Part shown: positions 1-64,000 of the stretch, piece after piece
Layout of the letters: each line of letters begins with the position of its first letter
How positions within the stretch are numbered: position 1 is the first letter of the stretch
Assembly: GCF_030684315.1 (NCBI RefSeq)
Contig: NC_081357.1
Span: forward strand, 39,189,786-39,253,785
Origin: Stegostoma tigrinum
Taxonomy: Eukaryota
DNA: 64,000 nt
Reading direction: 5' to 3'
Made by a program: the position numbers and the translations under genes
Notes under the pieces: model-generated
What the model was told of the DNA's origin: nothing
Databases searched by the model: none
The model's input: the letters and a program-made list of their open reading frames with translations, nothing else

Positions 1-335
1 GCACAGACAGCAAAATCAACATTACGTTTAAAATTTGAGAGGTCCATTCAGATGTCTAATAACAGCAGGGGAGAAGCTGTTCTTGAATTTATTTGTACAT
101 GTATACAAATTTTTATATCTACTGCCAAAAAAGAGGGTAGAAGAGAGTATAACCGGAGTGGGGCAGGTGGGGAGGGGGGGGGGGGTTCGGGGTAGTATTG
201 TAGGCAAGGCCAGCATTTACTGACCATCTCTAATTGGCTTTGGGAATGCGGTGGCAGGTCACCTTCTCACAGTACAGCCATTCACGTGGTGCAGATACAC
301 CCTCAGTACTTCAAATGGTTTGATGTAGATGAGTG

Positions 336-557
336 TGGAGCTGGATGAACACAGCAGGCCAAGCAGCATCTCAGGAGCACAAAAGCTGACGTTTCGGCCC
401 TAGACCCTTCATCAGAGAGGTCTCTGCTCTCTGATGAAGGGTCTAGGTCCGAAATGTCAGCTTTTGTGCTCCTGAGATGCTGCTTGGCCTGCTGTGTTCA
501 TCCAGCTCCACACTTTGTTATCTTGGATTCTCCAGCATCTGCAGTTCCCATTATCAC
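336..557 (+). mobile_element. Penelope-like (family A) fold-back mini-insertion with two inverted hammerhead cores
   Basis: Inverted arms at ~334-419 and ~427-512, plus a 3' tail ending gcagttcccattatcac. Flanked by the 15-bp direct repeat tgatgtagatgagtg (321-335, 558-572). Same terminal repeat as the GIY-YIG element at 40423-41496. Confidence 0.85.
431..458 (+). ncRNA. Minimal hammerhead ribozyme motif (a second copy lies on the - strand at 388-415)
   Basis: ctgatga-agggtctaggtcc-gaaa-tgtc matches CUGAUGA / stem II / GAAA / NUH, the arrangement known for Penelope pseudo-LTR hammerheads. Confidence 0.65.
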
Positions 558-727
558 TGATGTAGATGAGTGCCTTGCTAGACAATTTCAGAGAATGGTT
601 AACTCTGTGTCTGGCGCTACAAGTAGTTCAGGCTGACTAAGGATAGCAGGTTTATTCCCATGAAGGACATAGTTGAAATGGATAGATCTTTGTAACAATC
701 TGTTCAATGGTCTTGTTTATTTACCAG

Positions 728-1290
728 AGGAAAATAGAATATAAGCACAGGAGTAGGCCATTCATCCCTGCTCCAGCATCCAATATTATCGTGGATGATC
801 ATCCAGCTCAATGCCCTATTCTCATCCCCCGTTTCATTCAATACCTTTTGAACCCTTTAGCCTTAAGAACTGTATCTACATCTTTCTTGAAAACATGCAA
901 GAATTTTGGCTTCAACCACCTTCTGTGGCAGAGCATTCCACAGTCTCAAAGTTTCTGGGTGGCGAAATTTCTGCTGCTATCAATCTAGCTATTCTCATTT
1001 TTCCCACCTGTACTATGACCAACTGTAAGTAGTAATTTTTTTTGCCTTTCCTTTTCCTTTATTTCTGTATTTTGTACCTGAGATCTGTACAAGGTACTTT
1101 GTACTAAGATAGTACCATTTGGGGTGACATTGTAAACTTTTCACTTTACTCCTGTACTTGAATACATGTAACAATAAAGGATACTCTATTCTATTCATTT
1201 CTAAATAGCCTACCCCATATCATTAAACGGTGACACCTGATTCTGGACTCTTCAGTCAGTGGGATTGCCCTGACGGCATCTGTGAAGAGA
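728..1290 (-). mobile_element. Decayed CR1-type LINE 3' end
   Basis: aggagtaggccatt..., ttctgtggcagagcattcca and ctgattctggactc resemble the CR1 3' region at 3150-3460. Confidence 0.5.
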
Positions 1291-1493
1291 AACCAGAGTT
1301 AACATTTCAGGTCCGGTTACCCTTAATTAATCCCAATTGTTATGACTGAGTGGTGCATCATCAGGGCCCAGTATCAGTTGTTGCTGAGTGCCAGGACACA
1401 GTTATATCTCACTAAAAGACTAGACATCCAGGACTGCTTGAATCATGCATTTGTTAGAAATCACAGAGCTAAACAAAGCTTCATTATAGTATG

Positions 1494-1637
1494 AGACAAC
1501 AAGGTGTAGAGCTGGATGAATACAGCAGGCCAAACAGCATCAGAGGAGCAGATGCTGCTTGGCCTGCTGTGTTCATCCAGCTCTACACCTTGTTGTCTCA
1601 GATTCTCCAGCATCAGCACTTCCTACTCTCTTTACAC
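1494..1637 (+). mobile_element. Penelope-like (family A variant) fold-back mini-insertion
   Basis: Inverted arms gagacaacaaggtgtagagctggatgaa / ttcatccagctctacaccttgttgtctc plus tail. Direct repeat tatagtatg at 1485-1493 and 1638-1646. Confidence 0.75.
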
Positions 1638-1989
1638 TATAGTATGTCCCACAATCGAGCTGAAAAGGACCATATTAAGGGAGAACATCTTCCAGAACAT
1701 GGTCATTGCTACAGGATTATTAGTTTAAATACTGGAAGGCTTGTGTAAAAATGCTTTAGCTCACAATGTTATCATCTAGTATAATTTGAAGGAATACCTG
1801 AGACCTAATGGAATGAGAGTACAAGTAATGAATGTATTAATTAATAAATGGTTAATTGGATCAAAATTGGTTGAATAAATGTAGACAGTTATTAATAGAG
1901 GCAGGTAGGTGTTTTATGGAGTATGGTTAAATGAAAGAAAGGTCTCACAAAATCTACGGATTTGGACTTTGTTCAGATACAGTTATCTT

Positions 1990-4900
1990 CTGGTATAGAG
2001 TAACAGTGGCAGAAAATTGACAAGTCAAAATGTAAAGTTTCGAGGTATGACTATTTATTCCTGTTTACTGAAAATTACCTTATGACAAGTGGGAAGATAA
2101 TGTGGACCTGGGCTAGTTCGTGCCTAAGAGGAAACAAGGTATGGCTAGCGCACTTTGATTACCAAAGAAAAGCAGGATAAGAAGCAAAATCTTTTATTTG
2201 GAATCGGAGCCTGAAGATTTGAACACAGATGAATGTTTGAACACTTAAAATTTATCAAAAAGGTGAATTATCTACTCTTAATGAGGCTGAAGTGTACTTA
2301 ATGGAATTTATTATATTTTATGCAGGATGCAGACATTTAATTGGGAATTTCCCCATAATATTCTAGCATTTAAGTTAATGGGTTGTGCCAGGGTATCAAG
2401 TATGGGCAGTCTTCTAGTTCTGATGGGAGTTAAATACATAGATATACATATATTGCTGGAACAAATAATAGAAGAAAAATAGTATAGAATAAAATAAATA
2501 TTCTTAGGAATGCATTCTTTTCCAACGCTGCACAAAATGGCATTTGGCAATGCACCAGAAAATGTCGGACACAATGGTAACACATCGGTGAGACCATCTA
2601 ATGGAGGTAACAATACAAAAAGAGAACTGTAACTAATGGAGATGAGGACAGAAATGTTACCAATAAGTTTGAAAAGCAAACAGAATTTGGGTTTACAAAG
2701 AGAGAATGAACCCCTGGAACAGCCAGGGTGTAATCAGTTGATTTTTCAACTCCCCAATGAACTGCCCTATACTGTATAATGAAGTATTTAAAACTAACCA
2801 TGAAGTCAAAGGTTCAGAGGAAGAAGATAGAAACATAGCTCAGAGGCATCTTTGTATTGATCACAAGAAGTTTCAGCCCAGTGCTGAATGTGTTGGTGAC
2901 AGAATTTCAAGTGTGCAGTTTTAGAGAGTGAATGCACAACTATAGCCTGTGGAAATTACTGTCTAGTGTAATTGAGAATCAGGACAAAGTTAAGGAATTT
3001 GAAAGTCTTACAGGTTTCAGATTTCGGATGATAATACTCTAAACTTTTTGAAAAAAGTGGTCTTCTTTATAAAATAGTTGGAATCAATCATTTCACCACC
3101 GTTGATATAATGTATAATAAAATGTCATTGTTATTAAATAGACAATAGACAATAGGTGCTGGAGTAGGCCATTTGGCCCTTCGAGCCAGCACCACCATTC
3201 ATTATGATCATGGATGATCATCCACAATCAGTATCCTGTTCCTGCCTTATCCCCATAACCCTTGATTCCACTATCTTGAAGAGCTCTATCTAGCTCTTTC
3301 TTGAAACTATCCAGAGACTTGGCCTCCACTGCCTTCTGGGGCAGAGCATTCCATATATCCACCACTCACTGGGTAAAGAAACTTTTCCTCAACTCTGTTC
3401 TAAATGGCCTACCCCTTATTTTTAAACTGTGTCCTCTGATTCTGGACTCCCCCATCAGCGGAAACATGTTTCCTGCCTCCACAGTGTCCAATCCTTTAAT
3501 TATCTTATACGTCTGAATCAGATCCCCTCTCATCCTCCTAAACTCAAGTGTATACAAGCCCAGTCGCTCCAATCTTTCAACATATGATAGTCCTGCCATT
3601 CCAGGAATTGACCTCGTGAACCTACGCTGCACTCCCTCAATAGCCAGAATGTCCTTCCTCAAATTTGGAGACCAAAACTGCACACAATACTCCAGGTGCG
3701 GTCTCACCAGGGCCCTGTACAGCTGCAGAAGGACCTCTTTGCTCCTATAATCAATTCCTCTTGTTATGAAGGCCAGCATGCTATTAGCTTTCTTCACTGC
3801 CTGTTGTACCTGCATGCTTGCTTTCATTGACTGGTGTACAAGAACACCCAGATCTCGTTGCGCTTCTCCTTTACCTAACTTGACTCCATTTAGATAGTAA
3901 TCTACCTTTCTGTTCTTGCCACCAAAGTGGATAACCACACATTTATCCACATTAAACTGCATCTGCCATGCATCCGTCCACTCACCTAGCCTGTCCAAGT
4001 CACCCTGTATTCTCATAACATCTTCCTCACATTTCACACTGCCACCCAGCTTTGAGTCATAGGCCATCAATGAAGAAAGCACAGATAAAACTGTATACAA
4101 AAAATGACTAAGCTATTGTATTTGGAAAGTATGTACATTTGAAAGCTCCACTATAGAAATTGTAAAAGTATTGTTGACATTAGAGAGTAAAATTTGAGAA
4201 AACAAATGTATTTGTGTTAGAGTTACACAGGCAATTTGCCTGTGTGTACTTCTAAAGGTTAAAAGTTTCAGTAAAAGATGCAGGTATATGGGATGGAGAG
4301 TACAATAAATATATTGAAGAAATACATGAATGATGTGAAATTTGCAAATAAAAGGGACACCATCACAGCCTATACTAAGTCTGCTATTAGCAAGAGATTG
4401 AGATATAGACTAGGGACTTAAATGTACTTGATAATGATAAATAATATAATTTTACATTTTATAGATTTGACGAGATGTCATCAGTCATCAATAATCCATA
4501 GGAAAATAATAAAAGTAAGGAACCGTGCAGTAACAGATATTCTGGTTCATAAATTTTTAGCAGATCAGCCAAACTGTATATTATCATCTGTACTAGCATG
4601 GGCTAAGAGGAGGATATAGTTCATGTTAGTTTTTGGTAGGAATCCTCAAGTTGCATCAATAGTAAGTGATCAATTTCCATCTTCAGAATGGGATGCAATT
4701 AGTACTATTTTTACATAGCATTTGAATGCACTGCAGTATGGCAGAAAGACGTTCAGTGAAGTCAAAGTATCAAAGAGTTAATAGAGCCTTCCAATTTAAA
4801 GTAAGGCCATTAGAAACAATTTTCAATCAGGATATAAAAGAGAGAGGAGCTTAAAAATGTAAGGCCAAGGAAGGGTATTAGAAAAGACAGAAAATAATAC

Positions 4901-5450
4901 TTGTACACCATGTTCGTGTATGCAGTGTTGCTTGTTATCGATTATACATATGCAGATTCTGAAGAAATTATAGGAAGTTACAAGAAGTCAAGTATCTCTC
5001 AAAACAAAATGTTGCACACCCCCATGAGGATTAACCCGCTATAAATCACAGTTTGTCTGATCACGGTCAGATCCCTTGTGGTGGTCAAATGATTGTGTTG
5101 GTTCCAAAGGATAACTGTCAAAACAAAAAGTCTCATATTTACCAGAATGGGCTAGTCAATGGAGAATTGCAACCATTATATCTAGAACAGGAAAGGCCAC
5201 TGGAAATGTTAAAGTTGGTTGAATGAACAGGGTAAAATGCTGAAATTTAGACCCATAACGTAGAAAAGTTTAAGGCAATAAGTTCAATTAGTGGGTTTGG
5301 GAGGGAACATGCTCCTAGAAAGAAATCATAAATCCAGATAGGTTCCAAATAGTCAAAGGAAATAAGAGGGAATCAGCCCTAATAACCCTCCTGCAGGTCA
5401 CTATATCAGAGCCCTCAGAAAGATTTTTTTAAAAAAAGCAAATCAGCCAG
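1990..5450 (+). mobile_element. Degenerate Ty1/Copia-like LTR retrotransposon internal region (gag-protease-integrase), interrupted by a CR1
   Basis: Manual translation with stops and frameshifts: gag-like PKRKQGMA.. and ..SRIRSKI..EDLNTDE (~2120-2235), a protease-like (AVLDSGCT-type) site at ~2915-2950, pre-integrase LELHRQFA..RLKVSVKDAGIWDGEY (~4217-4300), and integrase ILHFIDLTR..KFLAD (4450-4565). No RT lies between protease and integrase. Confidence 0.6.
3138..4060 (-). mobile_element. 5'-truncated CR1/HER1 LINE (RT C-terminus plus 3' UTR)
   Basis: ORF 3366-4100 contains LQLYRALVRPHLEYCVQFWSP and ERLERLGLYTLEFRRMRGDLI. The short-repeat tail tagacaa-tagacaa lies at ~3138-3155. Confidence 0.92.
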
Positions 5451-5479
5451 GGATTATGTGATTCACTGGCTGGGTCAAT

Positions 5480-5923
5480 ATTTGTTCACCAATTGCCCTT
5501 GAGAAGGCAGTGATGATGTCTTCTTGAACCGTTGCAGACCATTTGGTGCAGGTAGGCCCATAATGCTGTTAGGGAGGGAGTCCAAAACCTTAACCTGGCG
5601 AAACTGAAGGAATGGCATTATATTTCCAAGTCAGGATGGTGAATGGCTTGGAGAGGAACTTGCAGGTGGCGGTGTTCCCATGTACCTGCTGCCCTCGTCC
5701 TTCTCAATGAAAGTGGTTGTCTTTTTAAAGGTGTGGTATTAGGAGCCTTGGTGAATTTCAGCAATGCAAAGTACCATCTGCTAGTTGGTACATATTGCTA
5801 ATACTGAGCATCAGTGGTGTTGGGAGTGGACGTTTGTGAATGTGGATCCAATGAAACTTTGTTAGGTATGGTGTTGAACTTCTTGAGTGTTCTGAAATGC
5901 ACTCATTCCAGGCAAGTGAGGAG
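5480..5923 (-). mobile_element. Old L2/CR1-group LINE remnant, split by the solo LTR and resuming at ~7135
   Basis: Reverse-complement similarity to 62740-63310 and 49850-50060. ggcaagtgag(gag) continues as gagagcattccaacacacccctgacttgtg after the insert. Confidence 0.55.
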
Positions 5924-7134
5924 TGTTAGAGAAAGAAGTCAAAGAGCAGCCTCAAGTTCTGTATCAGAAGTACAATCGATCTTTATTCGAGCTTTTTAAC
6001 CACACATGCAAGAGAGGCCAGAGACCACTTAATTCGAGGTCAGATCAGAAGAGACGCCAATGGCGCTCTGATTTCCCCACTGGGATACAGCATTTTTATA
6101 CATTTCATGTTACAATAATTATATGCAGCATTGACATGGCTCATTCCCCCTTAATCTATGCATCCAATCTTGTGAAACACCTAATCAATGATGAACGTCC
6201 CAATCGGCAGCCCCAGGTTCCCCATGGTCTCATGACGTTTACCAGATATTGTACTTGTCACGCCTTGAGATCTTATAATGCGTCCCATTAACTCACATTC
6301 CAAAGTTAAAGGTTATACACTTTTTCAGACATTTCGCAAACCAGTTTATCTCTAAGGGCCGTTCGAATTCTGTTATTCATTTTATTCCCAGCTATCTCTA
6401 TCTTTCTGTTACTCACCTTACATTTCCCACTGTCCTAATCACAGGAGATACGAATAGAAGTTAGTTCTTACTAATTGCTGTAAGATTCATAATATCAGTT
6501 CTGCTATAAAATTAGTTATATGTAAAGTTTTATGTTTACACCTACTGTTAATGTTCTTTAGCTAACTAGTCGTGAGCAGTTTCGGTCCCAATTGACCTTG
6601 GAGGCTCAGATGGACATTGGTCCTGTATCTTGCAGCTGCATTATAACTCAGTCTAGTCCCATACTGTCTTCTGAGATGAAATTTACTGTCCTTACTCTGA
6701 CTAACTCTTTTTACCTAATAAGACAACATCCTTTTCATTGATAAGACTGAAACTCACCAATTTAAGAGCTCAATGAACTTATCTGATCTCTGAGATTTTT
6801 ACAAGCCATAACCCCACCCTTAGCCTCTGTCTCTGTAATTGTGGGATTCTACTTTTCCCTTCAATGCTTGTACAAACTTCAGGCTGTCTGTTCTTAGATA
6901 TTTCTTATCAAACTGTCTCTTACAGTCCTCCACAGCTGCTGATTGTGCACTACTCCCTGTATTTTAATTTGTATGATTCTTTGTTCAAAATAGACCCTGT
7001 TACCTTGGGTTACCCCCTACTCAATGCTATCATCACTCTAACTTATGACCTCACAAAAGTGCTGAAGCAAGCATGCTAATTCTGTTACTGCAGCCATATC
7101 TATACCACACTGATCAAGGGCTACTTCAACAACA
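5924..7134 (-). mobile_element. Probable solo LTR (~1.2 kb, ERV/LTR type)
   Basis: Termini TGTT...AACA, and it interrupts an older LINE. On the - strand a TATAAAA (~6092-6099) precedes AATAAA (5982-5987) near the end, as in U3-R-U5. Confidence 0.6.
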
Positions 7135-10002
7135 GAGAGCATTCCAACACACCCCTGACTTGTGCTTTCGCAGACTGTGGGGAGTCCACTGAGAATTGCT
7201 CATGATTTTAATGGTGCTAACCACACTCACCAGGCATGGAAAAGAGAAATTGGAGACAATGCACAATTTAGGACATTGCATTTCAAAACCTGAGAGGAGA
7301 CCTTTTTTTTAAAATTTTGCTCTTTTCTAAAGTATCCAGCGAGAGATTTAGTTGCTTCAATGTTAGCAGCTTAAACCAAACGTAAATACTGCGCTCTCCT
7401 CTTTCAAAGGAGCAAAAATAAATGTCTAAAAATAAATTGTAATGTTAGTATCTACCATGACGATCCACCATTACATCCATCAATCATGGAAGGTTTATAA
7501 AGTGACACTCGACACAAGCAAGGCTGGACTATAGAGACAGGCAGCAATGGGCTGTGTGAGTCCACAATGAGCTGAGGCCAAGCATTCTCCCACAGATAGA
7601 CACACCCTATATCATAGCAGTTACATTATTGAATGCCTGGTTAGTGTCGTCTGAATCAGCTGTTTGCCTGAACTTGGAGGGTCTGGAATGATAACGAAAC
7701 GAAGGACGTAGCACAGCAACTAAAGGCCATTTCTCACTTCTGGAGATATATGAAATCTTTACCAGGCTCTGTCGAAAGGTTGGATTTTCACTGCCAGACC
7801 AAGTGCACAAAGGCAGAAAGTTCTGTAAGCCTGTGCCCGGAGTCAGACTTTCAATGATGGATGGTTGTGCTCTTTGTGAGGCCGGCTATCTGACCACAAA
7901 ATGACAGTGGAGTTTGTGGGCTGGGCACCAGGCTGAACTCAGTGTGTCACGTCTACACTACAATAAAGAATAAAACCAAGAACAAACCTCTAACTCTCAG
8001 CTCACGCACCTCCTAAACCCAGTCCTTCCAACACATGTCACCTCAGATGTTCCATGCCCAATGCATGCCTGTTCATCCCTTTTGCACCTTATACACTCCT
8101 GCCACCCTGTATCTCTTTATCTATCCAGTTGTCTATATGCCTATCCATATAATCTCTTGTGCCACCCTATACCCTTTTAAACCACTCTCATGTTCCCTCA
8201 TATGTTCTATGTCAACCTGTGCCCCAATCAACCTGTGCTCCTTATAATCCCTGTAATTTCAGCACATGCCTAACCAATTCACACCCTGTCACCTCCCCTG
8301 TCCCGGCCAACTAACCTAACATATGCAATGGGTAAAATTCAGGAAGCATGTTGACTAAAAATAAAGTTATGTGCTTATCAATGATATTGTTCTTATAAAA
8401 AAAAGCAATACATTTAAATTATTCCTCACAAAAACAAATATATCACTTAAATATATCATCTCTTATGTAAGCAAATATTTATATAGCAGTTAGAATTATC
8501 CATCAAGATGTTCACATGACAGCCCCAAATATGAAAATGACAGACTGGGAAAACAGCCATGCAGCCCAATTCCTGTAATGACTTGCACCAAAATGTATAT
8601 TAAAATACCAAGTAGCTTTTTTTTAACTCTACATATTTTGTAATCCTTTGACATGTTTAACAGTTCTTTGGCAGCTGGACAGTTCCAATCACCTAATGCA
8701 CTTCTTTCTCACAAGCATGTGTACTTTTAACAGCTCCAAATGGTTCAGTACCTTTCTGAAACAGTGTCTTACCTTCACCAAAGGTGTCCCAGGACCAGGT
8801 GCAGAGAACTACCTTAGCTCTCCAAGAGGGTATACAGTCAAACCAAGTGAGTCCACAAGGTTCTGCTCCATACGCACCTGGTCTAATCTGTACGCCTTGG
8901 ACGTCAGGAATTTACATCAGCAAACTCATGTAGGAGAGTAGGTAGCTGATAATTCAAATGGCCAGCTGTCTCCACAAACCATGCATTTGAAAATCCTGAG
9001 CAGACTCCATTTGTGCCCTACAAAATGCAAAATGTTTTGTTGAAGGACAGAACTTAAGATTCCTGAGAATTCTGGCTCTCCTGTATGATGAAAACCTGGG
9101 CTCAAGAGTATATTCCAATCCATTAGAACTTGCTATCATCAATGATCTGAGCAATTGACTTCCCACGTACAGTACAAATGGCAAAACATTTTTTTTCCCC
9201 TTTTTCTCATTTCTGTTTGCCTGGGCTGAATTTGACCAGAGCTCCTCTGTGTAAATTTAGGTGAGTTTCATGCAGGATTTCCCTCTGGGAGCCCTAATGT
9301 GTTTTCTAACATAATTCTCCCAAACTCACTTCATTACTTGTGTACCATGTCCCTCTGATGCCCCAATTATTGTGCAACTGGTCAAGTGCTGCCAATCCGC
9401 AGCTGCCCGGCACAGTTCGTGTCAAGTGTCTCAGACATGTCGGACAGAGGGGAATTGGTTCCCCACCTAGCCAACAGGGGCCTGGAGGACCTGATGAACA
9501 GCAGAGTATGCACAATTACTGCCCATGGACCATGCCCTGAGATGGTGGTTCCCGCTGCCCAAGATGGAGGGCCAGGGAAGCAAGCAGAGAGCTGAAGCCA
9601 CCAGGTTATCCCACTCTGACTTTCATTTCAGGAATTGTCGCACTCCAGTTTCTGTCTGACAGTTGGGAGAATGAGAAACTGCCTACCAGTTGGGCAAGTT
9701 TACATAATACTTGCATATATACGTTAGCATGTGCATATATATGCAAATATGCTGCTTATCAGCTAGTAGCAAGAATCTCTGTTTGTTGTTTAACACCTGG
9801 TTGGAAAATAGAATGTTTTACTCTTGACATTGAGAAATTACTCACTGCCAATCTCACACAATTCAGCAACCCTTCTCCCCAGTGTCCAAGTTGTTCAATG
9901 GCTTTAAAAATTCAGACCAATGCCAAATTTTGCTGGGTAAAAGTCCCACAAGATATCTTCAGGCATTTTATTACCTCAAAAGCACTATATAAATACAAGT
10001 GA

Positions 10003-10174
10003 CAAAGGCAAAGTTGCTGGAAAAGCTCAGTAGGTCTGGAAGAACTGAGAAGGGTCACCGGACCCAAAACGTTAACTCGGTTTTCTCCTTCACTGATGCT
10101 GCCAGACCTGCTGAGCTTTTCCAGCAACTTTGTTTTTGTTCCTGATTTACAGCATCTGCAGTTCTTTTAGTTTT
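10003..10174 (+). mobile_element. Penelope-like (family B) fold-back mini-insertion
   Basis: Arms aaagttgctggaaaagctcag / ctgagcttttccagcaacttt. Degenerate core ctgagaagggtcaccggacccaaaacgtt. 15-bp TSD tataaatacaagtga (9988-10002, 10175-10189). Confidence 0.8.
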
Positions 10175-10449
10175 TATAAATACAAGTGATTTTGTTAACT
10201 GTGTTGAAAATCCTGTTAGCATTATAATTTCAGTGTTTGTATTACTTTGTATTTATTTATTTGCATTGCTGTATCTTGTTGGATATCTGTAAAGCAATAT
10301 CTCAGTCTAGAACGATGCACCTCATTTGCAATGCAATAATCAAAGAAATGTTACCTCTCTTGCTTTTTTTTTAAGAGGCTGCATTTGACCTATTTGTGAC
10401 TCTTTTACAACGGGAAACAACATGCAGAGCATGAATCCAACACGTAATA

Positions 10450-11710
10450 TTTAGAAAGGCAAGAATTGATCAGGGATAATCACTGTAGCTTTGTGAGTGG
10501 GAAATTGTGCCTCACTAACTTGGTTGAGTTTTTTGAAGAAGTGACAAAAAAGACTGATGAAGGCAGAGCAGTGGACGTTGTCTGTATGGACTTCAGCAAG
10601 ATGTCAGCAAGGTTCTGCATGGTAAACTGGTCAGCAAGGTTAGATTACATGGAATCCAGGGAGTGCTAGCAAATCGGATACAAAATTAGGTTGAAGGTAG
10701 GAGACAGATGATGTGGTGGAGGGTTGCTTTTTGAATGGCACTGGGCTGCTGCTTTTTGTCATTTTATATAAATGATTTGGATGTGAATATAGGCGGTATG
10801 GTGAGTACTTTTATAGATAACACCAAACTTGGAGGTGTAGTGGACAACAAAGAAAGTTACCTCACAGTACAACAGAACTTGATCAGATGGGCCAATGGGC
10901 TAAAGATTGGCAAGTGGAGTTAAATTTAGATACATGTGAGGTGCTGCATTTTGGAAAGGCAAATCGGGTTGGGACTAATACACTTAATGTTAAGGTTCTG
11001 GGGAATATTGCAGAACAAAAAGATCTTGGAAGTGCAGGTTCACAGTTCTTTGAAAGTTGAGTCGCAGGTCAATAGGACAGTGAAGAAGGTGTTTGGTATG
11101 CTTGCCTTTATTGGTCAGTACATTGAGGATAGTAGTTGGGAGATCATGTTACAGCTGTACAGGACACTGGTTAGGCCGCTTTTGGAATACTGTGTTCAAT
11201 TTTGTCGCACTGTTATAGGAAACAATATGAAATTTAAAAGAATTCAGAAAAGATTTACAAGGATGTTGCTGGGATTCGAGGGTTTGAACTACAGGGAGAG
11301 GCAAAATAGGCAGTGGGGCTGTTTTCCCTGACCGTCAGAGGCTGAGGGGTCACGTCATAGAGGTTTATAATATCATGAGGGACATGGATAGGGTAAATAG
11401 CCAAGGTCTTTTCCCCGGGGTGGGGGAGTCCAAAACTAGAGGGCATGGGTTTAAGGTGAAAGATTTAAGAGGGACCCAATGGGCAACTTTTTCACACAGA
11501 GGGTGGCATGTGTATGGAATGAGCTGCCTGAGGAAATTTTGGAGCCTGGTAAAATTAAAACATTTAAACATTTATAAGGCATCTGGATGGGTGTACGAAT
11601 AGGAAGGGTTTAGGATCAAATGCTGGTAAATGGGACGAGATTAATTTAGGGTATCTGGTCAGCATGGATGAGTTGGACCAAGGAGCCTGTTTCCGTGCTG
11701 TATATCGCTA
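10450..11710 (+). mobile_element. Decayed CR1 LINE (RT to 3' end)
   Basis: ORF fragments CLTNLVEFFEEVT..VDVVCMDFSK, YINDLD..FIDNTKLGG and LQLYRTLVRPLLEYCVQF. Confidence 0.9.
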
Positions 11711-11806
11711 TAGAACATGGAGAACATAGAACATTACAGCACAGTACAGGCCCTTCGGCCCTCGATGTTGTGCCGACCTGTCATACCAATCTCAAGCCCA
11801 TCTAAC

Positions 11807-14636
11807 CTACACTATTCCACGTACGTCCATATGCTTATCCAATGACGACTTAAATGTACCTAAAGTTGGTGAATCTACTACCGTTGCAGGCAAAGCGTTC
11901 CATTTCCTTACTACTCTCTGAGTAAAGAAACTACCTCTAACATCTGTCCTATATCTTTCACCCCTCAATTTAAAGCTATGCTCCCTCGTACTCACCGTCA
12001 CCATCCTAGGAAAAGGGCTCTCCCTATCTACCCTATCTAGCCCCCTGATTATTTTATATGTTTCAATTAAGTCACCTTTCAACCTTCTTCTCTCTAATGA
12101 AAACAGCCTCAAGTCCCTCAGCCTTTCCTCGTAAGACCTTCCCTCCATACCAGGCAACATCCTAGTAAATCTCCTCTGCACCCTTTCCAAAGCTTCCACA
12201 TCTTTCTTATAATGCGGTGACCAGAACTATTATGCAATACTCCAAGTGCAGCCGCACCAGAATTTTGTACAGTTTCACCATAACCTCTTGGTTCCTGAAC
12301 TCGATCCCTCTATTAATAAAAGCTACAGCACTGTATGCCTTCTTAACAGCCCTGTCAACCTGGGTGGCAACTTTCAAGGATCTGCGTACATGGACGCCGA
12401 GATCTCTCTGCTCATGCTCATCTACACTACTAAGAATCTTACCATTAGTCCTGTACTTTGCCTTCTGGTTACTCCTACCAATGTGCATCACCTCACACTT
12501 GTCCGCATTAAACTCCATTTGCCACCCCTCAGCCCAGCTCTGCAGCTTATCTATGTCTCTCTGCAACCCACAGCATCCTTCGTCACTATCCACAACTCCA
12601 CTGACCTTAGTGTCATCTGCAAATTTACTAACCCATCCTTCTACGCCCTCATCTAGGTCGTTTATAAAAATGACAAACAGCAGTGGACCCAACACCGACC
12701 CTTGCGGTACACCACTAGTAACTGGTCTCCAGGATGAAGATTTCCCATCAACTACCACCCTCTGTCTTCTTTCAGCAAGCCAATTTCCAATCCAAACTGC
12801 TATGTCTCCCACAATTCCATTCCTCCGCATTTTGTACAATAGCCTATTGTGGGGAACCTTATCGAACGCCTTGCTGAAATCCATATACACCACATCAACC
12901 GGTTTACTCTCATCTACCTGTTTGGTCACCTTCTCAAAGAACTCAATAAGGTTTGTGAAGCACAATCTTCCCTTCACAAAACTGTGCTGACTATCCCTAA
13001 TCAATTTATTCTTTTCTAGATGATTATAAATCCTATCTCTTATAACCTTTTCCAACACTTTACCAACAACTGAGGTAAGGCTCACTGGTCTATAATTACC
13101 AGGGTTGTCTCTACTTCCCTTCTTGAACAGGGGAACCACATTTGCTATCCTACAGTCATCTGGCACTATTCCTGTAGACAATGACGAGTTAAAGATCAAT
13201 GCCAAAGGCTCGGCAATCTCCTCCCTGGCTCCCCAGAGGGTCCGAGGATAAATCGCATCTGGCCCAGGGGACTTATCTATCTTCAGCATCTGAAGGATTT
13301 CTAATAACTCTTCCTTGTGAATCTCAATCCCACCTAGTCTAGTAGCCTGTATCTCAGTATTCTCCTCGACAACATTGTCATTTTCTAGAGTGAATACTGT
13401 TGAAAAATATTCATTTAGCACTTCCCCTATCTCATCTGACTCCACACACAACTTACCACTAGTATCCTTGATTGGGCCTAATCTTACTTTCATCATTCTT
13501 TTATTCCTTAAATACCTATAGAAAGCCTTAGGGTTTACCCTGATCCTATCCGCCAACAACTTCTCATGTCTCCTCATGGCTCTTCTCAGCTCTCTCTTTA
13601 GGTCTTTCCTAGCTACCTCGTAGCCCTCAAGTGCCCTAACTGAGCCTTCACATCTCATCCTAACATAAGCCTTCTTCTTCCTCTTGACCAGAGATTCCAC
13701 CTCCTTTGTAAACCACGGCTCCCGCACTCTACAGCTTCCTCCCTGCCTGACAGGTACATACTTATCTAGGACACACAGGAGCTTTTCCTTGAATAAGCTC
13801 CACATTTCTAATGTGCCCATCCCCTGCAGTTTCCTTCCCCATCCTATGCTCCCTAAATCTTGCCTAATCTCATCGTAATTGCCTTTCCCCCAGCTATAAC
13901 TCTTGCCCAGTGGTATACACCTATCCCTTTCCATCACTAAAGTAAACATAACAGAATTGTGATCACTATCACCAAAGTGCTCACCTACTTCCAAATCTAA
14001 CACCTGGCCAGGCTCATTACCCAGTACCAAATCTAATGTGTCTTCTCCCCTTGTTGGCCTATCTACATACTGTGTCAGGAAGACCTCCTGCACACACTGG
14101 ACAAAAACTGGCCCATCTATAGTGCTCGAACTACAGTGTTCCCAGTCAATATTTGGAATGTTGACGTCCCCCATGACAACTACCCTGTCTCTCTCACTCC
14201 TATCAAGAATCATCTTTGCTATCCTTTCCTCTACATCTCTGGAACTATTCGGAGGCCTACAGAAAACTCCCAACAGGGTGACCTCTCCTTTCCTATTTCT
14301 AACCTCAGCCTAAACTACCTCAGTTGACGAATTCCCAAACATCCTTTCTGCAACTGTAATACTGTCCTTGACCAACAATGCCACACCTCCGCCCCTTTTA
14401 CCATCTTCTCTGTATTTACTGAAACATCTAAATCCCGGAACCTGCAACAACCATTCCTGTCCCTGCTCTATCCATGTCTCTGAAATGGCCACAACATCGA
14501 AGTCCCAGGTACCAACCCATGCTGCAAGTTCACCCATCTTATTCCGGACGCTCCTGGCATTGAAGTAGACATACTTCAAACCAACTTCTTGCTTGCCGGT
14601 GCCATCTTGCTTCCCTGAAACTTTATTTTGGACCAC
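11807..14636 (-). pseudogene. CR1 ORF2 (AP endonuclease plus reverse transcriptase), broken into three ORFs
   Basis: YFNARSVRNK..AISETW (14310-14636); GDVN, SDHN, KSPGPD, NYRPVSLTS, GVPQGSVLGP and FADD (12207-14273); C-terminus at 11807-12199. Confidence 0.93.
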
Positions 14637-14700
14637 CCTACTCTCAACCTTTTCTATAGTCGAACTACAATTTTGGTGCCCATCCCCCTGCTGAATTAGT

Positions 14701-15126
14701 TTAAACCCACCCGAATAGCCTTAGCAAATTTCCCCCCCAGGATATCGGTACCCTCTGGTTCAGGTGAAGACCATCTTGCTTGTAGAGGTCCCACCTACCC
14801 CAGAAAGAGCCCCAATTACCCAAGAATCCAAAACCCTCCCTCCTGCACCATCCCTGTAGCCACGTGTTCAACTCCTCTCTCTCCCTATTCCTCGCCTCAC
14901 TAGCATGTGGCACGGGCAAACCAGAGACAACAACTCTGTTCATCCTAGCTCTCAGCTTCCATCCTAGCTCCCTGAATTTCTGCCTTAAATCCCCATCTCT
15001 CTTCCTACCTATGTCATTGGTGCCAATGTGGACCACGACTTGGGGCTGCTCCCCCTCCCCCTTAAGGATCCCAAAAACACAATCAGAGACATCACGCACC
15101 CTGGCACCTGGGAGGCAACACACCAA
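14701..15126 (-). pseudogene. CR1 ORF1 SGNH/GDSL esterase-like domain (partial)
   Basis: CLPGARV, VVVHIGTNDIG and DGLHLN motifs typical of the esterase-type ORF1 of CR1/L2 LINEs. Confidence 0.85.
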
Positions 15127-15544
15127 CCGTGAGTCCCTCTCGTCCCCACAGAACCTCCTATCTGTCCCCCTAACATTGGAGCCCCCAATGACTCTGCTCC
15201 TCTTCCCCCTTCCCTTCTGAGCAGCAGGGACAGACTCTGTGCCAGAGACTCTATGTGAGCAGTGTTCAAGCTAATCCATCATAATCCACTAATGTCATTC
15301 TGTTGTATTGAAAGCAATCGTTGACTTACTATGTTCATTGTTACACTTAGTACATCCATTTTTACTACCAGTGACTGTTTTTCACAATTACCCACTCATT
15401 CACTCTCCTTCATCCCCAGTGAGACAAACAGTCATCCAATTATACCTTTGCGCACACAACAAACATTGGATATGCTTCCATTGGGTATGCTTTTTATAAT
15501 ATCCGAAGCAATAAGTAATAAACCTCATCTGATAAAAGCTTCAA

Positions 15545-15670
15545 ATAAGAAAATGTACTGTGGATGCTGGAGATCTGACATAAAAACAGGCAATGCTGGA
15601 AAAACTCAGCAGGTCTGGCAGCATCTGTGAGGAGAGAAACAGTTAATCTTTCAGGTTCAAAGCTACAACT
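15545..15670 (-). mobile_element. Penelope-like family B terminal-repeat remnant
   Basis: gatgctggagatctg...tgctggaaaaactcagcaggtctggcagcatctgtg is the reverse complement of the 10070-10165 repeat. Confidence 0.65.
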
Positions 15671-18379
15671 TCACAAATAACTTAAAATATAGTTAATTTT
15701 CCTACAAATTGTGACTGTGGGAGCTTATTTACAATAGTCTTTACATTTTTGAAAACTGAAACAGCCTTTTTATTGTTGGTTCCTATCCAAATTGGTGAGT
15801 TCCCATTTCTGATAAAATTTTCAAGCAGTTTAATTTCAACCAGGTTGTTCTTCTTTATATTCTACAAAAGAGGAACAGAATTTTTGGATTTTTGATATGT
15901 CTCTTTTTTTAAAGCAGAAGTAATTGCATGACAGCATTGAGTTTAAACCGTTTCCCCATCCATATCGAAACTAACTAAACTTTAAGGGTTGTATTAGACT
16001 AAGCATAGTATGCAACACTCACATATAATCATTCTTCAAACTGCTAAGCACTAGGTTAAAGGAACGGTCAGTAAGTCAAAATTAGATTTTAAACAAGCCT
16101 TCTTTTTCGGAAGAATAATAAATACTCAAAAGCATTCCAGTTTCTCAAACCTATCTGCTAAATGTGTAAAAGCATGAGGAAAATAAATTCTGAAAGATCA
16201 TTAAGTAAGATCTATTGGCATCAATCATAGGAGTATTTGCATTTTAGAATGCAACCTGCTAAATGTTTTTAATTGTGGAAAACCCCAATCAAAATGACCA
16301 AGAGTAAAATGAACAACAATTGATGAATTGAGAAGTATATGAAACAAATTTGTTTATTTTCTTCAAGACAAAGTCTGCCAGAGAATTACATTGTGCAGGC
16401 AGCAACTTGCATTCATATGGCGCCTTTAAATAGATAGAATAGTTACAAAGTACTTCACAGAAGCATAATCAAGTAAAATATTGAAATTACATTTGACTTT
16501 TCAAATATAAAATATTGGCATAAATCTACACATGTTCTATCAAGACAAGCATTGAGTCCACAACATTTGAAATAATGAACAGGAACAGTTTAAATACAAT
16601 ATCTTAATGATTGTAGTAATCCAAAGAGTATTTGAGTTTGAGTAGTAATTATTGAATAATCTAATAAATCCAGTAATTCCTTAGTTTGCAGCCGGAAAAA
16701 CAATCATGAGATAAAAAGAAAAGAAATGCATCCTAAATCATAACTTACATCCAAAAAGCATAAATGGTATTGATGTAGATATCTGAACCTACACTGTTTG
16801 CTTGTTAAGCCTGTCAAACCAGATTTGGAGTGTTAACATACAAAGCTTTCATAGCACTAATCTCCTCACTGAAAATAGACTGCTCTTAATATACTTATTG
16901 ATCCCGATCATACTACTCACCACTGTTTTGTTAGATCAGCTAAGTTCAACAATGAATTAAGCCATAGATTTAAATCAATAACAATGACTCTTTGATGATC
17001 CTTGTCCAAGTTGGCCTTTCAACTGGTCAAGTTCAAATAAAAACAGCCCTCACTACATTTCTCTATATGCTATTTTTACAATGGTACTAACCAACCAAAT
17101 TTAAAAGCCTCATTAAAATGGAATTTGGGCGAAGCACATTAAGCATTCAGAAGTCACATTTCAGAAAATACCCATTGACTTATTTGTATCCTGGTTTACA
17201 TAAAGAATTATGTCCTATTGTAAATGCTCCGTGATGCCCCGGGTTTGTTTCTCCTTCATCGTGACATCAATTGTCAATCTATAGTAAAAATGTGTGCACT
17301 TATTGTGAAAGTTTTCACAATTGAAAGATCATTTGATCCAAAAATCCATCAGTTCTGTCTTTTCTGCTTTCAGACAGTTGAGCACTGGGAAAGATGCAAA
17401 GGCCGAAGCATTCTGCAGGAGCCCAGCTATACAGTTAAATAGGGTAGTAGTGAGGGACCTGAAATATAGGGAAGTCTGGGATGGAGTTTATTGAGAGTTG
17501 CTTTTTGGAGCTAAGTATGTCGAGGGACAGAGCTTTTGGAGCAATTGGGAAAAGGATTTGGGAGCTCTTTGCAAGCGGGGAAGAGAGAGACTCGAAGTTG
17601 GGAGACCGACAAGTTGGCAAGATGCAGGTAATGATCAACAGAATGTAATTCCTGAGAACTGAGATTTACCCCATTAGAAACAGGTTGTGAAACCTCCGAC
17701 AGTAACGTTTTTGACACACAAGAAGCCAGAACGTGACCCTGAGGGGCAAAGTGGAAAAAGAGAGAGAAACCTCTGGAGACCAGAGAATGTGATCACCTGG
17801 AGTAAAGTTTGTCACTGCTAGGAGCAGAGAGTCACCCCTGGGAACACGGTGTAACCCCTGTCAAATACAGTTTGTGACTCTCTGGAACCTGAGAGACTCT
17901 GGGAACAGAAGTGTAGCTATCAAGGGCAAGAAGTCACTGAAGAAAGGACGTGGTTATAGGGCAAGAAGGAGAGTTGCAATGTAACATGTAACATCAAGAA
18001 AAGAAAACAGGAGAGTGGAGAGGTGGTGGAATGGGGGCAGCTTTGAGATAATATACATTAGAAAGACTGAAAAGTTATCAAGGTAAAGCAACCCCAAACT
18101 ATATTGGAAACTGAAATGCAGCCATATTGCTCAAGCATTTGCAAGGGACCACTTGGTTATTGTGAGGTGAAGACGATGAAAGATATTGGAAAATGGGAAG
18201 AATTAAATTCTGGGTAAGATACTGCATTTGTTTTTGAGTGCTTAATTCTAGTGTTTATTATTTGATCGATTTTTAAAAAAATTTTCTAAAGGGTGGGTCA
18301 GCTTCTCAAAGGAATTCAAAATATGCCTATGTTTCATTTTGTCATGAGCATCACAGGCAAAGTCAGCCTTTGTCACTCA

Positions 18380-18517
18380 GAGATAATGGGAACTGCAGAT
18401 GCTGGAGAATCCAAGATAACAAAGTGTGAAGCTGGATGAACACAGCAGGCCAAGCAGCGTCTCAGGAGCAAGATGCTGCTTGGCCTGCTGTGTTCATCCA
18501 GCTTCACACTTTGTTAT
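18380..18517 (-). mobile_element. Penelope-like family A fold-back mini-insertion
   Basis: Inverted arms with the tail on the left. 12-bp TSD ctttgtcactca (18368-18379, 18518-18529). Confidence 0.85.
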
Positions 18518-18550
18518 CTTTGTCACTCATTCCCACTTTCAGGGTTTTTA

Positions 18551-18778
18551 AAGATAATGAAATGTGAGGCTGGATGAACACAGCAGGCCCAGCAGCATCT
18601 CAGGAGCACAAAAGCTGATGTTTCGGGCCTAGACCCTCCCGAAACGTCAGAGGGTCTAGGCCGGAAACGTCAGCTTTTGTGCTCCTGAGATGCTGCTGGG
18701 CCTGCTGTGTTCATCCAGCCTCACATTTCATTATCTTGGATTCTCCAGCATCTGCAGTTCCCATTATCACTGATACAA
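18551..18778 (+). mobile_element. Penelope-like family A fold-back mini-insertion
   Basis: Near-perfect inverted arms of ~85 bp plus tail. TSD ttcagggttttt (18538-18549, 18779-18790). Confidence 0.85.
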
Positions 18779-19469
18779 TTCAGGGTTTTTTAATGTGTTT
18801 TTATGAATGGAAGTCTTTTCACGTACAGTGAAATAATTGTTTATGATTGATTGCATTTTCTCATGTACTACGTAACAGTCAGGATACAATTCGGATTAAC
18901 TTTACCAGGGTAAAATAAACAATACAAATTACAGTCATTGTCAGAAAGTAAGACGAAAGGACGGAGAAGTAAAATCTCTGCATGCTTACAACCCTCACAT
19001 CTTTACGCCAGAACACGTAAATTATGTTCCCATAATTCTGCCTGGCTGACAGTAAATACTGTCTGTGCAATAGCTCTTGTGTCTTTGTAAATGACTTCCT
19101 CAACTGTGCACCCACTTTCACGATTACCCAAAAACGCAACAGCTATTTTTTTTTCATCAAAATGAATAAGTGGTCATTTTCACCTTAGGATCAACTTGCC
19201 AAGTTTACACAATTTGTAGATGTACTCGGGAGGAGATCTTTTTTACTAAAGATATAATCTTTTACAAAGGTATAACTGACTTTTGTAATTAATATGGCAA
19301 CCGTGTGTTCTGTGCTGACCCATGTGTCCTGCACTCAATTGTACAAAGCTTGGTTCAAAATTATATGTAATTAAGGCATGTTGAAGTTAGTATTCTACAC
19401 ATCCACAATCTTTTCAGTAAAAATTTTAAACATTCTTCAAAGATTCCTCGGCAGTAGCTCCATAAATCA

Positions 19470-19703
19470 AATAAAAGCAAAATATTGCAGGTGCTGAAGA
19501 TTTAAAGTAAAAGTAGAAAGTGCTGGAGAAGTTCAGCAAGGTTGGCAGTAACGGTGGAGAGAGAAAAATAGAGTTAACACTTCGAGTCCAACATGACTGT
19601 GAAAGTTCGGGAAAGCGTTTTTAGATTTGAAACGTTAACTCGGTTTCTCTCTCCACAGATGCTGCCAGACCTGCTGAGTTTCTCTGGCATTCTCTGTCTT
19701 TGT
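19470..19703. mobile_element. Old Penelope-like family B fold-back just downstream of GJB7
   Basis: Diverged inverted arms ...gtggagagagaaaaatagagttaac / gttaactcggtttctctctccac... Confidence 0.65.
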
Positions 19704-19825
19704 TAATGCAATAATTCATGTTTGGTTTATTTCTTTAAATAACAGGTAACTGTCCACCAAAGTCTCTTGCTCTAAAGCCAGCTTTCATTCGCAATATCAG
19801 AGATTGTCTTGCTGTTGCTCTGATT

Positions 19826-20584
19826 TTACAAAGTGCACATACTTACAGAAGACCTCAAAGTGCCATTTTTAAGTCCTTTTCGTTGAGGCTGATTCGTTTC
19901 TAAAGGACGGCATCCACATTTCAATCGTTTTGCCTGCTTCACAGATCTCTTTTCACACCAATCTCTGCAATGTTTTAAGATTAGGTAGCTCATCTCACAA
20001 ATGTTTAGCAGTATGCACAGAACCGAGGAGGCAACCATGCAGTAGAGGAAGATGGTCTTTTCTGTTGGCCGACTGACAAAACAATCCACCACATTAGGGC
20101 AAGGTTTGATCTCACACTTCAAAAGGTGAGGAATAATGAAGCCATCGTACATCCATGCCAGCACAAACAGGAAACTGAACTCAACTCCTGTTTTGAACAC
20201 TAGGCTAAAGAAATAGGTCCACCACAGACCTCCATCTATGTTCCCTTTGTCTTTGTACAGCTTTTTTTTGTACTTCTTCTCTCGGTGTTCCCTGTAACCT
20301 ACATGCATGACAACCAGAAGAGAAGGGGTAGAAACCAAGATAAGTTGCAGTGCCCAAAGTCTTGAGTGCGACACTGGAAAGAAGTGGTCGAAACATACAT
20401 TTTCACAACCAACTTGCCTTGAGTTGCAGGTAAACTCCTTCTGTTCATCATTCCAGACACGTTCTGCAGCCACCACATAGATAAGGACTCGGAATACGAA
20501 CATAACACTCAACCAGATTCTCCCCACAACAGTGGAGTATTTATTCACTCCGCTCAAAACATCACGGAGTAAACTCCAGCTCAT
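19826..20584 (-). CDS. GJB7: Gap junction beta-7 protein (connexin 25 orthologue), 252 aa, single coding exon
   Basis: Four-TM connexin with extracellular C-x6-C-x3-C and C-x4-C-x5-C. [18 protein letters not shown], DEQKEFxCNSRQ, the short loop KKLY...DGGLW and YDGF match GJB7 as I recall it. Intact ORF with gccATG context, adjacent to SMIM8. Confidence 0.92.
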
Positions 20585-20610
20585 GGCTCCTCAATAACTT
20601 GATGATGAAT

Positions 20611-20640
20611 CTACAGAATAGAGAAAAGAAATTTGAAATT
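20611..20640 (-). promoter_or_regulatory. GJB7: Splice acceptor of the GJB7 coding exon
   Basis: The - strand reads tttcttttctctattctgtag|attcatc..., 26 nt upstream of the ATG, which is the typical connexin layout. Confidence 0.8.
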
Positions 20641-22129
20641 AATGCACTGGATGAGTTATAGTTATTTTAATCAATCTTATCAGACTTGCATGACACATCT
20701 CTGGGGCAGCTGGGCCTTGAACCTAGCCCACTCAGCCCAGGCTTAGGGAGTCTACCACTGCACCCCAAGGGACATCGCCACAATTTGCACTGTCTTAGTT
20801 TAATGGCAGCACTTATTTATGTAGAGCATCTAATGAAATAAATCTCCCCAAGAACCCACACAGAAGTGTTGTAATACTCGCATAAAGGAGTATTGGGCAG
20901 TGGACCAAAGCATTGAGAACACAAGAGATAGGAGCAGGTGTAGGCCATTCAGCCTTTCAAGTCTGACCTACCATTCATTAGGATCATGGCCAAGGCTCAA
21001 CTCTCCTTTCACCAGCTCTTCATTGCCCACAACTCCCCCAGATTTCAAAAATCTATCTACCTTCTTTTTAAATACTTTCAGTGATCCAATCTCTGGGGTA
21101 GAGAATTCCAGATGTTCTCTGGCTTCTGTGCAACATTCCCTCTAAGCTGCTTAGAGGCAGCTGCTCTGATATTCTGCACCCAACAGTCAGCAGTGGCATG
21201 CTGATCCTGTGGTTGATATCCAGTTCCAGAAGCCATGCTTGGACCCCTGAGAACCCATGCAGCTGTTAAGGAAAATTAGAGGGAATGCCATCTCTGGGAG
21301 AAGAAAATCCTTTATAAATCTCTATAAGGTCACCCCTCAACCTCCTGTGCTCCAGCGAATAAAGGTCCCAGCCTAACCAGTCTCTCCTTATAAGTCAAAC
21401 CTTCCATTCCCAGACACATCCAGGGAATCTGTTTTGACCCCTTAAACCATTAATTCCTTCGTGGTTTACCTAAGGATTATTTGTGCAAATTTTGAGGGCT
21501 GTTCCCCTGGTTTTCCATGGTAAGTTGTGAGGGTTTTCCAATCTGCAATTCTGGTGGGCAAGGTTCAGTGCTAGCAGCTGAAACTCAAAAACATCTGCCC
21601 TGATTCCAACCATTTTGAATACTATCTCAGTCCTTTATCTGTCCATCTTAATTTGAGTGCCTTTTCCTTTCGAACTCAGTATTGAAGATCAAAGTTGTGA
21701 TATGAAGGTGATATGTAAAATCATAGCAAGGCAACAGTTGGAGTATTGATTACAGTTTTGGTCTACACGTTACAGGAAGAAGGTGAAGGCAATGGAGGGA
21801 GAGTATAGTACAGACTTTCTTCAATCAGGAAGGGCCTCCTCAGAGAGCTGCTGGCCAATCAGACACTGACAGGCCTCCAAATCAGGAGCAGTGGCTACAG
21901 CCAGTACTGTACTGCTCCTTCACCTGAGATCGTCACTGCATCCCTAGAGAGAGAAAAGAGTGTATGGGATATGCTGGAAGGAAAGGAGGTACCAGCTAAA
22001 AGGGTAGGAAGGCTGTGGCCAAACAACTGAGGGCTGAGGGGAACCCATCTTAGAAAGCCCAGGAGCCTGATAAGAAGGGACAGCTGTAACCTCTCTCCCC
22101 ACTGCAGCCTGTCTCCATCCCCCACCGCT

Positions 22130-22635
22130 TGCTACAGTGTTCTAGTGAAGACCAGCGCAAGCTGGAGGAACAACACCTCATTTTCCGCTTGGGGACCCTA
22201 CAGCCCGCTGGACTCAATATCGAGTTCAATAATTTTAGGGCCTAAACTCACCCATGTCCCAGCCCCCACCCCACACACCAGGCCTTGTCACCACATAGCC
22301 TGCCACTACACACCCCCTGTTATTAGTCACTAACGGTCCCCATTAACAACTATTCACCCTCCCAGCCTGATCGTTAGCAACTCCTTTGTTTGTCCAACTG
22401 TCTTTCTCTCTCTTTGGGGTCTATCCTATCATTTACTCCCTACCCCACCCACCTCCCTATTTTCTGCATATAAACTGACAATTTCCCAGCCACCATCAGC
22501 TCTGAAGAAGGGTGACTGGACTGAAATGTTAAGTCTGTTTTCTCCTCCACAGATGCTACCAGACCTGCTGAGCTTTTCCAGCAACTTCAGTTTTTGTTCC
22601 TGATTTACAGCATCCACCATTCTTTAGGTTTTTAT
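22130..22635 (+). mobile_element. Penelope-like family B 3' fragment (GIY-YIG C-terminus plus terminal repeat)
   Basis: Translates LQCSSEDQRKLEEQHLIFRLGTLQPAGLNIEF. The terminal repeat has a degenerate core ctgaagaagggtgactggactgaaatgtt at ~22502. Confidence 0.8.
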
Positions 22636-22751
22636 TATTATTGTAGATCCTACATTTTAAAGAGATTAATATACAGTGGTTTAATTGAGAGTTCCAAACA
22701 AAAATGCAAATATATTTTTGATTTAGTCTAATATAGGATTCCTTAGTCAAG

Positions 22752-22900
22752 ATAATAAAGTGTGAAGTTGGATGAACACAGCAGGCCATCAGCATCTCAG
22801 GAGCTTTTGTGCTCCTGAGATGCTGCTTGGCCTGCTGTGTTCATCCAGCTTCACACTTTATTATCTTGGATTCTCCAGCATCTGCAGTTCCCATTATCCC
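22752..22900 (+). mobile_element. Penelope-like family A fold-back mini-insertion
   Basis: Inverted arms plus tail. 13-bp TSD ttccttagtcaag (22739-22751, 22901-22913). Confidence 0.85.
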
Positions 22901-24499
22901 TTCCTTAGTCAAGCTTGTTTTTTGTAAATTGATACTGCATTTTAAATTAATTAATTACACAGATGTATTTTGTTGTGGCTTATGATGGAAGTTGCTTTGC
23001 ATTGATAAATTTATACAGACTCTGTAAATAGAAAAAGCTGGTTTTGGTAGTCAAATTTTAATTCAATGCAGAGTTTGTTGACATAGGTCTGCAGCAATAT
23101 CAAGCAAATACATCATTCAATTTCATTGCATTCTCTTTTCATATGTTTCATTAATACACCCAAAGTCAAATCAGAGACAAATTACATCTTTCCCTACGAT
23201 GAATATTAAACATAAATGTTGAAGAATGAAATATTGAACATGCAATTTTTTAACCAGGCAGAATTGGCAAATTCTGTGTAAATCACCTCACTGTAACCAA
23301 GGAACTCCTTCATGATCAACAACATATTCAGTTGTTCTTTTTCCATCTAACACCTGCTTCATTCTGTCAGCAGTCGTGCTGTTGAATTTGTCAGTTTAAG
23401 ATCCCAGTAATTATACAACAATTGTTACTGCCATCGAAGCTCCAGGCTCCTGAGCAACCATGATCTGTCAGTAATATGATGAGTTTAGCTCATAAGCAAT
23501 TGTTTATGGTGTACAAATGTTTATCGTGGGTTTGTACAGCATTTCACTTGATAATTTGTGTCCTTGTTTAGGCTTAAATTTACTCTGCATTTAAGTTTAA
23601 TCAATAAAGTAAAATTTTAGTCTGGCTCCTGTCTAGTTTAGTGACATTACTGTTTTTTTTTCTGAGATGGTGATCAGGACTGTTCAAGGAGAGGACATCA
23701 GTAATGTGGAATTGGTCAGTCTCCCACATCTGCGTGCCAGCACCAGGTACCCGTGAGCTAGGAATAATACAAAAAATCTTTGTTGGTATGGAGAAGGTTC
23801 TAGAAGGCAGGAACATAGACACAGGAGGAAATAACCTCTACACCCTCCAGACTCACTTCATTTATCCCTAAGCATTTATTTTTCAATTCATTTGGCCAGC
23901 TCATCTCAGCTTTTGGCTTAAAAAAGGTCATCCCAGGATCAAATGCAAAGTGAGCTATGGGAGTGGTCAGGGTGGATTAGTGGCCAGATTGTGGGCACAT
24001 TGTGAGGGAGCTGTGCATTTTCTGTGGTCAGTCGTCATTGGTAGAATAGGAGCAATGGGTGTGTCAGTCCACATTAAACTAAGTGACCTATTAGTTTGAG
24101 TGAAACTTTATAACTATGCATTACAGTTGCAAGAAGATTACAGCTGAGATAATCTGCTCCTCAGTACAGACTAGAAGGCTGAGTACAATCATTACAACAA
24201 TCACCAACAACATCACCCAAGCCTGCCCATCCAAACAAAACAAAATACAGCAGATGGTGGAAATCTGAAGGAACTAAGTGAAAGCTCCAAACCAAGGAAT
24301 ATGCATGCACATCACTGTTAAAGTGTCATGTTGTGTGCAGTTAAGAAATAAAACAGACAATAAAATATGTCACTGCAATATTCATGCCATTGTCTTCTTT
24401 AGGGAATGGATAAATCACAAGCATTTAACCGAATGAATGAAATGCTTCTAGAGGCAACAGCAACAAACTCCAACATGGAAAAGGACAACCCACAAGGAC

Positions 24500-24600
24500 A
24501 CAAAAACAGAAAGTGCTAGAGAAGCTCAGCAGGTTTGGCAGCATCTCGAGAGAGAGTGAGAAACAGGGCTAATGTATCAAATTCAGTAACCTTCTTCTGA
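24500..24600 (-). mobile_element. Penelope-like family B terminal-repeat remnant
   Basis: aaaacagaaagtgctagagaagctcagcaggtttggcagcatct...accttcttctga. Confidence 0.55.
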
Positions 24601-25669
24601 AGCCAAAAGGACTCTTGGTATCTTCCTGCGAGGCCCTTGTGGTAGAAACTACCACTCAAGGATTGGCCTCTTCAGCCAGCAGCAAAGGTGCAACCAAAAG
24701 GTGCATGTATATCATTATTCACAGGTGGAAGGATACCTGAATCACTGAAGTCGTTTGGAACCACTTGAACCAGCACTGACCAGTCTATTGCAACCAAATG
24801 TTGGGTGTTGTATAGGGTAAGCAGCCGATATAATTTTCTTGCTTTGTATGTTCCATCTATGCTTTACACAAATGTAATCGATTCTCCGAAGTTTTACTTT
24901 GTTAGGTATTCCCTCCTTGTCTGCATTCACAATGTCGGAATTTCAACATTGTTGCACTGAGCCCAGCTATAGTACTGTGAGGTTTTATGCCTTCCCATCG
25001 CCAACAATGAAGGGAGAGTAGGGAGCATGGAATAAGGGTAAAAATGGCATTTCATTTTTCTAGTTTCGAAGTTTTATTTTAAGGAGTGGATTTCCTTGAT
25101 CCTGTAATGTATACCATTATGTTGCCCTTGCGCCCTTTCTCAAAGAATTTTGTGTATCTTTTCATTGTGAAAACTGCTTGAGGGTTTGCTATTTTTACTC
25201 CACCTTTTTCCTCCTGTTTATTCAAATTCCACCTGATTGACTAGGCAGTTCCGTGTCAATAGTGTGTGGGGTTTTTATACCATGACGTGGATAATTGTAA
25301 GTCGGTTTGAACCTGAAATCCATTTCATAGACAGGGTGTGATTCATATTGGCCAAGAGGCATGGAATATTTATTAAACTTCTCTCTCAGAAGGTGGAGCC
25401 AGACAAACCCAAGCCATTGGAGATAAAACTCTGACCGTGTTGATTTGTGTGTCTCACCCAGCTGCAGGATGTATTTAGAAACAGCAATAAAGAAGAGTAT
25501 GTCTGGAAGCCCAGCTGAATTAGGGATGGTAAATTGGGAATCCCCGAAGCTCTGGTCAAAACCACCACTGGGAAGTCAGGCAGTGTCAGTGCAGGTAGGG
25601 GATTCCGAATGTGCCTCAAGATTGAGGTGCCATCATAAAAACACGAAAAGTAACTTAAAATACACTGTG

Positions 25670-25875
25670 ATAATGGGAACTGCAGATGCTGGAGAATCCA
25701 AGCTAACAAAGTGTGCAGCTGGATGAACACAGCAGGCCAAGCAGCATCTCAGGAGTGGGATCATCAGACCCTTCATCACCCTCTCAGATGAAGGGTCTAG
25801 GCCCAAAATGTCAGCTTTTGTGCTCCTGAGATGCTGCTTAGCCTGCTGTGTTCATCCAGCTCCACACTTTGTTAT
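25670..25875 (-). mobile_element. Penelope-like family A fold-back mini-insertion
   Basis: Inverted arms with the tail on the left. 16-bp TSD cttaaaataYactgtg (25654-25669, 25876-25891, 1 mismatch). Confidence 0.85.
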
Positions 25876-26652
25876 CTTAAAATATACTGTGGCCACCAAT
25901 GCCAATGTCATCAATGTGCGGGGAGAGCCCCTGTAACAGAGGGTTCTGAGGCTGTGGTGCCTGTGGCACTGCCACTCCGGGAGGAGTCAGGGGAAAATTA
26001 AAGGAGCCCTGAAGGTTCCCCTGTCTGCCATTGGTAGACCTGTAGGGTTTGGTCTTAGTGGGTCACCTGTCCACTGCCAGTACATTTCCTATGGCATTAT
26101 CAGTTTGTCCCTAAGTGGGTTCTTCATTGTTACAGTTTAACTACTTGCCGCTGCCAGGTCCCATTCTAGTCTCAGCAAAATTACCAGGTGGTGGGAACAT
26201 ATGGGGTGGAGGTTGGGAGACTAGGGGTGGAAGAATGTGGTGACAGCAAACTGACATCGACCTGTCTGATTTCTCTCTAGATCCTGTTCCTAACCTCATC
26301 TCACAGCTGCGATAGCTCCACCCAGAATTTCTGTTGCCTGCAGCTGGACACATTGACTTTATTAGCAGTGTAGTCGTCAAAGCAACAAGTCTGCTTTTAA
26401 CTTCTGCAAAATTAGATCGGTACAGGCTACTGAAAGAGGGGAAAGATGCCAGAGAAACAAAGACAATTTTACACATCTTTGGGACCAAGGATTTAAGTAA
26501 GATGCCAAGAAGCAAAATTAATGCTGGGCATTAGTGATTATAGTTATTTTTAACATTATTTATTGAGGAGGAGGTCATTATAATCCTATAAGTCTGTTTT
26601 TGTGTGATGTAGTGCTCTGCCACATATTCTTTCTACTGCTGCTGTTGGGATG

Positions 26653-29060
26653 AGAACATAAACATAAGAACTAGGAGCAGGAGTAGGCCATCTGGCCCCT
26701 CAAGCCTGCCCCACCATTTAATAAGATCATGGCTGATCTTTTTGAGACTCAGGTCCACTTACCCGCCCACTCACCATAACCCTTAATTCCTTTACTATTC
26801 AAAAATTTATCTCACCTTGCCTTAAAAACATTCAGCGAGGTAGCTTCACCTGCTTCACTGGGCAGGGAATTCCACAGGTTCACAACCCTTTGGGTGAACA
26901 AGTCCCCCTGACCTCAGACCTACATCTGCTTCCCTTTATTTTGAGGCGGTGCCCTCTGGTACTAGTTTCATCTGCTAGCGGAAACAACCTCCCTGCCTCC
27001 ACCTTATCTATTCCCTTCATAATCTTATATGTTTCTATAAGATCTCCCTTCATTCTTCTGAATTCCAATGCGTATAAGCCCAGTCTACTCAGTCTGTCCT
27101 CATAATCCAACCCTCTCAACTCTGGAATCAACCAAGTGAATCTCCTCTGCATCCCCTCCAGTGCTAGTATATCTCTTCTCGAGTAAGGAGATCAAAACTG
27201 CGCACAGTACTCCAGTTGTGGCCTCACCAGGACCCTATACAGCTGCAGTATAGCCTCCCAGTTTTTAAACTCATTCCCTCAAGCAATGACCAACAAAATT
27301 CCATTTGCCTTTTTAATTACTTGCTGCACCTGCAGTCCCACCTTCAACTATTCATGCACAAAGACACCCAAATCCCTTTGCACAGCAGCATGCTGCAATT
27401 TTTTACCATTTAAAACATAGTCCATGTTGCTGTTATTCCTACCAAAATGAACGACCGCACACTTATCAACATTGTACTCCATCTGCCAGACCTTTGCCCA
27501 CTCACTTAGACTATCCATATCCCTTTGCAGACTTTCAGTGTCTTCTGCACACTTTGCGCTACCACTCACCTTAGTGTCATCTGCAAGTTTTGACACACCA
27601 CACTTAGCCCCCAACTCCAAATCATCTATGTAAATTGTAAACAATTGCAGTCCCAACACTGATCCCTGAGGCACACCACTAGCCACTGACTGCCAACCAG
27701 AAAAAAACCCATTTACCCCTACACTTTGCTTTCTACTGGTCAACCAATCCTCTATCCATGCCAATACAGTACCTGTAATACTGTGCAACTTTATCTTATG
27801 TAGCAGCCTTTGGTGTGGCACCTTGTCAAATGCCTTCTGGAAATCCAGATACACCACATCCACAGGTTCCCCATTGTCCACCATGCAAGTAACGTCCTCA
27901 AAGAATTCCACCAAATTAGTTAAACATGACCTACCCTTTCTGAACCCATGCTGGGTGTTCCCAATGGGACAATTTATATCAGATGTCTTGCTATTTCTTC
28001 CTTAATGATAGATTCAAGCATTTTCCCCACTACTGAAGTTAAGCTAACTGGCCTATAGTTACCTGCTTTTTGTCTACTTCCTTTTTTAAACAGTGGCGTC
28101 ACATTTGCTGTTTTCCAATCTGCGGGAAACACCCCAGAGTCCAGTGAATTTTGGTAAATAATTACTAGTTCATTTGCAATTTCCCCTATCACCTCTTTTA
28201 GTATCCTGGGATGCATTTCATCAGGGCCAGGAGACTTGTCTACCTTTAGGCCCATTAGCTTGCCCAACACTGCCTCCTTAGTGAGAATGATAGTTTTTTG
28301 GCCCTCACCTGCTATAACCTTCTTGCTATTAGTTTTCGGCATGTTATTTGTGTCTTCCTCTGTGAAGACCGACACGAAATAACTGTTTAATGTCTCAGCT
28401 ATTTCCTCATTCCCAGTTAGTAAATTGGCCTTCTCATCCTCTAAAGGACCAATGTTTACCTTCGCCACTCTTTTACGATTTACACATTTATAGAAACTTT
28501 TGCTGCCTGTTTTTATATTCTAAGCTAGTTTAAGCTCATAATCTATCTTACTTTTCTTTATAAATTTTTTGTGGCTTTCTGTTGGCCTTTAAAGATTTCC
28601 CAGCCTACTAGTTTCCCACTACTCTTTGCTTTTTTGTGTGTGTGTCTTTTCAATCTGATACTTTCCTTTATTTCCTTAGACATCCATGGCTGGCACTCTC
28701 TTTTCCCATGGTTCTTCTTTATCACTGGAATATACTTCTGCTGAGCACTGTGGAAAATTGTTTTGAAAGTCCTCCACTGCTCCTGAATTGACCCACCCAA
28801 AAAAGGGTTTTGCTCCCTTTCAACCTTAGCTCACTCCTGCCTCATTCCTTCATAGTCTCCTTTGTTTAAGCACAGAACAGAGGTACTGGATTTAACCTTC
28901 TCACGCTCCATCTGTATTTTAAATTTGACCATACTGTGATTGCTCCTTCCAAGAGGATCCCTAACTGTAAATCATTAATTATTCCTGTTTCATCACACAG
29001 GACTAGATCTAGGATAGCTTGCTCCCTCGTAGGTTCCATTACATATTGTTCAGGGCAAGG
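26653..29060 (-). mobile_element. 5'-truncated CR1 LINE with frameshifted ORF2
   Basis: Fragments EPTREQAILDLVL, KSPGPD, NYRPVSLTSVVGK, VYLDFQKAFDKVPH, GVPQGSVLG and LADDTK. Tail agaacataaacataagaac at ~26653. Confidence 0.92.
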
Positions 29061-29744
29061 CATTTAATTTTAGGTAACTCTGCAAGTTCTTTCCTACCTA
29101 CAGTGAAGAACACCTCTGCCTTTGAGTGATGGGACAATTTCCTGATACCTATTTCAGTTCAAGAGCATTGATGAAGCTTTGGGCTGTGAGAGAAAGGATT
29201 AAATTAAGTTACTTTGAGAAATGATGAAAATATTGCTACATTTGTTGTTTTAGCATCACCCCCTCTTTTCTGTCTTTGGTTACAATTTGTAACAAATTCT
29301 TTGGTCATGACACATCCCTTCTTCTGATTTCACTACCCTTTGGTATAGTTCTAAATATATTTGCCAGAATCAGCACTGAACAAACAGTGAACTTTGCTAA
29401 AATTATTACTCCAAATAGAACAAGAGCAAACCAACACAAAACTCAGAGAGGTGTGTGCTGCCAGCAGCAAAACAAATTAAACCACCCACTGTCTGCATTA
29501 AACATACCAATATAGGTTATTACTTTTCTCCAGAGACTGTGACACATCATTCAAATCCATTTCATTAACAATAATCACAGACAAGAAGGTTTGGTTACTG
29601 TTCTCGCTGGATTCATTGCTGAAAGCGAAGTAGCACATTCCCTTCATAACTTTAATTGAAACTGGTTTTAACTTGCAAAACAGCAGGCTCCACAAACACA
29701 GGTCCAGAACCAGATTTCTCCAAATAACTATTTGATAGCTGCTT

Positions 29745-29910
29745 ATGTGGGAATTAGTTAACTTAGTTGGCTGGATGATTGCTCTATTTCAAAGTAATGC
29801 TAATAGTGTTCAATTCCTGCACCAGCTGAGGTTACCAGGAAAGAGTTTCCTTCTCAACCTCTTCTCTTGCCTGAGGTTTGGTGACCCTCAGGTTAAACCA
29901 ATATTAGTGT
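29745..29910 (+). mobile_element. Old tRNA-derived SINE-like remnant
   Basis: A-box-like ttagttaacttagttgg and B-box-like gttcaattcc, followed by gtgaccctcaggttaaacca. Confidence 0.4.
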
Positions 29911-29934
29911 CTCTCACTCTCTCTCTCTCTCTCT

Positions 29935-30180
29935 CTCAGAGGAAGAAGGGTCACTGGACACGAAGCATTAACTCTGTTTTGTCTCCTAGATGTTGCCATG
30001 GTGCTGAGTTTTCCAGTAAATTCTGTTTTTATTCGAGAATTTCAGCACCTGTACAATGGGCCAGACACATTAACTCTGCTTTCTCTCCCCAGATGCTGCC
30101 AGATTTGCTGAGTTTTTCCAGCGATTTCTGTTTTTGCTTATATTGCTGACTTGCAGCATCTGCAGTTTTTTTTTGGTTTC
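29935..30180 (+). mobile_element. Two tandem Penelope-like family B terminal repeats
   Basis: cagaggaagaagggtcactggacacgaagcattaactctg..., then a second ttaactctgctttctctccccagatgctgccag... unit. Confidence 0.6.
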
Positions 30181-31079
30181 ATGTGTACAGCCATTTTGGA
30201 GCTCAAAAGGCATACATAGCAATCTGAAAATGGGCTCAGAGATCCTAATGACTTAGCTATTTTGTTTTCTTTTGTACAATGTTAACTAATGAGATACTTG
30301 GCAGCCATTGATTGATGACCCTCTCTAATCGTTTAGAAGCTTCCGTTAATGACAGACTCTGATGCTTGCTGCAAAGCCCAGAAGGAAATTAGTACAGTGT
30401 GATAGGCAGTGGTAGTGTACTAATGAGTTGGTGCACCACCTTGGGAACAGGTATCCTGGCCATAAGCACAAGGCAAGTTCCTATTAGTGTGTTGAGCTAC
30501 ATTGGAGCCAATGTGAACTCTCTGGGCAGTAAAGTTCCTTGCCCCAGATAATAGCTATGTACATTTTGGCATCAAAAATAGTTTTTCCAAGTACCTGTGA
30601 TACCTATTCAATTCTACTTTATTCTCTCCTCCATTTGCCTCCCTGCCTCCATTTACATTATATCTTTCCTAAATTTGTAGCCCACCTGTGAGGGAGATGT
30701 GTAACTTTGAGAATGAAATGAATTTTGATTTTTTTTCATTATTAAAGGAATCCCATTTAATCTGGTTAATGAACAGATGGGGCAGGGCCATTAATGCCAA
30801 GTTCAAGAAAGAGGGCACCAGCTGCAACAGGCAGAGCAGACTCGATGGGCTGAATGGCCTAATTTCTGTTCCTATGTCTTATGGTCTTAATTAGATCAGC
30901 ATATGTTTTTGGCACTTCGTGAAGTGAGTGTTTGATCAGCACAGCACAAATTGTGGATTAGAGTCATATCTGCCAAACACCTAATATCTTATCCAGTCAG
31001 AGAAGTAGCTGGATCAGCAACAAAACTACATGGGATTTTGGAATAGTAACAGTGAGATTAAAAGGAAGAGTGAGAGTGG

Positions 31080-31890
31080 AGTGCGTTCACTGTTTGCTCA
31101 ATGTTGGGGAAACAAAGTGTAGACTGGGTGACCACTTCGCACATAGTTGCATTCCATCCACAAAAAAGACCCTAAGCTTCCAGTTGCCTGCCATTTAAAC
31201 ACGCCAGCATGTTCACTGGCCAACATCTCTGTCTCAGGCTTGCTGCAGTGCTCCAGCGAAGCTCAGTGCAAGCTGGAAGAACAGCACTTTATTTTCCACT
31301 TGGGGACCCTGCAGCCTTCAGGACTCAATACTGAGTTCAATAACTTTAGGGCTTGAACTCTCCCATGTCCTTACCCTAACCCCCATACCAGGCCTTGTTA
31401 TCACATGATCTGCTATTACACATAACCTATTGTTAGCTACTAACAGCCCCCATTAATACCTTTGTGAGTAGGAAAGGTTTGGAGGGATATGCGTCAGGAA
31501 CAGGCAGGGGGGGACTAGTTTAGTTGACGATTGTGTTCAGCACGGACTGATTGGACTGAAGGGTCTGTTTCGGTGTTGTATAATACTATGACGTTATGAT
31601 TTTTTTCACCCTCCTAGCCAGATCATTGTCCACTCTTTTGTCTATCCAACTGATTTTCTCTCTCTTTGGGCTTTATCCCCACTTGTTATTTATTCCTTAC
31701 CCCCACCCTATCTTATGCATATAAACCAACATTTTTCTAGCTACCATCAATTCTGAGGAAGAGTGATTTGACCCAAACTGTTAACTCTGATTTCCCTCCA
31801 CAAATGTTGTGAGACTGCTGAGTTTTTCCAGCAATTTCTTTTCTCTCTCTCTGATTTCCAGCATCTGCGGTTCTTTCATTTTTTTTTTAG
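31080..31890 (+). mobile_element. Penelope-like family B 3' fragment (GIY-YIG) with terminal repeat
   Basis: VGETKCRLGDHF.. and ORF 31147-31356 LPVACHLN..LEEQHFIFHLGTLQPSGLNTEF. Terminal repeat at ~31750-31880. Confidence 0.8.
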
Positions 31891-32039
31891 TGAGAGTGAA
31901 GGATTCCCAGAAGCAGACAGGCCAGAGCAGGCGCTAGGTGGGACTGAGGCATGGCAGTAGGGAGACTAAAAGGAGCAGTGACAGCAGAAAAGTCCCAGAA
32001 AAAGACTGGCATGTGTTGGTGGTGAGACCACAGAGCAGT

Positions 32040-34340
32040 GAGAGCAGAGAGTGCCAGGCCAGTGGGTGAACTATTTGAGAGTCAGCAGCAGCGACAGTGA
32101 AGAAAATATTTTTCTGATCTATACTTAAGCAGGTGTAATTGTTAAATAAAGGCAACAGTCCATCTTCTCTTTAGTTAAGGTATATGCACTGTGAAAAATC
32201 CTGGATGCTCCTAAGCAGGCTGACTGACCCTGTGTTCAGGTGCCTCAGGTTGCAGCCACAAAGACTTGGGAGTCGTGGAGCTATACAGCAACTGAGCGCA
32301 CTCCAGCACATTCATGAGGCTGAGAGGTTTGAGGACAGCACTTTAAAGGATGTTGTCATCCTGCAACTAAAGGAAGAGCAGGCAGAGAGAGATTGGGTGA
32401 CCATCAGACAGAGGAAGAGGATCAAGCAGGTAGTGAGGGAGCTCCCAAGTGCATCTCACTTGGAAACAAGTTTCACCATTGGAAAACAGTGAGAGTTGGG
32501 GTGAGGGGAGAGGGAATCACAATATTGATTAAGAAACTAATTATAACTGTGAGGGGGGATAATATCTTCGAAAAATTACCAAATGAGGCCATATGGGTAC
32601 ATATAAAACACAAAAGGAACAAGTAATACTCAGGGAGAGACAAAGAGATAGAGACAAGAAAAGATGTAATCAAACTTCAGAGAAGTGTAATCTTATTAAG
32701 GCATTAATAAAATTGGTTTTAACCAGCTAAATACAGATTAATTTTTGTAGGGACGAGACAAAATTTGTAAATTACATCAAGAAGAACTTTTTTTTCAGTA
32801 CGTAGAAAGCCTAATTAAGGAAGGAGCAGTTCTGGACCTTATGTTAGGAGGTGAAAAGTTAATCAGCAGGTGAGAACTTTGGAGATAGTGACTGTAACTC
32901 AGTTAGACTTAGGATAATTATGGAAAAGGATAAGAATGAGTTGGGAAAAAAGTTCAAAACAGAGGAAAGGCTAATGTTAATAAGAAAAGATACAATTTGG
33001 TCCAAGAGGGCTGGGAACCAGAAAAGGTTGTGTTTCAGTACTGCTAAGTTCTCTCATGGAAGTTTGTTCATGGACATAAAAGCCCACAGGACTCAATGCA
33101 AAATGACATGTTGAATTCAAAGATACCTAAGAGGGAGGAGGCAGAGAATAATTAATCTTTTGGGGTTTATGATCAATAGGTTTGCAATTAACATGAGAAT
33201 TAGTGTGGTGGTAATAGTGAGGAAGATTTCCATAAACTGTAGAAGGATACCAACATAACAGTCAGGTGAACAGAGCAATGGCAAATGGAAGTCAACTCAG
33301 AAAAGTGTGAGTTAATGCATTTGGGATGGTTAACAAGGCAAGGACTACAGTATGATGGTAGGACCCCACAAAGGGTTTTGGCATGCATATCCACAGATTC
33401 CTAAGGAAGCAGAGCAAGTGGATAGCATAGTTAAGAAAGTCAATGCCAAACTTGCATTTGTTAGCTAAGGATAAAATACAAGAGCAGGGAGGTTATGTGG
33501 CATTGTACAAACTACTAGTTAGGCAACTATTAGAGTAGTGTGTGCAGTTATAGTCATAGAGATATACAACATGGAAACAGATCCATTGGTCCAACCAGTC
33601 CATTCCAACCAGATACCCTGAATAAATCTAGTCCCATTTACCAGCATTTGCCTCATATCCCTCAGAATCCTTCCTATTCATATACCCATCCAGATGCTTT
33701 TTTAAATGTTGTAATTGTACCAGCCTGCATCACTTCTTCTGGCAGCTCATTCCATACATGCACCACCCTAATCCAACCCCTAACCCTAACCTTAACCCTA
33801 AGCCTAACCCTATCACAGTTCTGGTCACTGTGTTTTAGGAAGGATGTAATTGTACCAGAGAGGGTATGGAGGTGATTCACCAGGATATTGCCTGGGTTGG
33901 AGGGTCTGAGCTAGAAGGAACAATTGGATAGGATCAGGTTCTTTTCCTCGGAACAGCAAAGGTTGAGAAGGGACCTGTTCGTGTTGTGTAAGATTTTGAT
34001 GGGGATAGATAGAATGGATAGGAAGACATGTTTTACCATTACAATAGGGGAAATAAGGTGGGTAGGGGTTGTATAGGTTTAAGGAAAGTGTTGGAATGCC
34101 AGAAGAGAGTATAGGAGAAACCATTTTCATGCACTTGGCTGGTGGGAGTCTAAAACTCACTGCCTGGTAGAGTCAGAAAATTTAAGCAGTTTTTAAATAT
34201 TAATTTCCTTTGCTGTGGCCTCTAGGGGTACAGGTCAAGAACTAGTAAATAGGATAAGTTTAATCAAATACTTATTAATCCGTTTGGACGCATGGGGCCA
34301 TTTGGTCTCTGCCTGTGTTGTAAATATGTATAGGTTTTTG
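32040..34340 (+). mobile_element. Highly decayed CR1 LINE with a nested CR1 3' fragment (33550-33765, -)
   Basis: Scattered ORF1, endonuclease and RT-like remnants (EAIWV, WQMEVN, ERVWR). The host gtgtgcagtt|ctggtcactg is split by the insert. Confidence 0.65.
33766..33812. repeat. Interstitial telomere-type repeat (CCCTAA) x ~8, degenerate
   Basis: ccctaa tccaac ccctaa ccctaa ccttaa ccctaa gcctaa cccta. Confidence 0.75.
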
Positions 34341-35549
34341 AGCAAGTCCTTGACCACTGGACCTTTTGAAGATATCATTATAGAAATTCAATGTTATCCA
34401 ATTTTCAGCATGTCTGCTCCATTTTGAATATCAAATGAAGGGATAGAGTCCCAAAACCAGGGATAGGCAAACACTTTCTATATCAAAGTGGTGCTATGAA
34501 GGGGTAGCTGACCTCAATTTTCCATGCTGTGTAATTAAGCAAAAAGAAGTTCACAAAGGCAGAGTTTTGCAACAAGGTCAAAGTAGGCAAATACATGATA
34601 GACAGTCAGAATGAGGTAGACAAAATATGGTCAACTGGGCGTGCCAGTGGAAAAAACTGGAGCAGGATTCCAGGGAGTGATCAACATCTGAGAAGCAAGT
34701 ATAACCTGCAGGCGATGGTCACAGTACAGGTTAATTTCCCATACCCAAAAATGAGGCCTGGGGAGGTAACTGTGCCCACGCATGTGATGGTATAGCCATA
34801 CGGTGACCTTCGACTTCTACTGGAAACCGCAATGAAACTGCAATACTGTCTGAGAACTGCTGTTACCAGTTTCACAGGGTGTGGTTCAAATTGGTTTTCA
34901 GGAAAAATGTTGACAGCAGGATCATTTCATGTTACAACGGCTGATCTATCCGATGACATGTTGGTATACGGCTCTCCTATGCACAGTCCCTCAAATTTCC
35001 AAGATGCTCATGAACAAAATAACATGATACCATTGAAGCTCACTCCGGCCCGATCATACTCCAGGGTAGGATGTTTCAAACTGATCCTCCCATGTTCGGT
35101 TTAAAGTACAGAGAGTCGTAGCTTAATCTGGGAATTTAACTTTATGATCCTTGGAAAGAGAAAAATGAAGATAATCCACTTGTAAAAGGGACAAAAATGA
35201 GAGGGTACAGATTTAACAAGACCTGCAAAAGCAGCAACGGTGATGTGAGGAAAACTTTTTCAGTAAGCCAGTAGATGTGGTTTGAAATGCACTGCCTGGA
35301 AATGCCATGGAGGCAGATTGAACTGGGGCATTCAAGAAGACATTGGATAGTTATTTGGGTAGAAATATTTGTAAGGTTATAGAGACAAAGCAGGACATTA
35401 ACACTAGATAATAATATTAGTTTGAGCAGCCATTGCAGGTCAAATGGTTTTCTTCCGTGCCATACTAATTCCGTGATTTTATGATGATCGTGCCTGCTTG
35501 TTTGTACAGTTATGTCATGTTATTGATAATAGTCAATTGGTCATCAGCA

Positions 35550-35770
35550 ATTTATTTATTCATTCATGGGATGTGAATGCCACTGGCTAGCATGCAGCAT
35601 TTATTGCCCATTCCCAATTTCCCAAAGGGCATTTAAGAGTCAACTACATTGCTTTGGGTCTGGAGTCACATGTAGACCAGAGCGGGTATGGATGGCAGTT
35701 TCCTTCCCCAAAGAATAGCATATATACTTTCTCCAGATCTTATTTATTGTATTCTGCCATATTACCTGGT
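35550..35770 (-). mobile_element. SINE 3' portion (same family as 61465-61823)
   Basis: gggtctggagtcacatgtagaccag and ggcagtttccttccc are the reverse complement of 61668-61720. Confidence 0.65.
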
Positions 35771-35784
35771 TCTCTGGATTATTA

Positions 35785-35932
35785 TAACAAAATGTGGAGC
35801 TGGATGAACACAGCAGACCAAGCAGCATCTCAGGAGCATCTCAGGTGCTCCTGAGATGCTGCTTGGCCTGCTGTGTTCATCCAGCTCCATACTTTGTTAT
35901 CTTGGATTCTCCAGCATCTGCAGTTCCCATTA
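35785..35932 (+). mobile_element. Penelope-like family A fold-back mini-insertion
   Basis: Inverted arms plus tail. 14-bp TSD tctctggattatta (35771-35784, 35933-35946). Confidence 0.85.
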
Positions 35933-36885
35933 TCTCTGGATTATTAGTTAGTCTTAACACCATGAGACCATCACGCCTTGTCAACTTTAGTTTATTTAAA
36001 AAAGTAAAATTCATTGGAAGTATGAATTGGACATTGAAATGAAGTCCTTAAGAAGGGTAATACCTGAAACGGTGACTGATCCTTTCCTCCAGATGCTGCC
36101 TGGCCTGCTGTGTTCTTCCAGCCTCTTGTTTTCTTACCTTGTAACAAAGAAATTGATTTCTTACAGCTTACAAACTCAAAGCGGACGAACTGACAGGCAG
36201 ACTTGCAACATCGTATACCTGCCACACACAGAATCCTTAAGTGTAAACTCTCTTAAAGGCAATGTAAACGTATAATATCCCTTTCCTTTCCAAAAGAAAG
36301 TTTAATTGTTTCCAATAACAAGTCAGCCGAAAATAAAATGTAAACACTTTTCTAATCAACCTGCTCGGGAATATTATCATAAACCTCCAGAGCAGGTTGA
36401 GTTTGAACCTGGGCCTCCTGATTCAGAAGTAGGGACACTATCACTGTACCACAAGAACTCTTGATAAGTGCCTAAAATGTAAAGGTAATTTGCTGATACA
36501 TTCAGATTTTGGGATGGTGACTTCAGAGGAGTTGTCAAGGCTTTTGTTCGCATTTGTCATTCCTGAACATACTTATCATGGTGCAGCGCAGTCAAAATTT
36601 GTTCCAGATCCACTGACCGTTCCTCAAGCTGTAATTGAATGGCTCAAATTTGTTTGAATTTACTGCTCCTTAAGAACTGCCAGCTCATTTTGAAGCTTGT
36701 GGATTTACATCTTGTATTCTTTTAATCGCATCAGCGTTTTATCTTTCTATTGGTCCAGTACTTTTTTTCCTTCATAACTGCCTCTCATTACTATCCCGTC
36801 TCTTCAACTAATTTTTTTTCTTATTGTTTTCTTACAAGCTTGGTCCTCTTCCATTTGCCTCCACTTCAGTAATTGTTTAGCTTCC

Positions 36886-37021
36886 ATTCTGAGGAAGGAT
36901 CACCTGACCCGAAATGTTAACTCAGATTTTTTCTTCACAGATGCTGCCAAACCTGCTGAGTTTTTCCAGCAACTTCCATTTTTGTTCCTGATTTACAGCA
37001 TCCACAGTGCTTTCATGTTTT
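36886..37021 (+). mobile_element. Penelope-like family B solo terminal repeat beginning at the hammerhead
   Basis: ctgagga-aggatcacctgaccc-gaaa-tgtta core. 14-bp TSD attgtttagcttcc (36872-36885, 37022-37035). Confidence 0.8.
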
Positions 37022-37499
37022 ATTGTTTAGCTTCCTCCGTACTCTGCTTGAGCTCTTTCATTAGCGTATCATGACTGACATTTATTTCTGAAAGAACATG
37101 TCTTATGAATGATTTGCGGCTCCTTGTTCTGTGCACTATGTATCGCTACCTGGTTTTGCAGGTCTGTCATTTTATTCAGCATTGCTTTGAGCTCAGTACA
37201 GTTTTGTACCTGCTCCTGCTAAACCTGTTCTCTTTTATGTGCATGTCATTCTTTATGAACTCAGCTGAGGTATGGTCTAAAGACCTCCTCACCCCAGAGA
37301 TGATATTCTCAAGTCCAGAACTAATAATTTAGTCTTTTCCTCTTGAAATCTAACTTTTCTGTCCTCAGTAGATTGCTGAGATTTTTGCTCCACTAATTCT
37401 GAAGAAAGTGAAGTGCCTGTTCTTCATCCATATTTAGCTCTGTAAGTTTTTCTTAAATAACCTGTTGTACTTTCATTTGCGTCTCCAATGTCTGTCAGG

Positions 37500-38760
37500 T
37501 TCAATGAATAGTGACTAGTGTTAGGTCACAACATACTAGTATACCTGCAATTACTAGCCCTGCAGTGTTTGTGATGTAGACCATCTGTGACATCCAGTCA
37601 GATGGCTTGTACTTGCCATCCAGCACTCGATCCTGCATGATGAACTGGTGAACTGTTAAATGCCGAAAGATTTACATTTGTAGGTTTTGTCATGTCAGTG
37701 GGTAATTCACAAAGGCAGTATATTAGTGCTGGCCCCTTTTGTCAATCTTCACCAATATAATAAGTAATTATCAGCTTTCTGAGAACAGGTCATTTCATTT
37801 GTAAACACTTTAGATGGAATGATGATGTTAATGTTTTCCATGAGGTTGGCAGTGTGAAACATATGTTCATTATTTATGTCTCATGGTAAGATTCTAACTT
37901 GTTGGGCACTTCATGCATATACCATTTGCCTCTGGCAGGATATCACGAATGGTTTTTACTGTAGCTTGAATATACTCCTTGTGAGAGCAATCTGCTTGGG
38001 TCGGTGCATGGCCCTTTGCTACATCAAACTTTGTTCTTGTGCACTGTCTGTGCTAATGGCCTTTTCTACCACATGGAATCTTAGAAACACTTGCAAAATT
38101 GATTGAAAGCCACACATTTTCCTGGTCCATACAGATTGGCACACCTTATACATGTCTTGCTATGTTTGGATGTTCTAGTGATTTGCCATTTGTTGAATTT
38201 GTAGTTAGGACCTGTAAATCTCATCAACTTGGGAGGATTGATTCATTCTTATGTCCATCCCTCAGTGGCCCTGCAATGCTGTAAGTCTTTAGTTTGTCTA
38301 GCAAATTATTTAGAAATACATCCTTAGGGACTGGTGCAATCACCGGCTTAACAATTCCGTTTATGAGCACCTCCATCTGAAAAACCACATTGTGAGCCCT
38401 TTTATTCATACCTGCACATCAAGTTGGAAATGGATTACATGGGTTTCTGTCTTAATGACATGAATTCTGTTTGATGAAAGTTTAACCTGATTCCAATTTG
38501 GTCTTCAAATAATAATCTATGTCTTTTGGGACTCATTCCGCTTTCCAGATGTTAATCCTAAAATGTTAAATCTGTGTAGACCTCTTCCCCATTACTTAGC
38601 ATATCTTAATGGCTTGCTTTTCTACTTCAGCACATTGGAATCTAGAAACCAAGCTTTGAACACAATTTTGAATTCTGTTAGAATGTCTGCTGTGTCCCAA
38701 TTTAAACTAGGAGATTAGCATGATTAACACAATGTTTTAGACTGCTGTTCAGAACATCAT
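37500..38760 (-). mobile_element. Degenerate Gypsy-like gag-protease remnant
   Basis: Manual - strand reading: KQAIKIC..LHRFNILGL, FMSLRQKP, a zinc-knuckle-like CGRKGH*HRQC (~38040-38075), and a frameshifted protease site VKID/GASTNILPL (~37710-37755). Confidence 0.55.
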
Positions 38761-40523
38761 GTTGATAATAGTGGTTTAATTGCTTATGAGGGATTGATTA
38801 TCTCCCTTTAGTTATATTAGCCTATCTAAAACAGTAAAACATATTCCCAGTTATGAAGCAAATAGTACAGCAAACCAACTGATTTCTGTGATACACGCAT
38901 CTTGTAAAGCCATAACAGAATAAATGGCAAGCATAGTCACAACATTGTAAAAATTGAGTCCTTAAAGATGAATGCTCTTAAAGACATGGTACACGTACAT
39001 CACAGTTTGCTGCACAGTGCCATTGATTCTGTCTGAGGTTACCAGGCAAGCCTGAAGCCGCCACGCTCTGCCTCCCAGCCCCTTGCCAAATACCTCTGTG
39101 AGTTACGTTGCCTTACAATATGGAAAAGTGCCAAACAGATCAATAAGGATCCAGGTTTGATCCCTGGTTTGTGCTGAGTTAGCTAATCTGCCACAATGGA
39201 TCTCAGAACTCCTGGACTGAGGTGGGATTGGGGGGAAGATGGTAGTGGATTGTGAGGCATTAGATTTAGTCAGGTACCGTCTCTTGCTCTCCATCAACGA
39301 GGAAAAGAGAGGACTATGGACACTAAGTGAAGACAGGACTATGCTCCACATTGATAAAACACCTGCAGTCCCTGGATAGCTTTAAATATTAAGAGGGAGA
39401 CTGCTTGTTAAAGAACGTTGAAATGTCAGCATTCAATAACCAAGAGTTATGAGTGGATTATATTAGATTTAAAAACTAACTACAGTGTACGGTAGACTTT
39501 TTGTAGTTCGAATGCCTTCAAATTGAACCTAAAATTAACACTGAGTACTAACATCACTGACATTGTGAGATAAGTTCTGATGCTGCCCAATTCCCTTTTA
39601 TGAGATCACTACTGGGAAAGTATGGCATTAATTCCCCATTTGAATAATTCAATTCAAATCGTAAGTCAATTCAGTGTTGTACTTTTACTATTGCAGAACT
39701 GCATTACCAATTATTCAAACCACTTTTATCTGCCATTATTGTGTGAAATGTTACCCCAGAAATGATCAAAAATCATCAACTCTGTAAGGTAGCCAAAGGC
39801 ACACAAACGTTAAAGGTTTGCAAAAATGGCAATTGTCATGTTTTGTGTTTCCCTATTTTATTTACAGAATGTTAGTTTTACCATGTAATTAGTTGGAATC
39901 ACTATCAATGGATCTTGACTTGATGAAAACTTAAAATAAAACATGAATCAAATTTTCACTCTCTTTCCACATTATGACCTGAACGTTCGAAATATACTAT
40001 AACGCAAATAAGCTATCACACCTTAAGCTCCAATTAAACTATTCCTTTGAAATAAAACACACAAAAAGAGAGGATTTACCTTGTAACAGCTGACAGCACA
40101 ATCTTCTCCAGATTAACTCCTCTCTCAAGTTAATTATATAGACTGTAAAATGATTTTCTCTGTACATCAAGCAAACTGGAAGTGCTCAATACGTTCTGTT
40201 TCACTGCATATTGAAAGTGATTTCTGTTTGTTCTTCCCTCATTGTGATCTCAGCAGATGTAACCTGAGCTTGCACAGTTCCAGTTTGCCTGGATCCAATC
40301 CTTCAAACTGGAACCACCCATAGCTACCATGGTTTCTGTTTTTTGAAACATTGAACTACACAAGCAATAGATTCAGTCACACACGATAGACACCTTTCAA
40401 AAAAAAACTAGTTCAACTAATTCAGAGATAATGAGAACTGCAGATGCTAGAGAATCCAAGATAATAAAGTGTGAAGGTGGATGAACACAGCAGACCAAGC
40501 AGCATCTCAGGAGCACAAAAGCT

Positions 40524-40661
40524 GACGTTTCGGGCCTAGACCCTTCATCAGAGAGGGCGGAGAATCCAAGATAATAAAGTGTGAAGCTGGATGAACACAA
40601 CAGGCCAAGCAGCATCTCAGGGGCACAAAAGCTGACATTTCGGGCCTAGACCCTTCATCAG
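40524..40661 (-). ncRNA. Tandem pair of minimal hammerhead motifs (40524-40551, 40634-40661)
   Basis: The - strand has ctgatga-agggtctaggccc-gaaa-(c/t)gtc twice, 110 nt apart. Confidence 0.75.
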
Positions 40662-40873
40662 AGAGGGGGATGGGGGTGAGGGTTCTGGAATAAATAAGGA
40701 GAGGGGGGAGGCGGACCAAAGATGGAGAGAAAAGAAGATAGCTGGAGAGGTGGGGAGGGGATAGGTCAGTCCAGGGAAGATGGACAGGTCAAGGAGGTGG
40801 GATGAGGTTAGTAGGTAGGAGATGGAGGTGCGGCTTGGGGTGGGCGGAGGGGATGGGTGAGAGGAAGAACAGG

Positions 40874-41344
40874 TTAGGGAGGCAGAGACAGGCTGGACTG
40901 GTTTTGGGATGCAGTGGGTGCAGGGGAAGAGCTGGGCTGGTTGTGTGGTGCAGTGGGGGGAGGGGACGAACTGGGCTGGTTTTGGGATGCGGTGGGGGAA
41001 GGGGAGATTTTGAAGGAGGTGAAGTCCACATTGATACCATTGGGCTGCTGGGTTCCCAAGTGGAATATGAGTTGCTGTTCCTGCAACCTTCGGGTGGCAT
41101 CATTGTGGCACTGCAGGTGGCCCATGAGGGACATATCATCTAAAGAATGGGAGGGGGAGTGGAAATGGTTTGCGACTGGGAGGTGCAGTTGTTTATTGCG
41201 ATCCGAGCGGAGGTGTTCCGCAAAGCGGTCCCCAAGCCTCCGCTTGGTTTCCCCAATGTAGAGGAAGCCACACCGGGTACAATGGATGCAGTCTACCACA
41301 TTGGCAGATGTGCAGGTGAACCTCTGCTTAATATGGAAAGTCAT
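40874..41344 (-). pseudogene. Penelope-like GIY-YIG endonuclease domain (C-terminal fragment of the element ORF)
   Basis: FTCTSANVVDCIHCTRCGFLYIGETKRRLGDRFAEH..PVANHF..EQQLIFHLGTQQPNGINVDF. Confidence 0.88.
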
Positions 41345-44300
41345 CTTGGGGCCTGGGATAGGAGTGTGGGAGGAGGTGTGGGGGCAAGTGTAGCATTTCC
41401 TGTGGTTGCAGGGTCTTAGGCCCGAAACGTCAGCTTTTGTGGTCCTGAGATGCTGCTTGGCCTGCTGTGTTCATCCAGCTTCACACTTTATTATCTTAGT
41501 TCAACTAATTATTCTCCTGAAGATCTAATGTTGTCTCCCAATATTGATGACTCTTCCACTATTTTACGAAGCATCTGTTTTATTAAATGGGAATTATTCC
41601 AGCAGCTTTTGTTCCTGCTGCAATACCGCGAACCTTAGTAACTGTCCAGCTTGACGTATCTGTCTTGTGACAAGCAGCCCTCAAGTAAACCATGGTGTGA
41701 GGTATAAGGGCACATCTCAAGGTTACAGCACCCATCTTGAGAGCTATCTAGCCAGAAGGTGCTTCCTGCTTTCAAGCTCAGTGGGAAAATAACTTTAACA
41801 ACGACCTACCTTCTGGTGATGACTAGAGATCTGGTGTAAACAATGATGGACTGAATGACCTCCTGCTGTGCTGTAATGATGCTGCAATCCTGTGATTGCC
41901 ACCATCCCAACAACAGCTAACTGAAGCACGCCTGGCCCAATTCAGCACCAACAAGTCTTGACAACAAGTTCATGAGCAGTTATTAGGTCCTTTCTTAGCA
42001 GACAAGGGTTCAACATCAGTTGACCTTAGCTTGACCTCAGCTGGCCATGACAGCTGGAAATTGTGCATGGTCAGTATAGCTTTGGATTTACTTCAGGTGT
42101 CTTTGAGATGAGTGGCAATGTGAAATTTGTCATCCAGTCTCTATCCTTAAATGAACTAATGTTGTAACCCTCAGGCCATTAAAGCTGTTTGCAATGTTGT
42201 CTTCTGGCATGGTCCATTGGATAGTGATGAATTGTGAAAGCCAGCTTTGGTTTATTTGTATCCCAAAACAAGTGGCTATGTTGACCACCTAAGATAAGAT
42301 CAGCTAACTCAATAATTAAATTTGTGAATTTCTTAGTTTACATGGCTCAGCGTAAGCTCAGTTAAAGTATTTACCAATGATAGAGCTGTCAAGGAAAGCC
42401 ATATACGTATTTATTGAACAAAAATTTGAGTCAGTTCATATCTTAGCCTTTAATGATCTCAGTTTACAAGAATGAGTATGTCGCTCTTCTCTACTTACTT
42501 ATGAGAGTCTCTTTTCTATCCACTTGGTAAATAGAAAATAGGGTCAGAAGTAGGGTATGCAGCCCTTTAAAGCTGCCCTATCATTCAAGAAAATCACAAC
42601 TTGACCTTCTCTTTCATTTACTCAGATTTTATCCAGAAGATAGTAACTGGTCTTATTAACAGACACCAAGGATGGATGACCAAATCATCCATAAAAGAAT
42701 AAAGCCATAGCGCACAGAGCTGTGGGCCAAGTGCTGGAAATGGATTTAGTATAAGTAGATGAATGATGATCAGTGTGGATGTGATGGGTTGAATGGCCTC
42801 TTTCTATACTTTAAAAACTCTATGACACAAACAAATGCATGGCAGTGCCTGCTGGTCTGGGTGCATACCTGAGAATGGTACTTAGAGTCTGTCACACTGG
42901 TAAGGCTGAGCTCCTGATCTTGATGACAAAACTGTCACTGACATTCCATGGCAGAGTGTACTTCTAGCTTTTAGCCTCCCTCTGATTGTCATTTCGAGTA
43001 AAGTCAAAGTTAAGCTCCTTTATGACCTGCTTATTGTTTCACTAAGAATGCTTTAAAAAAAATTTATGATGCTGTTCACTTAGTGACCAGAATCCTTACG
43101 TTATGGTGCTGGATAAGAGTAATTACAATTATGATTTCAGTGAATGGCAAGTCTTTTCTGCATTAGATCACTCCTGGGAAGTATAAATCTCTAAGTTAAT
43201 CATTGTTACACACTCAGAGACAGGAGGCATTTTATTTCTTTATCATAGCAGCACAAATACTAGAAGAAGCGAATTTGATTGGAAGAAAGTAGAGGTCCTA
43301 TGGGACTTGTCAATCATTGGGCCACTTCATAAGTTCAGTAGTTCATGTTATTTGTGGTACACAGATCATGAGCTGACGGCAGACTCAATATCTATAACTA
43401 CAGTATGAAGATTACTGTACTTTAAATAGTTTACATGGGCAATTTTTTAAATAATTAATTCATTAACAAAATCAACTAGCTTAATTGGTAACAGACATAT
43501 GCAATGGATAAAGGTTCTCAGTTCCACTATATAAAATGGAAATATAAAAAGACAAAACTTCTTTTCATTGGCCCAATGACTCAAACGGGGTAATTCCCTT
43601 AGGCCAGCATTATTGACCACTTTAGGTGGGGTCCTTACTTTCTACCTGAAATTACCATTGAAATATAAAGTATCTCAAAAGTATGAGCAACAAATGAAGC
43701 TGTTACTATTCAGGAGCAACATTAACAGTTTGCTACTAACGGAATACTGCTGTCATACTAAAAAGACATGTCATTGAACATTATAAATTAATCCCACGGT
43801 CATGAAACATGAGAAATATAAAGCAAGCACCGCCTCAATTTGCAATCACATTCTAGCCTGCACAAGATCCAGTAGCTGTTCTCCTTTCATACTTTGGACT
43901 ACAAAATGCCTACACATTTATCCTCTATACAGTGCTATCTTTCTTGGGTGAAATGTGGGGTGATGGAGGGAAAGAAGTTCTCATTTTTGCTGCCACTCCT
44001 TCTGCATGTGTGCCAAGCAACTTGTGCCACGTACTACTGAATCAGGTCTACAATGTAAAAGGTCTATGTAAAGGCCTTCCATTGACCTCCTTGTTGGGGT
44101 GTCCATGTGCCAATGTTTGTGGGGCTGCGTGCTGTGACTGCTGAGTGATCAAATTATGAAGGATCTGCTTTATTTCTGATATTGCCCATAAAGACACTTT
44201 GGAACCATTCCCAATAGATCCAGGCACAGAAGTTGTTATTGTCTCTGTGTTTGCCATGCTATGAGCATCCACAGGAATTTGTAAGGAACACATACACCTG

Positions 44301-44989
44301 GAAACTCAGGACCAGCAGCAACATCCAGTGGATATGGAGCTGTCTCCACATGCAGATTTTTCAGCCAAAGATGCCCTCACGATGCGGCAAAAGTGCAGGA
44401 GATCCAGTCATTCATCTTTCATGAAATGACATGGAGATGGGAGAAGGACAGTGATGCTTTTCTCTGTGTAGAGTTAGGGGTCAGACCACAATGGCATGAT
44501 GCCCAGTGTATCTACAATGCAACTATATCTTCCCATGGAACCAATGAGGGCCATAAAATGTCTCCTCAATATCAGATTTCAATGCACTCCATGTCTGGTG
44601 GTTCAATACATTACAAAGCAGACAGAGTGTGCTGCTTATTTTTTGGATGGCTCGTTTCAGACAAGTGGAGGATACCGCAAGAGTATGTGACAGGATGCAA
44701 TGAAAATCCATTCTTCAGAAGGTGCACGATCTTCACCATCCTACAGCTCATTGCCCACAGCCACCCAGGCTGGGCAAATTTGCCATTCACTTACAATGGA
44801 ACTGAGTCACAGGAAGTTATCTTTCATGAACTGCAAATGCTCTGGTACTGCTGAGGCCAACAAACTCTGTTTAATCTCAACTGCAAATGGAATTTCATCT
44901 TTTTTTTTCTGTTTCATAATTAACGTTAAGATTACAAACTATTTGAAGCCTTCATACGATCTGATGCTCCCTCAATGTATTATTGAATA

Positions 44990-47115
44990 AGAAAGGATGC
45001 AGAAAAGACTTACTAAGATGCTACCCAGACTGGAAAGTAAGAGTTATAGGGAGAGGTTCGGTAGGCTGGGACTTTATTTCCTGGTATGCAGGAGACTGAG
45101 CGGTGACCTTATAGAGGTCTTAAAATCATGAGAGGCATAGATAAAGGAGATAGCCAACCACTGTTCCCCCTGGTAGGGAAGTCAAAAACTAGAAGGCATT
45201 GGTTTAGGTAAGAGGAGCGAGATACAAAAGGGTCCAGAGGGGCAATTTTTTCACACAGAGGGTGGTGACTGCCTGAAATGGGCTGCCAGAGGTAGTGGTG
45301 GAAGCGAGTACAATGTATTCATTTAAGAAACATTTCGACAGGTACATGGATAGGATAGGTATAGAGGAATATGGACAACACACAGGCAAATGGGACTAGT
45401 TTAAATTGTGAAAACTAAGAGGCAATGTCAACAGAGAACATAGAACATAGATCTGTACAGCACAGTATAGGCCCTTCAGCCCACAATGTTGTGCTGAAAT
45501 TTTATCCTAAACCTAAGGTCTATCTAACCTCCACCCCTACCTATACTATCATCCATATGCCTATCTAATAGCTGCTTAAATGCCGCTAATGAGGCCGACT
45601 CCATCACCCTCTCCGGCAATGCATTCCACGCCTCTACCACTATCTGAGGAAAGAACATACCTCTGACGTCTCCAAAGTGGCCTCTCCTCATGTTGGTTTA
45701 TCTACATACTGTGTCAGGAATCCTTCCTGAATGCACTGGACAAAATCTGTTCCATCTAAACTATTACAACTAACAAGTTTCCAATCAATATTTGGAAAGT
45801 TGAAGTCATCCCTGACTACAACCCTGTGAATTTTGCATCTTTCCGGTATTTGCCTCCCAATCCGCTCCTCAACTTCTCTACAACTATTTGGGGGGTCTGT
45901 AAAAAAAACCCCAACAAAGTGACTGCTCCTTTCTTGTTCCTGACCTCAACCCAAACTGACTCTGTTGACATCATTGTCGAACTGCCTTTCAGTAGCTGCT
46001 ATAATAGCCCAGACTAGCAATGCCACTCTGCTGCCTCTTTTACCACCCCTCCCTATTTATTTTAAAACATCTAAATCCCAGAGTTTCCAACAACCATTCC
46101 TGCCCCTGATTTACACAAGTTTCTGTAATGGCCACAACATCGTAGTTCCAAGTACTGATCCATGCTGTTAAGTTCATCTGCCTTGTTTCTGATACTTCTA
46201 GCATTGAAGTACACGCACTTCAAACCATCCCTGTGTCCATAATCTCACTCCATTGACCACATTTCTTTATAAACAACCTCACTCCCTCTTGTGTCTGTTG
46301 GAAGGCTAAATACCTCATCCTCTAAATTACACGTCTGGGTCCCCACCCCCTGCCAATCTATTTTAACAGGGGGATCGAGTTTAAGAGCCGCGAGGTTATT
46401 CTGCAGCTTTACAAAACCCAGGTGAGACCACACTTCGAATATTGTGTCCAGTTCTGGTTGGCCTATTATAGGAAAGATGTGGAGGCTTTGGAGAGGGTGC
46501 AATGGAGATTTACCAGGATGCTGCCTGGACTGGAGGGCTTGTCTTACGAGGAGAGGTTGATTGAGCTCGGACTTTTCTATCTGGAGAGAAGGAGGGAGAG
46601 AGGTAACCTGATTGAGGTGTACAAGGTAATGAGAGGCATTGATAGAGTCGATAGCCAGAGACTTTTCCCCAGGGCAGGATTGACTGCCACAAGGGGTCAT
46701 AGTTTTAAGGTGTTGGGAGGAAGGTATAGAGGAGACGTCAGAGGGAGGTTCTTCACCCAGAGAGTTGTGAGCGCATGGAATAGTTTGCCAGTGGAAGTCG
46801 TGGAAGCGGAGTCATTAGTGACATTTAAGCGACTGCTGGACATGCACATGGACAGCAGCGATTTGAGGGGAATGTAGTTTAGGTTATTTTATTTTTGGAT
46901 TAGGATTATTCCACGGCACAACATCGTGGGCTGAAGGGCCTGTACTGTGCTGTACTTTTCTATGTTTAAACCATCTTGTACAGCTCGAGCAAACCTCCCT
47001 CCCAGGATATTTATGCCATTCCGGTTCAGGTGCAACCTATCCTTCCTGTACAGGTCAAGTTGGGCCAAAGGACCTGTTTCCATGCTGCAGACCTCCATGA
47101 CTCTGTGACTCTATT
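44990..47115. mobile_element. Three nested CR1 LINE pieces: + host (44990-45430, resuming 47057-47115), - insert (45433-47056, RT deleted) and + insert (46368-46966)
   Basis: The host 3' UTR is split. The - insert joins its 3' end directly to the endonuclease and ORF1 (DRLHLN) regions. The innermost copy has ORF 46422-46877, RPHFEYCVQFW..ERVQWRFTRMLPGL. Confidence 0.8.
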
Positions 47116-47489
47116 CAATCATGGCAAAATTTAATAGAATCATACAGGAATCTGAGGGTGTTTGTCCACAGCTCCCCAAAGGTGGCAGGACAGGTAAATG
47201 AGATCAGTAATTAGTTATATGGGATGCGTGTTTTTAATCAGTCACAGCACAGATTGTAAGAGCAGGGAGATTTAATTGGAGTTATACCAAAGCCTGATTA
47301 GACCACAGCTGAAGTACTGCGTCCAGTTCAGGTCACTACATTAGAGGAAGAGTGTGATTGCACTGGAGGGGATTTAAATTCAAAAAATGAACTGAAGTCA
47401 ACACTCCCCTGCTCCCAACAAGGATTTATAATTAAGGGCTTTGATGGCTATACAATCAACACTGTACTACAAACACCTATCTGCAAACT

Positions 47490-48197
47490 ATATTTTTTTA
47501 TTTGAAAAAATATACTTTATTCATAAGATGTACAAAAACAAACATATTTATACACCTACCCAGTCATGCAAGCCGCTCCGGGTTACCCAGGGGGTACGTA
47601 CACCAACTAAAGGGAAAAAAAACAAACAAAGAAGAAAAAAAAAACAAAGAAGAAAAAAAAACAAAGCAAAGAAAATACCCCGGCAGTCGTCACCCCGCAC
47701 AGTCCCTGTTGGCCCCCTGACCAGTTGGGGAAGGCGCCAGCTGGGCCCAGGTACCAGATAGGGCCCTTTTTCCTATTCTGGACGAGGGGTTTCATACTGT
47801 GGTCTTTCCCCACCGCGCCTTGGCGGCGGCTGACCCAAGCTTTAGCGCGTCCCTCAGCACATAGTCCTGGACCTTGGAGTGCGCCAGTCTGCAACACTCG
47901 GTCAGGATCAGTTCTTTCAGCTGGCAGACCAGCAAGTTGCGGGCAGACCAAAGAGCGTCTTTCACCGCATTGATGGTCCTCCAGGCGCAGTTGATGTTGG
48001 TCTCGGTGTGCGTCCCAGGAAACAGCCCGTAGAGCACGGAGTCCCGCGTCACGGAGCTGCTCGGGACGAACCTCGACAAATACCACTGCATCCCCCTCCT
48101 GACCTCCTGCGCATAGGCACACTCCAGAAGGAGGTGATCGACAGTCTCGTCCCCCCCCCGCAGCCACCTCGAGGGCAGCGTGCGGTGGTGCAGAGAT
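47490..48197 (-). mobile_element. Tx1/L1-clade non-LTR retrotransposon 3' end
   Basis: The - strand reads CPRGGCGGDETVDHLLLEC (CCHC knuckle), then INAVKDALWSARNLLV..RWGKTTV. A-rich tail. 15-bp TSD acctatctgcaaact (47475-47489, 48198-48212). Confidence 0.85.
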
Positions 48198-48212
48198 ACC
48201 TATCTGCAAACT

Positions 48213-48400
48213 TTTATTTTATTTGAAAAAAATATACTTTATTCGTAAGATGTACAAAAAATAAAACATATTTACGCACCTACCCAGTCATGCAAGCCGT
48301 TCCGGGTTACCCAGGGGGTACATACACCAACTAAAGGAAAAAAAACAAAGAAGGAAAAAAAAACAAAGCAAAGAAAATACCCCGGACCAGATCAGGGCCC
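48213..48400 (-). mobile_element. Second, shorter copy of the same Tx1-like 3' UTR
   Basis: Highly similar to 47490-47685. Confidence 0.8.
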
Positions 48401-49249
48401 ATGGCTGAGATTGGGTACCTCCCAAAATTCCAAGAACACAAGCAGCAAGCCAGTCTGTATGGTTCAGTATCATATCCTATTCCATATTCATCTATTGAAG
48501 AAGCTATATTTTAGAAATTCCTCAACTGATCGACTGGAGCTCCCAGTAAAGGGAATTTATGACCAAACGTTTGATTGTTGAATAAAGTAATTAAAAATGA
48601 CACATTCAGTGGTTTGGGAATTTTGACGTTAGGCAGAACGTGGATGCACAAAATGGCATTTGTGGGATGACATTGCTAACTTTATTAATCGTTATGTATG
48701 TTTTTTTTCTGTTTATACCTTTTCAATTACAATTTACATTTCCTAACTATGTATTATTGTGCATTTTGAGTCATTCTTACTGATTCATCCTTTTTTTTAT
48801 TTGATTGGTGCCTTGAATGTTGTTTTAATTGTACTCTGTAGTCAAAACTGAATTTAATATTATACCTTAGTGCTGACATTCGTTGAACTAAACTGAATAA
48901 ATGAGTTTGAAAGATAAAATATCAGTGCAGTCTTATGGCAAATGGATCCAGGAATGTTCCTCCCTTTCGCCAGAACAAAGTGACTCATCCAGGAGAGGTC
49001 TAACCTGAAATTGCCTCTCACTTACTCCCACATCACAGTAACACACAAACATTTACTTTATAGATCATTTCATTCTCTGCAACTAGATGTATAACAATAG
49101 AAAAGAAGTTAGTAGTCAAACACAATAATTGTTTGACAGCTTCTCAATCAGCCTTTAAGCTACAGGCTTCTTGTGACCTAATACAAATATGGTAAGAATG
49201 TAATTCTCAGTGCTGAGGAATGCAATAAATTTCTACGGTATTCCCAGCA

Positions 49250-50065
49250 GTGAGGTGTTGGAATGTGTCATTAAGAATGCTATTAAGCAGCACTTGCTTA
49301 GCAATAACCTGCTCACTGACCCCTAGTTTGGATTCTGCCAGGACCACTCAGCTCCTGATCTCATTACAGCTTTGTTCCAAACATGGACAAAAGAGTGAGT
49401 GCCTATAACATCAATGTAGAATTGACTGAGTGCATCAAGATGCCTTAGCAAAACTAGAGTCAATGGGTATTGGGGGAAAACTTTCTGTTGGTTGGAGTAA
49501 CATTGAACACGAAGAGAAGATGGGTGTGGTTATTGGAAGTGAGAAATCGCAGCTCCAGGACTTTTCTGCAGGAGTTCCTCATGATAATATCCCAGGCTCA
49601 TTCATCCTTAGCTGCTTCAACAATGACCTTCCCTCCATCATAAGGTCAGAGGTGGGGATGGTCATTGACAACCGCACAGGGTTCAGCATCAGTCCCGATT
49701 CCTCAGACACTAAAGTAGTCAATTTCCAAATGCAGCAAGACCTGGGCATTATCCACATTGGGGCTGACAAGTGGAAATAGCATTCTTGATGCATAAATGA
49801 CAGTCAATGACCTCTCCAACAAGACAGGATCTAGCCACAGCTCTTGACATTCAATGGCATTACCATCACTGACTCCCCACTTACAAGATCTTGGGGAGTT
49901 GCAGTTGATCAGAAACTGAACTGGATTAGCTATATAAACACAGTGGATACAAAAGCAAATCAGAGGCTAGGAATACTGCAGTGGAGAACTCACCTCCTGC
50001 CTCCCCTTAACTTCTGCACCACCTTACAGTGTAAAGGGATACTCTCTACTTGCCTGGATAGGTGT
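49250..50065 (+). mobile_element. Old L2/CR1-group LINE RT remnant
   Basis: AGVPHDNIPG..CFNNDLPSIIRSEVGM..MQQDL..ADKW and GVAVDQKLNWISYIN..ANQRLGIL. Confidence 0.75.
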
Positions 50066-50833
50066 ATCTTCAGGCAGTCTTCCGGGTTTGGAGCAAGTAT
50101 GGAAAATTTTGATAGAACAGGGGAGAAAGTTTGAACTGTTGCAGTGAGCTCAGATGCTGTCTTGCCAAGTTAGTATGAGTTATGACAGTCTGAGGTAGGG
50201 AGGTTGGATCCTGGTGGCCTTAGAAAAAATCATGAAGCACAGAGAGAGGAAGCTGTATGACAGAAGAAAGATTAATATCTGCTCAAGTAGTTCATGATAG
50301 AAAAATCATCAAACATAATTGTAAATGGTGAAGCTGCAAGTGCCAAGGTTAACCAAGGCCTGGGTAAAGTTAATAGAGAAATGGTCGTGCAGGACAGTTG
50401 GGAGGTCATGAGTGGAGGGTCAAGATTTTTATATTTTGACAAATCACCTGGCCTGCCACTTGTCCATGCAGAATAACGTCTTTTCCACGAGTTTGATGTC
50501 TTCCCCACCTTCTTCAGTTAACCATAGACGGTGAGTCTCACTTTATAATTTTACTTTACTGTAGGAATACAAATATTCCACGTATTCTGAAATGTTTCCG
50601 TAGTTGTTTGCATTTAGGTCTCTATTGATCTTTCCCCACCCTTGAATGTCAGTTTAATTAAGCTAGCTCAGCATTCATATAGTTGCCCATATTTAAGTGT
50701 AAAATACTAATATTAGAGCCAATCTTCTCTCTTCAAATGATATGTAAAATGCAGCCATATTGAGGTTGCTGCTAGCAGGAGTCTAAGGCCATTAGTTAAT
50801 TTAATCATCTTACAGAATACCAAGTCAAATATA

Positions 50834-50876
50834 CCTTGTTATCTCCGATTCTCCAGCATCTGCAGTTCCTATTATC
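50834..50876 (+). mobile_element. Minimal Penelope-like family A tail-only insertion (~43 bp)
   Basis: ccttgttatctccgattctccagcatctgcagttcctattatc flanked by tcaaatata (50825-50833, 50877-50885). Confidence 0.7.
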
Positions 50877-51764
50877 TCAAATATAACTGCTCTTTGTTCA
50901 ATTCCAACACATCACTCTAAGAAACTTGAATGTATGCTAAGAACTCTTCTTCCAGGCTATTGCTGCCAATCTGATTGTTCAAGTTTATATGTAAAGTGTC
51001 TCATGATTATTGCCATCCCAACATTACATGTTCACAATATTTATTTTTCAATACTCTGTCCCAAATCACGTCCACTTGTCTCTTATGTTCCCTCCGATCC
51101 TACATTTCTACTCAAACTGATCGTACTTCTCAATCTTCTGAACCAATGTAATATCTATTAGACAAATGCCATCCTCTATTAAGTATGTTACCCCTCCACA
51201 TTTATCTAGCTTCCTATTTTTCCGGAGTGTCATGTACCCCTTTATATTCAGGACCCAATGTTCATCAACCTGCAGCCACGTCCCTGCATGGTTATCAGGT
51301 CATTTTTTTGCCTTCAATATGTGCTAGAAATTCAAGTACTTCATTCTGAATGCTTTGTTCTAAATCTGGTTGACTGGAAATTGAAGTTATTTGATAAAGA
51401 ATTAAGTATAGACCTTACACCACCCAACACAAAACAATTTAATGCAGGTTTTGTTTTTATGTAAAGAAATATGGAAGACAACATAGGATTGCAGTAACTG
51501 AAAAACAATTTTTTTGAAATACATTTCTTTAGAATTTGAAAGGAGAGATTGAGGTGAAAACTTTGATACGACAATTGAACCAAATGTTTGAACTTCACAT
51601 TGTAGGACTGCATGTAAACCAATGTCATGGTGTGGCAGGGGTGGGACAGACGAGCCTCAAGCTATTCAGCATCGGGAGCATTGGTAGCTCAATTTACGAC
51701 TAATTACATATGAAGGTGTACAGATCAACCTGAATGCTGCAGCAGAACCAAGATGACAGTAATG

Positions 51765-51975
51765 GAGATAATGGGAACTGCAGATGCTGGAGATTCCAAG
51801 ATAATAAAATGTGAGGCTGGATGAACACAGCAAGCCAAGCAGCATCTCAGGAGCACAAAAGCTGACGTTTCGGGCCGAGACCCTCTGATGAAGGGTCTAG
51901 GCCCGAAACGTCAGCTTTTGGGCTCCTGAGATGCTGCTTGGCCTGCTGTGTTCATCCAGCCTCACATTTTATTAT
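51765..51975 (-). mobile_element. Penelope-like family A fold-back mini-insertion with an intact hammerhead core
   Basis: Inverted arms. CTGATGA at 51885-51891 and GAAA-CGTC at 51905-51912 (+). 17-bp TSD ccaRgatgacagtaatg (51748-51764, 51976-51992). Confidence 0.87.
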
Positions 51976-52079
51976 CCAGGATGACAGTAATGTTGTGTTT
52001 CAGTGATTGTTCTGATAATGATAAAGAGGTTTGAGTAGCTTGGCTGCTATATTATGTTATGTCCTTTCATCACCATAAT

Positions 52080-52325
52080 TTTCGAGGTCAGAATAAATTG
52101 GTTGAGTCATCCAGGCAGACACGTCCCGTAAGTTGCTAGCACAGTAACCTGGAGGCTGGAGTACTTTAATTTATTTGAGTCGTTGTGGTATCTCCCGAGC
52201 ATACGGTGGCGCTGCTTGTTTTGTAGAGAGACAAAGTGCATGTTCAGCTTGATTTTTGTGCAGCTTGTCGGCAGGAAGGGAAGTTCGGGAGCAGTTTATT
52301 TTGTTTCGGCTGAGACAGAGTGAGT
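52080..52325 (+). promoter_or_regulatory. SMIM8: Candidate SMIM8 promoter and non-coding first exon ending at donor CAGA|GTGAGT (52320)
   Basis: Local CpG enrichment, a GGAAGT ETS-like motif, and a consensus 5' splice site 1.5 kb upstream of the acceptor at 53791. Confidence 0.5.
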
Positions 52326-52994
52326 TGTGTTACATTGACTGCAATTGCCAGGGTGATGTGTAAACAGGCAAACAAGGACTAGACTGTACAGGGGCGCATT
52401 GACCCTGAAAATATTCAGGATAATTATAATTATGATTCTTTAAAATCAGTATTCATTTTATAAATAAATCTTTTGGTTAAGAAATGTTTTAATGCATTCG
52501 ATTGATTGCTGTCGAGTGTATTGCAGATGAATTTATCTTTAACTAAGACAACATTTAAACTACTCATACTGTCAGTTTAGCATACGTGACTTTCAGAAAG
52601 GCCATTATAAACTCGTTTCCCTTGACGTGATGTTCACAATGTTTTTGCAGCTATTTCTGTCCTATGTTATTGATTTGACCTTTAATGTTTGGGGTGAACA
52701 GTGTTGGATTATGTTACAATGAGCAGAAATTGACCTTTTCTAAACATAGCTGCCATCAAACTCCCTCAGCCCCATCTGTTTAGAACTTTTACTGACTCCA
52801 ACCCTCTCTGGGCAACAGGTTGACGTTGAGCCAGTCTGTTTGCAACCTTCGTGTTACATTTCATCCTGTAGTGATGCACCTCTATAACATCACCTAACTT
52901 CATCCCATCTCAGCTCTGCTGCTGCTCTAACACTCAGTCATCCCTTTCTTTCCTCTAGACTCGCCTATTCCAACATACACTGGGCGGGTCCCTC

Positions 52995-53325
52995 ACATTC
53001 GTAGAAATAAAGAACTCAACATTTGTCCCATTAAATCCGTACCGAACCTCCAAAGAGCATCTCATTGCCCTACCCTATCTCCATGACTCTGCATCTCCCC
53101 TGGCTAATCCAGCTAACCTGCACATCCCTAGACACTATGGACAATTTAACATGGCCAGTCCACCGAATCTCCACATCTTTGGACTGTGGGAGGAAACCGG
53201 AGCTCCTGGGAGAAACCCACGCAGACACGGAGAACGTGCAACCTCCACACGGCTCGTCACCAGAGCTTGAAATCGAATCCAAGTCCCTGGTGCTGTGAGG
53301 CAGCAGTGCTAACAACTGTGCCCCC
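52995..53325 (-). mobile_element. HE1/V-SINE-type tRNA-derived SINE
   Basis: The - strand has the head ggcacagttgttagcactgctgcctcacagcaccagggacttggattcg and the V-domain gggtttctcccaggagctccggtttcctcccacagtccaaagatgtg. Confidence 0.85.
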
Positions 53326-53817
53326 GCCCCCCCATTCTAAACTTGATTTTGTTCAAACTCGACTGCCCATTTCCTAACTCACTACAAATCCTGTTCACTC
53401 ATCATTCCTTGTGCTGGCTGGCTCACATTGCCTCCCAGTGAAACACCCTACTGATCTTAAAATTCTCATCTGTCTTTCAAATCTCTCCATGTACTCTTCC
53501 ATTCCTGTGTCTAATTTTCTCTGGCCACACACCTCTGCAGGATATCCATGCTCCTCTGGCACTGGCTTCACGTGCATCCCCAATTTTAATCAGCCCGCCA
53601 AATGGTAAACTTACATACGCTTCTCCACCTTTCTTCCTCAAACTTACCTTTTTGATTAAGCTTTTGGTCATTTGAACTATAACGATATTATCTAGCTCGG
53701 TGTTTTGTTTATCGCTTTGCTTTATAATGTTTCTGTGACGCATCTTGGATATATTTTGGTACATTAATGTTATTTACCATTTTGACCGCAGGTTCATATA
53801 TTGGACAGTTGTCAGCT

Positions 53818-53952
53818 ATGTCCTCTTCACCTAACCCAACTGATACCAAGACAGAATATCCAAAAAGTGCTGGTTACAAAAGTCCAGGACTGAGAGGAAT
53901 CCGAACCACCAATCTCTTTCGAGCTGTTAATCCAGAGCTCTTCATTAAACCT
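53818..53952 (+). CDS. SMIM8: Small integral membrane protein 8, coding exon 1 (45 codons)
   Basis: [33 protein letters not shown] matches SMIM8. Acceptor ccgcag|(53792) and phase-0 donor CCT|gtaag at 53953. Confidence 0.92.
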
Positions 53953-54689
53953 GTAAGAAAGTTACCACTTAAATTTTGACAGCACCGCTTTTAAACAGTT
54001 AGGATTGTCTACGAGGTTAATCGAGAAAACAAAGCAACTGAACACCTGGCTGTCATTTTCCAGGCTCAACACAGCACCTGCTTCCATATTTGCTCACTTC
54101 TTCCTAACTCTACTCCACCAGCGCCAGAATTCTAAGCTTTGTTTGCTTTCAACCTCTCCCAGCAGTCGGTGATAGGTAGTAAATATTGTTATCCTCCATT
54201 GCAAATAAATCTCCTGCTGGCTAATCAGAATTATATTGGCAGTCTGTCAGGCCTGCACATATAATCGTGAAAAACTGTAACAGATTAGCCCATTGCTATT
54301 TTACTTCTGTCCTTGATTCCAGTCTAGCCAAGTAAGAGACATAAATCTTTCACATTGTTAGTTGTCAGAGTCAGTATGAAGTGAGTTTGATAAAATTTAA
54401 GGCATTTTTCTTCATGATTACATCTTCAGAGTACTAAACCGCTCACTGGCAGTAAAAAAGCAAAAGAACTGTGGATGCTGGAAGTCAGAAACAAAAGCAG
54501 AAGTTGCTGGAAATCTCAGCATGTCTGGCAGCATCAGTGGAGAGAAATCAAAGTTAGCATTTCAGGTCCGGTGACCCTTCCTCAGAACTGGTGGTAGCTC
54601 GGAAAATGTTTTTTTATGAAGAAGACAGGGTGGGTGGGGGGAGGTAGCAAGGAGATAGGTGGGAATAGAACCCAAAAAGAGAGAAGGGT

Positions 54690-54781
54690 TGAGATGCTGC
54701 TTGGCCTGCTGTGTTCATCCAGCCTCACATTTTATTATCTTGGAATTCTCCAGCATCTGCAGTTCCCATTATCTCTGATAC
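54690..54781 (+). mobile_element. Penelope-like family A short non-inverted insertion
   Basis: gagatgctgcttggcctg...cccattatctctgatac. TSD aagagagaagRgt (54677-54689, 54782-54794). Confidence 0.75.
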
Positions 54782-54890
54782 AAGAGAGAAGAGTAGTTGG
54801 ATAGATAAAGGAGTGGATAACAGCCTATCAATGGAGATAATTAGTGACTAACAACATGTGGTGTTTAATAGCAGACCATGTGATAACAAT

Positions 54891-55095
54891 AAGATGTGAG
54901 GTTGGATGAACATAGCAGACCCAGCAGCATCTCTTATTCATTTCTTATTCATTCACTTCTTCATATGTCTTTTAAACGTTGTAAACTGTGCCCTCAGCTT
55001 TTGTGCTCCTGAGATGCTGCTGGGCCTGCTGTGTTCATCCAGCCTCACATTTTATTATCTTGGATTCTCCAGCATCTGCAGTTCCCATTATCACT
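54891..55095 (+). mobile_element. Penelope-like family A fold-back with a foreign ~60-bp loop
   Basis: 14-bp TSD catgtgataacaat (54877-54890, 55096-55109). The loop at 54934-54993 is not element sequence. Confidence 0.8.
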
Positions 55096-55699
55096 CATGT
55101 GATAACAATGCCTGGTGTGTGGGGTTTGCAGGAAAGATGTGGGAGACGGTGCCTCAAGCTGTAAAATTGTTGAACGCACTGTTGAGTCCAGAAAACTGTG
55201 GAGTTCACATGCACAAAATAAGGTGCTGTTCTTCCAGTTTGTGCTGAGCTTCACTGGAACACTGCAGCAAACCTGAGATAGATAGGTTGGCTTTGTCAGC
55301 TTTGACATCCTGCCTGCTATCTGTCCTTATGCAGTGAACTGTTTTCCATGCCAATTAAGGGGATGTCTCTATGAAAATCCCGAAGAGTGACTGTTTTCTC
55401 CTCATGGGATTAGGTTCGGGAGCCAGGAGTATTCCCTACTTCTGTTAACCAGTGTGAAAATCTAACCCAGATGGTCTGACTTCCCTAATTTCCTTTGGTT
55501 TTATAAGTACAAAATTTGTGAATTTAAAAGAAATTGCTTCTGTGAAAAGCAAAAATTGTACGCCGAGGCATCGCATTTTACAAATTGTTCTACAAAGTGG
55601 TGTGATAAGGCAAAATTTTAAAAATAGCAATATTCTTTCACATAACAAAAAAATTGCTTTTTTTAATATTTAATTTCTGTGTTTTCATTCTTGCAACAG

Positions 55700-55858
55700 A
55701 ATAAACCTGTGATGGCTTTTGGACTGCTGACCATAACTCTATGTGTGAGCTATATTGCTTATTTGAATGCCACAGCAGAAAACAAGGCAGATTTGTATGA
55801 AGCAATTGACAGTGAAGGAACAAGATACATGAGACAAAAGACTTCAAAGTGGGAATGA
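55700..55858 (+). CDS. SMIM8: Small integral membrane protein 8, coding exon 2 (52 aa plus stop)
   Basis: Acceptor ttcattcttgcaacag|, then [52 protein letters not shown]. The spliced product is 97 aa with one TM segment. Confidence 0.92.
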
Positions 55859-56086
55859 AATACCAGATGAAAACTGACAAGCAATACTGCTACCAACAAA
55901 CTTGAAAAGCATTTGTATCAAAGTTAGTAATTAATGTTATGTAGTTACAGCATACAGTTGTGAATGTATGAAACACGTCAGCAACTCCAGTTCTAATAAT
56001 ATTGAGTAAAATTTTTAGTTAATTTTTTGGTCACTTTAGATTCCCAAATATATATTTTTCTTTCCCAAAGAATGTATAAATGTACG

Positions 56087-56138
56087 AATAAACCTTCATG
56101 GGAATTGCGTTCAAACTATTACATGGTACATTAATAAA
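56087..56138 (+). terminator. SMIM8: Candidate SMIM8 polyadenylation signals
   Basis: AATAAA at 56087-56092 and 56133-56138, 230-280 nt after the stop. Confidence 0.45.
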
Positions 56139-57114
56139 TTTGAATCTCAGAATATGACAAAAATGCTTCCATTTTATGCATGTGACGCCATTTACCTAAT
56201 GTACCCTCTATAAAGTGTGTGACTTCCTCTTGCTGTCATCAAAGCAGTAGGGAGTGTCATTATTTTATCGAGAAGCATTAGGTGTGAAAGAGACAAAAAA
56301 TGACTGAGAATATGTACCACTCTGGTCAAACAGATTGAGCAGATTATTTCAGTCTGTCATCACGAAAAGCTCTCCCTAAAAGAAACTTGCTCCTTATCAG
56401 CAGCCTGGTATTAATGTAATTTTTAAACTGCCTCTTAATTTTAAATTTTTTTTTTTCAGTGACCTTTGCTTTTCATCTTCATTGCAAAATTTCTTGACAC
56501 CTAATATTTTTCAGTTGTTCAAATCCATGTTTATTGTGTCAAATGCATTTGCTGCTAATAAACACATTTTGAAAATAGACCGCGGCTCTGTTAGCATCTG
56601 AATAGAAAAGAAACAAAGCTGAACACTTCAGTTAGATGCCCTAAGTTACACCAGGCCAAGTTCTGAACCAACTGAAGATACCTGTTTCTGGATAATTGCA
56701 TTCAAGATCATGTAAAATAAAGATTATCTTTTGTTTCATTTTTCTGGTTTCTTTTCAAAGTTCTAGATTTCTTGAAAATGTTTCTGTTCTATTAGAAAAA
56801 ATAATTTAAGATAATGGATATGAAGTAGGATATACTACATATAACAACACAGTGTTCAGTACTGACTCATTCAGGGATCTACAGGCCTGGGAGAAGGACT
56901 GAAGTTTGAGGGTTAGTACTTTTTATCGGTAATTTGTATGAATTTGCACTCGCCGCACACAGCTGTGTCCAGTGGAAATATCAGTACAATGGTCATCAAG
57001 TCAGACAGTTAAAATAAAGACACAAGAATTACTTATAGGTGACAGTAAAATGATAGATTATTCATTGAGAGCATCTAATTTTAAAATTATTTTTGTCAGC
57101 AATGTTGAATATAT

Positions 57115-57460
57115 GGCACGATGATTAGCCCTGCTGCCTCACAGCACCACGATCTTGGGTACAATTCCACCTTCAGACAACTGTCTGTATGAAGTTTGTA
57201 CGTTTTCCCCATGTGTGTGGGTTTCCTCTGGGTATTCTGGTTTCCTCCTGCAGTCCAAAGATGTGCAGGTTAGGTGGATTGGCCATGCTAAATTGTCCCA
57301 TAGTGTCCAGGAATATGCAGGCTGGTTGGATTAGCCATAGGAAATGAAGGGTTATAGGGATAGGGTAAGGAGCTGAGTCTGGGTGGAATGCTGTTTGGAG
57401 GGTCTGTACAGACTCAATGGGCTGAATGGCTTGCTTCCACACTATAGGGGTTCTGTGGTA
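57115..57460 (+). mobile_element. HE1/V-SINE-type SINE
   Basis: Head ggcacgatgattagccctgctgcctcacagcacc, V-domain gggtttcctctgggtattctggtttcctcctgcagtccaaagatgtgcaggttagg, and a CR1-like 3' tail. Confidence 0.85.
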
Positions 57461-57888
57461 TTATACTCAGTCCTCTCTGAGTCATTGTGTTAGAATGTAA
57501 ATAGCAGAAGCCCAAACAATGGTTGTTGTGGCACTTTGGTAATTATACTCTGCTACATTGAAAATGGCCTGTGAATTCCTGCTCTGTTTTCTGCCATTCA
57601 CCAACTCTCAAACCATCCTAATATTATTCTCCTGTCTAATGAGTCCCAATTTTGCATCATAACCTAATGTGATACCTTATCAAATACTTCACAAAAATCC
57701 AAACAACATCATAATCACTGCTTCCCCCTTATCTATCTTAGTTACATCCTCAAAAAAACTCAGCAGATTTGTCGACCAAATTTCTCTTCCACGTTGACCC
57801 ACAAAATAACTATGATTTTCTCAGTGTTTCCTTAATTCATCCTGAATAATAAATTGAACGATTTTCCTTATCACTGACGCCAAGCACC

Positions 57889-58352
57889 AGATTTTAAGAG
57901 ACTTAATGTACCTATGGATTTTGATGTGTCATTGTGCTTATCTTTCTGAGATATGCACTTTAGTATCCTCAATGTTAGATTTTAAGAAGTTTGATTGAAC
58001 GGAATGTTTTGCTGTTCAAGGTTGTTTATCTCACTGAGATATGCATTTTAGTATGATAAATATTAGATTTTAAGAAGTTTGATTGAATTGGATATTTTGC
58101 TGTTCAAGGTTGCTTTTCTCACTGAGATATGCACTTTAGTAAGACCCTCAGTAGATTTTAAGCAGTTTGATTGATTTGAATGCTTTGCTGTTCACGGTTG
58201 CTTTTCTCAATGAGGTATGCAGTTTAGTGTGATCTGCATCTGATTTTAAGAGATTTGATGGACTTAGTGATTTTGATGCACCAATGTGCTTATCTCACTG
58301 AGATGCACACTTCAGTACGATCAGCTTACTTCACTGAGATACACACTTCAGT
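57889..58352. repeat. 88-bp tandem repeat (~5 copies) inside a CR1 remnant
   Basis: (a)gattttaag recurs at 57889, 57977, 58065, 58153 and 58241 (exact 88-nt period). Each unit contains ctgagatatgcactttagt-like sequence. Confidence 0.9.
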
Positions 58353-59009
58353 TACTGGTTTCCTCTCTTCCTCCTATCCTGTGTAATGGAGTTGTTTTTG
58401 TAATCTTCCAATCCATCAGGACCATTCTAAAATCTAAGGAATTCTGGAAAAGTTAAACCTCTATTGCCACTTCTTTTAAAACCCCAGGATGTAGACCACC
58501 AGATCCATGGGACTGGTCAGAATTTAGATTGCCCCTGTAGGTTGACTGGCAGGACTGGAGTGAGCATTTGCCACATAGTTTGGAGTGCTACAGTTTGCAC
58601 AAGACTCAAACCTCTTAAAAAAATCTGACTAACATCAATGACAAACAAATTATTATTATGTTGTTTGTCAGACCCTGCTCTACCCAAATTTTTGACAACT
58701 GTTTTTGAAGGTAATGGTCTCTGTTATCGAAAAAAGATGCATTTATTGGTTGTACAGCTTCTTTAGTGCCCTGAAGGCATGTTAAGAAGCTACCCAAATG
58801 TAAATTGTTAATTCTTTTCCTGAAAGTAGCTCAGAAACTTGCTGTTTGTGACCGAACTTGCCCCACAAAAAATTGCAGATTTTTTAACAATGTGATAACG
58901 TGGGAACCATAATGTGTAGCAAACATAAAGTTTGGAGAATCTGGCTGGCAGGGCAGGAATGTCTTAAGAAATAGCTCTGCCTAATTGATGGACTTCCCAG
59001 ACAAATATC

Positions 59010-59845
59010 ATAGAGGCCAACAGATAGAGCAAGGCCTTTGACCCATCGAGTCTGCACTGGTCACCTATTCTAATCCAATTCTGCTGCACCTGGCACACAG
59101 CCTTGTATGCCTTGTCATTTGCAAGTGCACATCTAAACGTTTAAATGTTATGAGGGTTTCTCCTCTATCACTCTTACAGGTTAGTGAGTTCCAGATTCCC
59201 ACCATCCTCTGGGTGAAAATGTTTTTTGTCACATCTCCTCTAAATCGTCTGTTCCTTCCCATCAATCTTTACTCCCGGTCACCCAATTCTTCCAGCAAGG
59301 CAAAAAGTTTCTGCCTCATAATTTTATACATCTCAATCATGTTGCCTCCACGACCCCCCTCAGTATCCTCTGAGCCAGTCTGTCCAATCTCTCTTCATAA
59401 CTAAAACTCTCCAGACCAGGCAACTCCTGGTAAATCTCCTCTGCATCCTCTCCAGTGATATCACATCCTTCCTCTAATGTCGATTCCAGAACTGAACAGA
59501 GTACTGTAGCTTTGGCTTAGCCAACGTTTTGTACAGTTGCAGCGTAACCTCCCCGCTCTTAAATTCTGTGCCTCAACTAATAAAGGCAAATATCTCTTGT
59601 GCTTTCTTAACCACTTTACCAAACCGTTCTGCAACCTTAAGGGACTGGTGTACATGTACACCAAGGTTCCTCAGCGCTTCCCAGGGTTCTACCACCTATT
59701 ATGTATTCCCTTGCATTGTTTGTCCTGCCCAAGCGCACCACCTGGACTTACCCAGACTGAATTCCATTTGCCACTGATCAGCCCATCGGTATCCTGTAAA
59801 CTAAGGCTATCACCCTTGCTGTTCACCACCCCTCATTCTTTTTAG
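59010..59845 (-). mobile_element. Decayed CR1 LINE 3' part
   Basis: RFRGDVTKNIFTQRMVGIWNSL and WQMEF-like remnants on the - strand. Confidence 0.75.
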
Positions 59846-60622
59846 ACAAAGTAATCAAGGGGTAGATGCAAATGTGAAATTCAAAATGCAAACAGATCTC
59901 ATTGACTGGCAGAGGAGGCTCAAGGGATGGTGCTGCTAACATTATTTATTACGGTTGATGGCAACACTTTTAATAGGAGACTCTAAGTGAAAGGTTGGTA
60001 CAGGAGAGTTTTGGCGTCTCTAATGGCAAAAGTTTCAGAATTTTACCAAGATGTTACCAAAGACCGTGTGCGTAATAATGTGTATTGCACATTATTATTA
60101 GCCAGTGCTTCAAATTGGAGATGACTTGATAACAGGACTATTGGTAGTTTTACCAACTGAACTGATGTATTCAGAGCTGCATAAAACATATATATCAGCA
60201 TGAAGCTGATAGGTTTCCACATATTTAAACGTCAAGTCATATGGAGATAATGCAGGAAAATAGTGCCGAAGTAGAAAACCAGCGTGTTCTCGGTGAATGG
60301 CAGTGCAGGTTTGAAGGGCTGAATGGCCTATTCCTGCCCCTGTTTCTGAACAGTCTCATATTCTTGCTGTAATGAATTTCTTAAACTAAAACTATCTACA
60401 CACAACAGCCACCAGAGGGAGTAAAAGTGCTAACTTCATGTTTAAAAGTCTTATTCAGAATGGAATGGGGCAACTGTCGGCAGATGTCGGAAGTCTTACT
60501 TAAAATGCAGAGAAAGGTTGAGAAGCTCAGGGTAGAAAACATGCATGGGGAGAGAAAAATGCAGCAAATATTTCATGGATTTTATTCCTCCACAGGAGTT
60601 TCCCAACCTGCTGAATATTTCC

Positions 60623-60733
60623 TGAGATAATAGGAACTGCAGATGCTGCAGAATCTGAGATAACAAGGTGTAGAGCTGGATGAACACAGCCGGCCAAGCA
60701 GCACCAGAGAAGCAGGAAAGCTGACGTTTCGGG
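60623..60733 (-). mobile_element. Penelope-like family A variant short insertion, truncated inside the hammerhead
   Basis: 16-bp TSD cctgctgaataYttcc (60607-60622, 60734-60749). Ends at gctgacgtttcggg. Confidence 0.8.
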
Positions 60734-61464
60734 CCTGCTGAATACTTCCAGTGTTTTTGCTTATTATGAAGAACAGAATTGGCACTGAATGGAAAACAGC
60801 TCACCAGCAGAAATAGCTTTAGCCCATTGGGTAATTTCAAAAACTCAGTTGGCGTTCGCTCCTGCTCTTAACTCCCCTCCTTTTTCTCTCCCTCACAGAC
60901 TCACCTCAATCTTTTGAAAGGAAAATCCTCCTCAACAAATCTATTAATTTTTGAGGGAGTATCTGGCAGGGCAGATAAGAAGAGTTTGCATTGAGATTTT
61001 CAGCAGGCATTTGATAAAGTGTCAAGTGAAGTAATATACAGTAGTGGCATGGATTGAGATGTTGGCAAACAGGAACAAAACGGAGCCGGAATAAATGGGT
61101 CATTTGCAGGATAGAAGACTGCAATTGTTGGGCTGTCAGCTATTTACAATCTATATCAACGATTAACTGACCCAAAATAAGGCACAAAATTGGCTGAGGG
61201 ATCAGAAGCAGATTTTTTGGGGGCGGGGGAGCTAGAAGAAAGTTTGTAGTGGACCTTCAGGAATCAGTATTGGACCTTTTGCTTTTCTTCATGTTATTGA
61301 TCGAGATCTTGAGGATCTCATTGAAAGGTACAATTCCAAAGTTTGTGGATGGCACAAGACTTGGGAGAATTGTAAACAGTGAGGAGAATGATTTATTGAC
61401 ATCAAAAGGACATTGACACATTGGCGGAGTGGGTGAATAGATGGCAAGTGAAGTTCAATACATA

Positions 61465-61823
61465 GTGGAGGCAATGGCCTAGTGGAATTATAACTAGACT
61501 GCTAATCTAGAGATGCAGATAGCGTTCAGGGGACCTGGGTTCAAAATCCTGCCATGGCAGATGGTGGAATTTAATTCAATTTTAAATATCTGTAATTAAG
61601 AATCTAATGATGGCCGTGAATCCATTGTCAATTGTTGGAAAGATCATCTGGTTCACTGATGTCCTTTAGGGAAGGAAACTGCCATCCTTACCTGATCTGG
61701 TCTACATGTGACTCCAGACCCATAGCAATGTGGTTGATTCTGAACTGCCCTCTGGGAAATTAGGGATGGTCAATAAGTGCTGCCTAGCCAGTGATGCCCA
61801 CATCCTGTTCATGAATTTTAAAG
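61465..61823 (+). mobile_element. tRNA-derived SINE with a LINE-like 3' tail
   Basis: A-box tggcctagtgg and B-box gggttcaaaatcc. The tail gctgcctagccagtgatgcccacatcc resembles the LINE end at ~63260-63310. Confidence 0.75.
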
Positions 61824-61844
61824 ACAGTGTGAAAGTATTATGGA

Positions 61845-61972
61845 CACAGTAGGAACTGCCAATGCTGAAGAATCTGAGAGAACAGGATGTAGACCTGGAT
61901 GAACACAGCAGGCCAAGCAGCATCAGAGGAGCAGGAAAGCTGATGTTTTGTGTTGAGACCCTTCTTCAGAAA
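61845..61972 (-). mobile_element. Older Penelope-like family A variant terminal repeat
   Basis: ggaactgccaatgctgaagaatctgag...ctggatgaacacagcaggccaagcagcatc...gacccttcttcag. Confidence 0.7.
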
Positions 61973-62739
61973 ATGAAGGTGTATGCTTTGGCAGAAAGAA
62001 CAGAGGAAGAGTGACAGTGTAAGATAAAGGGCGCTATTCTAAAGGGTGTGCAAGAATTAAGATACCTGGATGTATATGTGCATAAGTCATTAAAGGTAGC
62101 TGGACAGGTAGAGAAAGTTGTTTCTGAAATATACAGCATTACAGGCTTCATAAATAGACCATAGAATACAAGAGCAGGGAGGCTATGATGAACAGGACAC
62201 TGGTTAGACATCAGCTGTGTGCAGTTGTGGGCATTACACTATAGGAAGGATCTGAATAGTATGAAGAGAGTTTTTTTGAGAATGGTTGCAGGGATAAGAC
62301 ATTTGAAGATAGGTCAGAAAAGTTGGGTCTGTTTTCCTTGGACTGGAGAATGCTACGAGGACATTTGAAAGAAGTTTTTAGAGTCATGGGGTTCCGGACT
62401 GAGTAGATGCAGAGACATTTTTCCAGCACTTAAATGGATTGAGAAGTTTGCTTTTTTAAAGGAAGTGAATATGAGATGAGTAAAAGCTTTTTCACAGAAG
62501 CTGTTGGTTTGTGAGAGGACACAGCTACTGGATTTTCAGAATTTTGCAGATACGTTGCTGATGATATTTCTCCAGGGATGTGAAGTGTCTGCTGTACATT
62601 ATCTATCTCCCTGAATCACAAAGGAGGACTGTAGCCTGGTAGACCATGAGCTTGGTGCTGTGTTTGAGGTCTTTGTCATCTAACATTAGGCTGCACTGGA
62701 ACACTGAAGGGCACATGGAGTTCTGCTGTTAATGACTGC

Positions 62740-63310
62740 CCTTCATGATAGTGGGCACCCACAGTATGAGAAGTAATTCATGGTGTTCAATGGCTTGCCA
62801 TTGATCTTAATTGGCACAAACCAGGACATGAGGATATACTCTCCAGTATAAGTGCAGCTCCAACAATACTCAAGAGACTTGACACCATCCAGGACAAAGC
62901 TGCCCACTTGACTGGCACCACATCCACCATCTTCAATATTCACACCTTCAACCACCATTGCAGTTTCAGCAGTATGTACTATCTGCAAAATATAACGCAG
63001 TAACCCACCAAGGCTCCTAACAAAGCACCTTCCCCGTCCATGATTACTACCATCTTGAAGGTCAAGAGCGACAGACGCATGAGAACACAGTATTTCCAAG
63101 TCCCTTTCCAAGCCACACACAACCCTGACTTAGAACTATATCACCATTCCTCCACAGTTGCTGGATCAAAATCCGAGAACTCCCTTAACACTGCTGTAAG
63201 TGAAGCTACACCATATGGGACTGTAAGTTTAAGAAAGCAGCTCACCACCACGGGCAGTTAGGCATGGGAAGTAAATGCTGACTTAGCCACTGAACTCACG
63301 TCCCATCAAT
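62740..63310 (+). mobile_element. Old L2/CR1-group LINE 3' remnant
   Basis: gcagctccaacaatactcaagagacttgacaccatccaggacaaagctgcccacttgactggcacc; same family as 5480-5923. Confidence 0.65.
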
Positions 63311-63369
63311 AAATACAGACTGTAGAAGATCACCCTTGACCACACTGAATTGGACGGGGGTTTGAAGAG

Positions 63370-63720
63370 ATTGTCTGCTCTTCCGCTACTATCCTTATCA
63401 CCGCTCCTTCCCCGCGCCCGTCAATTACAATCCATCCTTCTTCCCCTCTTGTTATCTTCCTTTCCCTCCCCACCATTCCACCATTACTTATTTCGCCCTT
63501 TTTCCCCCTGCTCCTTTTTTCTCTTTACCTTCCCAATCCAACCTCAGGTTTCCTCTTTACCCACCCCCCTATTCCTTCGGTCCCCTTCTCGTTTCGCTCC
63601 TTTCTCTCCCTACCCTTTTCTGATAACCCCCAGCCCGCAAGCCCCGGACCCCTGACCCCGTCCTTCCACCCCTCTCTCTCTCTCTCTCTGTGCTGGTCTC
63701 TAACCTACTCTCCCTCACCC
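63370..63720 (+). repeat. Pyrimidine-rich low-complexity tract with (CT)n
   Basis: C/T-dominated for ~350 nt, with (ct)n at ~63672-63689. Confidence 0.7.
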
Positions 63721-63809
63721 ACACTATCTGCCTGTCAGTCTCCATTTGTTACTGTCCAGATCACTGTAGCAACGTCACTGTGACAACTGCTGGACTTTAA
63801 TCTGCACCC

Positions 63810-63823
63810 GTTTCCCTGGTAAC
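63810..63823. promoter_or_regulatory. Candidate RFX X-box
   Basis: GTTTCC-CT-GGTAAC imperfect palindrome in a CpG-enriched stretch, with a half-site tagcaac at ~63768-63774. Confidence 0.4.
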
Positions 63824-64000
63824 CGTGACTCACTTGTATGTCTCGTGCACCAGACATCAACATTTTTAAGTCTACCGAGCCCCGAGATGAGCTTTTCGTT
63901 TGCATCTTGGATAGTATCCCATTTGTACGGTTGGACGAGTTAGTTGGAAGGAAGCTCATTCCACCCTCCTTATTTAGTTTCTCCTTATATTTACATGTAT

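Follow-up and report, generated by a model that had tools for sequence, protein, structure and literature searches.

Palindromic stubs of an abundant Penelope-like element in Stegostoma tigrinum: probable dead-end products of insertion

An inverted copy, a one-sided tail and minimal hammerhead motifs are published features of Penelope-like elements (PLEs). In the accessible text of three accounts (PMC8557442; PMC3846280; PMC2377424) the tail is termed optional or often one-sided, and in the first of these the origin of tandem or inverted ends with a one-sided tail is called undefined. The accessible text on PAc, a Poseidon PLE of the green anole, describes a reverse transcriptase (RT) that uses two start sites bracketing the tail, extends both strands and is a predicted dimer (PMC11167929). 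The PAc hammerhead lies at the junction of the pseudo-LTR (pLTR) and the ORF and is dispensable in vitro; inverted insertions are not addressed in that text, and the word "inverted" is absent from the supplements (PMC11167929). For non-LTR retrozymes, the accessible part of a preprint favours local expansion after insertion (bioRxiv 10.64898/2026.07.22.740005).

We analyzed a stretch of 64,000 nucleotides of the Stegostoma tigrinum genome (the window) together with a random genome sample of 60 stretches of 10 kb each (600 kb). Positions in the repeat are counted from the C of CTGATGA (+1), which places the predicted hammerhead cut at +28/+29. The 3′ ends of the repeat arms are bimodal, with a short end (S) near +93 and a tailed end (L) near +129, about 36 nt apart. 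The 13 short insertions and the GIY-YIG element (40423-41497) listed in an earlier note were all located, and so were the nine head-to-head hairpins (334, 1494, 18379, 18551, 22748, 25669, 35784, 51765 and 54888) and the CTGATGA...GAAA-CGTC motif (Table 1). As described there, 12 of the 13 insertions have a target site duplication (TSD) of their own (perfect over 9-15 bp, up to 19 bp with one or two mismatches); none was found for the copy at 61852. The TSD finder gave 4 false matches at 150 random position pairs.

Table 1. Family A insertions in the window and their parts (arm limits in repeat numbering)
Feature	Position	Strand	Details
Two-armed stub	334..558		left short-ended arm minus, -4..+82; right tailed arm plus, -3..+129
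TSD of 334..558	321-335 / 558-572		15 bp
Minimal type I hammerhead core, left arm of 334..558	388..415	-	one stem II change
Minimal type I hammerhead core, right arm of 334..558	431..458	+	
Two-armed stub, older subfamily (82%)	1494..1631		short left, tailed right; no hammerhead; TSD 9 bp perfect, 12 with one mismatch
Two-armed stub	18379..18520		tailed left +37..+129, short right +46..+94; 12-bp TSD; no hammerhead
Two-armed stub	18551..18771		both arms from +8; short left, tailed right; 13-nt filler; 12-bp TSD
Two-armed stub	22748..22901		short left (+38), tailed right from +29; 3-nt microhomology; 13-bp TSD
Two-armed stub	25669..25878		tailed left (+39), short right (-10, core mutated); TSD 9 bp perfect, 19 with two mismatches
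Two-armed stub	35784..35937		short left, tailed right (+37/+36); 14-bp TSD
Longer two-armed insertion with GIY-YIG fragment	40424..41497	-	tailed end at 40424
TSD of 40424..41497	40409-40422 / 41497-41510		14 bp
110-nt partial tandem in 40424..41497			-5..+129 then -763..+104
Intact minimal hammerhead core, outer tandem copy	40524..40551	-	
Minimal hammerhead core, inner copy	40634..40661	-	3′ UTR end
PLE ORF 3′ fragment, 5′-truncated	41012..41407	-	CX4CxxC linker, GIY-YIG endonuclease with CCHH
Inverted short-ended arm of 40424..41497	41407-41497		+5..+94
One-armed stub	50836..50878	+	tailed end, +85..+128; 9-bp TSD
Two-armed stub	51765..51976		tailed left (+8), short right (-1); 13-bp TSD
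Intact hammerhead core in 51765..51976	51885-51912	+	
One-armed stub	54690..54776	+	tailed end, +43..+129; 10-bp TSD
Two-armed stub, 62-nt filler	54888..55095		short left (+46), tailed right (+27); 14-bp TSD
One-armed stub, older subfamily	60624..60736	-	tailed end, +15..+128; TSD 11 bp perfect, 16 with one mismatch
One-armed older copy (79%)	61852..61970	-	tailed end, core degraded

The hairpins are palindromic, and the predicted fold of 334-560 (-184.8 kcal/mol, z -21.9) was equalled in stability by none of 200 shuffles. They are not symmetric: all ten two-armed insertions of the window have one end at about +129 and one at about +93. The GIY-YIG fragment is bounded by the family A repeat, as had been observed, but the insertion that holds it is itself two-armed. 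With nine in 64 kb, hairpins are about three times as dense in the window as in the random sample, which holds 25 in 600 kb. By count, hairpins are not the dominant product: they make up 25 of the 89 random-sample insertions (7 of 96 clusters were dropped for lying 60 nt or less from a locus edge) and 23 of the 45 that are TSD-flanked.

The kinship with a Penelope-like GIY-YIG element and the derivation of the repeat from a pLTR with a minimal hammerhead were borne out. The window frame at 41012-41407 is real; its match to Pfam GIY-YIG (E 0.0067, 17.1 bits) lies under the cut-off of 22.6. A copy elsewhere (L140) has an intact ORF of 1073 aa with DKG, YIDD, CX4CxxC and GIY-YIG motifs, which matches RVT_1 (E 1.8e-5) and GIY-YIG (E 0.0018), both under the curated Pfam cut-offs, and whose best Atlas matches are RT/GIY-YIG clusters at 0.97. 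A PDB sequence search with the RT-endonuclease (EN) region gave no matches. L140 has the same architecture, i.e. an inverted S arm, an L end, a 14-bp TSD and a partial tandem pLTR. CIHCTRC precedes YIG and histidines follow downstream, which fits the definition of EN+ PLEs in the accessible text of PMC8557442. The parent is thus an endonuclease-positive PLE with a single ORF for RT and C-terminal GIY-YIG, its ATG lying at +167, beyond the tail. The linker that joins RT to EN (CNRRKCYTC, of the form CX2-5CxxC) is a Neptune-type motif, by which alone we place the parent provisionally in that type, the same motif also occurring in Nematis. This PLE family covers 8.1% of the random sample, which extrapolates to roughly 5 x 10^5 insertions genome-wide. 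Arm lengths run continuously from about 30 nt to full length, and the hairpins are the short extreme of this continuum, not a separate non-autonomous family.

Two-armed insertions follow a simple rule. Exactly one L end was found in 43 of 45 of them in the window and random sample (p 3e-11 against 50:50); none had two, and two had no L end. Over all loci the figure is 72 of 75 pairs, and the one pair with two L ends has no TSD. One-armed, TSD-flanked copies use either end (12 S, 7 L), a hidden partner arm being ruled out by gap size in 17 of these 19, so S and L are both primary start sites. Family B, which is older, obeys the rule less strictly: a long end is paired with a short one in 15 of 20 pairs, three have two long ends and two have none, by a cut-off set after the histogram was seen. 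A single repeat with its tail folds no better than shuffles (z -0.01), and therefore no RNA structure is claimed at the start sites.

The two arms of an insertion are also related in sequence and length. Once pairs below 88% identity were dropped (35 of 67 kept), diagnostic alleles were common to both arms in 30/31, 33/34, 31/34, 30/33 and 32/34 cases (permutation p < 0.001 each), whereas two mutable sites agreed in just 14 of 25 each. This contrast favours a shared template over homogenisation at a later stage; alleles in common could also stem from two RNAs of a single active locus. Of 41 unbiased pairs, 39 had two arms of the same length class, long or short (p 3e-6), and truncation points within 18 long-long pairs showed no significant correlation (rho 0.32, p 0.20). 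The 67 junctions comprise 29 overlaps, two blunt joints, 27 fillers of 1-15 nt and nine longer ones. TSDs (64 perfect) measure 8-18 bp, with a median of 13, and their A+T content is 0.605 versus 0.578.

At the other end, short arms have a sharp limit some 3 nt upstream of the hammerhead. The 5′ ends of young arms number 40 at -6..+9 versus two at -30..-7, a boundary across which long copies align. This comparison uses young arms only, a pile at 0 in older subfamilies, possibly caused by upstream divergence, being excluded; the search-target arms of L002-L030 were left out of the histogram, and its peak at +46 is in part an artefact of a mismatch in the reference copy. As the arms end at -5..-1, a splice acceptor near -23 was rejected as the cause of the stop. 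By eye, we take a pyrimidine-rich, TCT-type initiator to fit at -3, weakly so amid a pyrimidine tract; an RT block may account for the stop instead of a transcription start. The accessible text of PMC8557442, PMC3846280 and PMC2377424 was not found to state the exactly-one-tail rule, the coupling of arms or the stop at -3.

The stubs thus consist of pLTR with the sequence of the parent, grade in length, have variable TSDs and end at S or L. They are probably dead-end insertion products of the abundant autonomous, endonuclease-positive PLE, which accords with one option of the earlier note, an abortive integration product, and with its view of the copies as independent retrotransposed insertions. 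The GIY-YIG/RT protein would cut the target with a stagger (median 13 bp), and each 3′-OH could then prime reverse transcription. When both prime, one would start at L and the other at S, on one repeat of one RNA, as a dimer bound to a single RNA would be expected to do; the use of one RNA for both sites would require strand displacement, which is assumed here. The two cDNAs would be joined head to head by end-joining, via microhomology or filler. If the first repeat of the transcript is used, both cDNAs would end as run-offs at the 5′ end of the RNA, near -3, and form a hairpin of 110-230 bp, while a downstream repeat of a tandem transcript would give long arms.

Self-priming of the same parent is an unlikely source of the hairpins, but it is the strongest competitor. 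A cDNA or antisense RNA would snap back and copy itself, EN trimming would leave the one-sided tail, and apex deletions would make the arms unequal. Such folding back has been proposed for inverted Penelope structures (PMC3846280, accessible text), and the tail has been viewed as an EN-mediated resolution (PMC8557442, accessible text); the model also accounts for the shared alleles and length class of the arms, and for the 14 of 67 pairs whose arm starts lie within 5 nt of each other. A copied arm must, however, nest in the tailed arm; in 27 of 67 pairs the S arm extends further 5′ than the L arm, and in four of these the difference exceeds 1 kb. Because 12 of the 19 one-armed copies have S as their primary end, self-priming further predicts many pairs without an L end, of which two in 45 were observed (Fisher p 1e-6).

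The earlier note had also suggested that hammerhead-processed RNAs form a distinct non-autonomous family that is amplified in trans; this is very unlikely and already largely refuted by the length continuum, the unique junctions and the arms that extend past the cut. The minimal hammerhead motif itself is real. A descriptor search found 53 matches in 664 kb versus 0-1 in each of five shuffles; helix I reaches at least 2 bp in 48 of the 53, though the descriptor did not require it. The helices exchange T-A/A-T and C-G/T-A between families, as read from the parsed descriptor motifs. The core is identical at 11 of 11 positions between families A and B compared with 57 of 88 elsewhere (p 0.016), so the expected excess of core over flank conservation holds between families, but within family A it is less clear (p 0.09). 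We predict a minimal type I hammerhead from this conserved core with covarying helices. No hammerhead was present among the 17 matches at E <= 5 in an Rfam scan of the window; its miRNA matches, below gathering scores, were dismissed as hairpin artefacts.

"Hammerhead-bearing" nevertheless describes a minority of copies: an intact core is present in 17 of 61 short copies of the random sample and in two of 14 short window clusters, one of the 14 being a weak match of 53 nt at 36092. Hammerhead cutting was rejected as the origin of most short arms, since no fewer than 97 of 155 begin upstream of +27 and so extend beyond the predicted cut, and only four of 155 have their start exactly at +29. Young arms show a slight excess of starts at +27..+33 (9/14 versus 7/24 expected, p 0.007, post hoc; all ages 13/33, p 0.14), so some templates may be hammerhead-cut. 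Moreover, the ribozyme fold would cost about 45 kcal/mol within a hairpin, no two of the 67 junctions are identical (4 of 2211 pairs are similar, as amplification in trans would allow), and the stubs lack the ORF-start region required for anole PLE activity (PMC11167929, accessible text). As part of the dual-priming explanation, and with the same likelihood, the hammerhead would be inherited cargo that the stubs do not need.

True non-autonomous derivatives do occur in the genome, as tandem units of 300-440 nt, not as hairpins. These arrays (L125, L141-L147) are pLTR-derived, hammerhead-bearing, non-coding and TSD-flanked, and all keep sequence to +235 or beyond, a feature biased by the query. 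Three of them (L141-L143) share a 315-nt unit with 16 + 4 motifs that differ at 0-2 positions, and a -83/+236 junction that is identical on three contigs; as tandem non-coding hammerhead units at dispersed loci, they are a putative non-LTR retrozyme. The window hairpins are inverted and single, and 12 of the 14 short window clusters have no intact core. Within one TSD the arrays have arms in inverted orientation and both an L and an S end, one of each, which points to their insertion as multimers.

A miniature inverted-repeat (MITE) derivative of a DNA transposon with captured PLE ends, suggested by the hairpin shape, small size and high copy number, has a negligible chance and is refuted, because TSD length varies (8-18 bp) and the ends are unequal (by about 36 nt), so that neither sign of a MITE is present, and the variable, truncated centres grade continuously into RT-bearing copies.

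We give even chances to a broader proposal, namely that about 10^5 hairpins record dual priming by one dimer on one RNA, always at the tail site and a site 36 nt upstream, that the stubs are "strong-stop" run-offs mapping the transcript start at about -3, and that circular or concatemeric RNA supplied the retrozyme arrays as preformed multimers, which the same machinery inserted. If this is true, dual priming replaces the self-priming model, and the arrays are direct evidence of PLE proteins mobilising retrozymes; inverted arrays bounded by TSDs are relevant to the question of whether animal retrozymes arrive as multimers by retrotransposition or expand at their site. The value is mechanistic: the single tail (43/45), the shared template and the sharp 5′ stop are predictions testable in the existing in vitro PLE system. 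The repeat family is ordinary, yet at about 8% of sampled DNA it has weight for annotation, in which stubs resembling MITEs or microRNA precursors would be misfiled.

In LINE-1 twin priming, a second nick primes a second cDNA, which results in an inversion within the TSD and microhomology at the joint; its two cDNA pieces are free of overlap, and the second begins at a random point. PLE arms, in contrast, overlap in sequence, and their starts lie at two fixed sites. The remaining comparisons draw on the accessible text of the sources. PAc resembles the present family in its two RT start sites bracketing the tail, downstream of the hammerhead (PMC11167929). It belongs to a different clade, Poseidon being without the linker Zn finger (PMC8557442), and differs in that here the ATG follows the tail and the strong AT-rich target bias of PAc is absent (PMC11167929). 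Minimal PLE hammerheads (PMC4209133) share with ours the type I core, the extra nucleotide between 9 and 10.1, G10.1-C11.1, the palindromic 2-nt helix III, and the occurrence as dispersed single motifs or as opposite-strand motif pairs separated by 100-700 bp; cartilaginous fish are not named among their hosts in that text. Unlike the general form, the family A hammerhead has a helix II of 4 bp and a helix I of only 2 bp, as in D. virilis (PMC4209133). Non-LTR retrozymes (PMC7229834; bioRxiv 10.64898/2026.07.22.740005) are like the genome's 300-440-nt arrays and unlike the non-tandem, mostly coreless window hairpins. Closest to the parent are canonical C-terminal EN+ PLEs of the Neptune type, with a single ORF for RT and C-terminal GIY-YIG, CCHH and a CX2-5CxxC linker, heavy 5′ truncation, partial tandems, an adjacent inverted truncated copy, a 30-40-nt tail at one end and a variable TSD (PMC8557442; PMC3846280; PMC2377424). 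From these published elements the shark family differs in scale and in its high proportion of doubly truncated stubs.

BLAST of the ~130-nt pseudo-LTR (pLTR) of family A against the window recovered, at the claimed positions, all 13 short insertions and the longer element that an earlier note had reported. Nine of the 13 are head-to-head hairpins (two-armed) and 12 have their own TSD, as described there; the TSD finder gave false positives for 4 of 150 random pairs. The coding assignment of the minus-strand frame was likewise confirmed. Repeat positions are numbered from the C of CTGATGA (+1). Two short pLTR insertions (stubs) lie ~1 kb past the 3′ end of a connexin ORF and a family B hairpin ~120 nt past it, and thus all three may be located in its 3′ UTR. 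One of the four LINE fragments has a 700-aa open frame.

Features of the window and of loci elsewhere in the same genome (plain coordinates are window positions)
Feature	Coordinates	Strand	Remarks
Family A copy	334-560		Folding z -21.9
Family B	19467-19705, 10045, 22497, 31747, 36884, 54487		Older PLE-end family; hammerhead with 4-bp helix I
Connexin ORF	19826-20590	minus	Open, single-exon; Pfam Connexin, E 8e-83
Weak one-armed relative	36040-36144		Degraded hammerhead-like start; absent from the earlier list
Longer family A element	40423-41497		
Tandem step	40424-40667		Restart at -5
Endonuclease frame	41012-41407	minus	Codes for CX4CxxC linker and GIY-YIG endonuclease
Other RT-bearing LINE fragments	3366-4112, 12207-14309, 27348-28519, 46326-46877		Presumably CR1-like, as judged by eye
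Tandem repeat	57888-58323		88-bp unit; ~4.4-5 copies, 78% matches
L125 tandem units	L125 (6756-8434)		
L140, inverted arm and upstream tandem	L140:356-1300		
L141 array	G000:C11:34441027-34447296		

The 3′ ends of the repeat are bimodal, falling either at ~+90 to +95 (short end, S) or at ~+126 to +134 (tailed end, L), and their spacing agrees with a tail of 30-40 nt. Counts were made of two-armed insertions in which a repeat end forms the outer end on both sides. In the window and a random sample (60 evenly spaced 10-kb stretches), 43 of 45 have exactly one L end, two have none and none has two; for all loci the corresponding numbers are 72 of 75, two and one. The p value of this one-tail rule among two-armed insertions is 3e-11. 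At six more inverted loci (L125, L133, L140, L141, L143 and L147), one end is L and the other S. Among one-armed copies with a TSD, 12 end at S and 7 at L, and at most 4 nt is left for a hidden partner arm in 17 of these 19. The older family B follows the trend less strictly, with one long and one short end in 15 of 20 pairs, two long ends in three and no long end in two, at a cut-off set after data inspection.

The two arms of an insertion are coupled. Among 35 young pairs, taken from 67, they differ by 4.5%, vs 7.9% between insertions. Alleles at five diagnostic sites are common to both arms in 32/34, 33/34, 31/34, 30/33 and 30/31 pairs; two mutable sites agree in 14/25 each, i.e. their alleles are not shared. 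Arms belong to the same length class (both long or both short) in 39 of the 41 unbiased pairs (p = 3e-6) and in 63 of all 67 pairs, and truncation points within the 18 long-long pairs show no significant correlation. Junctions between arms (n = 67) comprise 29 overlaps, two blunt joints, 27 fillers of 1-15 nt and nine longer fillers; no two are identical, and only 4 of 2211 pairs are similar.

Arms also share a 5′ stop, which lies on the upstream side of the ribozyme. The 66 young arms of the unbiased sets start at -6..+15 in 25 cases, at -28..-7 in one and at -50..-29 in none; a larger set has 40 young starts at -6..+9 and two at -30..-7. This would place the RNA 5′ end near -3; the stop may, however, be a block to the RT rather than the end of the RNA. 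Locus L134 begins at -3 and runs on into the ORF start, and an internal promoter inside the pLTR is described for a Drosophila element (PMC2377424).

The insertions have a common origin and TSDs of variable length (8-18 bp, median 13, n = 64). In the mechanism we propose, the target would be cut in a staggered manner, both strands would be primed at two start sites of one repeat in one RNA, and the two cDNAs would run off at the transcript start and be united by end-joining. Its main rival is the self-priming published for PLEs (PMC3846280), which expects the S arm to lie within the span of the L arm and an L end to be absent from many pairs. However, the S arm is the one that extends further 5′ in 27 of the 67 pairs (L in 26, both within 5 nt in 14), and only 2 of 45 pairs lack an L end. 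Self-priming is retained because later apex deletions could explain both failures.

The endonuclease fragment has very many close copies in the Stegostoma tigrinum genome (150 of 150 scored candidates match at 92-100%; the 233,680 first-look candidates are a loose figure). A complete PLE copy, L140, consists of an inverted S arm, a partial tandem, an ORF and an L 3′ end within a 14-bp TSD. Its open ORF (1073 aa, start +167) contains DKG, YIDD, CX4CxxC and a CCHH-type GIY-YIG; the Pfam matches, RVT_1 and GIY-YIG, are weak but right, both being below cut-off, and Atlas groups the element with RT/GIY-YIG clusters at 0.97. By the motif definitions of PMC8557442, the parent is classified from its sequence as a C-terminal EN+ PLE of the Neptune type. 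In L140, the start lies at -367 for the inverted S arm and at -359 for the partial tandem upstream, yet the tailed arm is longer by an entire unit; perhaps the former two both ran to one RNA end.

In the random sample, the family covers 48,604 of 599,800 bases (8.1%). A 3′ end could be recognised in 96 clusters, and the 89 of these away from stretch edges comprise, as short copies, 25 with two arms and 36 with one and, as long copies, 12 with two arms and 16 with one. The ORF is reached by 20 of the 89, and by extrapolation there would be roughly 5 x 10^5 insertions, old and young together. Sequence past the tail is present in only 3 of 61 stretches. The stubs are thus the short end of a PLE length continuum.

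The hammerhead is, judging by motif counts and conservation, a real minimal type I motif. A descriptor gave 53 matches in 664 kb vs 0-1 in five shuffles, and helix I has at least 2 bp in 48 of these, though this was not demanded. Base pairs are exchanged between families, and the core is identical between families A and B at 11/11 positions vs 57/88 elsewhere (p = 0.016); within family A this difference is not significant (p = 0.09), and no hammerhead was detected with Rfam. As a defining trait of the stubs it fails, since only 2 of the 14 short clusters of the window, and 17 of the 61 in the random sample, have an intact core. The ribozyme fold, if forced inside the hairpin, costs ~45 kcal/mol. 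Of the 155 short arms, four begin at +29 and at least 97 upstream of +27. Young starts are enriched at +27..+33 (p = 0.007, post hoc; all ages, p = 0.14), which leaves room for a minority of templates that may be hammerhead-cut. The PLE ancestry and abortive integration put forward earlier stand, while a separate ribozyme-processed family does not: stubs grade into long copies, most lack an intact core and most arms run beyond the predicted cleavage site. A third hammerhead family, with a 6-bp helix II, a 3-5-bp helix I and an additional T or C following the core, occurs at L076, L097, L102, L110, L120 and L127.

The real non-autonomous form is the tandem array, not the window hairpins. A search with post-tail sequence found tandem units in which the ORF start is joined to the 3′ UTR. 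The L141 array has a 315-nt unit (0-2 differences per unit) and 20 hammerhead motifs, 16 forward and four inverted; the whole array, inverted arm included, has an L end and an S end and lies inside a single 14-bp TSD. The same unit junction occurs at L142 and L143, i.e. on three contigs; the lineage resembles retrozymes and was inserted with PLE ends. Further independent units of ~300-440 nt are found at L125, L133 and L144-L147, with a separate deletion junction in every case; the one at L133 (+39..+392) is without the hammerhead core. TSDs were found at 8 of 10 such loci, L140 included. The arrays appear to have been inserted as multimers, although they may have grown by local expansion after insertion.

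The one-tail rule, arm coupling and 5′ stop were not found in the literature searched, which left out Repbase, Dfam and older primary papers; the counts turn an open mechanistic question into a testable one. Known traits of PLEs include inverted copies, one-sided tails and minimal hammerheads. Hammerheads of this kind are already described in PMC4209133, together with their low activity and with dual motifs that lie 100-700 bp from each other on opposite strands. The dual priming proposed here agrees with PMC11167929 in the two RT start sites flanking the tail, the extension of both strands, the predicted dimer and the dispensable hammerhead. The tandem arrays fit the non-LTR retrozymes outlined in PMC7229834 and bioRxiv 10.64898/2026.07.22.740005.
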